A DNA stretch of 63,481 nucleotides, the filler included, from Reclinomonas americana ATCC 50394 (taxonomy: Eukaryota): the NCBI GenBank assembly GCA_048213135.1. It is 16 parts of 16 records of this genome, joined end to end, with 100 filler letters (N's around TTAATTAATTAA, not from the genome) between each part and the next. Parts side by side here need not be neighbours in the genome. Positions count along the whole stretch, not along the records: positions 17,009 to 39,910 come from AFZH01021536.1; 15 more parts are not named here. One strand, written 5' to 3'. This document shows positions 1 to 63,481 of the stretch, piece after piece. A program made the translations under genes and the position numbers. Below the pieces are notes generated by a model that did not search any database, was not told the DNA's origin, and was given only the letters and a program-made list of their open reading frames with translations. Within the stretch, counting starts at the first letter, position 1. Each line of letters opens with the position of its first letter.

Positions 1-157
1 CAGGGGCAGTCCATCTCTTGATCGACAAGAACATCGCCGTGCTCAAGCGCCTCGCCGATCGGCATTACATCATCGAGAAGGGCGCACGGTCTGGTCGGGC
101 TCCAGCAGCGACCTCGCGGCCAATGCGGAACTGGTGCATCGCTATGTCGGCGTCTGA
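1..157 (+). CDS. C-terminal fragment of LivF-like branched-chain amino acid ABC transporter ATP-binding protein (two apparent 1-nt deletions)
   Basis: Joining frames gives QGQSI(L)LIDKNIAVLKRLADRHYIIEKG(R)[23 protein letters not shown], the typical LivF-type tail. The stop TGA at 155-157 lies just downstream of the next ATG (144), so the genes overlap. Confidence 0.75.
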   Translation, partial: RGSPSLDRQEHRRAQAPRRSALHHREGRTVWSGSSSDLAANAELVHRYVGV

Positions 158-1155
158 AAACGAGATCGTCGCGCGCAGCCTCGCGCCCGATCCCGTCGAA
201 GCCCTGCGCGACACGCTGAGCGAGATCCTCGCCGGGCTGGTCGCCGCCGGCTGCGGTCCGCATCACCTCACCGGCATGGACTGGGAGAGCGCCGATCCCG
301 CCGCCTTCCATCTGTCGCGTCACACGGTCGAGCTGGCCTATCGCGAGGTCTTCGCCGGCTTTCGTCCACCGATCCAATTGCAGCCTGGTTCGGAACCTGG
401 CCTGACCATTCGCGCCCGCCATGCCCTGCCGCAGCCGCTGCCGGATATCGAGGTCGACGGCTATCCGCTGCGCGAGCTCGGACGGCAGTACAGCCCGCGC
501 CTGCAGGCCGACATGACCGCGCTGTTCCGGCAATGGAGCAGAGACGGCGCCGCTTTCCGCGCCAGCCATGCCGGGCTCGACCTCGCCTATGGCCCCGGCC
601 GCTTCGAGACGCTCGATCTCTATCGCCCCGCTGGTGTGCGGCGCGCTCCGATTTTCGTTTTCATCCATGGCGGCTACTGGCAGGCCTCGGACAAGGTCCA
701 GCATGCGCAGTTCTCGCAAGGGCTGCTCGACGCCGGCTTTGCGGTCGCCCAGCCGAATTACGGGCTGGCGCCTGACACTCCCCTAGAGGCGAGCATCGCC
801 CAGACCGTCGCGGCGCTGACTTTCCTCGTTCGCGAGGCCGATGCGCTCGGCCTCGATCCGGCCCAGCTGCATCTCAGCGGCCACTCCGCCGGCGCCCATC
901 TTGCCGCGATGGCGTTGTGCGATCCCACAGCGCCGCCGGTGGCCTCGGCGCTGCTGCTGTCCGGACTCTATGATCTCAAGCCGCTTGGGCACCTGCCGAT
1001 CGGGCGATTGCTTGGCCTCGACGATGGCGAGCGCGCCGTGCGCCTCAGTCCCCTCGGCCAACCGCGCCGCGCCGGTACGCGCCTCGGCTTCGCCGTCGGG
1101 CAGGGAGAGACCGAGGCGTTCAAGCGCCAATCGGCGGGGCTGGCGGCAGCCTGGC
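144..1155 (+). CDS. alpha/beta hydrolase (arylformamidase/kynurenine-formamidase-like, HSL family) with an extra ~90-aa N-terminal domain; 3' truncated by linker
   Basis: ATG at 144 (MSASENE...). Motifs YGPGRFETLDLY, FIHGGYWQ (oxyanion hole), LSGHSAGAHL (nucleophile elbow), LLSGLYDL. Confidence 0.85.
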
Positions 1156-1255
1156 NNNNNNNNNNNNNNNNNNNNNNNNNNNNNNNNNNNNNNNNNNNNT
1201 TAATTAATTAANNNNNNNNNNNNNNNNNNNNNNNNNNNNNNNNNNNNNNNNNNNN
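1156..1255. other. Artificial contig linker (44 N + TTAATTAATTAA + 44 N), first of 15
   Basis: The same 100-nt linker, with stops in all six frames, occurs at 1156, 2400, 8616, 10750, 16909, 39911, 41804, 44177, 47242, 48996, 50545, 53572, 56206, 59545 and 61472. Confidence 0.98.
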
Positions 1256-1478
1256 CGAGGACACCGCCGATCCCGGCAAGCTGGTCGAGTGGTTCATGGT
1301 CTCGTCATGGGCCGAGCATCTGCGCCAGCATCGCCGCGTCTCCAAGGCCGATGCCGACCTGCAAAGCGAAGTCCGGCGCTTCCATGTCGGCGAGGCCGGG
1401 CCGGTGGTGCGCCACTTCCTCCATGTCGATCCGCTGCATCCCCACCCGGTTCCCTCCGGCCGGGAGATGGAATCGTGA
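1256..1478 (+). CDS. C-terminal soluble tail of an MFS transporter (MFS_3/transmembrane secretion effector type), 5' truncated
   Basis: EDTADPGKLVEWFMVSSWAEHLRQHRRVSKADADLQ matches the characteristic ExF.V.SW.EHLRQH.R motif. The TGA at 1476-1478 overlaps the next ATG. Confidence 0.8.
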
Positions 1479-2399
1479 TGCGGCGCCGTTTGATCGCACT
1501 GGCCGGTGCGTGCTGGCTGGCGCAGGCGGGCGTCGCCGCGGCGCAGGCCGACAAGCCTGGCGGCACGCCGGAGAAGGACCTGTTCGACCGCTTCAAGGAC
1601 ATCCCGCTGACGACGGATGGCGCGGTCAGCTTGAGCCTCGGCGGGCAAGTCCGTATCCGCCCCGAGTTCTCGCGCCATCCCGTCTTCGGGCTGGCGGCGC
1701 CCGATCATAATAACGGCCTGCTGATCCGCTCCTTTCTGTCGGCCGACCTCAAGCTCGGCCCCTATCTGCGCGCCTTCGTCGAAATCGTCAGCGGCCAGGC
1801 GCCGATCTGGGCCGGCACGCCGCCGGGAACGCAGCTCGACCGGCTCGACCTGCGGCAGGGCTATGGCGAATTGAACCTGCCGGTTGCTGCCGGCAGCCTG
1901 ATGCTCCGCGGCGGGCGACAGGAGATGAGCTTCGGCTCCTCGCGCCTGATCTCGGTGCGCGACAGCCCGAACGTCCGGCGCGCCTTCGACGGCGTCCGCG
2001 CCGCCTGGGTCGCCTCGCCCGACACCCGCATCGACGCCTTCCTGGTGCGGCCGGTCGTGCCGCTGTCGGGGCTGTTCGACGACAAATCCGATCCCGCCCA
2101 GGTGTTCTGGGGCGTGTACGGGACGAGCCCGGTTCCCGGCATCCCCGGCCTCAAGGCCGATCTCTATTATCTCGGCCTGAACCGCGAGAACGCCCGCTTC
2201 GCGCAAGGCACGGCCGACGAGCATCGCCACACCGTCGGCGCCAGGCTGTTCGGCAAGGCCGGCGGCTTCGACTGGAACCTGGAAGGCGCCTGGCAGTTCG
2301 GCAATTTCGGGCGCGCCGACGTCCAGGCCTGGATGGCCTCGGCCGTGATCGGCTACAGCTTCGCGGACTTGCCCCTCGCGCCGCGCCTCGGCCTCAATG
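1478..2399 (+). CDS. Alginate-export (AlgE-like) outer-membrane beta-barrel family protein, 3' truncated
   Basis: Signal peptide MRRRLIALAGACWLAQAGVAAA. Motifs GRQEMSFGSSRLISVRDSPNVRRAFDG, RHTVGARLFG, DWNLEGAWQFG. Confidence 0.85.
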
Positions 2400-2566
2400 N
2401 NNNNNNNNNNNNNNNNNNNNNNNNNNNNNNNNNNNNNNNNNNNTTAATTAATTAANNNNNNNNNNNNNNNNNNNNNNNNNNNNNNNNNNNNNNNNNNNNG
2501 TTGCAGCTTTTTCCTTCCCACCCCCTTCCCCCTCGATTCCCCTTCTCACCTTCCTTCCCCTCCCAG

Positions 2567-2817
2567 ACCGCCTTCGAAGCGAGCGAGATCGCGCACACGC
2601 CCGCATGAGCGCCCTGGAGGAGACACTGGTGCGCAAGGAGGGCGAAATCGCCGCCCTCCTCCACCGCCTGCACAACATCGAACAGCAACAACAACAGCAA
2701 CAACAATCATCACCCTCCCGCTCGCCCGTCGCCTCACACGCCATGTCCTCTTCACCACCGCAGCCGCAACCACCACCTTCACCATCACAACCGCGCGAGG
2801 TGGAGGCGGGCGACTGA
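2567..2817 (+). CDS. Terminal exon of a eukaryotic coiled-coil protein (poly-Q, P/S-rich tail)
   Basis: Pyrimidine tract plus CAG acceptor ending at 2566, then ...RLRSERDRAHARMSALEETLVRKEGEIAALLHRLHNIEQQQ...EAGD*. Confidence 0.6.
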
Positions 2818-2862
2818 CACATAAAACGAGATAATCAATCCATCAATCATCAATCCTTCCGA

Positions 2863-5800
2863 TTACACTAAACACCCGAAATCATCCTCCATTGGCGTCG
2901 GCTCGTCCGGGTGCTCCATGCTCATGTGCCAGAAGCGCTCCGGGGAGAACTTGAACAGCGACTGCGGCTGTGGTGGCACATTGGAGCGCCCGGCGCCCGT
3001 CACATACACAGTGGTCCAGTTGAGCGCCTGCACCTCCACCACATTGCGCTGGCTCAGCGGCGTGCTCATGTTGGTCAGCGACTCGATCACGTCGGGGTCG
3101 AGAGCCAGCGCAATCGATCGACTGCGTGTGCGCATGCGACGAGCGGCCGCCGGTCCAGCGGCGTCACGAGCAGCGGCCGCCGAACCCACGCGCAGGCCAC
3201 TGTCGTCCGACGCGCCATCGCCCGTGCTGCCGGGTCCGCCCGTGCTGCCGCCGCCCATTTGCTGCTGCATGGCCAGTGCGCGAGCCGACCGTGGCCGTCC
3301 CACTGGCAGCGATAACATGCGCTCCATGGGATAGCGCGGCGGAATGGCGCCGGGGCCACCACCGGTTTCGTTGGCCTCCCAGATGGTGCCGGGGGTGCCG
3401 TCACTGCCAGCCAACTCCATGTCGCCGTAGGGCGTCGCCGGGCTCGCCGGTGCCGTCATGTTAGCGTAATTGGTACCGGCTGGCATCGAACGATTCGCCG
3501 CCGACCCTGCGCTCCCGAACGGTCGACGCGGTGGTATGCCAGTGCTGACGGCATTGTCGCCCCCGGCCACCGGCGAATCGGGCCCAGTGAAAAGTGGCGG
3601 CAGGCGGCGTGGCGGTGATCCAGCTGTGGGAATCGCGCAAGAGAGAGTCAGAGATGACAAAACGAGATGATGCAATGCAGCACACAAAGCAAACCAATCA
3701 GGCCGCGTGGCGACGATGCTCCACTGGCACCATTCTCCAGCGTGGCCACCACGTGCGCCTGCAGCGGCGACATGCGACCGGGTCCAATAGACATGCGACG
3801 GCCGAGGCGGTGGGAGGCGGATGGACTGCTCGGTGCAATGCCCAACCCGTCGCCCAAGTCGGCCGCGGCGCGTGCATGTGGCAACTCGCCAGCCATGATG
3901 GGCGTGTGCGGACGCTCACCGCCAATCATTGGTAGTGGGTTTTGGTGCCGAGGAGTGCCACCTCGCGCCGAGTACGGCTGCGATTGCTGCTGTTGCTGCA
4001 TGTTGGAGAGAATGGTGGCCTGCCGCTGCTCGCGCTCGTATTCGTAAATCGCGTCCTCCAGCATCTCGCGCCACCACACCACCGGCGCGTCCGTGTGCAC
4101 CGTAAGGAGGCCCTTGTGAGCCACCAGTACCTGCGGAGAGGTGAGTCGCCGATAAGAGATGAGTGCAGAACAAATGTGTGTGCGGCGCAACTTTGAGGTC
4201 GTCGACGAGCACGCACTGCACCAAGTGCAGATTGCGCACCGATGGACACCGCGCGAGGAAACCAATGTCGCGCAGCGAGGGCAGGCGGCGCAGTTCGACC
4301 TTGGTGAGAGCAGGGGTGTTGAGGAAGCCGCTGATTGAGCCGAGCTTCGGGCAAAAGCCAATGTTGACGGAGGAGAGTTGTGAGCAGTGCTGTGCGGAAG
4401 TAAAGGAGGGTGGTGTAAGTCGACGGACAAGAAGAAGGGATAAAGTGCCGATGACAAGGAGATCTCTCACCTGGATGCCCGAAATGGACGCCAGCATGCG
4501 GCAGTCCTGCACCGTGACGCTCTGTAACCTCTGGCACTCTTCAATGGCTTCGATCTCCACCGCCGAGTGCATGCCGCGCAGGACCACAGTCTCCAGTGTG
4601 GCCATTTGCCGCAGCTCTGACAGGTCCTCCAGATTGACGCAGTTGATCACCGACAGATGCTTCAAGCACAGGCGGAGCGACTGTGGGGATGGAGGGGGAG
4701 GGAAGGGGATGAGAAGGGGAGGGCGGAGGAGGAGAGGGTGAGGGAGAGGGAGAGAAAGAGGGAGAGGAGAGGAGAGGGAGAGGGAGAGGAGAGGCAAGAG
4801 GAGAGGAGAACAGAAGAGAAGAGAGAAGAAGAAGAGGAGAGGGGAGGAGAAGAAGGGAGGAAATGAGGTGAGGAAAGTGAGAGGACATGAGAGGAGAGAT
4901 GAGGAGAGAAGAGATGAGAAGAGAAGAGAGAAATGAACAGAAGATAAGAGTGCTGAAGCGAAGAAAAGAGAAGATAAAGACATGGAATACAAGAGAAGAG
5001 AAGCGATGAGAACTGACAGGAGACGGGAAGAGGAAAAGGAGAACACAAGAGAAGAGGAGAGAGAGAAGAAGAACAGGAAAATGAGATGACAAGAAGAGAA
5101 GAGGTAAAACGAGGGACGACAACGGACAGAAAGGGAAGGGATGAGAAGAGAAGGATGAAGAAGGAAAGAGAGCAAAAATAAGAGAGAAGAGATAAGAACG
5201 AGCACGTTTCTCTTCCCTCCAACTCACCTCCATAAATTTAAGGGAATACAACATGGGGATGCGCTCCAGGTGCAGCGATGTTAGCGAGAAACCGCAGAGA
5301 TTAATGTCGGAGAAACCCGACAGATTGGGCAAATTGACTAGATTGAGGCGTTCGAGCGACACGGGCTCGTTGGCATTGGCTCCCGATTCGACTGCACTTG
5401 ACAAATGAGACGATGAAAAGGAGAGTGGGGAGGAGACAAGAGGACGCAACGGCGAAGCGAGAATGGAGAATAGGCCGAGCCGCTGATATCGAGACCGTGC
5501 GACTTGGCATTGAGATCGGGAGTGGTGATGCCACTTCGACTGCGCGACATGGCAGCCGACAGCGATGACTTGGGTGAGAACATGAACGAGGAGGAGGCTG
5601 GCGAGTCGGGTACACTGGGAGGTCGATCTCTGTGGTACACACATAAAGAAAGGGTGAGTAGATGGAGAGTGTAGAAAAGCTTGATGAACTGTCTGTCACG
5701 GAACTGTGTGCGCAGGAACGACAGATCGGTCAGTGTGGTCGAGTCCTCGAGCACCAAGATGCGCAGGGATTGACGATGAGTGACCACAATCGGCTGCAGC

Positions 5801-8615
5801 GAGCCGACATTGTGGAAGCTGCGGAGGGCGACCTGTCGGCGGTGGTGGGGTGAGAATGGGAGAAGTGCAAGTGATCAGAGTGATGTAAGAACCTCTGCCA
5901 ACTGCGTGCTTCCGTACGCCAGCGATACGACCGAGTGTGCGTGCCGGAAATCCGAGGACACGAAGCGACGCAGACCGCGCGCCTGCTCAAACACACTTGA
6001 CTGGATCCACTCGTTGTCAAAGGGCAGGTCGAAGCCATCCAGCAGCTCCACGTGCAGCAAGCTGCGTGCGCAGTTGGTGATCAAGTCGCGCACGGCACGG
6101 GCTTGCGGTTTGTGAAAGTCTGCGGGAAGGGCAAAGTGAGCAAAGAGGGCAAGGGGAAAGAGGAGGGGGAAGAGGGGAAAGGGGGGAGGGGAAGAGGGAA
6201 AGAGGGAAAGAGGGAAAGAGGGAAAGAGGGAAAGAGGGAAAGGGGAAGGGGAAGAGGAAGAGGGAAGAGGGAAGAGGGAAGAGGGAAGAGGGAAGAGGGA
6301 AGAGGGGAAGGGGCAATAGGGGGAAGGGTAAAGGGGTGAAAGGGCGAGGAGAGAGGGGAGAGGAGAGAGGAGAGAGGAGAGAGCAGAGAGGAGAGAGGAG
6401 AGAGGAGAGAGGAGAGAGCAGAGAGGAGAGAGCAGAGAGGAGAGAGGAGAGAGGAGAGAGGAGAGAGGAGAGAGGAGAGAGGAGAGAGGAGAGAGGGGGG
6501 AGAGGGGAGAGGGGAGGAAGGAGAAGGGAAAGGGAGAGAGGAGGGGAGAGGGGAGGAAGGAGAAGGGAAAGGGAGAGAGGAGGGGAGAGGAGAGGAGACG
6601 AAGAAGAAGAGGGAAGAGAGGAGAGAGCAGAGAGGAGAGGGAGAGGTCGAGGGAGAGGGTGAGAGAGAAGGGATGGCGGAAGAATGAAGCGATAAGCGAA
6701 AAAAACAAGAGGAAATACGGATACGGAGAGAAAGAGGGAGATAGATAGGGAACGGGACAGAGTGCGAATGACAGTGTAAGTCAATGACGAGTAGAACAGA
6801 GAGAGAGAGAGAGAGTGGAGGGGAACACAGCAAGTAATCGAGAGTGTTTTCCGTCACAGCGCCACGCAACTCAGTTTCTCATTCAGTTGTTTCCTCGCTG
6901 GCGATGGTGACCGCGACGGCGACTCCGATGGAGTGCCGCGACCGCGACGCTCGGCCATTCCACGGCGCTCCTGTGCTGGACTGCCGGTGCTCACCGACTC
7001 GGCTTGCCCGGGAATGCGCTTCACGATTGTGCGTTGCCGCTGCACGCCTCCACCCTGCGCCACTGTCAGGAATAGGAAAAAACAAAAGAATAGAGACGGA
7101 CGCAATCGCAACATTGTCGCCCAGCATCGACAAGTCGTCCGAGGAGCGCAGTCGCATGGTGCGCGGATCCATGTCGAGCAGTGAGCCCGAGTCGTCGGCC
7201 GCCGCGCCACCACTCGAGTTGCCGCGCTGGCCGTGCTTTTTCACCACGTCGGCAAAGGCGAAGCGCTCGGAGGAGGCCAGCGTCATGGCCATGATGGTGG
7301 AGGCGCTCGTGAGGGCGTCCTGTGGAGGGGGAAGGAATGGAAAAGGGAAAGTGAGACAGGAAGGGGTTGAGAGCAGGGGAAGGGATATGAAGGGGAAGGG
7401 ATGTGAAAGGAATGGAGAGGGAAGCGATAGAGAAGGGGTGAGTAGGGGATGCATATGTGGGAGGTGAACAAGGCACAGGGAAGAAGATTACAGAAGATCA
7501 CAAGTGAGAAGCACTCATGTCTTGTACAATGTTAAGGTAGATGTATGGGAGGGATAAGTGCAGCCATTTTCCGACTCTACTAGTTCTTCTTCTTCCTTTC
7601 CCTTTCTCCGCTTACTTCTTTTCCTTCTAGTTCTCGATCACTTTCCTTCTGTCGGTGTCCTCAGCAGTGCGCACTTTCTCACTTTCTCTCTTTCTCACTT
7701 TCTCTCAGAATTTCTGTAAATCCCAAGAGTGATCTTGGATTGCTTCTTCATCCTATCCACCAACTGCTCTTGTTCTTTATCTCTCTATCTCTCTCACGTT
7801 CGTTGACTGCCTTGTCCGTCTTTTCTTGCAAGTTTCCTCATCACAGCTTGCACTCCACTCCTCATTGTTCTGTTCACCTTTGCTTCCCCTCCCTTCCCCC
7901 TTTCCCCCACCCTTCCCCTCATGCACTCACCGTCTTGCGATCCGCATACACCACCCTGCCGAGACGAATCACCCGCAAACACCGCAGCGCACGCATGAAT
8001 CCCAACTCGACCAACTGCGGACACTCGCCCAACTCCAGTCGCTCCAGAATCACATTATTCAGTCCGCCGCCAGCATCGTGCGAGCGCACGCCACTGCCGA
8101 GCCAGCCGACCTGGTTGCCCGACGATGGATTGCCGAGGAAGGCCAACAGCGACAAATCCACGAGCTGCGGACAATGCCACGCCGCAAACGTGCGCAACGT
8201 CGGCAACGCATGCAGCTCCTGCTTGGCGGCGTCCATCGACAGCGGACCGAGGTCGATCGACACCAATCCCTCCATGTGCGACAAACGCAAGTGTTCCAGT
8301 GCCGGAGGCAGGCAGAGAATCGCCGGTGCCTCGCACACCTCACTAAAGTGAGCCAAACTCGCCAGCGACTCCGCCGCCGTGTTGTACAGGCTGAAGCAGT
8401 GCATCATGTGCAGCGTGTTGAGTCGCGGCAGGAGCGCCAGTGCGTCGAGATCGATGCCGGCCACGTTGCAGAGGACCAGCGTGTTGAGCGCCATGCACGT
8501 GCCCAGCGGTGTCAGCGAGCGACGCAGAGCGGCGGCCGGTGAAGCGCCCGTGCCTGGTCCCGACGACGCGGTATTGGCGGCGGCGGCAAACCTCGGCACG
8601 GGGCCACGCACCGGT
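2863..8615 (-). CDS. Multi-exon leucine-rich-repeat protein (3' part; probably continues into contig 4)
   Basis: Exonic LRR units such as LNTLVLCNV, LEHLRLSHM, LERLELGECPQLVELGFM, LKHLSVINCVNLEDLSEL, LSSVNIGFCPKLGSISGF, separated by GT-AG introns. Low-complexity C-terminus ends at stop 2863. Confidence 0.8.
6135..6665. repeat. Intronic polypurine/polypyrimidine microsatellite (GAGAGGA, GGGAAAGA units)
   Basis: Directly visible. A similar tract spans about 4690-5200. Confidence 0.9.
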
Positions 8616-8715
8616 NNNNNNNNNNNNNNNNNNNNNNNNNNNNNNNNNNNNNNNNNNNNTTAATTAATTAANNNNNNNNNNNNNNNNNNNNNNNNNNNNN
8701 NNNNNNNNNNNNNNN

Positions 8716-9979
8716 GACTAATCTCAAATGCTGCAGATTGCGCATCAGCAGCACCGCATCGTCGAGGCACTCGGTGCTCTGATGTAATCTGTGCAACGAG
8801 AGCCATTCGACGCCGGGAAATGCACGCAGGCGGGCGAGCAGGCGCTCGTCGAAGTGCGGCGAGCCGTTGACAGGTCGGTAGAGCACCAGGCGCGTGAGGT
8901 AAATGTCGACGGCCGACTCGACGCGCTTGTTGACGCGGCTCAGCGAGAGGCAGTCGGTCAGCGAGAGCATCGAGAGGAGGACGGGAAGGGCGCGGTTGGC
9001 CAGCATGGCCTTGACGGCCAGCGTGTCTGTGAAGGGAGGGAAGGGGGTGAGGGAGGCGGAGGGGAAGAGGAGGAGGAGGTGGGGGGAGTGAAGGGGGGAA
9101 ATACCTGTGTGTTGCGCCTCCAACACGTTGGCACGGAATGCGCCGGAACGGAAGTGAGAGCGCCTTCTCCAGTGCATGGTTTGCTGGGCGACGACCACGG
9201 GAGGGTGTTGTTCTGTGGAGGGAGAAGGGTGAGGCGCGCAGAGGGAGAGGATGCTGAAACAGGTGAAGTATCCTTCGTCTCTGACGGCACACGGCACACA
9301 TGCTTGCCCTCTCACTCATGCTCGTTCATCGCAAGAAAAACTCTGCATCGCTGACTGTCGTCAAAGTCTCGAGGCAAATCCCTCTGCGTTGCCAACTCTA
9401 CACGGCACGCATTCTTGCCCTCTCCCTCTCCCCCTCTCTCTTCTCCCTTTACCTCCACAGTCACGTGACGTAACTTCTTCTTCTGCCTCTTCTTCTTCTT
9501 CATCTCTGTGGCATGCCCCCCTACTTTCTACACGACAATTCTCCCTTCATGCACTTTCCACCAAACGCTGCAAGACAAACTCTTCTCTGACTGCCATCTT
9601 AGTCTCAAGCCTAAACAAGCCCTTTCGTCTGTGCTCTCTCTTTCTTCACCTCCTTGCACTCTCCCTTTGCCTCCACATGTCACGCAATGTTTCTTCTTCT
9701 TCTTCCTCTTCTCCGTGGCTCCTCACTGCCTACACTATCGATCTTCTTCATGCTCGTTCATCGCTGCATGACAAACTCTGCATCGCCTCTGTGCTCTCTC
9801 TTCTTCACCTCTCTCCCTTCTCCCTCTGGCACGCAACGTTTCTTCTTCTTCTGCTTCTTCTTCTTCTCTGTGGGCGACCGCATTGCCTCCATCCCATGCA
9901 GCATCGCTGCCGTTCCCCCCTGCGCTGCATCGATCCGCACGTGATGATGCTCCTGTTGATTACCAGGATCACTATTCAT
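8716..9979 (-). CDS. N-terminal part of an F-box/LRR protein (likely 5' end of the 2863-8615 gene)
   Basis: Exon 9026->8716 encodes MLANRALPVLLSMLSLTDCLSLSRVNKRVESAV (F-box-like), then LRR-like VEWLSLHRL...LQHLRLV. A tentative upstream exon from ATG 9979 ends in basic KKKKQKKKK before a GTTGCG donor. Confidence 0.6.
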
Positions 9980-10164
9980 CGCCGATCTGTGCGGACCCAG
10001 TCGACCATCCGCCCCTCCAGAGAGTCTCCCGGAGGGCTCACGGAAGTGGCCAGAGGCGCCGCACCTGGGGGGAGGGGAAGGGAGAGGGAGGGGGAAGGGT
10101 GAGATGGGGAAGGGTGGGGGGGAGAGGTAGAGAGGCATGGTAAAATGGGGAAAGAACGAGAAGC

Positions 10165-10620
10165 GAACGGTGAGACGAGAGAGGGAACGGTGAGATGAGG
10201 AAAGAGTGTGTGTTCTGCCTCGCAAGCTTTTCAGGCTGAGTGAGAGACAAGGATCAAGGAGTCTGCAGAGCGGAGAGCGAGCGTGCTGTGAGTCTAACTC
10301 TCTGTCTGCCCCCAAGCAGAGTGCGCGAGGGAACGGTGGGAACAGGAAGTGAGTGTTCTGTCTCGCACGCTCGTCAGGCTGAGTGAGAGACAAGGATCAA
10401 GGAGTCTGCGGAGCTGAGAGCGAGCTTGCTGCGTGTCTCACTCTCTCGCTCTCTGTCTCCTCGCAAGCAGAGCGTGAGAGGGAACGGTGGGAACAGGAAG
10501 TGTGTGTGTTCTGTCTCGCATGCTCTTCTAGAGTCTGCAGAGCTGAGAGCGAGCGTGCAGCGTGTCTCACTCTCTCACTCTCTGTCTCCTCGCAAGCAGA
10601 GTGTGGCAGACACAGAGTCA
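10165..10620. repeat. Diverged tandem repeat, ~140-bp unit, about 3 copies
   Basis: Recurring gagggaacggtg...gtgttctg.ctcgca and tgagtgagagacaaggatcaaggagtctgc blocks. Confidence 0.8.
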
Positions 10621-10849
10621 CGAGACCAGACTCGCTGACTCACTGCCTCACTCACAGTCTCACTCAAGCAGGTGACACGGAGGAGCAGACAGAGGCAGAC
10701 TACTGTCTCTCTCTCGTCTCCTCGCAGGCACAGTGAGAGGCAGAGACAGNNNNNNNNNNNNNNNNNNNNNNNNNNNNNNNNNNNNNNNNNNNNTTAATTA
10801 ATTAANNNNNNNNNNNNNNNNNNNNNNNNNNNNNNNNNNNNNNNNNNNN

Positions 10850-11585
10850 TCGTGTAGGCAAGAGAGTTGATTGTTATTCCGCAGAAAAAGGGGCACTTTT
10901 ACGGTTTTTGCACTTTTATGACTTATGACTTGTCCTGTCTCTCTCTCTGGGAAAGTGCTTTGTATTCTTGCAAGTTTGCGTGTGTTGTTGGCAAGAGAGC
11001 TGATTGTTTATCCGCAGAAAAAGGGGCACTTTTACGGTTTTGCACTTTTATGACTTGTCCTGTCTCTGTATTTCTATCTCTTTCGATGTCTCTTTCTCCC
11101 TGGGAAAGTGCTTTGCATTCTTGCAAGTTTGCTTGTGTTGTTGGCGAGAGAGTTGATTGTTTTTCCGCAGAATAAGGGGCACTCTTACGGTTTTGCACTT
11201 CACTTGTCCTGTCTCCCTTTTCCCTTCCATTTCTCTCTCTCTCTCTCTCTCTCTGGGAAAGTGCTTTGCATTCTCGCAAGTTTGCTTGTTCTTCAGGCAC
11301 GAGAGTTTGCTGTTCACCCTCGAGAGTTCTGTGAGGACAGTGTGGCACAATTCGGTTTTGCACTTTCACGACTTGTCTCTGTGTCGGGGAAAGCAGCACG
11401 CCTTTTTCGCAGGTGTCCTTGTTTGTGAAGGAGAGAGATGAGAGTTGCTTGTTTGTTAGGACTCCGTCTCCGTTCATTAGAGGAGACGAGCACTTTCACG
11501 GTTTTGATCTTTTGTGACTCTCTGTTTCCCTCTGAGAAAGTGCATCGCATTCTTGCAAGCAACCCGGTTCTTCAGGCAAGAGATT
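10850..11585. repeat. Diverged tandem repeat, ~150-bp unit, about 4-5 copies
   Basis: Recurring gggaaagtgctttgcattcttgcaagtttgc and tccgcagaa.aaggggcact.ttacggttttgcac blocks. Confidence 0.85.
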
Positions 11586-11932
11586 TTCTGCAGCACTCTA
11601 CCCTTCTCTTCAGTCGCAAGGCGCCCTTTTCTCACTCCTAATGTGCTCAGTATTGTCGATATCGTTTTATCGTTTTTCGATTGGTCGCACTCTGTCTCTG
11701 TGTTCCACTTGTCTCTCTGTTGTACTTGTCTCCCTTTGTACTTGTCTCTGCGTTGTACTTGCCTCTGCGTTGCACTCTGTCTCCCTCCTCCTCCGCCTTC
11801 CCTTCTCCTCACTTTTTCCTTCTCCCTCCCTTTCCCAATCCTTCCCCTTTCCCCCTTTCCCCCTTTCCCCCTTTCCCCCTTTCCCCCTTTCCCCCTTTCC
11901 CCCCTTCTCACCCCCCCTTCCCCCACCAACAG

Positions 11933-14900
11933 GGATGGCACCGTCCGCCTGTGGGACCTCTCAGGCCCAGCCGGCCATGACGTCTGCGAGGCCGTGGTCC
12001 AACTGAACAACTCGGCCAGCACACAAGCCCGCTCGGTCACCTCGGTGGCCCTGCGAGGACGCCTGCTCTTCACCGGTGTCGACGACGGCACCATGCAGGC
12101 GTGGGACGTGCTGAAGACGCCGCACGAGCGCATTATGCGCATTGACGCCCCACCCGGCCTCACCGGCTCACCCGTGTGGGGCCTGGCCGTGTCACCGCGT
12201 GGTGACTTGGTGGCGACGGGTGCTGGCCGCTCGGTCAGCCTGCACTCGCTCGGTCGTGCCGTTGGCTCGCTGGACGGACACGAGGGCGACGTGAACCGCA
12301 TCAGCTTTTGCCCGGAGCTGTACATTGAGGGCGGTGCGCCGGAGGGCGAGGTGCTGAATCTGCTGGTGACGGCCAGCGACGACGGCACGGCGCGCATTTG
12401 GGACGTGACGACGCGGGAGTGTGTGCGTGTGCTGAAGCACCCGCCAGGCACTGGCGTGTTTGGCTGCTGCTGGAGCCCCGATGGTCGCCACGTGGCCACC
12501 AGTGTGTGGAAGGGCGATAACCGCATTCGCATTTTTGACGTGGAGTCGGCGCGCTGTGAGGTGGTCTGCGAGGGTCACACGGGTCGTGTGTGCGACGTCA
12601 GCTGGTCGCCCAATGGCAAGTACCTGTTGTCGGCCTCCCATGATAACTCGGTGCGTAAAGGGGAAAGGGAGGGAGGGGGAAGGGGGATGAGGGGGAAGGG
12701 ATTAAAGGGGAAGGGCGAAGGGATAAAAGAGTAAGGGAGAGGGGATAAAAGAGTAAGGGAGAGGACCTGAGGGAATCTCGTTCTCTTCTTTGCTTCTTCT
12801 CTCATGTCCACTTTATTCTTCTCTGACTGCTTTGTTTTCTGATCGTCGCTCACTTCTCAACTGGTATATGCGTTTTCCTGCCTGCCTCATTCCAATGTTA
12901 ACTCCAGCCTTCATCCACTTGCTTCTCCACTTGCTTCTCCACTTGCTTCTTCGCTCGGTTGGTTGCTTTCTTTTCACTCTCTTCTCCAGGCTGTTCTCCA
13001 CTCTCCCCTCCACTCTCCCCTCCACTCTCCTCTCCACTCTCCTCTCCACTCTCCTCTCCACCCTCTTCTTCACTCTCTTCTCCACCCTCTTCTCCACCCT
13101 CCACTCCACTTCCTTCTCCACTCCCCTCTCCATATTCTCACCCTTCACCTCTCGAACAGGTCCGCTTGTGGCAAGTGAGCGACGGCAGCTGCTTGTCAAC
13201 ACTGACCGACCACCGCGACAAGGTGTTTGCCGTGTGCTGGAACAACGATGGCACACGCTTCGCCTCGGCCAGTCGTGACAAGACAATTTTGATTTACCCC
13301 GTGACGGCGTCTGGTGAGTGCTTCTCATGATGTGATCTCTCTCTACATGCAGCTGCTTATGTGTGCTTGCTGCAGATTCCATGGACACGTCGGCGATTCC
13401 TCTGCTGGAGCGCGTTCCGCAAACGGAAAACACTGGCAAGCTCGTGTGCTTGCAGTGGAACTGGGAGCGCTCCGCCGCCAACCGCGATGTCGTGCTGCGA
13501 GTGGCGCACTTGTATCCCGACAATGTGACGAAGAAATGTTGCGTGTTGGGGGAAAGAGAAGGGAGGGGAAGGGAAAGGGAAGGGGAGGGGAAATGGAGAG
13601 AGCACAGGCAGTTGCACTTAAAGTTAGAGTGCATCAATGAGAAGTGTTGTGTTGCTATCTGTTTCTCTCTGTTTCTCTCTGCCTCTCTCTGTTGCTCTCT
13701 GTTGCTCTCCGTTTCTCTCTGTTTCTTTCTGCTTCTCTCTGTTCCTCTCTGTTGCTCTCTGTTTCTCTCTGTTCTTCTCTGTTTCTCTCTGTTTCTCTCT
13801 GTTTCTCTCTGTTCCTCTCTGCTTCTCTCTGTTCCTCTCTGTTTCTCTCTGCTTCTCTCTGTTTCTCTCTGTTTCTCTCTGCCTCTCTCTGTTTCTCTCT
13901 GTTTCTCTGTTTCTCTCTGTTCCTCTTTTGTCTCTGTTGCTTTCTGAGTCTCTGTTTCTCTCTGTTGCTCTCTGTTTCTCTCTGTTTCTCTCTGTTTCTC
14001 TCTGTTTCTCTCTGTTGCTCTCTGTTCCTCTCTGTTGCTCTCTGTTCCTCTCTGTTGCTCTCTGTTTCTCTCTGTTTCTCTCTGCGTCTCTCTGTTGCTC
14101 TCCGTTTCTCTCTATTTCTCTGAGTCTCTGTCGCGGTTTTCTCGTCACCCTTTCTCTCACTCTCACTCGACCTGCTCTCACTCACCCTTCATCAATCACC
14201 TTTCCCTCACTCACTCACCCTTTTCCTCTTCCTTTCCCTCTTCCACAGTCATCGCCGCCGACGAATTCATCAAGCTCAACGCACAAGGCACACAACTCGG
14301 TATTGTGCTCTCGTGCGAGGAGGCTGGCACTCACCGCGTGCGTCTCGAGGCGTGCGGTGGCGCCAATGGCGGACCTGCAGAGTTGCGATTCCACACATAG
14401 CACGCTCATTTACATCCCTTTCTCTCACTCTTGCTGCTGTTCAGATGGGTCTCCGGTCCGTGGACCTTCATCTCCCCGCCGGCCATCCCCAAGGGCGTGC
14501 TGCAGCACCACGTGCACCCCACGTCGGCGCTGTCACTCCGCCTGCAGGATGCGCTGCCGTTCGAGGCCTCGGTGACGTGGGATACACGCCCATTCGAGTG
14601 CATGTCGCGTCACGCTCCGTGGGCACTCGCTCGTCTCGGCGAGGCCGAGTTGCGCGTGGTGATGACGGGCCAGGTGACTTGCGTGGTGGGCAAGACACAC
14701 GCTCCGCTGTTGGATGGCCTGTGTAGGATATCCAAGCTGCTGCCTGGGCGCGAGTACCGCATTGAGATGCGTCTGTGGAGCGGCTCGTCGGAGCTGATGG
14801 TGGAGAGCGTGGAGTTTACGACTCAGGCGCTGAGTTGCGTTTCTTGTGCGATTGACTGCTGCTTGGCTGCGGCAAGTAATCTCACGTGGTCGGCGTGCAG

Positions 14901-16426
14901 ATGACTTGCAACAACGCAACTGCGAGACAATGGCCCAGGAGCTGGTGCGCGATGCCATGGACACGAATGGTCCGATCGCACTGGATCACACGCACCCGCC
15001 AGAGCATCGTTGCGTCTCGTTTTCTGCGTTGTTTCTTGTCGCTCCTCTTTCGGATTGCGTTCCCTGTTGCTGTTTCTCGTCTCAGATGCTTTGTAACTTG
15101 ATTCCACTCCTGCGCTGTTCCATCCTCCTTCTCGTGCTTCAATCCTGCTCTCTCTCTCCTTCTCGCTTTTCTTCTCGCTTTTCTTCTCGCTTTTCTTCTC
15201 GCTTTTCTTCTCGCTCTGCTTCTCGCTCTCCTTCTCGCTTTTCTTCTCGCTTTTCTTCTCGCTTTTCTTCTCGCTTTTCTTCTCGCTTTTCTTCTCACTT
15301 TTCTTCTCGCTTTCTTCTCGCTTTTCTTCTCGCTTTCTTCTCGCTTTCTTCTCGCTTTCTTCTCGCTTTCTTCTCGCTTTCTTCTCGCTTTCTTCTCGCT
15401 TTCTTCTCGCTCTCCTTCTCCTTCTCTCCTTCTCCTTCTCTCCTTCTCCTTCTCTCCTTCTCTCCTTCTCCTTCTCTTTCTCTCCTTCTCTCCTTCTCTC
15501 CTTCTCTCCCTCTTCCTTTCCTTCTCTCCTTCTCCTTCTCTCCTTCTCTCCTTCTCCTTCTCCTTCTCCTTCTCCCTCACCCACCCTTCCCCAAATTCCT
15601 CAGGCACCCCCGCCGACCTCTCACTGCTCCCCGGCGAGCTGGTGGACAAGCTGCACCAGCTGCTGGAGCGCGTCAAGGGCCTCGAGCCCGCCGAACCCGA
15701 CGCTGTCGACATTGGCGATCAGCAAGTGTCGGTGCGCAGTCGCGTGGCCGACTTTGTCAACACGGTGTCGGGGTTGATTCTCGAGTGCGACGAGATGGCG
15801 GCGCCGCTGCACCAGTCGTATGTGCCGCACGCGGCGCGCGCGATTCGCATGCTGAGCGAGGACTTGACGGCGCTGACGAACGAGATCAACAGCTCGGCGC
15901 TGATGCTGCTCGAGTTGGCCGACACGGACGAGGTGCTGCGCAACACCAAGTCGTCGATTACGCGCTTCTCTGCGCGCTGGGAGCAGCGGCATCACCAGGA
16001 GAAGCTGGTGAAGAATCTCGATGAGCGCGAGGCGCGCAGTCAGGCGGCTCTGACGGCCACTTTCCGCGTTCTCGAGTCGTTTGCCGACGAGGAGAAGGCG
16101 GTGATGGAGAAGTGGCAGGCACTGGCTGAGGTTTGTGGGAGACGAGGGAAAGGGGGAGATGGAAAAGGAGAAGCTAACTCTCTCTGTGTGTGTAGGACTG
16201 CCATCAAGATGCTTCGCGGGCGCGCGAGTGGGCCGCGCACGTGGAGCACAGTGTGCGAGCTGCGCAGGAGCGTGTCATGTTTACTCGTGACGAGGTGCTG
16301 GCGGAGCAGCGGTCGTTGGAGGACGAGCTGGAGCGGTTGCGAATGGCGCTGGAGAACAATGAGCATAAGCGCAAGATTCTCGATGCGTGTGAGGCGCAGC
16401 TGACGTCGCAGGAGGAGCGAGTGAGG
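11933..16426 (+). CDS. Multi-exon WD40-repeat protein with a fibronectin-III-like region and C-terminal helical/coiled-coil region (partial)
   Basis: Exons 11933-12650 and 13160-13313 carry WD repeats (GHEGDVNRISF...LLVTASDDGTARIWD; GHTGRVCDVSWSPNGKYLLSASHDNSVRLW). Phase-compatible exons follow from 13376, ~14249, ~14445 (LLPGREYRIEMR, FN3-like), 14901, 15604 and 16197 (heptad-rich). Confidence 0.8.
13655..14120. repeat. Intronic 10-bp minisatellite (CTCTCTGTTT variants)
   Basis: Directly visible. Related intronic tracts at ~15160-15575 (TTCTCGCTTT) and ~16550-16760 (GAGAAGAGAC). Confidence 0.9.
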
Positions 16427-17009
16427 TGAGGAAGTGGGAAGGGGGAGAAGGGGGAAAGGGGAAGGGGGACAAAGGGGAAGGAGGATAAAGGAGAAGGAGA
16501 AGGGATGGGAGATAAAGGAGAGGGGAAGCGAGAGAAGGTGAGAGAAGGCGAGAGACGAGAAGTGACAAGAAGAGATAAGAAGAGACGAGAAGAGACGAGA
16601 AGAGACGAGAAGAGACGAGAAGAGACGAGGAGAGACGAGGAGAGACGAGGAGAGACGAGGAGAGACAAGAAGAGACGAGAAGAGACGAGAAGAGACGAGG
16701 AGAGACGAGGAGAGACGAGAAGACACGAGAAGACACGAGAAGACACGAGAAGAGACAAGAAGAGTCAAGAAGAGTCTAGAAGACACGCTTGTTATAGTCG
16801 TAGAAAGACACAACATCGCTTCTTTTCTCTCCTCTTCTCGCCTCTTCTCGTCTCTTCTCGTCTCTTCTCGTCTCCATTCGCCTCTCTCGCTTATTCTTGT
16901 TTCTCCCTNNNNNNNNNNNNNNNNNNNNNNNNNNNNNNNNNNNNNNNNNNNNTTAATTAATTAANNNNNNNNNNNNNNNNNNNNNNNNNNNNNNNNNNNN
17001 NNNNNNNNC

Positions 17010-17546
17010 GTGCCGAGCCCGACCGACAGCTTCATCAACGAGGCCTTCCCCACTGGCCTCAACTCGTCTTCGTCGTCGACGGCCACCACCCCGGCACAGT
17101 CGCCGGCGGCGACGCCGACCAAGTCGGCCACCAATGACAGCATTGGACCGTCGACGCCCAAGTCGGCGCGCAGCAACAGTGGTGGTGCGCTGCCGTCGGG
17201 CGCCCTGATGGCGATGCGCATGCAGCGTGTGCTGGCCGCCAGTCTCAAGGAGTCGCCTCCCAGCGGAGTGCGATTCAAGCGTGCGACGGGCACGATTGAG
17301 ATCATGTTTGACATGCTGGCGGAGAAGAACACGCTGCGGTGTCAGCGGGCGCTGGAGATTTGCGTGCGCGCACTGCAGCTGCTGATTGGCAAGGGCGGCA
17401 ATGTGGCGTCGGAGGAGAGACACGATGAGGATCTGCTGATTGTGAAGGCCACGGTGGGATCGCCACCCAAGGAGCACTTGATGGAGGATCTCGATGACAA
17501 GCTGGCAAGTGCGGTGGCGCAGGCCAGGGAGGAGTTGAAGCGATGA
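17010..17546 (+). CDS. Terminal exon, probably the 3' end of the WD40/coiled-coil gene
   Basis: GC-rich open frame of 178 codons (S/T/P-rich, then helical) ending in TGA, on the same strand as the gene truncated at the previous linker. Confidence 0.6.
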   Translation: MPSPTDSFINEAFPTGLNSSSSSTATTPAQSPAATPTKSATNDSIGPSTPKSARSNSGGALPSGALMAMRMQRVLAASLKESPPSGVRFKRATGTIEIMFDMLAEKNTLRCQRALEICVRALQLLIGKGGNVASEERHDEDLLIVKATVGSPPKEHLMEDLDDKLASAVAQAREELKR

Positions 17547-18198
17547 GGGAGGGGACTAAAGGGAGATAGATAGATTATTATGAGTAGGGTAGTTTTTTTG
17601 ATGTTGATTAGTTAGTTGTTTTGCTTTCCCCTTTTTTTCTTTTGTTGTTGTGTTCTCGTAAGTGGCGAGATTGATGGCAAAAGGAGTGTACAACGATGGT
17701 TGGTTATGAGGGGGGATGGGGGGGGGAAGGGAGGGGGCAAGAGGGAAAGGGAGGGGAAAAGAGAAAAGGGAGGGGAGAGGGGGAGGGAGAGGGGGAGGGA
17801 GAGGGGGAGGGAGAGGGAGGGAGAGGGAGAGGAAGAGGACGAGGACGAGGAAGAGGACGAGGAAGAGAGAAAAGAAAGAGAAAGAGAAGAGAAAGATAAA
17901 GAGGGAGAGGAATTAGGGAAAGGGAGAGGGACAGGAAGAGGGAGAGGAGACGTGAGAAACAAGAATAGGAGGGAGGTGCAACGGAGAGAGAGTTGAGGGG
18001 ATGCCTTTGAAGCGCGAGATAATGGTGGAATGCTAGAGAAAGAGGGGAAGAGGGTGAGATAATGAAAGAGCGAAGAAAGAGACATAAAAACGCAACACAG
18101 AAAAGACCGCAAAGCACAGGCAGTTCTGATGAGGTCGTGCGTTGCAAACACAAATTCTCATTGTCAACACCGAATAACACATACTATTTGCACTAACT

Positions 18199-21100
18199 TC
18201 ACAGCTCCATGGTGAAGCCACCGAGCTTCTCTCTTAGATCGCGCATCACCATCCTCGCCTCAGCCGCAGTTGGTCTGTCATAGAAAAGCGACATGCATCT
18301 GCACAGATAGCAAGCGAAGTGAGTTGAGAACCAACTCTTCTCTCTCTCTCTCTTCTCCGTCGGACGCAACTGCACCCCCAACCGCAACATCCCACTTGCC
18401 ACATCTGCCGGCCACTCACCCGCAGCAAGATCCGCCTCCTCCGCACCGTCCGCCGACTCGAGTGACCGCTCCCACTGCGCAGCCTGTCCCACCACTGCAC
18501 GTGCCTCGCGACCCGTTAGCAGTTGCAGCAGAATGACTCCGAATGCGTGCAGATCCATGGCTGCACGAATCTCGCCCGAGCGGACGAACAGCGGGTCGAT
18601 GTAGTGCGGGGAGCCAGAGTGTTTGGCGGTGTGGTGGTGGGTCTGTGCGCGGGGAGAGAGGGGGATGAGAAGAGAATGACGAAGAGAGATGCATTCTCTG
18701 TTCGTGAACTCGCTCTCAAGTCACCATCGCCACACATGCGAGAGTGAACAATGCCATTCTGTCTCTTCTCTCCGCGACGAGAATTGTTGTGCAACTCATC
18801 CTCTCAACGTGGAGACAGACGAGTACACATTTACCTTTCTCTCACCAACTGCACAAATCACAGGTGCCGATCAAGGAGACACGGAGAACGAGAGTATTCT
18901 CATGCACCAGAGTTGCGAAGGAAATAAGTGTGGACACAGAATGAGCAAGGTGGTCACTCTGAAGAATACAGAAGAGTGCACATGTACGACAAACATGAAC
19001 GCTCTATCGATCACACCGCAAGCACGTGCTAAGTTTCGATGACAACCATGAAAGAATCCACTCGACACCGAGAATGAGAAGTGGAAAGAAGAAGTGCTCT
19101 TGGCCTTCCAACAAGCAACTGTGCAAGGGGATCGACAGAGCGAGTGCAACGCATTCCAACAAAGAGGAAGAGGAGAATCATCTTCCCGTGCAATCTCCCA
19201 CATGCTGGCACACGCTCACCTCCCCTTCGTCAAAAATACGCGCAATTCCAAAGTCACCGAGTCGCGGCTCACATCGAGTGTCGAGCAAAATGTTGGATGG
19301 TTTGAGATCGCGATGCACAACGCCGTTCTGAGAGGAGAGAGAGTGAGGGTGATTGTGGAAGAGAAGAAGAACATGTGAAAGAGAGGATGATTGTCTCCGA
19401 GAATGCGCGACGACGAGAAAGGAACGACGCACCGAGAGAGTGCCATTCGAGGTCAGATTGTGCGTGAGATGGAGAGAAGAAAAGAAAGATCGCCAACAAA
19501 CACATAGCAAATGATGACATCCACAAGTGAACTGTCGAGAGTGAGAAGCACGACTAGAGAAAGACAAGAAACACAATCCAACGACAGGCAACCCAAGGAA
19601 GTCGAGTCAGCTGACAATAACCAAAGACACAGCCTTATTAACAAAGAAGAGTCTCTAGATGCTCTCGCGAACCACACGCAAACAATGATTACTCTCGCGA
19701 AGCACAGCAGGAAAGGGAGGGAGTTGCCTCACTCACCTGATGCAAGAAGCACATGCCCTCAACAATGCCGAGTCCGATTTGTACGCGCTCCACCACCGTC
19801 AGTGGCTGCATGCCGGCCGCTCGCTTCATGAGTCGCACCTCCAGATCCTGTCCACTGTGTGCGAAGCAAGGGAGGTGAGAAGAAGAAGGGAACGCAGAGA
19901 GAAAAGGAAAGAAGCAAAAGGAGGAGACAACGCGCTTCGGTAAAGAAGAATGACGATCTCTGGAAGGTGCTCATTGTTGTGTATGGAGCAGTGAAGATTC
20001 AGATTATTACAAAGAGTGAGAGAGAGAAAGAGAAACAATGAAGGGAGGTGGAGAGCGAACAGCGGAGAGACAGATATGATGCAAGTAAACGGGAGTGAAC
20101 AGAAGAGAATCAACAAACCAACCGCCTCATCACACTTCCCCACGAACTCACCGCATTGCTCGATATACCAAACATCGCCCTCGCACACCACCGCCCTCCA
20201 CCAGCGTGGAGTAGCCGAGAAGTGGAACAAGTCGACGATGATGCAGTCGTCCAATTGTGTTCAACTGGCGAGAGAAGGAGTGAGACAAGAAACAACCCAA
20301 GCCTGTTTCCGTCTGGTAGCAACAGACCTCGGCATCGTACGACTCCATTGCCGATGGCGCGGCACCATCCAGTCGCTTGACAGCCACCTCGTCCTCGTTC
20401 AGCCAACACAGATACACCTCACCATGACCGCCTTCGCCGGCCTTCAGGTCGTCGGAGAAGGATTCAGTGGCGCGTAGAATGTCGGGCCAGGGGTACTCGC
20501 GTAGGCGATTGGGATCCGCGGCTGCAGATGGGGAAAGAGAGAGAGGTTCAGAGTGACAGTATGCAGAGAAGAGGTGCATCTCTCTCAGTCATACCTTGGA
20601 GGGTGGCCAGCTCGCGGCGCAAACGACTGTTTTCATGCGTGAAATCGACTCGCTCACTGGCAAACAGTTGCGCCTGCTGTTCCAGCTCACGCTGCAGCTG
20701 CGAGACACGTTGTTCCGCAGTGACGAGAGCCTGTTGGAGTTCCTCGTGCTGCCGCTCATGTTCCCGCAGCTGCTGCTCTCGCTCACAGCGGTATGCTTCG
20801 TATTCACGCTGAAGATGAGAAATGATGGCGTCCTTGTCGGCTAGCTGGCGCGCCACCGTGGCGGCGTCCAGTGCCTGCCCAGAAGCAGGGAGGTCAGAAA
20901 GAGTAGAGAGAAAAAGAGCGAGAAGAAACCACCACAGACGGTGCGCGAATGGACTGATATAGGAAGGAATTCGCAGATTCTTACCTGCCGCTGTGGCGAA
21001 GCTGCTGACGAGCAGATTTGATGATGGGACGGAGTAGGAACACAAAGTCACGAAGTGCAGGTCAGCATTCGCAACGGAGAGACAACCGCACACGTCAGAG

Positions 21101-21828
21101 AAAGACCTGGAGGTGGAGGAGATCGCGGCTGCTGTTGTTGTTGTTGTCGTTGACGTGGTGGTGCTGGTTGTGCAGCGAGGTGGTCCAGCAACTCGGCTAC
21201 TTGCTGGTGGTCGTAGTCGCGTGCCACTTGAGCCGCCGACTTGCCCTTCTTGTTGACCATGGGAACGAGGTCGGGGAAGCGAGTGGCGAGGAGTCGCACA
21301 ATGGCTTCGTGCCCTAAAGCAGCAGCGAAATGCAGTGCAGTGGACTGTGGATTCTTGTGACGATCATTGGTACCCGCCCGCACCATCTCCAGCGGACATC
21401 GTCGCTCATCGGCCAGCAGCCACTCCACCACTTGCAGACGCCCAAAGTTGGCAGCGATCATCAGCGGTGTCGTGCCGTAGTCGGTGACCATCTGTGCGAG
21501 TTCCGGACCGACACCACTCTCCTCCCACAAATACTCCAACACGGAGAGATGGCATTGTTGAGCGGCACAGAAAAATGCCGAGGCGCCATTCTCATTCATC
21601 TCCTCTCTCTTCAGCAGAGTGTGTTCGCCGTCAAGCGCCACCAACTCGCGCAGTGCCTTCACATTGCCATTCCACGCCATCTGCCATGCTCTCAGCCTGC
21701 GGAGCACAACAAGCAGAGAGTGAGTGTGCATTTCAGAGATCGATCTGACAATAATACAAACATCACACATACACACACCTCCGAGCGCCACCACTCCCCC
21801 CCACAGCTCCCCTGCGCGCCGCGCTCAT
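18199..21828 (-). CDS. Ankyrin repeat-coiled coil-IRAK/Pelle/RLK-family Ser/Thr kinase, copy 1 (10 exons, 614 aa)
   Basis: Exons 21828-21779, 21696-21107 (ANK), 21004-20985, 20874-20595 (coiled coil), 20521-20328, 20264-20152, 19854-19737, 19327-19220, 18642-18371, 18298-18199. All GT-AG, total 1845 nt in frame. Motifs [16 protein letters not shown] (Tyr gatekeeper), [37 protein letters not shown]. Confidence 0.9.
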
Positions 21829-21894
21829 CCTCCCCAACAACGACAGGAACAAAGTCGTGACAGAAGTCCCGCAAGTTCGTTCACTTCGTCGTTT

Positions 21895-22020
21895 CCACTT
21901 TACTTCCCTCGCTCACTCGCGACTCGACAAACGCACACAGCCATCGAACTTCACGTATGCGACAGAGTAAACACCCGCACAAACAGAACTCAACAAAGTC
22001 GACGTTCATCACGACGTCGC
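21895..22020 (-). promoter_or_regulatory. Conserved upstream (putative promoter/5'UTR) block of the array genes
   Basis: The block ctcgctcactcgc...cacagcc.tcgaacttcacg...gtcgacgttcatcacg lies upstream of copies 1, 2 (~26040-26150), 3 (~30190-30300) and 5 (~39540-39645), but not copy 4. Confidence 0.5.
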
Positions 22021-22312
22021 CATTCCGTAAGTTCAAGCTTAAGTACCTTTCGCCGACCGACGTATGAGGTTCCTTATCGCACACCTTCATTATCGTACTC
22101 AGCATTCTCCTGCTCTCATATCGAGCGACAAGATGCCTCGAGGGCTGGGCACTGAAATCTCGCTCGGAGTCGCCCAGCGGGCTGCATGGTGACTGTCCGC
22201 AGTCAATATCGACAGTCTCCAGTCACCTCCCAACAGCGCAGGCGACAGATATGGCCACAAGCGTCGGAGGGCACCTGGATTGTAATGCACCTTCTTCTCC
22301 CTTGTTGTCTCT

Positions 22313-25300
22313 TCACAGCTCCATGGTGAAGCCACCAAGCTTCTCTCGCAGATCACGCATCACCATCCTCGCCTCCACCGCAGTTGGTCTGTCATAGAAC
22401 AGCGACATGCATCTGCACAGAGAGCAAGCGAAGTGAGTGGTGATTCAGCTTTCTCTTTCTCTCTCTCCTCCTCGCACGCAACTGCACTCCCAACCGAAGC
22501 ATCCCACACGCCACATCCGCTGGCCACTCACCCGCACTGAGGTCCGCCTCCTCGGCACCGTCCACCGATCCCAGAGACCGCTCCCACTGCGCAGCCTGCC
22601 CCACCAGAGTGCGCGCCTCGCGACCCGTCAGCAGCTGCAGCAAGATGACGCCGAAGGCGTGCAGATCCATGGCTGCACGAATCTCGCCCGAGCGGAAGAA
22701 GAGTGGATCGGTGTAGTACGAGGAGCCGGCGTGCTTGCAAGTGTGGTGGTGGGTCTGTGCGCGGGGAGAGAGGGGGATGAGAAGAGAATGACGAAGAGAG
22801 ATGCATTCTCTGTTCGTGAACTCATGCTCTCGCCGTGCTCTCAAGACATCATCGCCACACATGAGAGTGCACAACGACAATCTTTCCATTCTCTTGGCGA
22901 CGAGAAAAACGATGTGCAACTCATCCTCTCAACGTGGAGACAGACGAACACGCATAGTCTGTCTCACAAGCACTGCAGAGTCCAAGGTGCACGATCAAGA
23001 AGACGTGGAGAACGGGAGTAGTTCTCATGCACCAGGGTTGTGAGACACAGAACAGGAATGGAGAAGTGTGCACAGGCAACAAACACGAATGCTGCATCGA
23101 TCTCGCTGCTGACCGCTGCTGTGTCCATCTCTTCGATGACAGAAGCGAAAGAACCCACTCGACAGAGTGAGAAGTGAGAAAACGAGCTCTGGGTCTCCAA
23201 CAAGCAGCCCGATTCGAGGATAGATAAAACGAGTGCAACGCACACCAACTACAAAGAAGTAGAGAAGTATCTTCCTGCTATTCTCCATCTGAAGACACAC
23301 ACTCACCTCCCCTTCATCGAAAATGCGCGCAATTCCAAAGTCACCGAGGCGTGGCTCACATCGATTGTCGAGCAGAATGTTGGATGGTTTGAGATCGCGA
23401 TGCACAACGCCGTTCTGAGGGGAGAGAGGTGAGAGGGTGATGAAAGCCGGGAAGAACAAGATTTGGAAGGATAGGGCGATGGTCACCGAGAATGCGTGAT
23501 GACGGGAAAGGAACGACGGGCCGAGAAAGTATCGACAAATGGCAGATTGTTGGCGAGCTGGAAGAGAAGCAGGGATGAACGCCAACACCAACAGCGAGCA
23601 CCACATAACAAATGAGGGCATCTACAAGTGAACTGTTTCGAGAGTGAGAAGCACGACTAGAGAAAAGACAGGAACCACAATCCAACGACTGACAACCCAT
23701 TGAAGACGAGTGCCCGCCCACTCTCCGCTGACAACAACCAAAGACACAGCCTAATGAACAAAGAAGAGCCTCACGATGCTCCCACGAACCAAAGACACAA
23801 ACAAAGATTGCTCTCGCCAAGCGAGAGAGTCGCCTCACTCACCTGATGCAAGAAGCACATGCCCTCGACAATGCCGAGTCCGATTTGCACACGCTCCACC
23901 ACCGTCAGTGGCTGCATGCCGGCCGCTCGCTTCATGAGTCGCACCTCCAAATCTTGTCCACTGTGTGCGAAGCAAGGGAGGTGAGAGGAAGAAGGGAATG
24001 CAGAGAGAAATGGAAAGAAGCAAAGGAGGAGACAATGCGCTTCGTTGAAGAAGAATGACGATCTCTGGAAGGTGCTCATTGTTGTGTATGGAGCAGTGAA
24101 GATTCAGATTATTACAAGGAGTGTGAGAGAGAGAGAGAAAGAGAAACAATGAGGGGAGGTGGAGAGTGAAATGGAGAGACAGATATGATGCAAGTAAACG
24201 GGAGTGAACAGAAGAGAATCATCAATCCAACCGTCTCGTCACACTTCTCCCCACCACCTCACCGCATGGCTCGATACACTAGACATCGCCCTCGCACACC
24301 ACCACCCTCCACCAGCGTGGAGTATCCCAGCAGCGGAACAACGCGTCGATGATGCAGTCGTCCAATTGTGTTCAACTGGCATGAGGAGAAGTGAGCAACT
24401 GGCATGAGGGGAAGTGAGCAACAGGTTGATCCCATCTCCTTCTGCCTCAACGGACCTCGACATCGTACGACTCCATTGCCGACGGCGCGGCGCCATCCAG
24501 TCGCTTGACAGCCACCTCTTCCTCGTTCAGCCAACAAAGATACACCTCACCATGACCGCCCTCACCGGCTTTCAGGTCGTTGGAGAAGGATTCGGTGGCA
24601 CGTAGAATGTCGGACCAGGGGTATTCGCGCAGGCGATTGGGATCCGCGGCTGCACATGGAGAAAGGAGATAGAGAGGTTCAGAGTGACGGTACGCAGAGA
24701 AGTGGTGCATCGCTCTCACACGCACCTTGGAGAGCGGCCAGCTCGCGGCGCAAGCGACTGTTTTCATGGGTGAGATCGACCCGCTCACTGGCAAAGAGTT
24801 GCGCCTGCTGTTCCAGTTCACGCTGCAGCTGTGCGACACGCTGCTCCAATACGGCATTGGTTTGTCGAAGTTCCTCGTGCTGCCGCTCAGCTTGTCGCTC
24901 ATACTCCCGCAGCTGCTGGTCCCGCTCACAGCGGCATGCGTCGTATTCACGCTGAAGATGAGAAATGATGACGTCCTTGTCGGCGAGCTGACGGGCCACC
25001 GCGGCGGCATCCAGTGCCTGCCCAAAAGCAGGGAGGTCGGCAAGAGTAGAGTGAAAGAGAGCGACAAAACTTGCATTGGAGACGGTGCGCGAGTGTACAG
25101 ATATGGGAAGGAATGCGCAGATCCTTACCTGCCGCTGCGGCGAAGCTGCTGCTAGTGCGGCAGCACGATTCGGGCAGACAAAGGCATGAAACGCTGGTCA
25201 GGAAAAAGAGATGAACACGGAACTCGATGGAGCGAGATACCTGCAGGTGGAGATCGCTGTTGTTGTTGTTGTTTTTGACGTGGTGATGCTGGCTGTGCAG

Positions 25301-25952
25301 CGAGGCGATCGAGCAACTCGGCCACTTGCTTGTGACCATTCTCGCGTGCCCACTGAGCCGCCGTCTTGCCTGCCTTGTTGACCGTGGGAATGAGGTCGGG
25401 AAAGCGCGTGGCGAGGAGTCGCACAATGGTTTCATGACCCCAATTGGCAGCAAAATGCAGAGCAGTGGACTGTGAACTCCAGTGACGGTCATTGGTGACC
25501 GCCCGCACCATCTCCGGCGGGCATCGTCGCTCATCGGCCAGCAGCCACTCCACCACGTGCAGATATCCATTGAATGAAGCAACCATCAGTGGCGTCCAGT
25601 CATAATCGTCAACCACCAGTGCGAGTTCCGGACCGACACCACTCTCCTCCCACAAATACTCCAACACAGAGAGATGGCCTTCTTGAGCGGCACAGTAAAA
25701 TGCCGAGCCGCCACTCTTATGCATCTCCTCTCTGTTCAGCAGAATGTGTGCGCCGTCACGCGCCACCAACTCGCGCAGTGACTTCACGTCGCAATTCAAC
25801 GCCATATCACATGCTTTCGGCCTGCGAATCACAACAGGCAAAGAGAGTGGGTATTTCAGAGTTCGACCTGACAACAGCACACATGCACACACACACACAC
25901 ACCTCGCAACACCACCACTGTCCCCCACAGTTCCACTCTGCGCCGCACTCAT
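22313..25952 (-). CDS. ANK-coiled coil-IRAK/Pelle-like kinase, copy 2
   Basis: Same 10-exon layout. ANK exon 25821-25241, coiled-coil exon 25017-24726. Kinase motifs intact, no in-frame stops seen. Confidence 0.88.
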
Positions 25953-26462
25953 TCTCTCCAACAACGACAGGCTGTCGAGACGGACGGAGATGAAGTGTCC
26001 TGCAATGTTTCGTTCCAACTTCGTCGTTTTCCTCTTTACTTCCCTCGCTCACTCGCGACTCGACTAACGCACACAGCCATCGAACTTCACGCGCGTGACA
26101 GAGTACACACATGTGCAAACAGAACTCAACAGAGTCGACGTTCATCACGACGTCGCTCCGTCGTTCTCTAATTCAATGAGTACCGTGAGTTCAAGCGTAA
26201 GTACCCTCCGCCGACCGACCTATGAGGTTCCTTGTCGCACACCTTCATTATCGTGCTCAGCATTCTCCTGCTCTCATATCGAACTCGATGGCTGGCCACT
26301 GAAATCTCGCTCAGAGTCGCCCAGCGGGCTGTATGGTGACTGGCCGCATTCAATATCGACAGTCCTCCAGTCACCTGCCAACGGCGCAGGCGACAGCTGT
26401 GGCCGCAAGCGTCGGGAGGGAAACCTGGATTGTAATGCACCTTCCGCTCCCTTCTTGTCTCT

Positions 26463-29400
26463 TCACAGCTCCATGGTGAAGCCACCCAGCCTTTCTCGCA
26501 GATCGCGCATCACCATCCTCGCCTCCGCCGCAGTTGGTCTGTCGAAGTACAGTGACATGCATCTGCACGAGAGCAAGCGAAGTGAGTGGCGAGTCTTCTC
26601 TCCATCCCTCTTCTCCTCCTCGCACGCAACTGCACTCCTAACCGAAGCATCCCACTCGCTACATTCGCCAGCCACTCGCCCGCACTGAGGTCCGCCTCTT
26701 CTGCACCGTCCACCGATTCCAGTGACCGCTCCCACCGCGCAGCCTGTCCCACCACTGCACGTGCCTCGCGACCCGTTAGCAGTTGCAGCAGAATGACTCC
26801 GAATGCGTGCAGATCCATGGCTGCACGAATCTCGCCCGAGCGGACGAACAGCGGGTCGATGTAGTACGAGGAGCCGGCGTGTTTGGCGGTGTGGTGGTGG
26901 GTCTGTGCGCGGGGAGAGAGGGGGATGAGAAGAGAATGACGAAGAGAGATGTATTCTCTGCTCGTGAACTCGCTCTCAAGTCACCATCGCCACACATGCG
27001 AGAGTGAACAATGCCATTCTGTCTCTTCTCTCCGCGACGAGAATTGTTGTGCAACTCACCCTCTCAACGGGGAGACAGACGAGTACACGTTTACCTTTCT
27101 CTCACCCACTGCACAAATCACAGGGTCTACCATCCAGGAGACACGGAGTATGAGAGTAGTTCTCATGCACCAGAGTTGTGAAAAAAAGTGAGCGGACGCA
27201 GATGAGCAAGGTGATCACGCTGAGGAATGGAGAACGAGTGCACATGTACAACAAACATGAACGCTCCATTGATCGCGCTGCAAGCACCTGCTAAGTCTCG
27301 ATGACAGAAACGAAAGAACCCACTTGACTGAGTGAGAGTGAGCAGTGGAAAGAAGACGTGCTCTGGGTCTCCAACACGAAACTATGCAAGGGGATCGGTA
27401 GAACGAGTGAAATGCACACCAACAACAAAGAGGAAGAAGAGAAGCATCTTCCTGTGCCACTGTCCATCTGCCGAGGCGCACACTCACCTCCCCCTCATCG
27501 AAAATACGCGCAATGCCAAAGTCTCCAAGACGTGGCTCACATCGATTGTCAAGCAGAATGTTAGATGGTTTCAGATCGCGATGCACGACGCCGTTCTGAG
27601 AGGAGAGAGAGAAAAAGTAAGTGTGATGGTTGAAGAGAAGAAGAAGGCATTTGGAAGGAGAGGGCGATGGTCTCCGAGAATCCATGACGACGGAAAAGGA
27701 ACGACGGGTCGAGAAAGTATCGACAAAAATGGCAGATTGTGGGAGAGGTGGAAAAGAAGACAGCGGTGCATGTACATAGCAAATGATGGTATCCACAAGT
27801 GAACTGTCGAGAGTGAGAAGAACGACGAGAGAAAAGACAGGAAACACAATCCAACGGCAGGTAACCCAAGGAAGACGAGTGCCCGCCCACTCTCCGCGGA
27901 CAACAGCCAAGGACACAGCCTTATGAACAAAGAAGATGCTCTCATCAACCAAAGACACATACAAAGATTACTCTCGCCAACAGGGAAACTGCCGCCTCAC
28001 TCACTTGATGCAAGAAGCACATGCCCTCAACAATTCCGAGACCGATTTGCACACGCTCCACCACTGTCAGAGGCTGCATGCCGGTCGCTCGCTTCATGAG
28101 TCGTACTTCCAGATCCTGTCCACTGTGTGCGAAGCAAGGGTGGTGAGAGGAAGAATGGAATGCGCAGGGTGGAGAAAGAGAAAAGGAAAGAAGCAAAAGG
28201 AGGAGACAATGCGCTTGGTTGAAGAAGAATGACGATCTGTGGAAGGTGCTCATTGTGTATGGACCAGTGAAGATTCTATTAATTCTAGGAGAGAGAGAGA
28301 GAGAACGAGAAACAATGAGAGGAGGTGGAGAGTGAAAAGGAGAGACAGATAAGATGCAAGTAAACGGGAGTGAACCGAAGAGAATCAACAAACCAACCGC
28401 CTCGTCACACTTTCCCCCACCAACTCACCGCATTGCTCGATATACCAAACATCGCCCTCGCACACCACCACCCTCCACCAGCGTGGAGTAGCCGAGAAGT
28501 GGAACAAGTCGACGATGATGTAGTCGTCCAATCGTGTTCAACTGGCATGAGGAGAAGTGAGCAACAGCTTAATCCCATTCCCTCCTGCTTTAACAGACCT
28601 CGGCATCGTACGACTCCATCGCCGATGGCGCGGCACCATCCAGCCGCTTGACAGCCACCTCTTCCTCGCTCAGCCAGCACATATACACCTCACCATGACC
28701 TCCTTCGCCAGCCTTCAAGTCGTCGGAGAAGGATTCAGTGGCGCGTAGAATGTCAGGCCAGGGGTACTCGCGCAGGCGATTGGGATCGGCGGCTGCAGAT
28801 GGGGAAAGGAGAAAGAAAGGTTTAGAGTGATGTTTCGAAGAGCAGAAATGCGTCTCTCTCACGCGCACCTTGGAGAGTGGCCAGCTCCCGTCGCAAGCGG
28901 CTGACTTCATGGGTGAAATCGACTCGCTCACTGGCGAAGACATGCGCCTGTTGTTCCAGCTGTGCGACACGCTGCTCCAATACGGTATTGGTATGTCGAA
29001 GTTCCTCGTGCTGCCGCTCATGTTCCAGTTGCTGCTGCTCTCGCTCGTTTCGGTATGCGTCGTATTCACGCTGCAGATGAGCGACACGCTGCTCGTGCTC
29101 TCGTCGCTGCTGCTCAGCTTGTCGCTCATACTCCCGCTGCTGCTGTTGTTCTCGCTCCTGTCGACATGCATCGTATTCGCGCTGCAGACTGGCAATGGTG
29201 GAGTCCTTGTCGGCGAGCTGACGCGCCATCGCAGCAATGTCGTCCATGGCCTGCAAGAAAACGCACGCAAGAGAGTGAGAGAAGAGTGAATCGAAGGCTG
29301 TCAGGTGGAGGGCGACTCACCCGCTGCTGCTGTGCGACTGAGGAACAATCAAAAGGAAACGTCATCAAGCGATGGAACAAAAAACGCAGTCGCCAAAGAA

Positions 29401-30110
29401 AGGGCATACCTTGCTGATGAGGTGGCGGCGCTGATTGTGCAGTGAGGCGGTCGAGCAACTCGGCCACTTGTTGATGACCGTAGCGGCGTGCCCTCTGAGC
29501 CGCCGTCTTGCCCTCACAGTCGACCATGGGAATAAGGTCGGGATAGCGAGTGGCAAGGAGGCAAACAATGGCTTTGTGGCCCCAGGCGGCAGCAATATGC
29601 AGTGCAGTGGACTGTGAATTGTCATCACAATCATAGGTGACTGCCCGCACCACCTCCGGCGGGCATCGTCGCTCATCAGCCAGCAACCACTTTACCACTT
29701 GCAGATGGCCTTTGATGGCAGCAACCATCAGTGGCGTCATGCCATAGTCGGTGACCAACTGTGCGAGTTCCGGACCGACACCACTCTCCTCCCACAAGAA
29801 CTCCAACACAGAGAGATGGCCTTTTTGAGTGGCACAGTAAAATGCCGAGCAGCCACGCTCATGCATCTCCTCTCTCTTCAGCAGAGTGTGTGCGCCCTCA
29901 AGCGCCACCAACTCGCGAAGTGCCTTCACATTGCCCTCCCTTCCCATCTCCCAAGCTTTCTTCCTGTGAAACAAAACAAGCAGAGTGAGTGAGTTTGCAC
30001 CGAGATCGATCTGACAACATCACACAAAGCACACATTCACACACACACACACACACACACCTCGCAACATCACCACTGCCCCCCACAGCTCCCCTGCGCG
30101 CCGCGCTCAT
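26463..30110 (-). CDS. ANK-coiled coil-IRAK/Pelle-like kinase, copy 3
   Basis: Same layout. ANK exon 29963-29410, 17-nt micro-exon, coiled-coil exon 29250-28869 with an internal duplication. Kinase motifs intact. Confidence 0.88.
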
Positions 30111-30608
30111 TCTCCCCAACAACGACAGGAACGAAGTCGTGACAGAAGATGTGTCCTGCAACGTTTCATTCCAACTTCGTCTTTACTTCCCTCGCTCACT
30201 CGCGACTCCACTAACGCACACAGCCATAGAACTTCACGCGCGTGACAGGGCAAATACACGTGCAAACAGAACTCAACAAAGTCGACGTTCATCACGACGT
30301 TGCTCTGTCGTTCTCTATAATTCAATGAGTACCGTAAGTTCAAGCTAAAATGCCCTTCGCCGACCGACGTATGAGATTCCTTATCGCACACCTTCATTAT
30401 CGTACTCGGCATTCTCCTGCTCTCATATCGAGCGACGACGTTGCCTCGAGGGCTGGGCACTGAAATCTCGCTCGGAGTCGCCCAGCGGGCTGCACGATGA
30501 CCCGCAGTCAATATTGACAGCCCTCCAATCACCTGCCAACGGCGCAGGCGACAGCTGTGGCCACAAGCGTCGGAGGGCACCTGCACCTTCCACTCCCTTC
30601 TTGTCTCA

Positions 30609-33600
30609 TCACAGCTCCATGGTGAATCCACCCAGCCTTTCTCTTAGATCGCGCATCACCATCCTCGCCTCCGCCGCAGTTGGTCTGTCATAGAACAGTG
30701 ACATGCAGCTGCACAGAGAGCAAGCGAAGTGAGTGGTGAGCCAACTCTTCCCTCCTCTCCATTGCACGCAACTGCACTCCTAACCGAAGCATCCCACTCG
30801 CTACATCCGACGGCCACTCACCCGCAGCAAGATCCGCTTCCTCCTCACCGTCCACCGACTCGAGTGACCGCTCCCACCGCGCAGCCTGTCCCACCACCGC
30901 ACGTGCGTCGCGACCGGTCAGCAGCTGCAGCAGAATGACACCAAAGGCGTGCAGATCCATGGCTGCACGAATCTCGCCCGAGCGGAAGAAGAGCGGATCG
31001 GTGTAGTACGAGGAGCCGGCGTGCTTGGCGGTGTGGTGGTGGGTCTGTGTGCGGGGGGATGAGAAGAGAATGATGAAGAGAGATATTCTCTGCTCGTGAA
31101 CTCATGCTCTCGCCGTGCTCTCAAGACAAATCTCCACACATTGCAGAATAATGACACCTGTCTATTCTCTTCGCGACGAGAAAAACGATGTACAACCCAT
31201 CCTCTCAACGGGGAGACAGACGAACACGCATAGTCTGTCTCACAAGCACTGCAGAGCCCAAGGTGCACGATCAAGGAGACGTGGAGAACGGGAGTAGTTC
31301 TCATGCACTAGAGTTGTGAGACGCAGAACACGAATGGAGAAGTGTGCACATACAACAAACATGAACGCTCCATCGATCGCGCTGCAAGCACCTGCTAAGT
31401 TTCGATGACAGCCATGAAAGAATCCACTCGACAACGAGAGTGAGAAGTGGAAAGAAGACGAGCTCTGGGTCTCCAACAAACAACTGCACAAGGGGATCTG
31501 TAGAACGAGTGTATCGCAACAAGACAGAAGAAGAGAACCCTCATGTTGTGCAATCATCCATTTGCTGACACACGCCACCTCCCCTTCGTCAAAAATACGC
31601 GCAATGCCAAAGTCACCGAGACGCGGCTCGCATCGATTGTCAAGCAGAATGTTGGATGGTTTGAGATCACGATGCACAACGCCATTCTGAGAGGAGAGAA
31701 AGTGAGGGTTACGGTGGAAGGAAACATTTGGAAGGAGAGGGCGATGGTCTCCGAGAATTCATGATGACGGGAAGGAACAGCCATCCGAGGGAAGGTTGTG
31801 GGAGAGGTGGAAGAGAAGAAAACAAATATCGCCAACAAACGTACTGAGTAAACGTCCCACATGTTGGAAGCCACGAGAAAACTGTCGAGAAAGAGAAGCA
31901 TGACTAAAGAAAAGACAGGAAACACAATCCAACGACAGACAGCTTAGTGAAGACGAGTGCTTGGCCAGTCTCGGCTGACAATAACCAAAGACACAGCCTG
32001 TATCAACAAGAAGAGTCTCACGATGCTCTCACGAACCAACAACACAAACACAGATTGCTCTCGCCTATATGAGAGGTTGCGCAGGGAGTCTGCCACCTCA
32101 CTCACCTGATGCAAGAAACTCATGCCCTCAACAATGCCGAGACCGATTTGCACACGCTCCACCACCGTCAGTGGCTGCATGCCGGCCGCTCGCTTCATGA
32201 GTCGCACCTCCAGATCCTGTCCACTATGTGCGAAGCGAGTGAGTGAGGAAGAAGGGCATGCGGAGAGAGGAGAAGGAGAAAAGGAAAGAAGCAAAAGGAG
32301 GAGACAATGTGCTTTGTTGACGAAGAGTGGCGACCTCTGGTAGACGCTCATTGTTGCTTATGAATCAGTGACGATTCAGATTATTACAAGGAGTGAGAGA
32401 GAGAGAGAAAGAGAAACAATGAAGGGAGGTGGAGAGCAAACAGCGGGAGAGACAGATATGATGCAAGTAAACGGGAGTGAACAGAAGAGAATCAACAAAC
32501 CAACCGCCTCGTCACACTTCCTGCACGAACTCACCGCATGGCTCGATATACCAGGCACCAACCTCGTACGGCATCGCCCTCCACCAGCGTGGAATAACCC
32601 AGCAGCGGAACAAGTCGGCGATGATGCAGTCGTCCAATCGTGTTCAACTGGGGAGAGAGCGAAGTGAGCAACAGCTTAATCCCATCTCCTCCTGCCTCAA
32701 CAGACCTCGGCATCATAGGACTCCATGGCCGAGGGCGCAGCACCATCCAGTCGCTTGACAGCCACATCTTCCTCGTTCAGCCAGCACAAGTACACCTCAC
32801 CATGACCGCCTTCGCCGGCTTTCAGGTCGTCGGAGAAGGATTCGGTGGCGTGTAGAATGTCGGACCAGGGGTATTCGCGCAGGCGATTGGGATCTGCGGC
32901 TGCAGATGGGGAAAGGAGAAAGAGAGGTTCAGAGCGACTGTAGGCACAGAAGAGGCGGATCTATCAGTCGAACCTTGGAAATTGGCTAGCTCGCGGCGCC
33001 GGCGACCGACCTCATGGGTGAGATCGACCCGCTCACTGGCGAAGACATGCGCCTGTTGTTCCAGATGTGCGACACGCTGCTCCAATACGGCATTGGTTTG
33101 TCGAAGTTCCTCGTGCTGCCGCTCAAGTTCCCGCTGCTGCTGCTCTCGCTCATGGCGGTATGCATCGAATTCACGCTGAAGATGGGATATGATGGCGTCC
33201 TTGTCGGCGAGCTGACGGGCCACCGCGGCGGCATCCAGTGCCTGCCCAGAAGCAGGGAGGTCGGCAAGAGTAGAGAGAAAGAGAGCGACAAGAAACCACC
33301 AGAGATGGTACGCGAATGGATAGACATGGGAAGGAATGCGCAGCTCTTCACCTGTCGTTGTATGGATGCTGCTGCAAGTGCGGCAGCACGATTCGGGCAG
33401 ACAAAGGCACGAAACGCTGGTCAGGAAAAAGAGACAAGCACAGAAAATATAAATGGAGCCAGATACCTGCTGGTGGCGATCGCTGTTGTTGTTGTTTTTG
33501 ACGTGGTGGTGCTGGTTGTGCAGCAAGGCGGTCGAGCAACTCGGCCACTTGAAGGTGACCCCGTTGGCGTGCCCATTGAGCCGCCGTCCTGCCCGCCTTG

Positions 33601-34163
33601 TTCACCGCGGGAATGAGGTCGGGAATGCGAGTGGCGAGGAGTTGCACAACATCTTCGCGGCCCCAGGCGGCTGCGAAATGCAGAGCAGTGGACTGCGGAC
33701 TTTTGGAGCGATCATTGGTGACGGCCCGCACCATCTCCGGCGGGCGTCGTCGGTCATCGGCCAGCAACCACTCCACCACTTGCAGATGGCCTTTGAAGGC
33801 AGCGATCATCAGTGGCGTCATGCCAGTATCGGTGACCGCCAGTGCGAGTTCTGGACCGACGCCACTCTCCTCCCACAAATACTCCAACACAGAGAGATGA
33901 CCTTCGCGAGCGACACAGTAAAATGCCGAGGCGCCCTCAACCATCTCCTCTCTCTTCAGCAGAGTGCGTGCGCCCTCACGTGCCACCAACTCGCGCAGTG
34001 CCTCCACATCGCCGTCAAATGCCATATCACATGCTTTCTGCCTGCAAAACACAACCAGCGAAGAGAGTGCGTTTGCACATAGATCGATCTGACTGCAAAA
34101 CACAGATCACAGGCACGCGCACCTCTTTCCTCCACCGTTGCCTCTGTTCTGCGCAGCACTCAT
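30609..34163 (-). CDS. ANK-coiled coil-IRAK/Pelle-like kinase, copy 4
   Basis: Same layout. Starts [16 protein letters not shown] exon 34041-33467, coiled-coil exon 33241-32974. Kinase motifs intact. Confidence 0.88.
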
Positions 34164-34847
34164 TCTTCACACACTCACAAGGGTGATCACAAGGGCGGGA
34201 GTTGGCGGACGGAGTGGCGACACGGAGAAGAAGCGTCCTGCAGGTTATTCCGATGTCGACATTTCTCAGCACTCAAAGTCGGGGTCTCGCTTCACCACAG
34301 AGCTGTAGTGCTCGTGAATGTTCACAGCGGCTGCCTCAGACGTGCAGGGTGCCAATTCCAAAGGCAGTTCGTGTGCCGACGTCGACATTGTGTTCGACGT
34401 CGAGGCTGGTTTCGTCTGTCTTTTTTGCCTGCTGTAACCACCCGTGGTATAATCTGCATGGTCCAACCAACTCGGCGGTACCCTGGGAGCATCGCCTCGT
34501 CGACGGCCACTTGGGAGAAGAGTCATTGTCGGCAAGGGACTTATCGACATTTGTCGCAATATTGCAATGAAGTGAAAGAAGCGTTTTGTTTTGCAGACGT
34601 ACGGCTCAGACATCTACTCGATCGGGCGCAAAGGTGTCGAGCGCCTAGCCGAGGTTGCATCTCTCTCACGTCTTCCCGCAGAATAACAAGAATACGCATG
34701 TGGCACCTCGACAACGGTGCTCTCGCGTCGAAGCTAAATTCACACTTCCATCCGCTTCCTTCCGCAGATGAGTTCCTGGCGCGTCAGCCACAGGTACGCA
34801 TTGCGTACACTGACTCCACACACAAAAAAGCCACTTGCTCTCCATCC

Positions 34848-37800
34848 TCACAACTCAATGGTGAACCCACCCAGTTTCTCTCGCAGATCACGCATCACCG
34901 TTCTTGCTTCAACCGCAGTTGGTCGATCGTAGAACAGCGACATGCATCTATGAGGCAAAGTGAGCGGCGAGCCCACTCTTCGAAGCCTCCCTTTCCCTCT
35001 TCGTCTCCTTCGCACGCAACTGTACCCCCAACCGCAGTATCCCACTCGCCACATCCGCCGGCCACTGACCTGCGGCACGATCGGCCTCGGCCGCAGCGTC
35101 CACGGTGTCGAGTGATCGCTCCCATCGCGCCGCCTGTCCCACCAGCGTGCGTGCCTCGCGACCCGTCAGCAGCTGGAGCAAGATGACGCCGAATGCGTGG
35201 AGATCCATGGAGGAGCGAATGTCACCCGAGCGCACGAAGAGTGGGTCAATGTAGTGCGGGGAACCGGAGTGGGTGGCGGTGTGGTGGTGGGTCTGCGCAA
35301 AATGGTGAAGAGAGTGGGGTCAACAAAGGGACGGAGAGAAGGATGACGGAACTCAAGTGGAGGTCATGTTCTCAGAGTGCGACGAAGGCCTCAGAAGTGC
35401 AGGGAGACTGAATGCTTCACGAGAGTTTGGACAGGGAAATCTGCCATTCTCTCTGCTTCTTCATCATAGATAGCTGAGAAGATCCGGTCTCTCTGAGGTG
35501 CACACACAATATTCTGACCAGTGCGGGGGAATGTCAGGCTGGGAGTACTTTAAGATGCTGCAGCGCGCACGTTGCAGGAAATGTGATAGCAGGAGTGCAA
35601 AGTGTCGTGTCCTGAGGGAACTGTTGTGATCAACAAAGCAGTGACGGCCTCTCTCAAGGATCCCAACACAGATGCAGGCAGTTCTTCAAGCAGGCGAACA
35701 GAGAATAAGAAGGAAAAGCCAAAAAAACGGTTGCATCAGCGAGTTGCAACTGCAATAGCGTTGAACGCCTCTCAACGAACGAGAATTGAGTGCACACAAA
35801 CAGCAGGAAGGAGCAGTCAACACACTGCTTCGCCAGAGATCGATGCACGAACCAAGCCTCCCTCAATGAAGAAGAGAGAGCAGCACGCAAACAACAGGCA
35901 TATTACGTCTCTAGCTTTTCCTCCCCTGATGGAAGCATCTGTTGTGTGCCTACGAGCAAACACGCGCATTCACCACAAAGAGAGAGAGAGCGTCTCCAAT
36001 GTGCAACTCAGTGTGGGAAGAGACGAGGCTCAACAAAGAAATGGATGAGACACACATCCATGTGCATTGGAATCCCGTGCAGCATGGAGACCGAGAGAGC
36101 AGTTGGGAAAGAAGTGCTCCGAATCGTCAACAAGCACCGCAGCTCACAGATCGATAGAACGAGTGCAGTGCACTCCAACAAAGAAGCGGAGACACATCTC
36201 AATGTCCTTCGCAAATCATAGAGGCCGAGAGAACAGTGAGAATCATCGAGACACAAACATGCAACTCAGCTCTGGTATCGATAGATCGAGTGCAATGCAC
36301 TCAGACAAAGTAGGAGAAGAGATGCATCTGCCTGTGGTACGAAAACCATCAAGACTGAGAGAGTAGTGAGAAGCAGACATGTATCGAGTAACAAACATGC
36401 AACTCAGCTCGGGGATCTGGAGAATGAGTGCATTGGATTCAACAACGAAGAAGAGGAGACGCATCCCCATGTGCTAGAGACCGAGAGAGTAGCGAGGAGC
36501 AGGCACGCATCGAGACACAAACGTGCACCTCAGCTCGGGAATCGACAGAACGAGTGCATTGCACTCCACCAATCGAAGACGAAGAGAACCAGCTCCATGT
36601 GCTACGAAACTTCGTACAGCATAAATACACCGAGAGAAAAGTGAGAAGCAAACAACAGAGCGAGTGCAACGCACGCCAACAACGAAGAAGAGGAGAAACA
36701 TCTTCCTGCAATTCTCCATCTGAGGACACACGCTCACCTCCCCCTCATCAAAAATGCGTGCAATGCCAAAGTCTCCGAGGCGTGGCTCGCATCGGTTGTC
36801 GAGCAGAATGTTGGATGGTTTGAGATCGCGGTGCACGACGCCGTTCTGAGAGTGGAGAGAGAGTGAGGGTGACGAAGGACGGGCAGGTGAACATTTGGAG
36901 AGAGAGGGCGATGGTATCCGAGAATGCATGACACACCAAAGAATTCGTCATCTGAGAGAAGATTGTAAGAGAGGTGGAAGAGAAGAAAAGAAAGATCGTC
37001 AGCTTGAACAGTGAGCACCACATCACGAATGATGGCATCCACAAGTGAACTGTCGAGAGTTAGAAGCACGACTAGAGAAAAGACAGGAAACACAGTCCAA
37101 CGACAGACAGCTTAGTGAAGACGAGTCAGCTGACAATAACCAAAGACACAGCCTTATTAACAAAGAAGAGTCTCTAGATGCTCTCGCAAACCACACACAA
37201 ACAATGATTACTCTCGCGAAGCAGAGCAGGAAAGGGAGACTGCCGCCTCACTCACCTGATGCAAGAAGCACATGCCCTCGACAATGCCGAGTCCGATTTG
37301 TACGCGCTCCACCACTGTCAGAGGCTGCATGCCGGTCGCTCGCTTCATGAGTCGCACCTCCAGATCTTGTCCACTGTGTGCGAAGCACAGGAAGGTGAGA
37401 TGAAGAAAGCAATGCGCAGGGTGGAGAAAGAGAAAGGAAAGAAGCAAAGGAGGAGACAATGCGCTTGGTTGAAGAAGAATGACGATCTCTGGAAGGTGCT
37501 CATTGTGTATGGACCAGTGAAGACTCAGATTATTATTTCAAGGAGAGGGAGAGAGAGAAAGAAACAAGGAGGGGAGGTGGAGAGTGAATAGCGGAGAGAC
37601 AGATATAATGCAAGTAAACGCGAGAAGAGAATCAACAAACCAACCGCCTCGTCACACTTCCCCCCACCAACTCACCGCATGGCTCGATACACCAGGCACC
37701 AACCTCGCACCGCGTCACCCTCCACCAATGTGGAGTAACCAAGCAGTGGAACAAGTCGGCGGTGATGCAGTCGTCCAATGGTGTTCAACTGGAGAGAAGG

Positions 37801-39432
37801 GAGTGAGACAAGAAATACCACAAGCCCATCTCCTTCCGCCATCTCACACCTCGGCATCATACGACTCCATGGCCCACGGTGCGGCATGATCCAGTCGCTT
37901 CACAGCCACATCTTCCTCGTTCAGCCAACACAGAAACACGTCACCTTGGCCGCCTTCACCGGCTTTAAGATCGTCGGAAAAGGAGTTGGTGGCGCGGAGA
38001 ATGTCAGGCCAGGGGTATTCGCGAAGGCGATTGGGGTCCGCGGCTGCAGATGGGGAAAGAGAGGTTCAGAGTGACGGTACGCAGAGAAGAGATGCATCTC
38101 TCTCACTCGCACCTTGGAGTGTGGCCAGCTTGCGGCGCAGGCGATCGACTTCGAGGCGCAAGCGCTCATTTTCACGCGTCTGATCGGCAGACCGCTGTCG
38201 CTCATCATCGAGTGATTGAGATTGCTGGTCCAGTTCGCGTCGTAGCTGAGTGACGCGCTGCTCGGAAGTGGCGTGAGCTTGCTGTAATTCCGTGTTTGAT
38301 TGCTGTAGTTGACCCACTATGTCTTCGTGCTCTCGTCGCTGTTGCTCAGCTTGTCGCTCGTGCTCCCGCTGCTGCTGCTCCCGCTCCAGACGGTATGCAT
38401 CGTGCTCGCGCTGCAGTTGGGCGATGAGCGCATCCTTGTCGGCGAGCTGGCGGGACATTGCGGCGTCCTCGGCCTGCAGGGGAACAAGGAAGTCGAAAAA
38501 GGGTGCGAGAGATCGATAGTGAGGGCAAAACATGAGACAGTGCGCGAATGGACTGATACGGGAAGGAATGCGCAGATTCTCACCTGTTGCTGTGGAGATG
38601 CTGCTGCTGCTGGCACAGGGGCGGCTTCATGATTCGAGAGGACGAGAAATACACAAAGTCAAGATTCGCAGGTCAGGGACTGAGACAACAACAAAGGTCG
38701 CAGAAAAGACGGAAGGGAGATACCTGGAGGCGGAGACCGCGGCTGCTGTTGTTGTTGTCGGGGTGGTGGTGCTGGCTGCGCAGCGAGGCGTTCGAGCAAC
38801 TCGGCGATTTGTTGATGGCCCTGTTGGCGTGCCCATTGAGCCGCCGTCTTGCCCTCCTTGTTGACCATGGGAACGAGGTCGAGAAAGCGAGTGGCGATGA
38901 GTCGCACAATGGCTTCGTGTCCTTGAGCGGCAGCGGCGTGCAGAGCAGTGGACTGTGGCTCGCTGTGACGATCATTGGTGCCCGCCCGCACCATCTCCGG
39001 CTGACATCGTCGCTCATCGGCCAACAACCACTCGACCACTTGCAGATGTCCCTTGTAGGCAGCAATCATCAGTGGTGTCATGCCATAGTCGTTGACCAAC
39101 TGTGCGAGTTCCGGACCGACACCACTCTCCTCCCACAAATACTCCAACACAGAGAGATGGCCTTGGAAGGCGGCACGGTAAAATGCCGATGCACCCTCAT
39201 GCATCTCCTCTCTCTTCAGCAGAGTGCGCGCACCCTCACGCGCCACCAGCTCGCGCAGTGCCTTCACATCGCCATTCAACGCCATCTGCCATGCTCTCAG
39301 CCTGCAAAACACAACAACAAGCAAAGAGAGTGAGTGCGCTCCAATGACCGACCAGACAACAAACAACTGAATCACAAACCTCTTTCCTCCGCCATCACTG
39401 CCCGCCACAGCTCCACTCTGTGCAGCACCCAT
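34848..39432 (-). CDS. ANK-coiled coil-IRAK/Pelle-like kinase, copy 5 (most divergent kinase)
   Basis: Same layout. Starts MGAAQS, ANK exon 39301-38724, coiled-coil exon 38473-38113, G-loop GEGGQGDVF, enlarged intron 36737-35293. Confidence 0.88.
36140..36715. repeat. Diverged ~125-bp tandem repeat (about 5 copies) in the post-DFG intron of copy 5
   Basis: Recurring gatagaacgagtgca.tgcactc...aagaggaga.acatc and acaaacatgcaactcagctc. The first of these motifs occurs once in the same intron of copies 1-4. Confidence 0.75.
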
Positions 39433-39802
39433 TCTTCGCACTCACACCTCGTCTCAAAACAACAGAACACAATGCAGACAGCGAGTGTCCTGCAAAAGTT
39501 TTGTTTCAACTTCGTCATCGTCTTCCCCTTTCTCCATTCCCTCGCTCACTCGCTGCATAATCAACACACGCGCACAGCCGTCGAACTTCACGCCCGCGCA
39601 ACAGGGTAAACACACGCGCAAACACAAGTCGACGTTCATCACGCGCAGGACAACTTTCTCAAATGAGGTGTGAGAGCAAAGCAACAGAGTCACTGAGTGA
39701 GTGTGTGTTATGTGTGTGTGTCTCTCTCACTGTGTGTCTTCTCTTGTTTTTTCTTGCGCAGTGATCCTGATCAGCAACAACAGCGCGCGAAACCAGTTGA
39801 GT

Positions 39803-39910
<108 letters not shown>

Positions 39911-40025
39911 NNNNNNNNNNNNNNNNNNNNNNNNNNNNNNNNNNNNNNNNNNNNTTAATTAATTAANNNNNNNNNNNNNNNNNNNNNNNNNNNNNNNNNN
40001 NNNNNNNNNNCTCTCTCTTCTTCCT

Positions 40026-40056
<31 letters not shown>

Positions 40057-40637
40057 ACTCACTCACTCCCTCCCTTCTCTCACTCTCTGTCTCTCTCTCT
40101 CCCACGTCTCTCTCTCTCTCTCTCTCTAACACTCTCTCTCTCTCTCACACTTGCTTGCTCGCTGTGTCTCCTCTTCATGCATATCACCCAATCAGGGACA
40201 GTGTTTCAGTAAGGATCATCTGTTCTCTTTCTTTTGCCTTCTCCCACTGCCTCTCGTTCCCCATTACTCCCTCCTCCCTCCGTCCTTCTCCTTTCTCCCT
40301 CTCCCTTGTCGTCGCCTTCACCCTCCCTTCGCCCTCTCCACTCCTTGATCTCCGTGTCCCTCTCTCAATCTGTCGCACACACTCAGAGTGAGAGAGAGAG
40401 AGAGCGAGGTCCAACTCACAGTTCACATGGTCCTTCATCTACTTGTCTTCCTTTCTTTCTGTCCTTCACTCGCTCACTGTGTCTTCTCTTCATACATATC
40501 ACACCCACGAACAGAGAGTGTGACTCGGCAAGGACCATTTAACAGTTTTCTTCATTTCGCACGCCGTATTCTCTCCTTCTCTTTCTCCCTCTTATTCTCT
40601 CCCCTTCCCTTCCCTCACTTCTCCCCCTCCCACCCAG

Positions 40638-41803
40638 GTCGTCGCCTTCACCCTCCCCATCGACCCCCGTCGCCTCCGCGCCAAGAAAGGCAACGGCAAC
40701 GACGATGACGACGACGAGGACGACGGACAGCCGGTGATGAAGAAGCAAAAGACGGGCGGCTTTTCACTATCGTCGTTCCTGCCCGCCCCGAAGAATCCAG
40801 TGGGAAAGTGAGTGGATGGGGGAGGGAAGGGATGGCAGGAGGGAGGGAGGAGAGAGAGAGAGAGCGAGGCAGGTGAGATGAGATTGATGAGTGAGAAACA
40901 CGCACACGCGCGGACACATACACGCACAGAGCGAGCTTCAGGAACAGGTTTAGAGGCATCGACAGAGAGAAACAAACACAAACACACATTCACGCACACA
41001 GAGAGAGTTAGTGAGAGAGAGAGAGAGATAGAGACACGTGCGACGAGGGAACCTGCGTGGGAAGATGAGAGAAACGAATGGGAAGTAAGATACATTGGGG
41101 ATGATGGAGGGGAAGAGTGGGCAAGGGAGCACAGCACGGGAGGTAGAGAAATGAAAGGAGCGCCCTTTTCCTCATTCCACCCATCTCCCACAGAGCGGCC
41201 GCCCCTGAGAAACCCGCCGCCGCCGCTGCCACCGCCGCAGCAGCAGCTGCCGCAGCCGCCAAGCAGGCCGCGGAACAAAAGCAACAAGAGGACGAAGACG
41301 AAGAGGAAGAGGAGTTCGTCAGATTTGCTCTTACGCTTTTACTTAATTCTTCCCTCACTCCTCTCCTCAACAGCGATGACGGCGACAATGGCGGCGCGCT
41401 CCTCGGTCTCTCAGGCTACGGCGACAGCGACGAAGAAAAGGAAGACGAAGACGAAGACGAGGAAGAGGCAAAGCCGCAACCTGCAGCACGTGCCGCCGCC
41501 GCCTCATCAGCCCCCAAGTCATCTCTCCCCTTCATGCCCCACGCTCTGCGCGGCAAGACTGTCGGCACTGAGCGCAAGAAGATTGTGGAGGGCCAGGTGG
41601 AGACGGCAGCGCAGCGCGGCCACCGACACGGCGTGTCGGCCGAGCAGGAGGCCAGATTACAGGCAGCGGAGAAGAAGGTGATTATTGCCAAAGAATCTAG
41701 CGTCTCATCACTCCGTCCTCATCTCTCCCCGCTGCAGCCGCCCGTCATCGACGACGGCCTCGATTTCTTCAATCTCGGCTCCATCAAGGCCTCCTCGGCT
41801 CCA
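40638..41803 (+). CDS. PRCC: PRCC-like (proline-rich, spliceosome-associated) protein, internal exons
   Basis: VVAFTLPIDP...KKQKTGGFSLSSFLPAPKNP resembles the PRCC L..LLP.PKN motif. Acidic and Ala-rich exons follow. Confidence 0.6.
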
Positions 41804-42901
41804 NNNNNNNNNNNNNNNNNNNNNNNNNNNNNNNNNNNNNNNNNNNNTTAATTAATTAANNNNNNNNNNNNNNNNNNNNNNNNNNNNNNNNNNNNNNNNN
41901 NNNTGGAGGGATGCAGGAGGTATGATGAGGGCGTTGATGGGGAAGGGATATGGGGGAAGGGGATTATGGGGGAAGAGAGAACTGAGTGGAAGGAGCATGT
42001 GGAGGAGGGTAGGATGCAGAGGTGACGTGGAGGGGAAGGGTTGGAAAGGAAGTAAAGAGGGGAAGGGATAGAGGGGAAGAGAGAACTAAGAGGGAGGAAG
42101 ATTGAGAGGATGAGTACGCAGGGAAGGCTGGAAGACTGGAGTGTGTGTGTGCGAGAGAGAGAGAGGAGGGGTGGAAGAGTGCATGAGGTAGAGATTTGGA
42201 GAGAACAAAGAGAGGAGGGGGGTGGAAGCGTGAATGAGGGAGACATTTGGAGAGAACAAAGAGAAGACAGAGAGAGTGAGTGAGAGCCAGAGACGAAGAG
42301 AGAGACTGGGACAGAACGGGCGTTCGTGTCGCCATTGGGTGCTCCAGACTGGCAATGCGGTGTTTGTGTGCAGGACGATGGACATCGTGTGTTAGAGTGT
42401 GCAGTGGCGGATGTTTCGAGCGCAACAGGCACCGAGGTCAAGGAGTTTCCCCAGTGCCTCACTGAGAGTGAAAGAGAGAGATTTGGAAGTACACTGTGGA
42501 CTGAGTGGAAAACAGAGAGGTGGTGACTTATGTGAAAGAGAGAGGGAGAGGACTTAGAACGCGTGGATAGGGGGGGTATGAGGGAGAGATTTGGAGAGAA
42601 CAAAGAAAGAGTGTACGTGTGAGAGTCAGGCAGAAAGAGAGATTTGGAAGTGCGTAATGTATAAATGTTGAAAGGCAGAGTACACGAGAGAATAAGAGGG
42701 GAATAAATACTGCCTCAGAAAATTTGAGCAGGAGAGCGCGTGGAGAACTTGGAGTGAGTGAAGGAGGGGTGGTATTCGAATATGTGGACAGTGCGATTGT
42801 GTGGACAGCTAGAGACGACGAACTGTCACATTCCCCTCCTTCCCCCTCCTTGCCCCTCCTCCCCCTCCCTTCCCCTCATCACGCCCTTCCCCCTTTGCAA
42901 G

Positions 42902-43099
42902 GTCGTCATCAAAACCCAATTCTACGACCCCCGCACCGGCTCCATGCGCGCCACCGGCAGCGCCTCAAAAATGCACAAGCGCAAGCACCAGATCAACTCT
43001 CTGGTCATCGACGCGCTCTCACGCAAGCGCGAGTTCCAGGAGACGCGCGCCGCCGGCCAGCGCACCAAGCGCGAGACGGCGCAGCGGTATGGTTGGTGA
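42902..43099 (+). CDS. PRCC: PRCC-like protein, terminal exon
   Basis: KRKHQINSLVIDALSRKREFQETRAAGQRTKRETAQRYGW* matches the PRCC C-terminal signature KRKHQI..L...A......L......T..KYG[FW]. AAG acceptor. Confidence 0.85.
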   Translation, partial: VVIKTQFYDPRTGSMRATGSASKMHKRKHQINSLVIDALSRKREFQETRAAGQRTKRETAQRYGW

Positions 43100-43803
43100 T
43101 GTGGCAGTGCTGTTGGAATGTAAGTGGATGACAGCGGATTTGAGGGGAAGAGGCGTGGGGCAGTGTGTGCTGGGTCGAAGTGGCGGCTTGAGAAGTTCTT
43201 GCGGAAGATGCGATGCACTGCACACTTGTTGTGTGGAGAGGTTTTCTTGCGATCATGTTTGTTGGCGGATGGAGATTGTGATCTTGAGAGATTGGGAATA
43301 AGGGTGAGGAAAGTGGAAGGAAGGGACCGAAGGGAAACGAATAAGGGAGAAAAGGAGGAGAGAAAGAGGTAATAGTAGTAGGTGTTGGTGTGAGGCAATT
43401 GGATTCTTGTTCGGAGTGACGTGAGTACGAGAGGAGGTGGTCGCCTTGTTGTTGTTGTTGTGTGCACAGTGTTGTTTTGGTCATACCTGTCGTGTCTGTG
43501 ATTGTAATAGAGATTGAGTCTGGAAGTGATATCTGCGCAGCATGAGACGAACGGGCTTGTTGTTTAGTTTCGCGCATTGATATTGATAGTGTCGGCGGGA
43601 ATAGTGTGAGTCCTCGTGCCAGAGAGGTCATTGACTGGCGTGGTATCTGTGCAAGATGAGAAAAATGGGCACTGTAGATTCGTGGGGAGCGACTTTCTTG
43701 TTACTTCACTCGATTGGGGACATTGTCTCGCCTCCTGCATCCGTGACTGCATTGCATTATCACTTTACGGCCTCTTCTTCTCCTCCTTCCGCTCCCCTGC
43801 CCT

Positions 43804-44096
43804 TCAAAAATAATGCCGCATGGTCACGCCCACCTTGTCGACAAACGACGCCCGCTTGCCCCCTCCATTCGGGTCCTCCACCGACTTGAGGCCCATCCAC
43901 AGCAGTGTGCACTCGCGGTGGAAGAGAAAGCGCACCAGCGAGCGTGTGATGAGGCGTCGTCCATTGTCGCCGGCCAGCGCGACTTGTGCGGTGCTGCCGC
44001 CGTAGGTGGTGATGACGGCGACGCGGCGAATGTTGGTGAGAAGCGGGAGGATGCGGCCGGATTCGGGGTTGTCGGTGTCGAGGCGGAAGGCGACGC
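43804..44096 (-). CDS. Flavodoxin-like fold NAD(P)H:quinone oxidoreductase (Flavodoxin_2 family), terminal exon
   Basis: Not in the ORF track. Manual translation: (G)VAFRLDTDNPESGRILPLLTNIRRVAVITTYGGSTAQVALAGDNGRRLITRSL...RASFVDKVGVTMRHYF*. Confidence 0.75.
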
Positions 44097-44276
44097 CTGG
44101 GTGGGGAAAAGGTGGGTGAGGGAATAGAGGGGGAGGGGAGGAGGGGAGGGAGGAGAGAAGGAGAGCGAGAGCGAAANNNNNNNNNNNNNNNNNNNNNNNN
44201 NNNNNNNNNNNNNNNNNNNNTTAATTAATTAANNNNNNNNNNNNNNNNNNNNNNNNNNNNNNNNNNNNNNNNNNNN

Positions 44277-44666
44277 CCGCCCGCGCGCAGTGACTCCTCA
44301 GCGCGCGTGCACAGTGTGGCGGAGAGGGAGTGCGGGGAGGGGTGCGCGTGCAGGAGCAGGACGCGGTACGGTGGCGGCGGCTGCTGGTTGATGAGAGGTG
44401 GAGGAGGCGGGACAAAGGAGGTGACGCGGTTGAGCAGGGTGGCGGCCCAGCGGATCAACGGATTGCGCCAGAGGGCGGTGTTGTGGTAGTGGTAGAAGGC
44501 TGCGTGTGCGAGGGAGTGTGTGTGTGAGGGATGAAGAGTGAAATGCGAGAATGTAATATGCGAAACCAGTGGAATCCTGTTGTGTGGAGAAGAGAGAGTG
44601 AGTGGGAATGGCTGAGAGAGAGAGAGAGAGAGAGTATGCGTGCAATGAACGCACGTTGGTGGACAT
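44277..44666 (-). CDS. Flavodoxin_2 oxidoreductase, N-terminal exons
   Basis: Exon from 44499 encodes ...PPYRVLLLHAHPSPHSLSATLCTRAEESLRAG (family motif L...AHP...S). Tentative tiny upstream exons MSTN (ATG 44666) and DST. Confidence 0.65.
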
Positions 44667-45566
44667 CCTGTCTCTCTCTCTCTGCGAGTGTGTGTGTGTG
44701 TCTCACCGCGCGCGCGAGCACTACAAATTTTCACGACGCGATCGATATTGGGATGTAGTGATCAAAGAAATGAGGAGAACTGACGAGGGACAAGGCGATT
44801 TGATGGAGGACAAGGGTGGACGCTGCGAGGTGACTTCAACTCAGGTCGTTGTTGCTAGTTTGTTGTGTAGTTGAATTGTTGTCGTTCCGTTATTCCTTGT
44901 TTTTTCTCTTCCCCTTTGCGACAGCAAGGGTTACCTTACACACACATACAGGGCGCGGTTCCGTCGTCTGTGCTGAGTGATGCAGGTTGGTGTGAGAAAA
45001 AAAGAAGGAGAAAAAGATCAAAGTCACAATGCACCTGAAGCTGAATTCAAAAATGGGCCAGGCTCTCGTCACATACTATACTCTCCCTGCCCTCTCTGGC
45101 CTAGTTATGCACACAAAGCATCTCATCACAGAGAGGCATGAACGAAATTCGAACATTGCAAATTCGAATTTCCACAGTTCATGTTGTGCTGAATCCAAAA
45201 ACGAGCCGAATTCTCACAACACACACTATTTCCTCTGCTCCCTCTTCTCCACTTACGCACACAATCGCACCGGTGGCGTGAACAAAAGTGAAAATTCGAA
45301 CACGCGCTCGCTCGCGGAGAAATTTTACGCGCGGATATTTTTGGTTGCCACTCTTTGCGCGCAAGTTACACACTTGTTCCCTCCTCTCTCTCACACATCC
45401 CCTCATTACTCACTCACTAACCTTTCACAGTCAAACCACACAACAAACAAAAAACTTTTTTGTTTTTCTGTTTGCCTTTTTTTGTGTGTGTTTTCATAGT
45501 GCGCGTTTTTTTGTGTGTTTTTTTTGTGTCTCTCTCTGTCTGTGACACCAAGAGTAACCTTACACA

Positions 45567-59300: not shown

Positions 59301-60705
59301 CTCTGCCTCTGTCTCCTCGCTGTCGTGCTCCTCATTACGTTTCACTCTTATTCTCTCTCTCTCTTTCTCTCCTCCTCCTTCTCCTCTTCCTCCACTTTCT
59401 CCTTCTCACCCCCCTCCCCCTCCGAGTCTCCCACGCTCTCCACAACGAACCGTCATTCTTCTGCCTCCCGTCTCCTCACGCAATCTCATTCCTCTCTCGT
59501 CCCTCCCTCTCGCCCCTTCCCTGTCTCACCTCTCTCTTTCTCTCNNNNNNNNNNNNNNNNNNNNNNNNNNNNNNNNNNNNNNNNNNNNTTAATTAATTAA
59601 NNNNNNNNNNNNNNNNNNNNNNNNNNNNNNNNNNNNNNNNNNNNTCTCTCTCTCTTGTCTCTCTCTCCCTGTTCTCCCTCTCTCGTCTCTCGGCTCTCTC
59701 CCTGTCCTTTCCCTCTCTCACCCCCATTTCCCCGCAGTCGATCCCCGCCCGCGCTGTGGTGGCCGACGCTCTGCTCAACGGCTCCGCCTTTGTGGGCGAG
59801 GTGCCACCGATTGGCGAGTGGCCGCGTGAATTCTGGGCCCAGTACATGCTGTCGCTGGCGTCGATGAATGTTCTTGGTGAGCGGCAATCACGTTACTTTG
59901 TTTAGGGTGGTGACGAAGTCTTGCCCACTCTTTGCTGTGTGTCGCACAGGTGGCTGGCCGAGCACGTTTGGCACCGGCACACGAGTGTATCACCTCGAGC
60001 GCGGCTGGTGCGGTACCGTTGTCAACACCAACACTGTCATTCGCGACATGGATGTCAAGGTAATAAGTCATCCCCTCGCGACTGTCACGTGCGTGATAGA
60101 TTACTGACAAGATGGCTACTCCTTCCAGCCGACGATTGTGAACGCACAAAAGGAGCTGCTGGTCCTGCCCGAGGTGAGAAAGCAACTAGAGATTATTAAG
60201 CGATGTGCTCACGTCGCTCACTCGTCTCTGTGTGACAGCTGTCGCTGAGTGCCGATCAGCTGGAGCCTTTCCGCTCGGTCGAGCTCCTTGCGGCGCTGTC
60301 ATCTGTGCGCGCTGCATCGCAAGTTCCGTCGGCTCCGGAGGACTCCTCGTCGGCTGCGGAGTTTGTGCGTATCATCTTTGCTTTTTCTTGGTGATTCCCT
60401 TTTGCTCATCTTTGCCCAGGTCTCCGCCACTCGACTGGCCATCTCTACTTTCGATGCCACGCGTGCACGCACTCTGGCTGTCGTGGTGGCTCTGTCGCCG
60501 GCGTTTGCCACGACGCTGCTCAACACTGGTGAGTCGATATATTTGGTTGATTTGCCGCGATCCCGCAGGAGGTGTTCACAGTTGGTGGCTACTCGCAGAT
60601 GCCGTCGCAACGCTGCTTGGTGCCAGCACCAATGGCGCGCATGCCTCCCTGCTGCCCACGCTCACGCTGGAGGAGAACGTTGCCACTTCGCTGGGAACTT
60701 TGTGC
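45567..60705 (+). CDS. Giant multi-exon HERC1/HECTD4-like protein (probable E3 ubiquitin ligase), N-terminal portion spread over contigs 9-15
   Basis: Exon 1 (45567-45603, [12 protein letters not shown]) joins 46762-47072 in phase. 47700-48900 gives [49 protein letters not shown] and [17 protein letters not shown], which from memory resemble the HERC1 N-terminal region. LamG-like and ETEHP (CUB-like) segments and two acidic tracts follow. No HECT or RCC1 domain is seen in the window. Confidence 0.6.
48365..48700. repeat. Intronic diverged ~22-bp minisatellite (GTTGCATACTGCGCTCTGCTTGC variants)
   Basis: Directly visible, more than 10 imperfect units. Confidence 0.8.
51080..51167 (+). repeat. 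7-bp tandem repeat (GAGGGTY)n at an intron 5' end
   Basis: About 12 units of GAGGGTC/GAGGGTT. Confidence 0.9.
51936..52122 (+). other. Exon encoding the C-terminal half of a LamG/concanavalin-like domain within the giant protein
   Basis: [45 protein letters not shown] fits the pattern RIW...RT..EI......L.G.E..LVAY..FDEG.G. Confidence 0.7.
53696..53890. repeat. (CA)n/(CACACG)n microsatellite
   Basis: Directly visible. A (GT)n run also flanks both sides of the linker at 56206-56305. Confidence 0.95.
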
Positions 60706-61579
60706 GTGCGTGTGCCTGTGGTCGACAACTCGTCGGCACCCCCGGCTGTGGCGATTGATTGTTGCGTGCATGGGAGCGCGGGCAAGTAGGGGAAGGGGGG
60801 AGGGCGGTGAGGTGCAAGGATAGAGTAGAATAGCGAGTCCTCGTAGTGTGAGAAGATGTGTCTGCAGGAGTGGCAGAGGGAGCTCGCTGTCTGAGGGAGA
60901 AGAGCGAGGGAAAGAGAGGAGAAGGGGGAAAGAGAAAGCGCGATGCACGTATGCATGTGATTCACGCCACGGCTGCGACTCGTACGAAGCGCATCCAACA
61001 CACACATACACGCGTTACGCGATGGATAAGCGCTCCAAGATGGAAGAGAGAAAGAGAGAGAGAGAGAAAAAGGGAGAGAGAAAGCGAGAGACAGAGAGAG
61101 ACAGAAAGAGAAAGAGTGAGGCAGATAAAGGAGCGAGAGACAGTGACAAAGCGAGGGACAGATAGAGAAGCGAGAGAAAGCGAGAAACAGAAAGAGGAAG
61201 CGACAGACGTATAGAAAGATAGAGAGAGAAAGCGTGAGACAGATAGAGAAGCGAGAGGCAGTGAGAAAGCGAGGGACAGATAGAGAAGCGAGAGACAGCG
61301 AGAGACAGAGAGAGGAAGGGAGAGAGAGCGAGAGGAAGAGAGAGAGAGAGAGACGGAGGGAGAGAGATGGAGAGATTGAATGATGAAGAACGAGGAGCAG
61401 AGAAAAAGTGTAATGATAGCGGCGATGAAACCACCACCAGCGTATGATGCGTCGAAAGACGACTTGCGAGGNNNNNNNNNNNNNNNNNNNNNNNNNNNNN
61501 NNNNNNNNNNNNNNNTTAATTAATTAANNNNNNNNNNNNNNNNNNNNNNNNNNNNNNNNNNNNNNNNNNNNCCCGTCGC

Positions 61580-61585
61580 TACGCT
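61580..61585 (+). promoter_or_regulatory. Putative -10 hexamer (TACGCT) of a leaderless promoter
   Basis: TANNNT 6 nt upstream of ATG 61592, a spacing typical of actinobacterial leaderless transcripts. Confidence 0.45.
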
Positions 61586-61591
61586 GAGGGC

Positions 61592-62383
61592 ATGCTTCGC
61601 ATCGTGTTCCTGGTCGTCTGGCTGCTGCTCTCGGTCTGGCTCCTCATCTGGGTGGGCGAGGGCCTCTTCGGCGTCGACCAGCGCCATTCGATCCTCCCGT
61701 TCTCCGGCGAGGACACGCTGGGCGGGCCGATCTTCATCGGCGTCGCCTGGGGGCTGCTGCTGACCTTCGGCGGGGTGTTCCTCGGCTTCAGCGGTCGCAA
61801 GAGCCCGCGAGGCGAGCAGCAGGTCGGAGTGGGTTCGATCGTGGAGGTCTCCCGCACCGGGCTGACCATCAACGACGTGCCGCAGTACGACGTCTTCGTC
61901 CGGGTGACGCCGTCCGCCGGAGACGACTTCATCGGGCAGCTGCGGATGCTGGTGGAGGCCACCGATGCCGCTGCTCTGCAGGTCGGCCAGCCGCTTTCCG
62001 TGCGCTACAGCCTGACGGATCAGGACACCATCGAGCTCGCCGATCCCTCCGAGCCGGCCGTCCGGGACGCACTCCTGCAGTGGCGCATCGACCGCGGGCT
62101 GATCGATCCGAGTCAGGTGCGAGCGCGGACGACCGGCATCTCGGTCCCGGCATCCGTCCTCGAGGTCCGTCCGACGGGCCGCCGCCGGGAGGGGCAGAGC
62201 GAGCTCGCCCTGAGGGTGCTGATGGCTCCGGACGGCGCGGCGACATGGGAGGCCGACACCACCGTCTTCGTCTACCCGCAGGCGATCTCCCACCTGCAGG
62301 TCGGCGCGCCGATCTGGGCGTTCTACCGTCGGGAGGATCCGCAGACGGTCGCGATCACGATCGAGAAGGAGGTCGGGCGATGA
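61592..62383 (+). CDS. Membrane protein (2 TM) with two tandem DUF3592-like beta-rich domains
   Basis: 263-aa ORF with high GC3. Hydrophobic N-terminus. Internal duplication EV..TG...LQVG.P..(R/F)Y...D..T. Confidence 0.8.
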   Translation: MLRIVFLVVWLLLSVWLLIWVGEGLFGVDQRHSILPFSGEDTLGGPIFIGVAWGLLLTFGGVFLGFSGRKSPRGEQQVGVGSIVEVSRTGLTINDVPQYDVFVRVTPSAGDDFIGQLRMLVEATDAAALQVGQPLSVRYSLTDQDTIELADPSEPAVRDALLQWRIDRGLIDPSQVRARTTGISVPASVLEVRPTGRRREGQSELALRVLMAPDGAATWEADTTVFVYPQAISHLQVGAPIWAFYRREDPQTVAITIEKEVGR

Positions 62384-62907
62384 ACCCCCTGGACACGCTG
62401 ATGTGGCTGCTGAACTTCCCGGCGGCGCACGGCTACGCGATGGTCTTCGTCGCGGGCTTCTCGATCCTCGGCCTGTTCGCGATGTCGGTGCGCGCCGCCT
62501 CACCCGGCGGCGAGCTCCGCGCCATCCGCGCTCGCGAGGGCCTTCTTCGTCCGGAGGAGCAGGCACGCGGACAGGTCGGCGGACGCATCCTTCGCGTCTT
62601 CTTCCGCATCCTGGCGTTCGTCATGCTGGGATCCCTGGTGATCGGCATTCTGAGCCTCACGGGCGTTCCGGTGACGCGCGCGTACATCCACGACAACGGC
62701 CGCCCGACCACGGCGACGATGGACGGCGACTGGGTGACCTTCACCACGGCCGAGGGCGTCGAGTACACGCTCGAGAGCAACTTCTTCACCCCGGCGGTCT
62801 ACCCGGACCGTGACAGCTACCTGCCGAGCGGTTCGCCCGTGGTGGTGCGGTATCTGGCATCGCACCCGCAGGCGTTCGTGATCGACAGCACGCAGACTCC
62901 GCGCTGA
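62380..62907 (+). CDS. Membrane protein (2-3 TM) with C-terminal DUF3592-like domain
   Basis: AAGGAGG RBS and ATGA overlap with the upstream stop. MNPLDTLMWLL...VTFTTAEGVEYT...GSPVVVRYLASHPQAFVI. Confidence 0.8.
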   Translation: MNPLDTLMWLLNFPAAHGYAMVFVAGFSILGLFAMSVRAASPGGELRAIRAREGLLRPEEQARGQVGGRILRVFFRILAFVMLGSLVIGILSLTGVPVTRAYIHDNGRPTTATMDGDWVTFTTAEGVEYTLESNFFTPAVYPDRDSYLPSGSPVVVRYLASHPQAFVIDSTQTPR

Positions 62908-62935
62908 CGCCGGCCCCGAGGTCGCACCCGGAGCG

Positions 62936-62941
62936 TAGGGT
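62936..62941 (+). promoter_or_regulatory. Putative -10 hexamer (TAGGGT) of a leaderless promoter
   Basis: TANNNT 7 nt upstream of ATG 62949. Confidence 0.45.
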
Positions 62942-62948
62942 GAGGAGC

Positions 62949-63481
62949 ATGTCGCGCATCATCGTTTTCGGCGGCCACGGCCGCATCGCCCTGCTCCTCG
63001 CGCCCCTGCTCGTCGAGCGAGGTGACGAAGTCACCGGAGTCATCCGCAACCCCGACCACGCCGGCGATGTCGAGGCGGGCGGCGCCAGCGCGCTGGTGGC
63101 CGATATCGAGACCATGGACGTCGAGGCTCTCGCCGAGATCATCCGCGGTCACGATGCCGTCGTCTGGTCGGCCGGTGCAGGCGGGGGAGACCCGCAGCGC
63201 ACCTACGCCGTCGACCGGGATGCCGCGGAGCGATCGATGGATGCGGCGGAGCTCGCGGGGGTGCGCCGTTACGTCATGGTGTCCTGGATCGGTTCGACGG
63301 CCGATCACGGCGTTCCCGAGGGAGACTCGTTCTTCGCCTACGCCGATGCCAAGTGGGCAGCCGACGAGCACCTGCGCGGCACCGGGCTGGAGGGCACGAT
63401 CCTCGCTCCCGGAACGCTCACCCTCGATGACCCCACGGGGCGCATCCTGATCGACCCCGAGGGTCGCGGAGAGGTGTCCCG
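62949..63481 (+). CDS. NAD(P)H-binding atypical SDR (NAD_binding_10 family), 3' truncated
   Basis: Manual translation MSRIIVFGGHGRIALLLAPLL...DAVVWSAGAGGG...TYAVDRDAA...YVMVS...YADAKWAADEHL. Confidence 0.9.
   Translation, partial: MSRIIVFGGHGRIALLLAPLLVERGDEVTGVIRNPDHAGDVEAGGASALVADIETMDVEALAEIIRGHDAVVWSAGAGGGDPQRTYAVDRDAAERSMDAAELAGVRRYVMVSWIGSTADHGVPEGDSFFAYADAKWAADEHLRGTGLEGTILAPGTLTLDDPTGRILIDPEGRGEVS

What the first reader, a model, noticed from the sequence alone, without database searches (positions are those of the whole stretch)
18199..39432. Tandem array of five intact ankyrin-coiled coil-IRAK/Pelle kinase genes: candidate intracellular sensor-kinase system in a microbial eukaryote
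Seen: five head-to-tail minus-strand genes on one contig, with identical 10-exon structure and no frameshifts or stops in my exon models. Each encodes about 5 ANK repeats, a Q/P linker, a coiled coil and a kinase, with no TM segment. Established: the pre-kinase motif Y.W.DI..AT.SFS, a Tyr gatekeeper (LVY), [12 protein letters not shown] and the C-lobe D..AG.WP are hallmarks of IRAK/Pelle/plant RLK-RLCK kinases. That family drives animal and plant innate immunity and normally carries a death domain, TM ectodomain or U-box rather than ANK repeats. Inference: a sensor (ANK), oligomeriser (CC) and effector (kinase) receptor family expanded by tandem duplication, like NLR or RLK clusters. I know of no characterised protein with this architecture, but could not search.
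Basis: partly seen in the sequence, partly recalled or inferred. Interest (0 to 1): 0.93.

Follow-up and report, generated by a model that had tools for sequence, protein, structure and literature searches.

The report
Five tandem ankyrin–coiled-coil–IRAK-type kinase genes
An unidentified intron-rich microbe carries five intact, side-by-side copies of a gene that joins a fast-changing ankyrin binding surface to a highly conserved kinase of the plant-receptor/animal-IRAK type, which makes it a reasonable but untested candidate for a family of internal recognition kinases.

Summary
Contig 17009-39910 carries five head-to-tail minus-strand genes. Each has 10 exons, all 45 introns are GT-AG, and none has a frameshift or internal stop. 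The proteins are 602-639 aa.

Each protein has about 5 ANK repeats, a Q/P linker, a coiled coil and a complete RD kinase, with no TM segment.

The kinase is RLK/Pelle/IRAK-class. PDB matches are almost only plant RLK/RLCKs and IRAK1/3/4. Of 17 looked-up relatives from a 1.84-billion-protein library, 16 are land-plant RLK/Pelle kinases and one is a Capsaspora 'TKL/IRAK' kinase. The closest are plant U-box kinases at about 34% identity. None of 157 related kinases carries ANK.

All copies are under selection. Kinase dN/dS is 0.09. It is 1.7 at the 22 canonical ANK recognition positions, measured against local dS, and 0.29 at exposed back-face positions. The coiled-coil exon is modelled as a parallel homodimer.

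The sensor/immune reading is only indirectly supported. Expression, binding partners and the organism are unknown.

Verdict: a new domain variant of a known kinase family, of moderate interest.

The parts
18199..21828 (-). Gene A, 10 exons, 614 aa. Exons: 21828-21779, 21696-21107, 21004-20985, 20874-20595, 20521-20328, 20264-20152, 19854-19737, 19327-19220, 18642-18371, 18298-18199 (includes stop)
   Evidence: Splice model, all introns GT-AG, single terminal stop
22313..25952 (-). Gene B, 10 exons, 615 aa. Exons: 25952-25903, 25821-25241, 25148-25129, 25017-24726, 24649-24456, 24375-24263, 23960-23843, 23414-23307, 22754-22483, 22412-22313
   Evidence: Reference model built first from anchors and GT/AG sites
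26463..30110 (-). Gene C, 10 exons, 635 aa. Exons: 30110-30061, 29963-29410, 29337-29321, 29250-28869, 28792-28599, 28541-28429, 28122-28005, 27595-27488, 26902-26631, 26562-26463. Its coiled-coil exon carries a 37-residue internal duplication
30609..34163 (-). Gene D, 10 exons, 602 aa. Exons: 34163-34123, 34041-33467, 33371-33352, 33241-32974, 32899-32706, 32647-32535, 32223-32106, 31686-31579, 31044-30773, 30708-30609
34848..39432 (-). Gene E, 10 exons, 639 aa, the most divergent copy. Exons: 39432-39380, 39301-38724, 38606-38584, 38473-38113, 38043-37850, 37788-37676, 37373-37256, 36845-36738, 35292-35021, 34947-34848. Intron 8 is 1445 nt. It is the only copy that starts MGAAQS
21107..21696 (-). 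Gene A exon 2: ANK domain (5 repeats) plus Q/P linker
   Evidence: Pfam Ank_2 E 2.3e-20
25241..25821 (-). Gene B exon 2: ANK domain plus Q/P linker
   Evidence: Pfam Ank_2 E 1.9e-21; repeat register
29410..29963 (-). Gene C exon 2: ANK domain plus linker
   Evidence: Pfam Ank_2 E 6.8e-22
33467..34041 (-). Gene D exon 2: ANK domain plus linker
   Evidence: Pfam Ank_2 E 3e-21
38724..39301 (-). Gene E exon 2: ANK domain plus linker
   Evidence: Pfam Ank_2 E 5.3e-24
24726..25017 (-). Gene B exon 4: coiled coil, 97 aa. Homologous exons: A 20595-20874, C 28869-29250, D 32974-33241, E 38113-38473
   Evidence: Alignment A2. Modelled as a parallel in-register homodimer, ipSAE 0.55 against best control 0.00
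18199..20521 (-). Gene A exons 5-10: pre-kinase helix motif plus RLK/Pelle/IRAK-class kinase domain
   Evidence: Pfam Pkinase on exon ORFs; PDB and library searches with 20154-20519
22313..24649 (-). Gene B exons 5-10: kinase region
   Evidence: PDB phmmer with exon 5 (24456-24647) and exon 9 (22485-22754)
26463..28792 (-). Gene C exons 5-10: kinase region
30609..32899 (-). Gene D exons 5-10: kinase region
34848..38043 (-). Gene E exons 5-10: kinase region

Best explanation
Shown:
- The locus is a tandemly duplicated family of five intact genes kept by selection, in an unidentified intron-rich eukaryote.
- Each encodes a soluble protein of about 600-640 aa. The order is a short N-terminal exon, five ankyrin repeats, a Q/P-rich linker, a 90-127-residue coiled coil, the RLK/IRAK-type pre-kinase helix motif, and a complete RD Ser/Thr kinase domain of the RLK/Pelle (IRAK) class.

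Inferred mechanism:
- The ANK groove is the part that differs between paralogues, so each copy binds a different protein partner.
- The coiled coil holds two chains in a parallel dimer, which places two kinase domains side by side.
- Partner binding or clustering then permits trans-autophosphorylation of the Thr/Ser-bearing activation segment and phosphorylation of downstream substrates. IRAKs and plant receptor-like cytoplasmic kinases are activated by induced proximity in this way.

Not decided: whether the partners are the cell's own proteins or come from microbes or viruses.
For: Structure and integrity:
- Five copies, 10 exons each, 45 of 45 introns GT-AG, one terminal stop each.

Selection (Nei-Gojobori means over 10 pairs):
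- Kinase: dN 0.045, dS 0.47, ratio 0.09.
- Coiled coil: ratio 0.23.
- ANK: ratio 0.48.
- Intron divergence is 0.19-0.38. The copies are therefore old and constrained, not recent junk.

Family:
- Exon 5 against PDB: 41 of 41 matches at E<=1 are plant RLK/RLCKs or IRAK1/4.
- The 122-aa N-lobe ORF: 48 of 49 matches at E<=10 carry such names and 1 has an uninformative name.
- Exon 9: of 60 listed, 52 carry RLK/RLCK/IRAK names, 5 are uninformative and 3 are RIPK3.
- Exhaustive HMMER over 1.84 billion representatives: 214 hits at E<=1e-3, best 2e-16. Of the 17 I looked up, 16 are land-plant RLK/Pelle kinases and 1 is a Capsaspora 'TKL/IRAK protein kinase'.
- The nearest ESM Atlas clusters are Streptophyta RLKs, score 0.97.
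- The pre-kinase motif ..DIL.AT.SFS matches the RLK-family 'FSYEELEKATBNFS' helix. That helix is reported in RLKs, RLCKs and IRAK1/3/4 but not in Raf or Roco kinases (10.1101/2022.12.10.519927, abstract and passages; window alignment).
- The LVY Tyr gatekeeper position is present in 5 of 5.

Recognition module:
- At positions 2, 3, 5, 13 and 14 of each ANK repeat, 20 of 22 sites vary, against 37 of 99 framework sites (Fisher p 3e-6) and 7 of 20 exposed back-face sites (p 1.9e-4).
- dN there is 0.54 against ANK dS of 0.31, a ratio of 1.73. All 10 pairs lie between 1.11 and 2.42. The bootstrap 95% range is 1.18-2.58. The back-face ratio is 0.29.

Dimer:
- Two copies of the gene B coiled-coil exon scored ipSAE 0.55, with the best of 3 controls at 0.00.
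- That mark was reached by 21 of 30 proteins solved as pairs of one chain and 0 of 23 solved as single chains. On eukaryotes it was reached by 17 of 29 pairs, only 1 of the 7 with no older solved relative, and 0 of 30 single chains.
- The runs agree in at least 100% of contacts and the partner pLDDT is at least 87. Contacts are i-to-i with 3-4 spacing.
- Coiled coils resemble many solved structures, so the pass may be from memory.

Solubility: no TM-like segment.
Against: - No transcript evidence exists, so the exon models, especially the 17-23-nt exon 3 and the first exon, are computational only.
- The ratio above 1 at ANK recognition positions depends on the neutral yardstick. Against whole-CDS dS (0.45) it is 1.18, bootstrap 0.86-1.64, with 12.8% of replicates at or below 1.
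- The set of 'recognition' positions is recalled from designed-ANK work, and I had already seen the pattern by eye before computing it.
- Five sequences give little power, and pairwise comparisons are not independent.
- The Glu of the APE motif is Leu (DPL) in 5 of 5 copies. It is Glu in 52 of 72 aligned relatives. Full catalytic competence is therefore not certain.
- No partner, substrate or activating signal is known.
- The tree that places the family beside plant U-box kinases holds only hits of my own search plus two bacterial outgroups. Branches are long (about 2.9 substitutions per site) and support is 0.85.
Confidence: 0.6

Rival explanations
1. This is the first reader's version: an innate-immune-like family of intracellular sensors. 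The ANK groove recognises non-self molecules such as microbial or viral proteins. The coiled coil oligomerises on recognition. The IRAK-class kinase then starts a defence response. Tandem duplication diversifies the repertoire, as in NLR or RLK clusters.
For: - The tandem array has a conserved effector domain (ratio 0.09) and a recognition face with a ratio of about 1.7 against local dS.
- The kinase class is the one used by plant and animal innate immunity.
- The coiled coil is modelled as a dimer: score 0.55, best control 0.00. The mark was reached by 21 of 30 solved one-chain pairs and 0 of 23 single chains. On eukaryotes it was 17 of 29, 1 of 7 without an older relative, and 0 of 30.
- A Capsaspora TKL/IRAK kinase likewise carries an N-terminal repeat domain, LRR_6.
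Against: - Nothing here bears on non-self recognition, on expression under challenge, or on a downstream pathway.
- There are only five copies, against tens to hundreds in typical immune receptor clusters.
- No death, TIR, NB-ARC or other immune adaptor domain was found in the ORF pieces scanned.
- Diversifying ANK faces also arise by co-evolution with the cell's own partners.
- The nearest plant relatives, U-box kinases, are not known as receptors (recalled).
Confidence: 0.2
2. These are ordinary, partly redundant signalling or scaffold kinases. The array exists for dosage or simple subfunctionalisation. The ANK variation is relaxed constraint on non-structural surface residues and does not reflect selection for new specificities.
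For: - The whole-domain ANK ratio is 0.48, below 1.
- Against whole-CDS dS the recognition-face ratio is 1.18, and the interval includes 1.
- ANK-kinase fusions are common in TKL kinases of protists (PMC3019232, passages).
Against: - Exposed back-face ANK positions are conserved (7 of 20 vary, ratio 0.29), while recognition-face positions almost all vary (20 of 22) with dN above both local dS and intron divergence. Surface exposure alone does not explain the pattern.
- The copies have persisted to dS 0.3-0.7 with every kinase intact.
Confidence: 0.15
3. The genes are silent or catalytically dead. They are either untranscribed copies, or pseudokinase scaffolds because the APE glutamate is lost.
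For: APE Glu is Leu in 5 of 5 copies. There is no RNA evidence.
Against: - A kinase ratio of 0.09 over dS of about 0.47, with 45 of 45 splice sites kept, is not expected for silent DNA.
- Gly-loop, VAVK Lys, HRD, catalytic Asn and DFG are all intact in 5 of 5.
- One aligned relative has Asp at the APE position (DPD) and another has Gln (CPQ).
Confidence: 0.05

Closest known systems
Plant U-box kinases (PUB-type RLK/Pelle cytoplasmic kinases, e.g. Camelina 'U-box domain-containing protein 53', P0118; Phaseolus U-box kinase, P0012)
   Same: - They are the best BLASTP match to the spliced gene B protein: 34% identity over 283 residues, 147 bits.
- They are the sister group in my tree, support 0.85.
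- They share the pre-kinase ..AT.SFS motif, LVY, HRDLKP.NILLD, YIDP and the C-lobe G.WP motif.
- Both are soluble, with the kinase preceded by a long non-catalytic N-terminal part.
   Different: - The plant proteins carry an N-terminal Usp domain and a C-terminal U-box (Pfam).
- The window proteins carry ANK repeats instead and end about 30 residues after the kinase, with no U-box.
- Identity is only about a third.
- The window proteins have a 7-residue insert in the N-lobe and DPL in place of DPE.
Animal IRAK/Pelle kinases (IRAK1, IRAK3, IRAK4)
   Same: - They share the kinase class: IRAK1, IRAK3 and IRAK4 are among the PDB matches for both lobes.
- They share the Tyr gatekeeper position and the pre-kinase helix motif (10.1101/2022.12.10.519927, passages).
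- Both are soluble kinases with an N-terminal protein-interaction module, presumably activated by proximity.
   Different: - IRAKs use a death domain to join receptor complexes (recalled). No death domain was found here; the N-terminus is ANK plus coiled coil.
- PDB E-values to IRAKs are weaker than to plant RLKs.
Capsaspora owczarzaki 'TKL/IRAK protein kinase' (P0062 / P0287)
   Same: It is a unicellular non-plant, non-animal eukaryote with an IRAK-class kinase fused to an N-terminal repeat domain. It groups next to the window + U-box-kinase clade, support 0.90.
   Different: It has LRR_6 repeats rather than ANK, three tandem kinase domains in one protein, and no evident coiled-coil exon equivalent. 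Identity to gene B is only 26-29%.
Known ANK-bearing TKL kinases (ILK, RIPK4/ANKK1, plant Raf-like ANK kinases, oomycete OS1 TKLs)
   Same: They combine ANK repeats with a TKL-group kinase in one soluble protein. P. infestans PITG_06288 has 15 N-terminal ANK repeats (PMC3019232, passages).
   Different: The kinase subfamily differs. No ILK, RIPK4, ANKK1 or Raf chain is among the PDB matches, even at E<=10 for the N-lobe. In the exon 9 search the only listed rows with names outside RLK/RLCK/IRAK are three RIPK3 chains at E 0.036-0.3, and five rows have uninformative names. RIPK4/ANKK1 have their ANK repeats C-terminal (recalled).

Membership tests
RLK/Pelle (IRAK) kinase family | The kinase domain is most similar to RLK/RLCK/IRAK members rather than to other kinase families | tested here: met
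   PDB: 41 of 41; 48 of 49 plus 1 uninformative name; 52 of 60 with 5 uninformative and 3 RIPK3. Library: 17 of 17 looked-up hits are RLK/Pelle or annotated TKL/IRAK. Atlas clusters agree.
RLK/Pelle (IRAK) kinase family | A family-specific helix motif directly upstream of the kinase core ('FSYEELEKATBNFS'-like, ..AT..FS) | tested here: met
   EYPW[PS]DIL[RH]AT[EN]SFS in 5 of 5 copies, aligned with ..AT.SFS / ..AT..FS of plant and Capsaspora members. The motif definition is from 10.1101/2022.12.10.519927 (abstract, passages). The helix itself was not modelled.
RLK/Pelle (IRAK) kinase family | Tyr at the gatekeeper position (LVY.) | tested here: met
   LVY in 5 of 5, aligned with LVYEY of relatives. 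That this Tyr is diagnostic of IRAK/RLK is recalled.
RLK/Pelle (IRAK) kinase family | Monophyly with RLK/Pelle in a tree that also holds the other TKL families (RIPK, Raf/ILK, MLK, LRRK, STKR) | tested here: inconclusive
   My tree held only RLK/Pelle-type hits plus 2 bacterial outgroups. No named reference sequences of other TKL families could be obtained.
IRAK/Pelle proper (animal type) | N-terminal death domain | tested here: not met
   Pfam on the exon ORFs finds only ANK families N-terminal to the kinase.
Plant U-box kinases (PUB-type) | C-terminal U-box (and N-terminal Usp domain) | tested here: not met
   The proteins end ...GGFT[MI]EL about 30 residues after subdomain XI. No U-box or Usp was found in the scanned ORFs. 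P0118 has both.
Receptor-like kinases (transmembrane RLKs) | Signal peptide, ectodomain and a TM helix | tested here: not met
   The highest 19-residue hydropathy mean is 1.25-1.39, and it lies inside the kinase domain.
ILK / RIPK4-ANKK1 / Raf-like ANK kinases | A kinase domain of the ILK, RIPK or Raf subfamily joined to ANK repeats | tested here: not met
   ANK is present, but none of these kinases is among the PDB matches. Three RIPK3 chains appear at E 0.036-0.3 for exon 9.
NLR / STAND immune receptors | Central NB-ARC or NACHT NTPase | tested here: not met
   No such Pfam hit on any exon ORF of gene A. The region between ANK and kinase is a coiled coil.

The most novel reading that the evidence does not exclude
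A unicellular eukaryote uses a small, diversifying family of soluble ANK-coiled coil-IRAK-class kinases as direct intracellular recognition receptors. The hypervariable ANK groove binds foreign (microbial or viral) or danger-associated proteins. The preformed coiled-coil dimer turns binding into kinase trans-activation. This would be a one-protein 'sensor-IRAK' module that needs no death-domain adaptors, TM receptors or NLRs. It would show that coupling repeat-based recognition to RLK/Pelle kinases arose independently of plants and animals.
Probability: 0.15. Interest if true: 0.85.

Novelty: new variant of a known kind. Interest (0 to 1): 0.55.

Why it matters
RLK/Pelle/IRAK kinases are central to plant and animal innate immunity. 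Outside those groups they are sparse and almost unstudied. A review lists 1-7 RLKs per glaucophyte or chlorophyte genome and none in rhodophytes (PMC10868138, passages). P. infestans has five IRAK-class kinases, all predicted inactive (PMC3019232, passages).

Here a microbial eukaryote keeps five apparently active copies. They carry a domain combination not seen among the 157 related kinases retrieved. The rapid change sits on the ANK recognition face, while the kinase is almost frozen.

If the ANK domains prove to bind paralogue-specific partners, the family would be a compact, tractable model for two questions: how recognition modules become wired to IRAK-type kinases, and whether such wiring predates or parallels plant and animal immunity.

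If not, it remains a clean example of lineage-specific domain shuffling and tandem expansion in the TKL group.

Tried and rejected
- Whole genome: none is held for this window.
- Sequencing runs: none was listed, and no RNA holder was listed. Expression and splicing could therefore not be checked, and read laying was not used.
- Earlier scan notes: nothing by place, sequence or words.
- Homologue search with the ANK exon: only generic ANK proteins. Three unnamed environmental (ENA) hits combine ANK with a U-box, and none of the 10 hits matched my kinase HMM.
- Homologue search with exon 9: only 2 hits, one named as a plant U-box kinase (P0012) and one unnamed fragment (P0011) that reads like one.
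- Organism identification failed. A WD40 exon search gave only generic WD40 proteins at 23-40% identity. Pfam on 20 neighbouring ORFs gave WD40, a weak LRR match and bacterial enzymes. The second Atlas query gave no usable hit. I name no organism.
- Two metagenome scans, with exon 9 and exon 5 patterns: 326 and 158 pattern matches, none confirmed by tblastn.
- Further copies: tblastn of gene B against the window gave 34 HSPs, all inside the array.
- Tandem Repeats Finder on gene E intron 8: no rows. The repeat finder did find the units.
- My first ANK HMM was family-specific. I replaced it with a generic single-repeat HMM with positive controls.
- A tree with named references of the other TKL families could not be built, because no such sequences could be brought in.
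- Literature: searches found no paper describing an ANK + RLK/Pelle or IRAK-type kinase. One search ('IRAK-like' + 'ankyrin repeat' + 'kinase domain') returned only PMC3019232. Lehti-Shiu 2009 (PMC2675737) is not held. No supplements were opened. The tables of domain combinations in the RLK surveys may bear on the novelty claim.

Full report
1. WHAT THE WINDOW IS

The 63,481-nt window is not one molecule. It holds 30 runs of exactly 44 N, in pairs separated by 12 nt. At the two spacers I read, the 12-mer is TTAATTAATTAA. The window is therefore about 16 contigs joined by 100-nt spacers.

The first two contigs and the last one have GC of about 0.62-0.66. They carry uninterrupted ORFs with bacterial-type Pfam hits: BD-FAE esterase, alginate export porin and NAD(P)H-binding. 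The rest has GC of about 0.50-0.57 and is full of CT/GA-rich low-complexity DNA and split coding regions.

The finding lies wholly on one contig, 17009-39910. No whole genome is held. No sequencing run was listed. Earlier scan notes were empty.

2. CHECK OF THE OBSERVATION

Direct-repeat families with five copies cover the region. Spacing is 4.08-4.25 kb, and 5.14-5.26 kb for the last copy.

I aligned the five units and built a model for copy B from open frames, conserved peptides and GT/AG sites. I then projected it onto the other copies and adjusted the first three junctions.

The result is that every copy has 10 exons. All 45 introns are GT-AG, and every CDS is in frame with one terminal stop. 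Protein lengths are A 614, B 615, C 635, D 602 and E 639 aa. Intron lengths are 57-117 nt for introns 1-5 and 9, about 300, 410 and 530-585 nt for introns 6-8, and 1445 nt for intron 8 of E. Pairwise protein identity is 79-85.5%.

tblastn of gene B finds no further copy elsewhere in the window (34 HSPs, all inside the array). The contig ends 478 nt upstream of gene E, so the array may continue.

The weakest parts of the models are exon 1 (41-53 nt, M[SG]AA...) and exon 3. Exon 3 is a 17-23-nt micro-exon with several in-frame NAG acceptors.

3. ANATOMY OF THE PROTEINS

- Exon 2 encodes the ANK domain. Pfam Ank_2 scores E 2e-20 to 5e-24, above the curated cut-off, in 5 of 5 copies. By register there are five repeats including an N-terminal cap. 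A Q/P-rich stretch follows.
- Exon 4 is a 89-127-residue heptad-like, E/Q/R-rich segment. Copy C has a 37-residue internal duplication, and E has two insertions.
- Exons 5-10 encode the pre-kinase motif EYPW[PS]DIL[RH]AT[EN]SFS and a full kinase. The motifs are GEGG[HQ][25 protein letters not shown], a Thr/Ser/His-rich activation segment, [18 protein letters not shown][EQ]WP and DRPT.
- There is no TM-like segment. The highest 19-residue hydropathy mean is 1.25-1.39, inside the kinase.
- One departure: the APE glutamate is Leu (..DPLF) in all five. It is Glu in 52 of 72 aligned relatives.
- Only gene E starts MGAAQS, a myristoylation-type start by recall. The others start MSAA.

4. WHICH KINASE FAMILY

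I could send only contiguous pieces to the search tools.

PDB searches:
- Exon 5 (64 aa): 41 of 41 matches at E<=1 are plant RLK/RLCKs (LysM-RLKs, CERK1, BRI1, a lectin RLK, PBL2, BIK1, BAK1) or IRAK1/IRAK4. The best E-value is 2.8e-6.
- A 122-aa read of gene A, in which intron 5 (63 nt) happens to be in frame and stop-free: 49 matches at E<=10. Of these, 48 carry RLK/RLCK/IRAK names and 1 has an uninformative name. The best is BRI1 at 9e-9. No other kinase family appears.
- Exon 9 (90 aa, C-lobe): of 60 listed, 52 carry RLK/RLCK/IRAK names, 5 are uninformative and 3 are RIPK3 at E 0.036-0.3.

No ILK, RIPK4/ANKK1, Raf, MLK or LRRK chain appears in any list.

The exhaustive HMMER search of 1.84 billion representatives with the 122-aa read gave 214 hits at E<=1e-3, 6 at E<=1e-10, and a best E-value of 2e-16. 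Identities were 28-56% over short stretches. There is therefore no close relative, and not even the organism's own proteins are in that library.

I looked up 17 of the 150 listed hits. Sixteen are land-plant RLK/Pelle proteins: a U-box kinase PUB53, CRK10, S-domain, LRR, lectin and other kinases. One is Capsaspora owczarzaki 'TKL/IRAK protein kinase'.

ESM Atlas neighbours are Streptophyta RLK clusters, scores 0.92-0.97.

BLASTP of the spliced gene B protein, done inside the script box, ranks Camelina PUB53 first at 34% identity over 283 residues.

A FastTree of 70 hit domains, the five window domains and two bacterial outgroups gave these groupings:
- The five window domains form one clade (support 1.0).
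- That clade is sister to P0118 (PUB53), P0012 (Phaseolus U-box kinase) and P0154 (support 0.85).
- The Capsaspora kinase is the next branch out (support 0.90).

Branches are long, and the tree lacks the other TKL families. It shows the nearest neighbours, not membership.

The alignment shows shared YIDP and G.WP motifs with the U-box kinases. The pre-kinase motif corresponds to the RLK-family 'FSYEELEKATBNFS' helix. A preprint reports that helix in RLKs, RLCKs and IRAK1/3/4 but not in Raf or Roco kinases (10.1101/2022.12.10.519927, abstract and passages read).

5. IS THE ARCHITECTURE KNOWN

A generic single-repeat ANK HMM was built from 47 repeats of the ANK proteins. It detects ANK in 5 of 5 window proteins and 3 of 3 positive controls. 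It detects ANK in 0 of 157 proteins returned by the kinase searches. An earlier family-specific HMM also gave 0 of 152.

Pfam on 24 of the best hits shows ectodomains, Usp + U-box, EF-hands and tandem kinase domains, but no ANK. The Capsaspora protein has LRR_6 repeats and three kinase domains.

Two metagenome scans found nothing.

In the paper library I found no description of an ANK + RLK/Pelle or IRAK-type kinase. ANK-TKL fusions of another subfamily, and five TM-bearing, predicted-inactive IRAK-class kinases, are described for Phytophthora infestans (PMC3019232, passages).

A review lists 1-7 RLKs per glaucophyte or chlorophyte genome and none in rhodophytes (PMC10868138, passages). A eukaryote-wide kinome tree infers an IRAK4-type kinase in the last eukaryotic common ancestor, with high duplicability and dispensability (10.1101/2020.01.27.920793, passages).

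The kinase class in a protist is therefore not surprising. The ANK-coiled coil combination appears unreported, within the limits of these searches. I opened no supplements, and an InterPro architecture search was not possible.

6. EVIDENCE ON FUNCTION

(a) Selection. Nei-Gojobori estimates over 10 pairs give a kinase dN/dS of 0.09 (dS 0.47), a coiled-coil ratio of 0.23 and an ANK ratio of 0.48 (dS 0.31). Aligned introns differ by 0.19-0.38. All five copies have thus been kept as coding genes for a long time.

(b) Where ANK varies. I used the positions randomised in designed ANK proteins (2, 3, 5, 13 and 14 of each repeat; recalled, not from a call).
- 20 of 22 such sites vary among the five copies.
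- Only 37 of 99 framework sites vary (Fisher one-sided p 3.3e-6).
- Only 7 of 20 exposed back-face sites vary (positions 18, 21, 25 and 26; p 1.9e-4).
- dN at the 22 sites is 0.54, which is 1.73 times the ANK dS. All 10 pairs lie between 1.11 and 2.42. The bootstrap 95% range is 1.18-2.58, and 0.05% of replicates are at or below 1.
- The back-face ratio is 0.29.
- Against whole-CDS dS (0.45) the recognition-face ratio is 1.18 (0.86-1.64), with 12.8% of replicates at or below 1.

I read this as good evidence that the paralogues differ mainly in their recognition groove, and as suggestive, not conclusive, evidence of positive selection.

(c) Coiled coil. Two copies of the gene B exon 4 peptide scored ipSAE 0.55, against 0.00 for the best of 3 controls. 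The mark was reached by 21 of 30 proteins solved as pairs of one chain and by 0 of 23 solved as single chains. On eukaryotes it was reached by 17 of 29 pairs, by only 1 of the 7 without an older solved relative, and by 0 of 30 single chains. The runs agree in at least 100% of contacts, and the partner pLDDT is at least 87. Contacts are in register with 3-4 spacing, that is, a parallel dimer. Coiled coils resemble many solved structures, so this shows likeness to a dimeric coiled coil, not that the protein dimerises.

7. BEST EXPLANATION AND RIVALS

The best explanation is a lineage-specific family of soluble, dimeric RLK/Pelle(IRAK)-class kinases. Their ANK grooves have diverged to bind different partners, and they signal by proximity-driven trans-phosphorylation. 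The structure, family and selection are shown. Partner binding, dimer-driven activation and output are inferred.

I put confidence at 0.6 for the whole statement, and at about 0.85 for the shown parts alone.

The immune-sensor version is a special case that nothing here tests (0.2). Plain redundancy with relaxed ANK surfaces fits less well, because the back-face control is conserved (0.15). Silent or dead genes are unlikely given the constraint (0.05), although the APE Glu-to-Leu change leaves some doubt about activity.

8. VERDICT

The family assignment is supported. The sensor interpretation is partly supported.

This is a new domain variant of a known kinase family, in an unidentified and apparently poorly sampled eukaryote. 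Interest is moderate (0.55). The idea is plausible and testable, but it rests on five paralogues, with no expression data and no partner.

Noticed in passing
window 1156-61571 (30 N runs): The window is a chain of about 16 contigs joined by N44 + 12 nt + N44 spacers. TTAATTAATTAA was read at 2 of them. Adjacency of genes across spacers therefore means nothing.
   Followed up: yes
1-2399 and 61572-63481: Three end contigs look bacterial. GC is about 0.62-0.66 and the ORFs are long and intron-free, with Pfam BD-FAE/Abhydrolase_3, Alginate_exp and NAD_binding_10. The assembly seems to mix a eukaryote with bacteria.
   Followed up: partly
36129-36577 (intron 8 of gene E): Intron 8 of gene E is 1445 nt, against 534-585 nt in the other copies. 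It holds 3-4 diverged tandem copies of a 126-138-nt unit. Tandem Repeats Finder missed them; the repeat finder found them.
   Followed up: partly
20265-20327 (intron 5 of gene A): This 63-nt intron is in frame and has no stop. If retained, it would insert 21 residues into the kinase N-lobe without breaking the frame.
   Followed up: no
39380-39432 and homologous first exons: Only gene E begins MGAAQS, a myristoylation-type start by recall. A-D begin MSAA. The copies may differ in membrane attachment.
   Followed up: no
ANK exons against kinase and coiled-coil exons of gene E: Synonymous divergence of E from the other copies is 0.28-0.35 in the ANK exon, 0.55-0.72 in the kinase and 1.0-1.4 in the coiled coil. 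This suggests a mosaic history, or gene conversion of the ANK exon.
   Followed up: no
28869-29250 (gene C exon 4) and 38113-38473 (gene E exon 4): The coiled-coil exons vary in length. C has a 37-residue internal duplication (LQREYDA.R.EREQQ... repeated), and E has insertions of 18 and 10 residues. Coiled-coil length therefore differs between paralogues.
   Followed up: no
11934-12656 and about 13150-13330 (+): A split WD40-repeat gene (Pfam WD40 E 1e-32) lies on a neighbouring contig. The best database relatives are only 23-40% identical, and those carrying a name are generic WD40-repeat or bacterial (MAG) proteins.
   Followed up: partly
47342-59544 (+), several contigs: Long plus-strand coding pieces on five successive contigs have no Pfam hit and no Atlas neighbour. 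They may be parts of one very large unknown gene.
   Followed up: partly
P0004, P0005, P0007 (unnamed environmental proteins): Three environmental proteins of 565-600 aa, among the hits to the window's ANK exon, are listed with ANK repeats and a U-box. In the one I scanned (P0004) the U-box is N-terminal. None matched my kinase HMM. This is curious, because the nearest kinase relatives are U-box kinases.
   Followed up: partly

Follow-up and report, generated by a model that had tools for sequence, protein, structure and literature searches.

Variation among five tandem ankyrin-repeat kinase paralogs of Reclinomonas americana is concentrated on the concave ankyrin face

A 63,481-nucleotide stretch of Reclinomonas americana ATCC 50394 DNA (the window, along which all positions are counted) carries on its minus strand five intact 10-exon genes in tandem, and the variable residues of their ankyrin-repeat domains cluster on the canonical concave binding face instead of being spread over the whole surface. 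This face (the hairpin tips, position 10 of the inner helix and, above all, the pre-Gly pair at positions 13 and 14) differs in nearly every copy, and the kinase, the ankyrin core and the convex and basal faces are under purifying selection. With moderate confidence, we read the array as five intact, expressed-type paralogs of a kinase acting as a cytoplasmic sensor or adaptor, whose concave face would be the ligand-binding surface, selected in each copy to bind a different partner while driving one common kinase output. Oligomerisation would probably occur through the coiled coil, and duplication and gene conversion may have shaped the array with the binding-face codons remaining distinct.

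Results

The tandem units are ~4 kb each and share 76–82% DNA identity. All five copies retain intact ORFs of 598–634 aa with conserved GT-AG introns (Table 1). Gene u2 served as the reference model, its junctions being read in three frames, and its spliced coding sequence is in frame without an internal stop; the units were aligned with MAFFT to carry the u2 exon borders over to u1. The encoded domain order is a short N-terminus, five ankyrin repeats, a coiled coil that differs in length between copies, and an RLK/Pelle/IRAK-like kinase. The coiled-coil exon of u3 contains an internal duplication of 37 aa. Among the five copies, u5 alone starts with MGAAQS, and its E8-E9 intron is ~1.4 kb longer than in the others. 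The span over which the variation had originally been predicted, 21107 to 39301, begins and ends exactly at boundaries of the ankyrin (ANK) exon, E2.

Table 1. Genes and selected exons of the tandem array, in window coordinates
Feature	Coordinates	Strand	Exons	Remarks
Gene u1, 610 aa	18199..21828	-	10 exons, ATG to stop: E1 21828-21779, E2 21696-21107, E3 21004-20985, E4 20874-20595, E5 20521-20328, E6 20264-20152, E7 19854-19737, E8 19327-19220, E9 18642-18383, E10 18298-18199	ORF intact, GT-AG sites
Gene u2, 611 aa	22313..25952	-	E1 25952-25903, E2 25821-25241, E3 25148-25129, E4 25017-24726, E5 24649-24456, E6 24375-24263, E7 23960-23843, E8 23414-23307, E9 22754-22495, E10 22412-22313	Junction reading and Pfam
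Gene u3, 631 aa	26463..30110	-	E2 29963-29410, E4 29250-28869	
Gene u4, 598 aa	30609..34163	-	E2 34041-33467	
Gene u5, 634 aa	34848..39432	-	E2 39301-38724	
ANK exon of u1	21107..21696	-	E2	Five ankyrin repeats
ANK exon of u2	25241..25821	-	E2	Pfam Ank_2
ANK exon of u3	29410..29963	-	E2	
ANK exon of u4	33467..34041	-	E2	Source of residue numbering
ANK exon of u5	38724..39301	-	E2	
HRD-DFG exon of u2	23307..23414	-	E8	35/36 columns invariant over five copies; Pfam Pkinase match
Counterparts of u2 E8 in the other copies	19327-19220, 27595-27488, 31686-31579, 36845-36738	-	E8	

The E2 ORF of u2 matches Pfam Ank_2 (E=9e-21), and an AlphaFold2 model of the u4 E2 product (pLDDT 88.8, pTM 0.83) finds N3C DARPins as its best PDB matches, with target-normalised TM scores of 0.86–0.88 at ~30% identity. 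The repeat register was set by HMMER alignment to DARPin chains; with u4 E2 numbered from Q1, position 15 falls at G10, G47, G84, G127 and G161 in repeats 1 to 5, respectively. Apart from one EST described below, searches with the ANK sequences returned only generic ankyrin proteins (identity at most 39%). For the kinase, Pfam Pkinase matches the u2 E8 ORF (E=4e-10) and the motifs GxGxx[13 protein letters not shown] and DFG are present. Searched against proteins of solved structure, two kinase exons gave SYMRK, PBL2, LYK3, CERK1, BRI1, BIK1, FERONIA and IRAK1 as their best sequence matches; these RLK/Pelle and IRAK1 matches are weak (E of 1e-4 to 3e-6) and come from single exons, and they point to an RLK/Pelle/IRAK-like Ser/Thr kinase. 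A word-based search with one kinase exon gave no match at E<=1e-5, and inspection of the spliced translations by eye made no transmembrane segment evident.

We assigned ankyrin columns to surfaces by a published classification. As predicted, variation among the paralogs is concentrated on the binding face: 28/35 concave columns vary, and 17/35 hold at least three residues across the five copies. Variable columns number 17/45 on the convex face, 17/43 on the basal face and 12/44 in the core, with at least three residues in 4/45, 3/43 and 0/44, respectively. Mean pairwise amino-acid difference was 0.51 for concave, 0.19 for convex, 0.21 for basal and 0.12 for core columns (concave versus other exposed surfaces, p=2.7e-7). 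Mapping the variable sites to the surface thus placed them on the concave face, as opposed to a scatter over the whole domain.

The pre-Gly pairs listed in the original prediction are all present (WN/LN/RE/FD/LN, QQ/QE/QK/RE/FQ, NF/FN/IK/FK/YK, AL/NW/AW/AW/AQ and DY/EN/RY/QR/QQ), as are its three hairpin sets and its invariant stretches, HLSVLE(Y/F)[19 protein letters not shown] and QSTALH. Likewise, the protein sequence of the HRD-DFG exon is nearly identical among copies, differing at 1/36 columns. Two of its statements hold only in part. The variable sites were said to be those randomised in DARPins, and the designed-library positions 2, 3, 5, 13, 14 and 33 are indeed enriched, both in variable columns (19/26 versus 55/141 elsewhere; Fisher p=0.002) and in columns with at least three residues (13/26 versus 11/141; p=1.3e-6); however, position 33 is invariant in 4/4 repeats and position 2 shows no variation in repeats 3 and 4. 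High variability is also seen at position 10 and in four residues inserted into the hairpin of repeat 4. The scaffold, described as nearly invariant, is so in the listed stretches but not throughout, because 55/141 framework columns vary.

The closest sequence found to the array copies is a Reclinomonas americana EST paralog, P0060, which brings the known family to six members and repeats the concave-face pattern out of sample: residues unseen in the five copies occupy 14/30 of its concave or hairpin columns, as compared to 8/102 others (p=5.6e-6). Because P0060 is an EST, the family is transcribed.

Codon models were run in our own implementation, not in PAML or HyPhy, on five coding sequences only. 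Nei-Gojobori counting (NG86) gave an omega of 0.10 for the kinase, 0.28 for the coiled coil and 0.52 for the ANK exon (0.65 under M0). The raised overall ANK omega is the sole point in favour of regarding the array as redundant duplicates, some of them becoming pseudogenes, with ankyrin variation as a form of degeneration. We consider this highly improbable: ORFs and splice sites are intact in every copy, the kinase (omega 0.10) retains all its catalytic motifs, the ankyrin core has an omega of 0.21, and an EST exists for a related paralog.

Site models of the ANK exon were significant in all three comparisons (2dlnL of 19.7 for M1a/M2a, 21.8 for M7/M8 and 19.6 for M8a/M8), with omega ~3 in 19–23% of codons. 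The M1a/M2a outcome was stable across 5 topologies, and the same comparison gave 2dlnL=0 for the kinase and 3.3 for the coiled coil, two controls that both have mosaic ancestry. The M7/M8 test that had been proposed for diversifying selection therefore comes out significant, but neither it nor the other two positive results are diagnostic for this exon, as a selection-free model does better. Of the random-sites models, M1a with gamma rate variation, which has no class of omega>1, fits best (lnL -1754.1, against -1757.5 for M2a), and adding an omega>1 class to it (M2a+gamma) brought no gain (2dlnL=0.89, p=0.64). Simulations under this null made M1a/M2a 'significant' in 20/22 cases, with a statistic of at least 19.7 in 6/22; since 3/23 simulations under the plain M1a null also exceeded 5.99, the test is somewhat liberal.

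These outcomes favour neutral drift, in which concave positions are simply the least constrained in any ankyrin repeat and evolve at omega ~1, scaffold and kinase are held by purifying selection, and new specificities are not selected for. We regard this as possible, though doubtful. A survey of 7,407 ankyrin repeats includes the report that divergence is greatest at concave positions (PMC8415598), as drift would have it. Estimates of omega by surface under a shared synonymous rate were 2.0 for concave, 0.37 for convex, 0.39 for basal and 0.21 for core positions. Given a class-specific synonymous rate, omega fell to 0.98 for the strict set, 1.09 with the inserts and 1.61 for positions 13/14, none of them significant. 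Concave positions without 13/14 had an omega of 1.4, and the full designed-position set, measured against local flanks, gave 1.2–1.56 (p=0.47 to 0.04), with the estimates of 1.2–1.4 non-significant.

Against drift, the omega of the convex and basal faces means that other exposed surfaces are conserved, a result not expected from plain tolerance at the surface, and few of their columns hold three or more residues. Moreover, when the synonymous rate was taken from neighbouring codons up to 2–3 positions away, positions 13/14 had an omega of 2.5 (p=0.003 and 0.001), and a parametric bootstrap of this comparison reached the observed statistic in 0/55 replicates. Under per-repeat rates, omega at 13/14 was 4.9 (p=6e-10); against flanks of a single codon per side, it was 1.73 (p=0.11). 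Nucleotide p-distance at the 13/14 codons (0.50) also exceeds every intron mean (0.12–0.46). Only positions 13/14 stay above neutral relative to the nearby synonymous rate; the rest of the concave face cannot be told apart from neutral. From only five sequences, the predicted diversifying selection is plausible at the pre-Gly pairs and unproven at the hairpins.

The coiled-coil and kinase exons are demonstrably mosaic in ancestry. Adjacent identical split patterns numbered 12 in the coiled coil (5.0 expected) and 24 in the kinase (7.3 expected), values reached in 0/5000 permutations, and in sliding-window divergences pairs of copies trade places along the unit. Recent gene conversion might accordingly have homogenised most of the ANK exon and left the variable codons as older remnants, so that their excess divergence would reflect age and not a higher replacement rate. 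The NG86 dS of the ANK exon (0.30, below 0.46 for the kinase) agrees with this, as does a local synonymous-rate multiplier of ~2 near variable codons, where same-amino-acid codon differences were 0.26 versus 0.175 (p=0.11). The ANK exon itself, however, lacks tract structure by the same split test (4 adjacent identical patterns versus 4.45 expected, P=0.67). Its variable codons occupy the same positions in repeat after repeat, with conserved codons 1–3 residues away, an interleaving beyond what conversion tracts can sculpt without selection, and omega for the concave class is still 1.96 under per-repeat rate multipliers (p=8e-5). The scenario would itself need selection against homogenised binding residues, and we consider it unlikely.

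Discussion

Differences on the binding face hint at copies tuned to different partners, the reading that we favour for the array. Ankyrin repeats and a TKL-group kinase are joined in one polypeptide in ILK, TNNI3K, RIPK4/ANKK1 and the plant ILK-type Raf-like kinases. Our kinase-exon word search and ANK searches found no specific sequence relationship to these proteins, and none of them is known to form a tandem array in which the binding face varies. Plant RLK/RLCK and animal IRAK/Pelle kinases resemble the array kinases by best structure-sequence matches, weak ones from single exons; the N-terminal module here consists of ankyrin repeats plus coiled coil, in place of an extracellular LRR or LysM region or a death domain.

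The ankyrin domain has the fold of DARPins and the size of an N3C DARPin, three internal repeats lying between an N-cap-like and a C-cap-like one, and its most variable natural positions (13, 14, 10, 3 and 5) are among those that designed libraries randomise. The original DARPin set of Binz and colleagues (2003) reportedly comprised 2, 3, 5, 13, 14 and 33. The ANK-N5C library is described as randomising 2, 3, 5, 10, 13 and 33 (PMC4308713). Unlike these libraries, this is a natural family of six known members in which position 33, and position 2 in two repeats, do not vary, the hairpin insertion of repeat 4 does, the framework itself varies, and the ankyrin repeats share one protein with a coiled coil and a kinase.

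Diversification of the concave ankyrin face is already known from fungal NLRs. The hypervariable ankyrin domains of these NLR-like (STAND) proteins likewise combine a conserved scaffold and a variable binding face with an attached signalling domain, there a NOD/NACHT ATPase and here a kinase. In the fungal proteins, the near-identical repeats of one gene differ from each other, alleles differ as well, and the number of repeats is polymorphic, whereas in Reclinomonas americana the variation lies between tandem paralogous genes that share a fixed five-repeat domain.

Five tandem ankyrin–kinase genes with intact reading frames

The DNA of the window, with a GC content of ~50–57% and GT-AG introns, is eukaryotic. 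Self-comparison revealed five head-to-tail units of ~4 kb each (u1–u5), which share 76–82% DNA identity in exons and introns alike; tblastn with the u2 protein against the window found no extra copy outside positions 18100–39700. Reading the u2 junctions in three frames yielded a 10-exon model (E1–E10), and the other units were annotated by transfer through a MAFFT alignment. E1 encodes a short N-terminus; E2 encodes an ankyrin (ANK) domain (Pfam Ank/Ank_2); E3 is a mini-exon of 17–20 nt, predicted, like the E9 donor, from frame and conservation only; E4 encodes a coiled coil of variable length (268–382 nt); and E5–E10 encode a protein kinase, which carries GxGxx[13 protein letters not shown] as well as DFG and is recognized by Pfam Pkinase on E8. 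At E9/E10 we considered and rejected a 3′ end without splicing: all five copies keep the frame with DRPTA.EAR.VMRDLRE.LGGFT.EL, and all five also share a GT following the ...CG donor.

In every copy the open reading frame is intact (598–634 amino acids) and the GT-AG sites are conserved. Because all five ORFs are intact, a pseudogene reading was rejected, and decay of redundant copies is, given the same five frames, a scarcely credible explanation of the differences between paralogs described below. The family is intact and constrained.

Several features set individual units or neighboring DNA apart (table). The MGAAQS start of u5, which we take to be an N-myristoylation-like motif, is unique to that copy, and therefore u5 alone may be membrane-anchored, the other four paralogs not. 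Tandem Repeats Finder found no repeats in the extra DNA of the u5 intron between E8 and E9. Outside the array, the ORF resembling a bacterial outer-membrane protein appears to represent contamination, a transferred gene or a chimeric scaffold; the rest of the window has 50–57% GC and introns. Two leucine-rich-repeat-like ORFs had no Pfam match in the parts scanned (3916–4620 and 7919–8614).

Coordinates of the array and of other features in the window
Feature	Coordinates	Strand	Observation
Five-unit array	~18.2–39.6 kb	−	Units u1–u5
Outer E2 boundaries	21107 and 39301	−	First and last limits of the ANK exons
u3 E4	29250–28869	−	37-aa internal duplication of LQREYDA.R.EREQQ motif
u5 E4	38473–38113	−	Other insertions
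u5 intron E8–E9	35300–36660	−	~1.4 kb of additional sequence, missing in u1–u4
u5 E1	39432–39380	−	Sole copy starting MGAAQS; u1–u4 start MSAA...
ANK exon (E2), repeats 1–2 (u4 coordinates as example)	34040–33840	−	Same-amino-acid codon differences 0.10–0.13
ANK exon (E2), repeats 3–4 (u4 coordinates as example)	33830–33610	−	Same-amino-acid codon differences 0.24–0.25
Intronless ORF	1256–2398	+	~65% GC; Pfam Alginate_exp (PF13372), E = 1.3e-49; bacterial outer-membrane type protein
WD40-repeat exon of neighboring gene	11949–12734	+	Pfam WD40, E = 2e-32
Leucine-rich-repeat-like ORFs	~3916–5223 and 7919–8614	−	Seen by eye
Paired 44-N runs	e.g. 1156–1199 + 1212–1255; 39911–39954 + 39967–40010		12 bases apart, 15 places, 1320 N in total; masked or gap stretches, none inside the five genes

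Relatives of the ankyrin and kinase domains

A search of 5.8 billion proteins returned a sole close relative: a 154-aa EukProt entry labelled Reclinomonas americana EST (P0060), whose identity of 69–74% with every one of the five ANK exons makes it a sixth paralog, belonging to the same organism or a close relative of it. As this paralog is EST-derived, the family is transcribed; the evidence of expression is this EST, and the splice model was read from the genomic sequence. The 'near' protein search gave two proteins at E ≤ 1e-10, P0060 being the only family member; querying with the u5 ANK ORF in the 'longer' search gave 59, all generic ankyrin proteins of at most 39% identity. In a profile search of 1.84 billion representatives very long multi-ANK proteins dominated, and P0060 alone among the best 150 matched in a single stretch; the ESM Atlas gave generic ANK clusters.

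The kinase assignment comes from Pkinase on the E8 ORF (39.9 bits against a cut-off of 31.7) and from the GxGxxG, VAxK, HRD and DFG motifs seen in all five spliced translations. A 'longer' search with kinase exon E9 produced no match at E ≤ 1e-5. The solved structures that best match E5 and E9 are the plant RLK/Pelle kinases SYMRK, LYK3, CERK1, BRI1, PBL2, BIK1 and FERONIA together with IRAK1, as weak single-exon sequence matches (E from 3e-6 to 1e-2).

Paralogs differ mainly on the concave face of the ankyrin domain

The ankyrin domain is well supported by profiles (Pfam Ank_2, 74.7 bits against a cut-off of 27.3; Ank, 61.2 against 21.1) and by an AlphaFold2 model (pLDDT 88.8) with five inner/outer helix pairs, for which the top Foldseek matches are five-repeat N3C DARPins at an rmsd of ~2 Å. 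To keep the repeat register free of any influence from the variation, we took it from DARPin chains aligned to the u4 exon with HMMER, and gave each residue its canonical position. In this register the residue pairs preceding a glycine (pre-Gly pairs) close the inner helix at positions 13/14, and positions 1–5 correspond to the hairpin strings.

The original prediction described a natural DARPin-like library: a nearly invariant scaffold with variation concentrated on the ligand-binding face, alongside an almost unchanged HRD-DFG exon. The residue strings it quoted all occur in the five copies, and the interval it named begins and ends exactly at the outer E2 boundaries. The HRD-DFG exon, E8, is indeed nearly identical, with 1 of 36 columns differing across copies, and the kinase as a whole has 91% identity between copies.

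The original DARPin library (Binz et al. 2003) reportedly randomised positions 2, 3, 5, 13, 14 and 33 of the repeat. At these designed positions 19 of 26 columns vary, compared with 55 of 141 elsewhere, and columns with at least three residues number 13 of 26 and 11 of 141, respectively (p = 1.3e-6). Enrichment at the designed positions was thus borne out, while the likeness is incomplete: position 33 is invariant in 4 of 4 repeats and position 2 in repeats 3 and 4, and the framework, with its 55 varying columns, is not invariant. Position 10 and a hairpin insertion are variable too. Mean pairwise difference is highest at positions 13 and 14 (0.76), followed by the repeat-4 hairpin insert (0.70), position 10 (0.64), position 3 (0.55) and position 5 (0.45).

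Surface classes were taken from Table 1 of Utges et al. (PMC8415598) and shifted by +2 to DARPin numbering, a shift that we inferred from where the TPLH motif lies. On the concave face 28 of 35 columns are variable and 17 of 35 hold at least three residues; such columns number 4 of 45 on the convex face, 3 of 43 on the basal face and none of 44 in the core. Mean pairwise difference is 0.51 for the concave face, compared with 0.19 (convex) and 0.21 (basal), and the concave face differs from the other exposed surfaces at p = 2.7e-7. These counts place the variation in the binding groove rather than scattered over the surface, as had been predicted. Moreover, in P0060, used out of sample, residues not seen in the five copies occupy 14 of the 30 columns classed as concave or hairpin but only 8 of 102 others (p = 5.6e-6). 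The variable surface is therefore the canonical concave binding face, and the other exposed faces are conserved.

Recombination shapes the unit, with no tracts detected in the ankyrin exon

Sliding windows revealed each unit to be a mosaic, in which a pair of copies is 4–8% diverged in one stretch and 25–50% in the next. Identical split patterns lie adjacent to one another 12 times in the coiled coil (5.0 expected) and 24 times in the kinase (7.3 expected), values that none of 5000 permutations reached. In the ANK exon, by contrast, splits showed no clustering (4 versus 4.45 expected, P = 0.67), and all ten possible splits are interleaved. The variable ANK codons recur at the same repeat positions, flanked by conserved codons, a pattern that conversion tracts alone cannot produce. 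That the ANK pattern is an artefact of mosaic age is consequently very unlikely in our view, given the lack of tract clustering within this exon.

Silent divergence within the ANK exon differs ~2.5-fold between repeats (table), and DNA conservation is unusually high where the exon encodes [11 protein letters not shown]. Conversion, or constraint at the DNA or RNA level, could account for this unevenness.

Codon tests and the silent rate

By the NG86 method, omega falls from 0.52 in the ANK exon to 0.28 in the coiled coil and 0.10 in the kinase. For likelihood tests we used our own GY94-F3x4 implementation on the five sequences, for which the best of 15 topologies is star-like. With a constant synonymous rate, codon site models, among them the M7/M8 comparison named in the original prediction, gave significant 2ΔlnL values for the ANK exon (M1a/M2a, 19.7; M7/M8, 21.8; M8a/M8, 19.6), and M1a/M2a on four other topologies gave 17.5–22.4. 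These random-sites tests assign an omega of ~3 to 19–23% of ANK codons, the top posteriors falling at positions 13/14 of repeats 1, 2, 3 and 5 and at the repeat-4 insert. Neither the kinase nor the coiled coil shows this signal, M1a/M2a giving 0 and 3.3, respectively.

A selection-free M1a+gamma model, however, fits better (lnL −1754.1) than M2a (−1757.5), and adding a class with omega > 1 to it (M2a+gamma) gained a 2ΔlnL of only 0.89. Data simulated under the plain M1a null exceeded 5.99 in 3 of 23 runs, with a maximum of 8.3, compared with 20 of 22 under the fitted M1a+gamma null, where 6 of 22 reached at least 19.7; in these data the standard test is therefore unable to tell selection apart from heterogeneous site rates. 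The tests as proposed thus return a convincing yet non-diagnostic 'positive selection', because uneven synonymous and site rates within a tandem family suffice to produce it.

In fixed partitions the result hinged on the synonymous rate that was permitted. Under a shared synonymous rate, omega is 1.93 for the designed class (p = 8e-4) and 4.7 for positions 13/14 (p = 4e-10); with a separate synonymous rate for each class, 2–3 times higher, the values are 0.98 and 1.61, both non-significant. Same-amino-acid codon differences between copies amount to 0.26 in the class and 0.175 elsewhere (p = 0.11), and are also somewhat raised 1–2 positions away from class codons. Three further results speak for selection. 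Because synonymous divergence differs 2.5-fold between repeats, we first gave each repeat its own rate; omega is then 1.96 for the concave class as a whole (p = 8e-5), with 4.9 at positions 13/14 and 1.4 at the remaining concave sites, and 0.34 outside that class.

Second, measured against the local rate, positions 13/14 have an omega of 2.5 with flanks of 2 or 3 codons on each side (p = 0.003 and 0.001), and 1.73 with 1-codon flanks (p = 0.11). In a parametric bootstrap under the local-rate null, none of 55 replicates reached the observed 8.9 (maximum 6.2; 4 of 55 above 3.84). For the full designed set the local comparison is at most marginal (omega 1.2–1.56, p = 0.47–0.04). Third, the 13/14 codons have a raw nucleotide divergence of 0.50, higher than every intron mean (0.12–0.46). 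The pre-Gly pairs appear to change faster than neighboring silent sites. Diversifying selection is thus plausible for these pairs relative to the local silent rate, whereas the overall signal is not robust to variation in synonymous and site rates. Neutral drift at concave positions free of constraint is a tenable, if somewhat doubtful, account; our preference leans modestly towards selected diversification of ligand specificity.

Discussion

Under selected diversification, the concave face would bind paralog-specific partners, the coiled coil would oligomerise and the kinase would provide a common output for all copies. If the concave differences set ligand specificity, the array would be a compact natural case of one kinase re-aimed at several partners through ~12 surface residues; DARPin engineering relies on the same principle of changing surface residues on a repeat scaffold. 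Jakobids would then also possess an IRAK/RLK-like kinase equipped with a variable recognition domain.

IRAK/Pelle/RLK kinases serve innate immune signaling in plants and animals. A broader and, we think, rather unlikely reading is that the array forms part of the recognition repertoire of an early-branching bacterivorous eukaryote, with an ANK recognition module that a coiled coil links to a kinase of the IRAK/Pelle/RLK type. Its products would be intracellular receptor-kinases with a DARPin-sized ankyrin domain as the variable module; duplication and gene conversion would renew the scaffold, and an arms race with prey, parasites or viruses would diversify positions 13/14 and the hairpins. If true, jakobids would have an ANK-based equivalent of the LRR receptor kinases of plants and the ANK-NLRs of fungi. 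To our knowledge, jakobid signaling and self/non-self recognition are almost unstudied, and our search for literature on the Reclinomonas nuclear genome found only organelle-centered papers.

The natural variable positions resemble the set randomised in designed ANK libraries. Our literature search found no explicit list of the DARPin positions, and PMC8683736 cites randomised positions without numbers; for the ANK-N5C library, PMC4308713 gives positions 2, 3, 5, 10, 13 and 33. In ankyrin repeats at large, according to PMC8415598, divergence is highest at the concave positions, as is enrichment in protein contacts. A natural precedent for concave-face diversification is found in fungal NLR-like ANK repeats, which PMC4986451 describes as carrying positively selected and polymorphic concave-surface sites, with concerted evolution. 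What is new here is the setting: a tandem family of ANK, coiled-coil and RLK/IRAK-like kinase genes in a jakobid-like protist.
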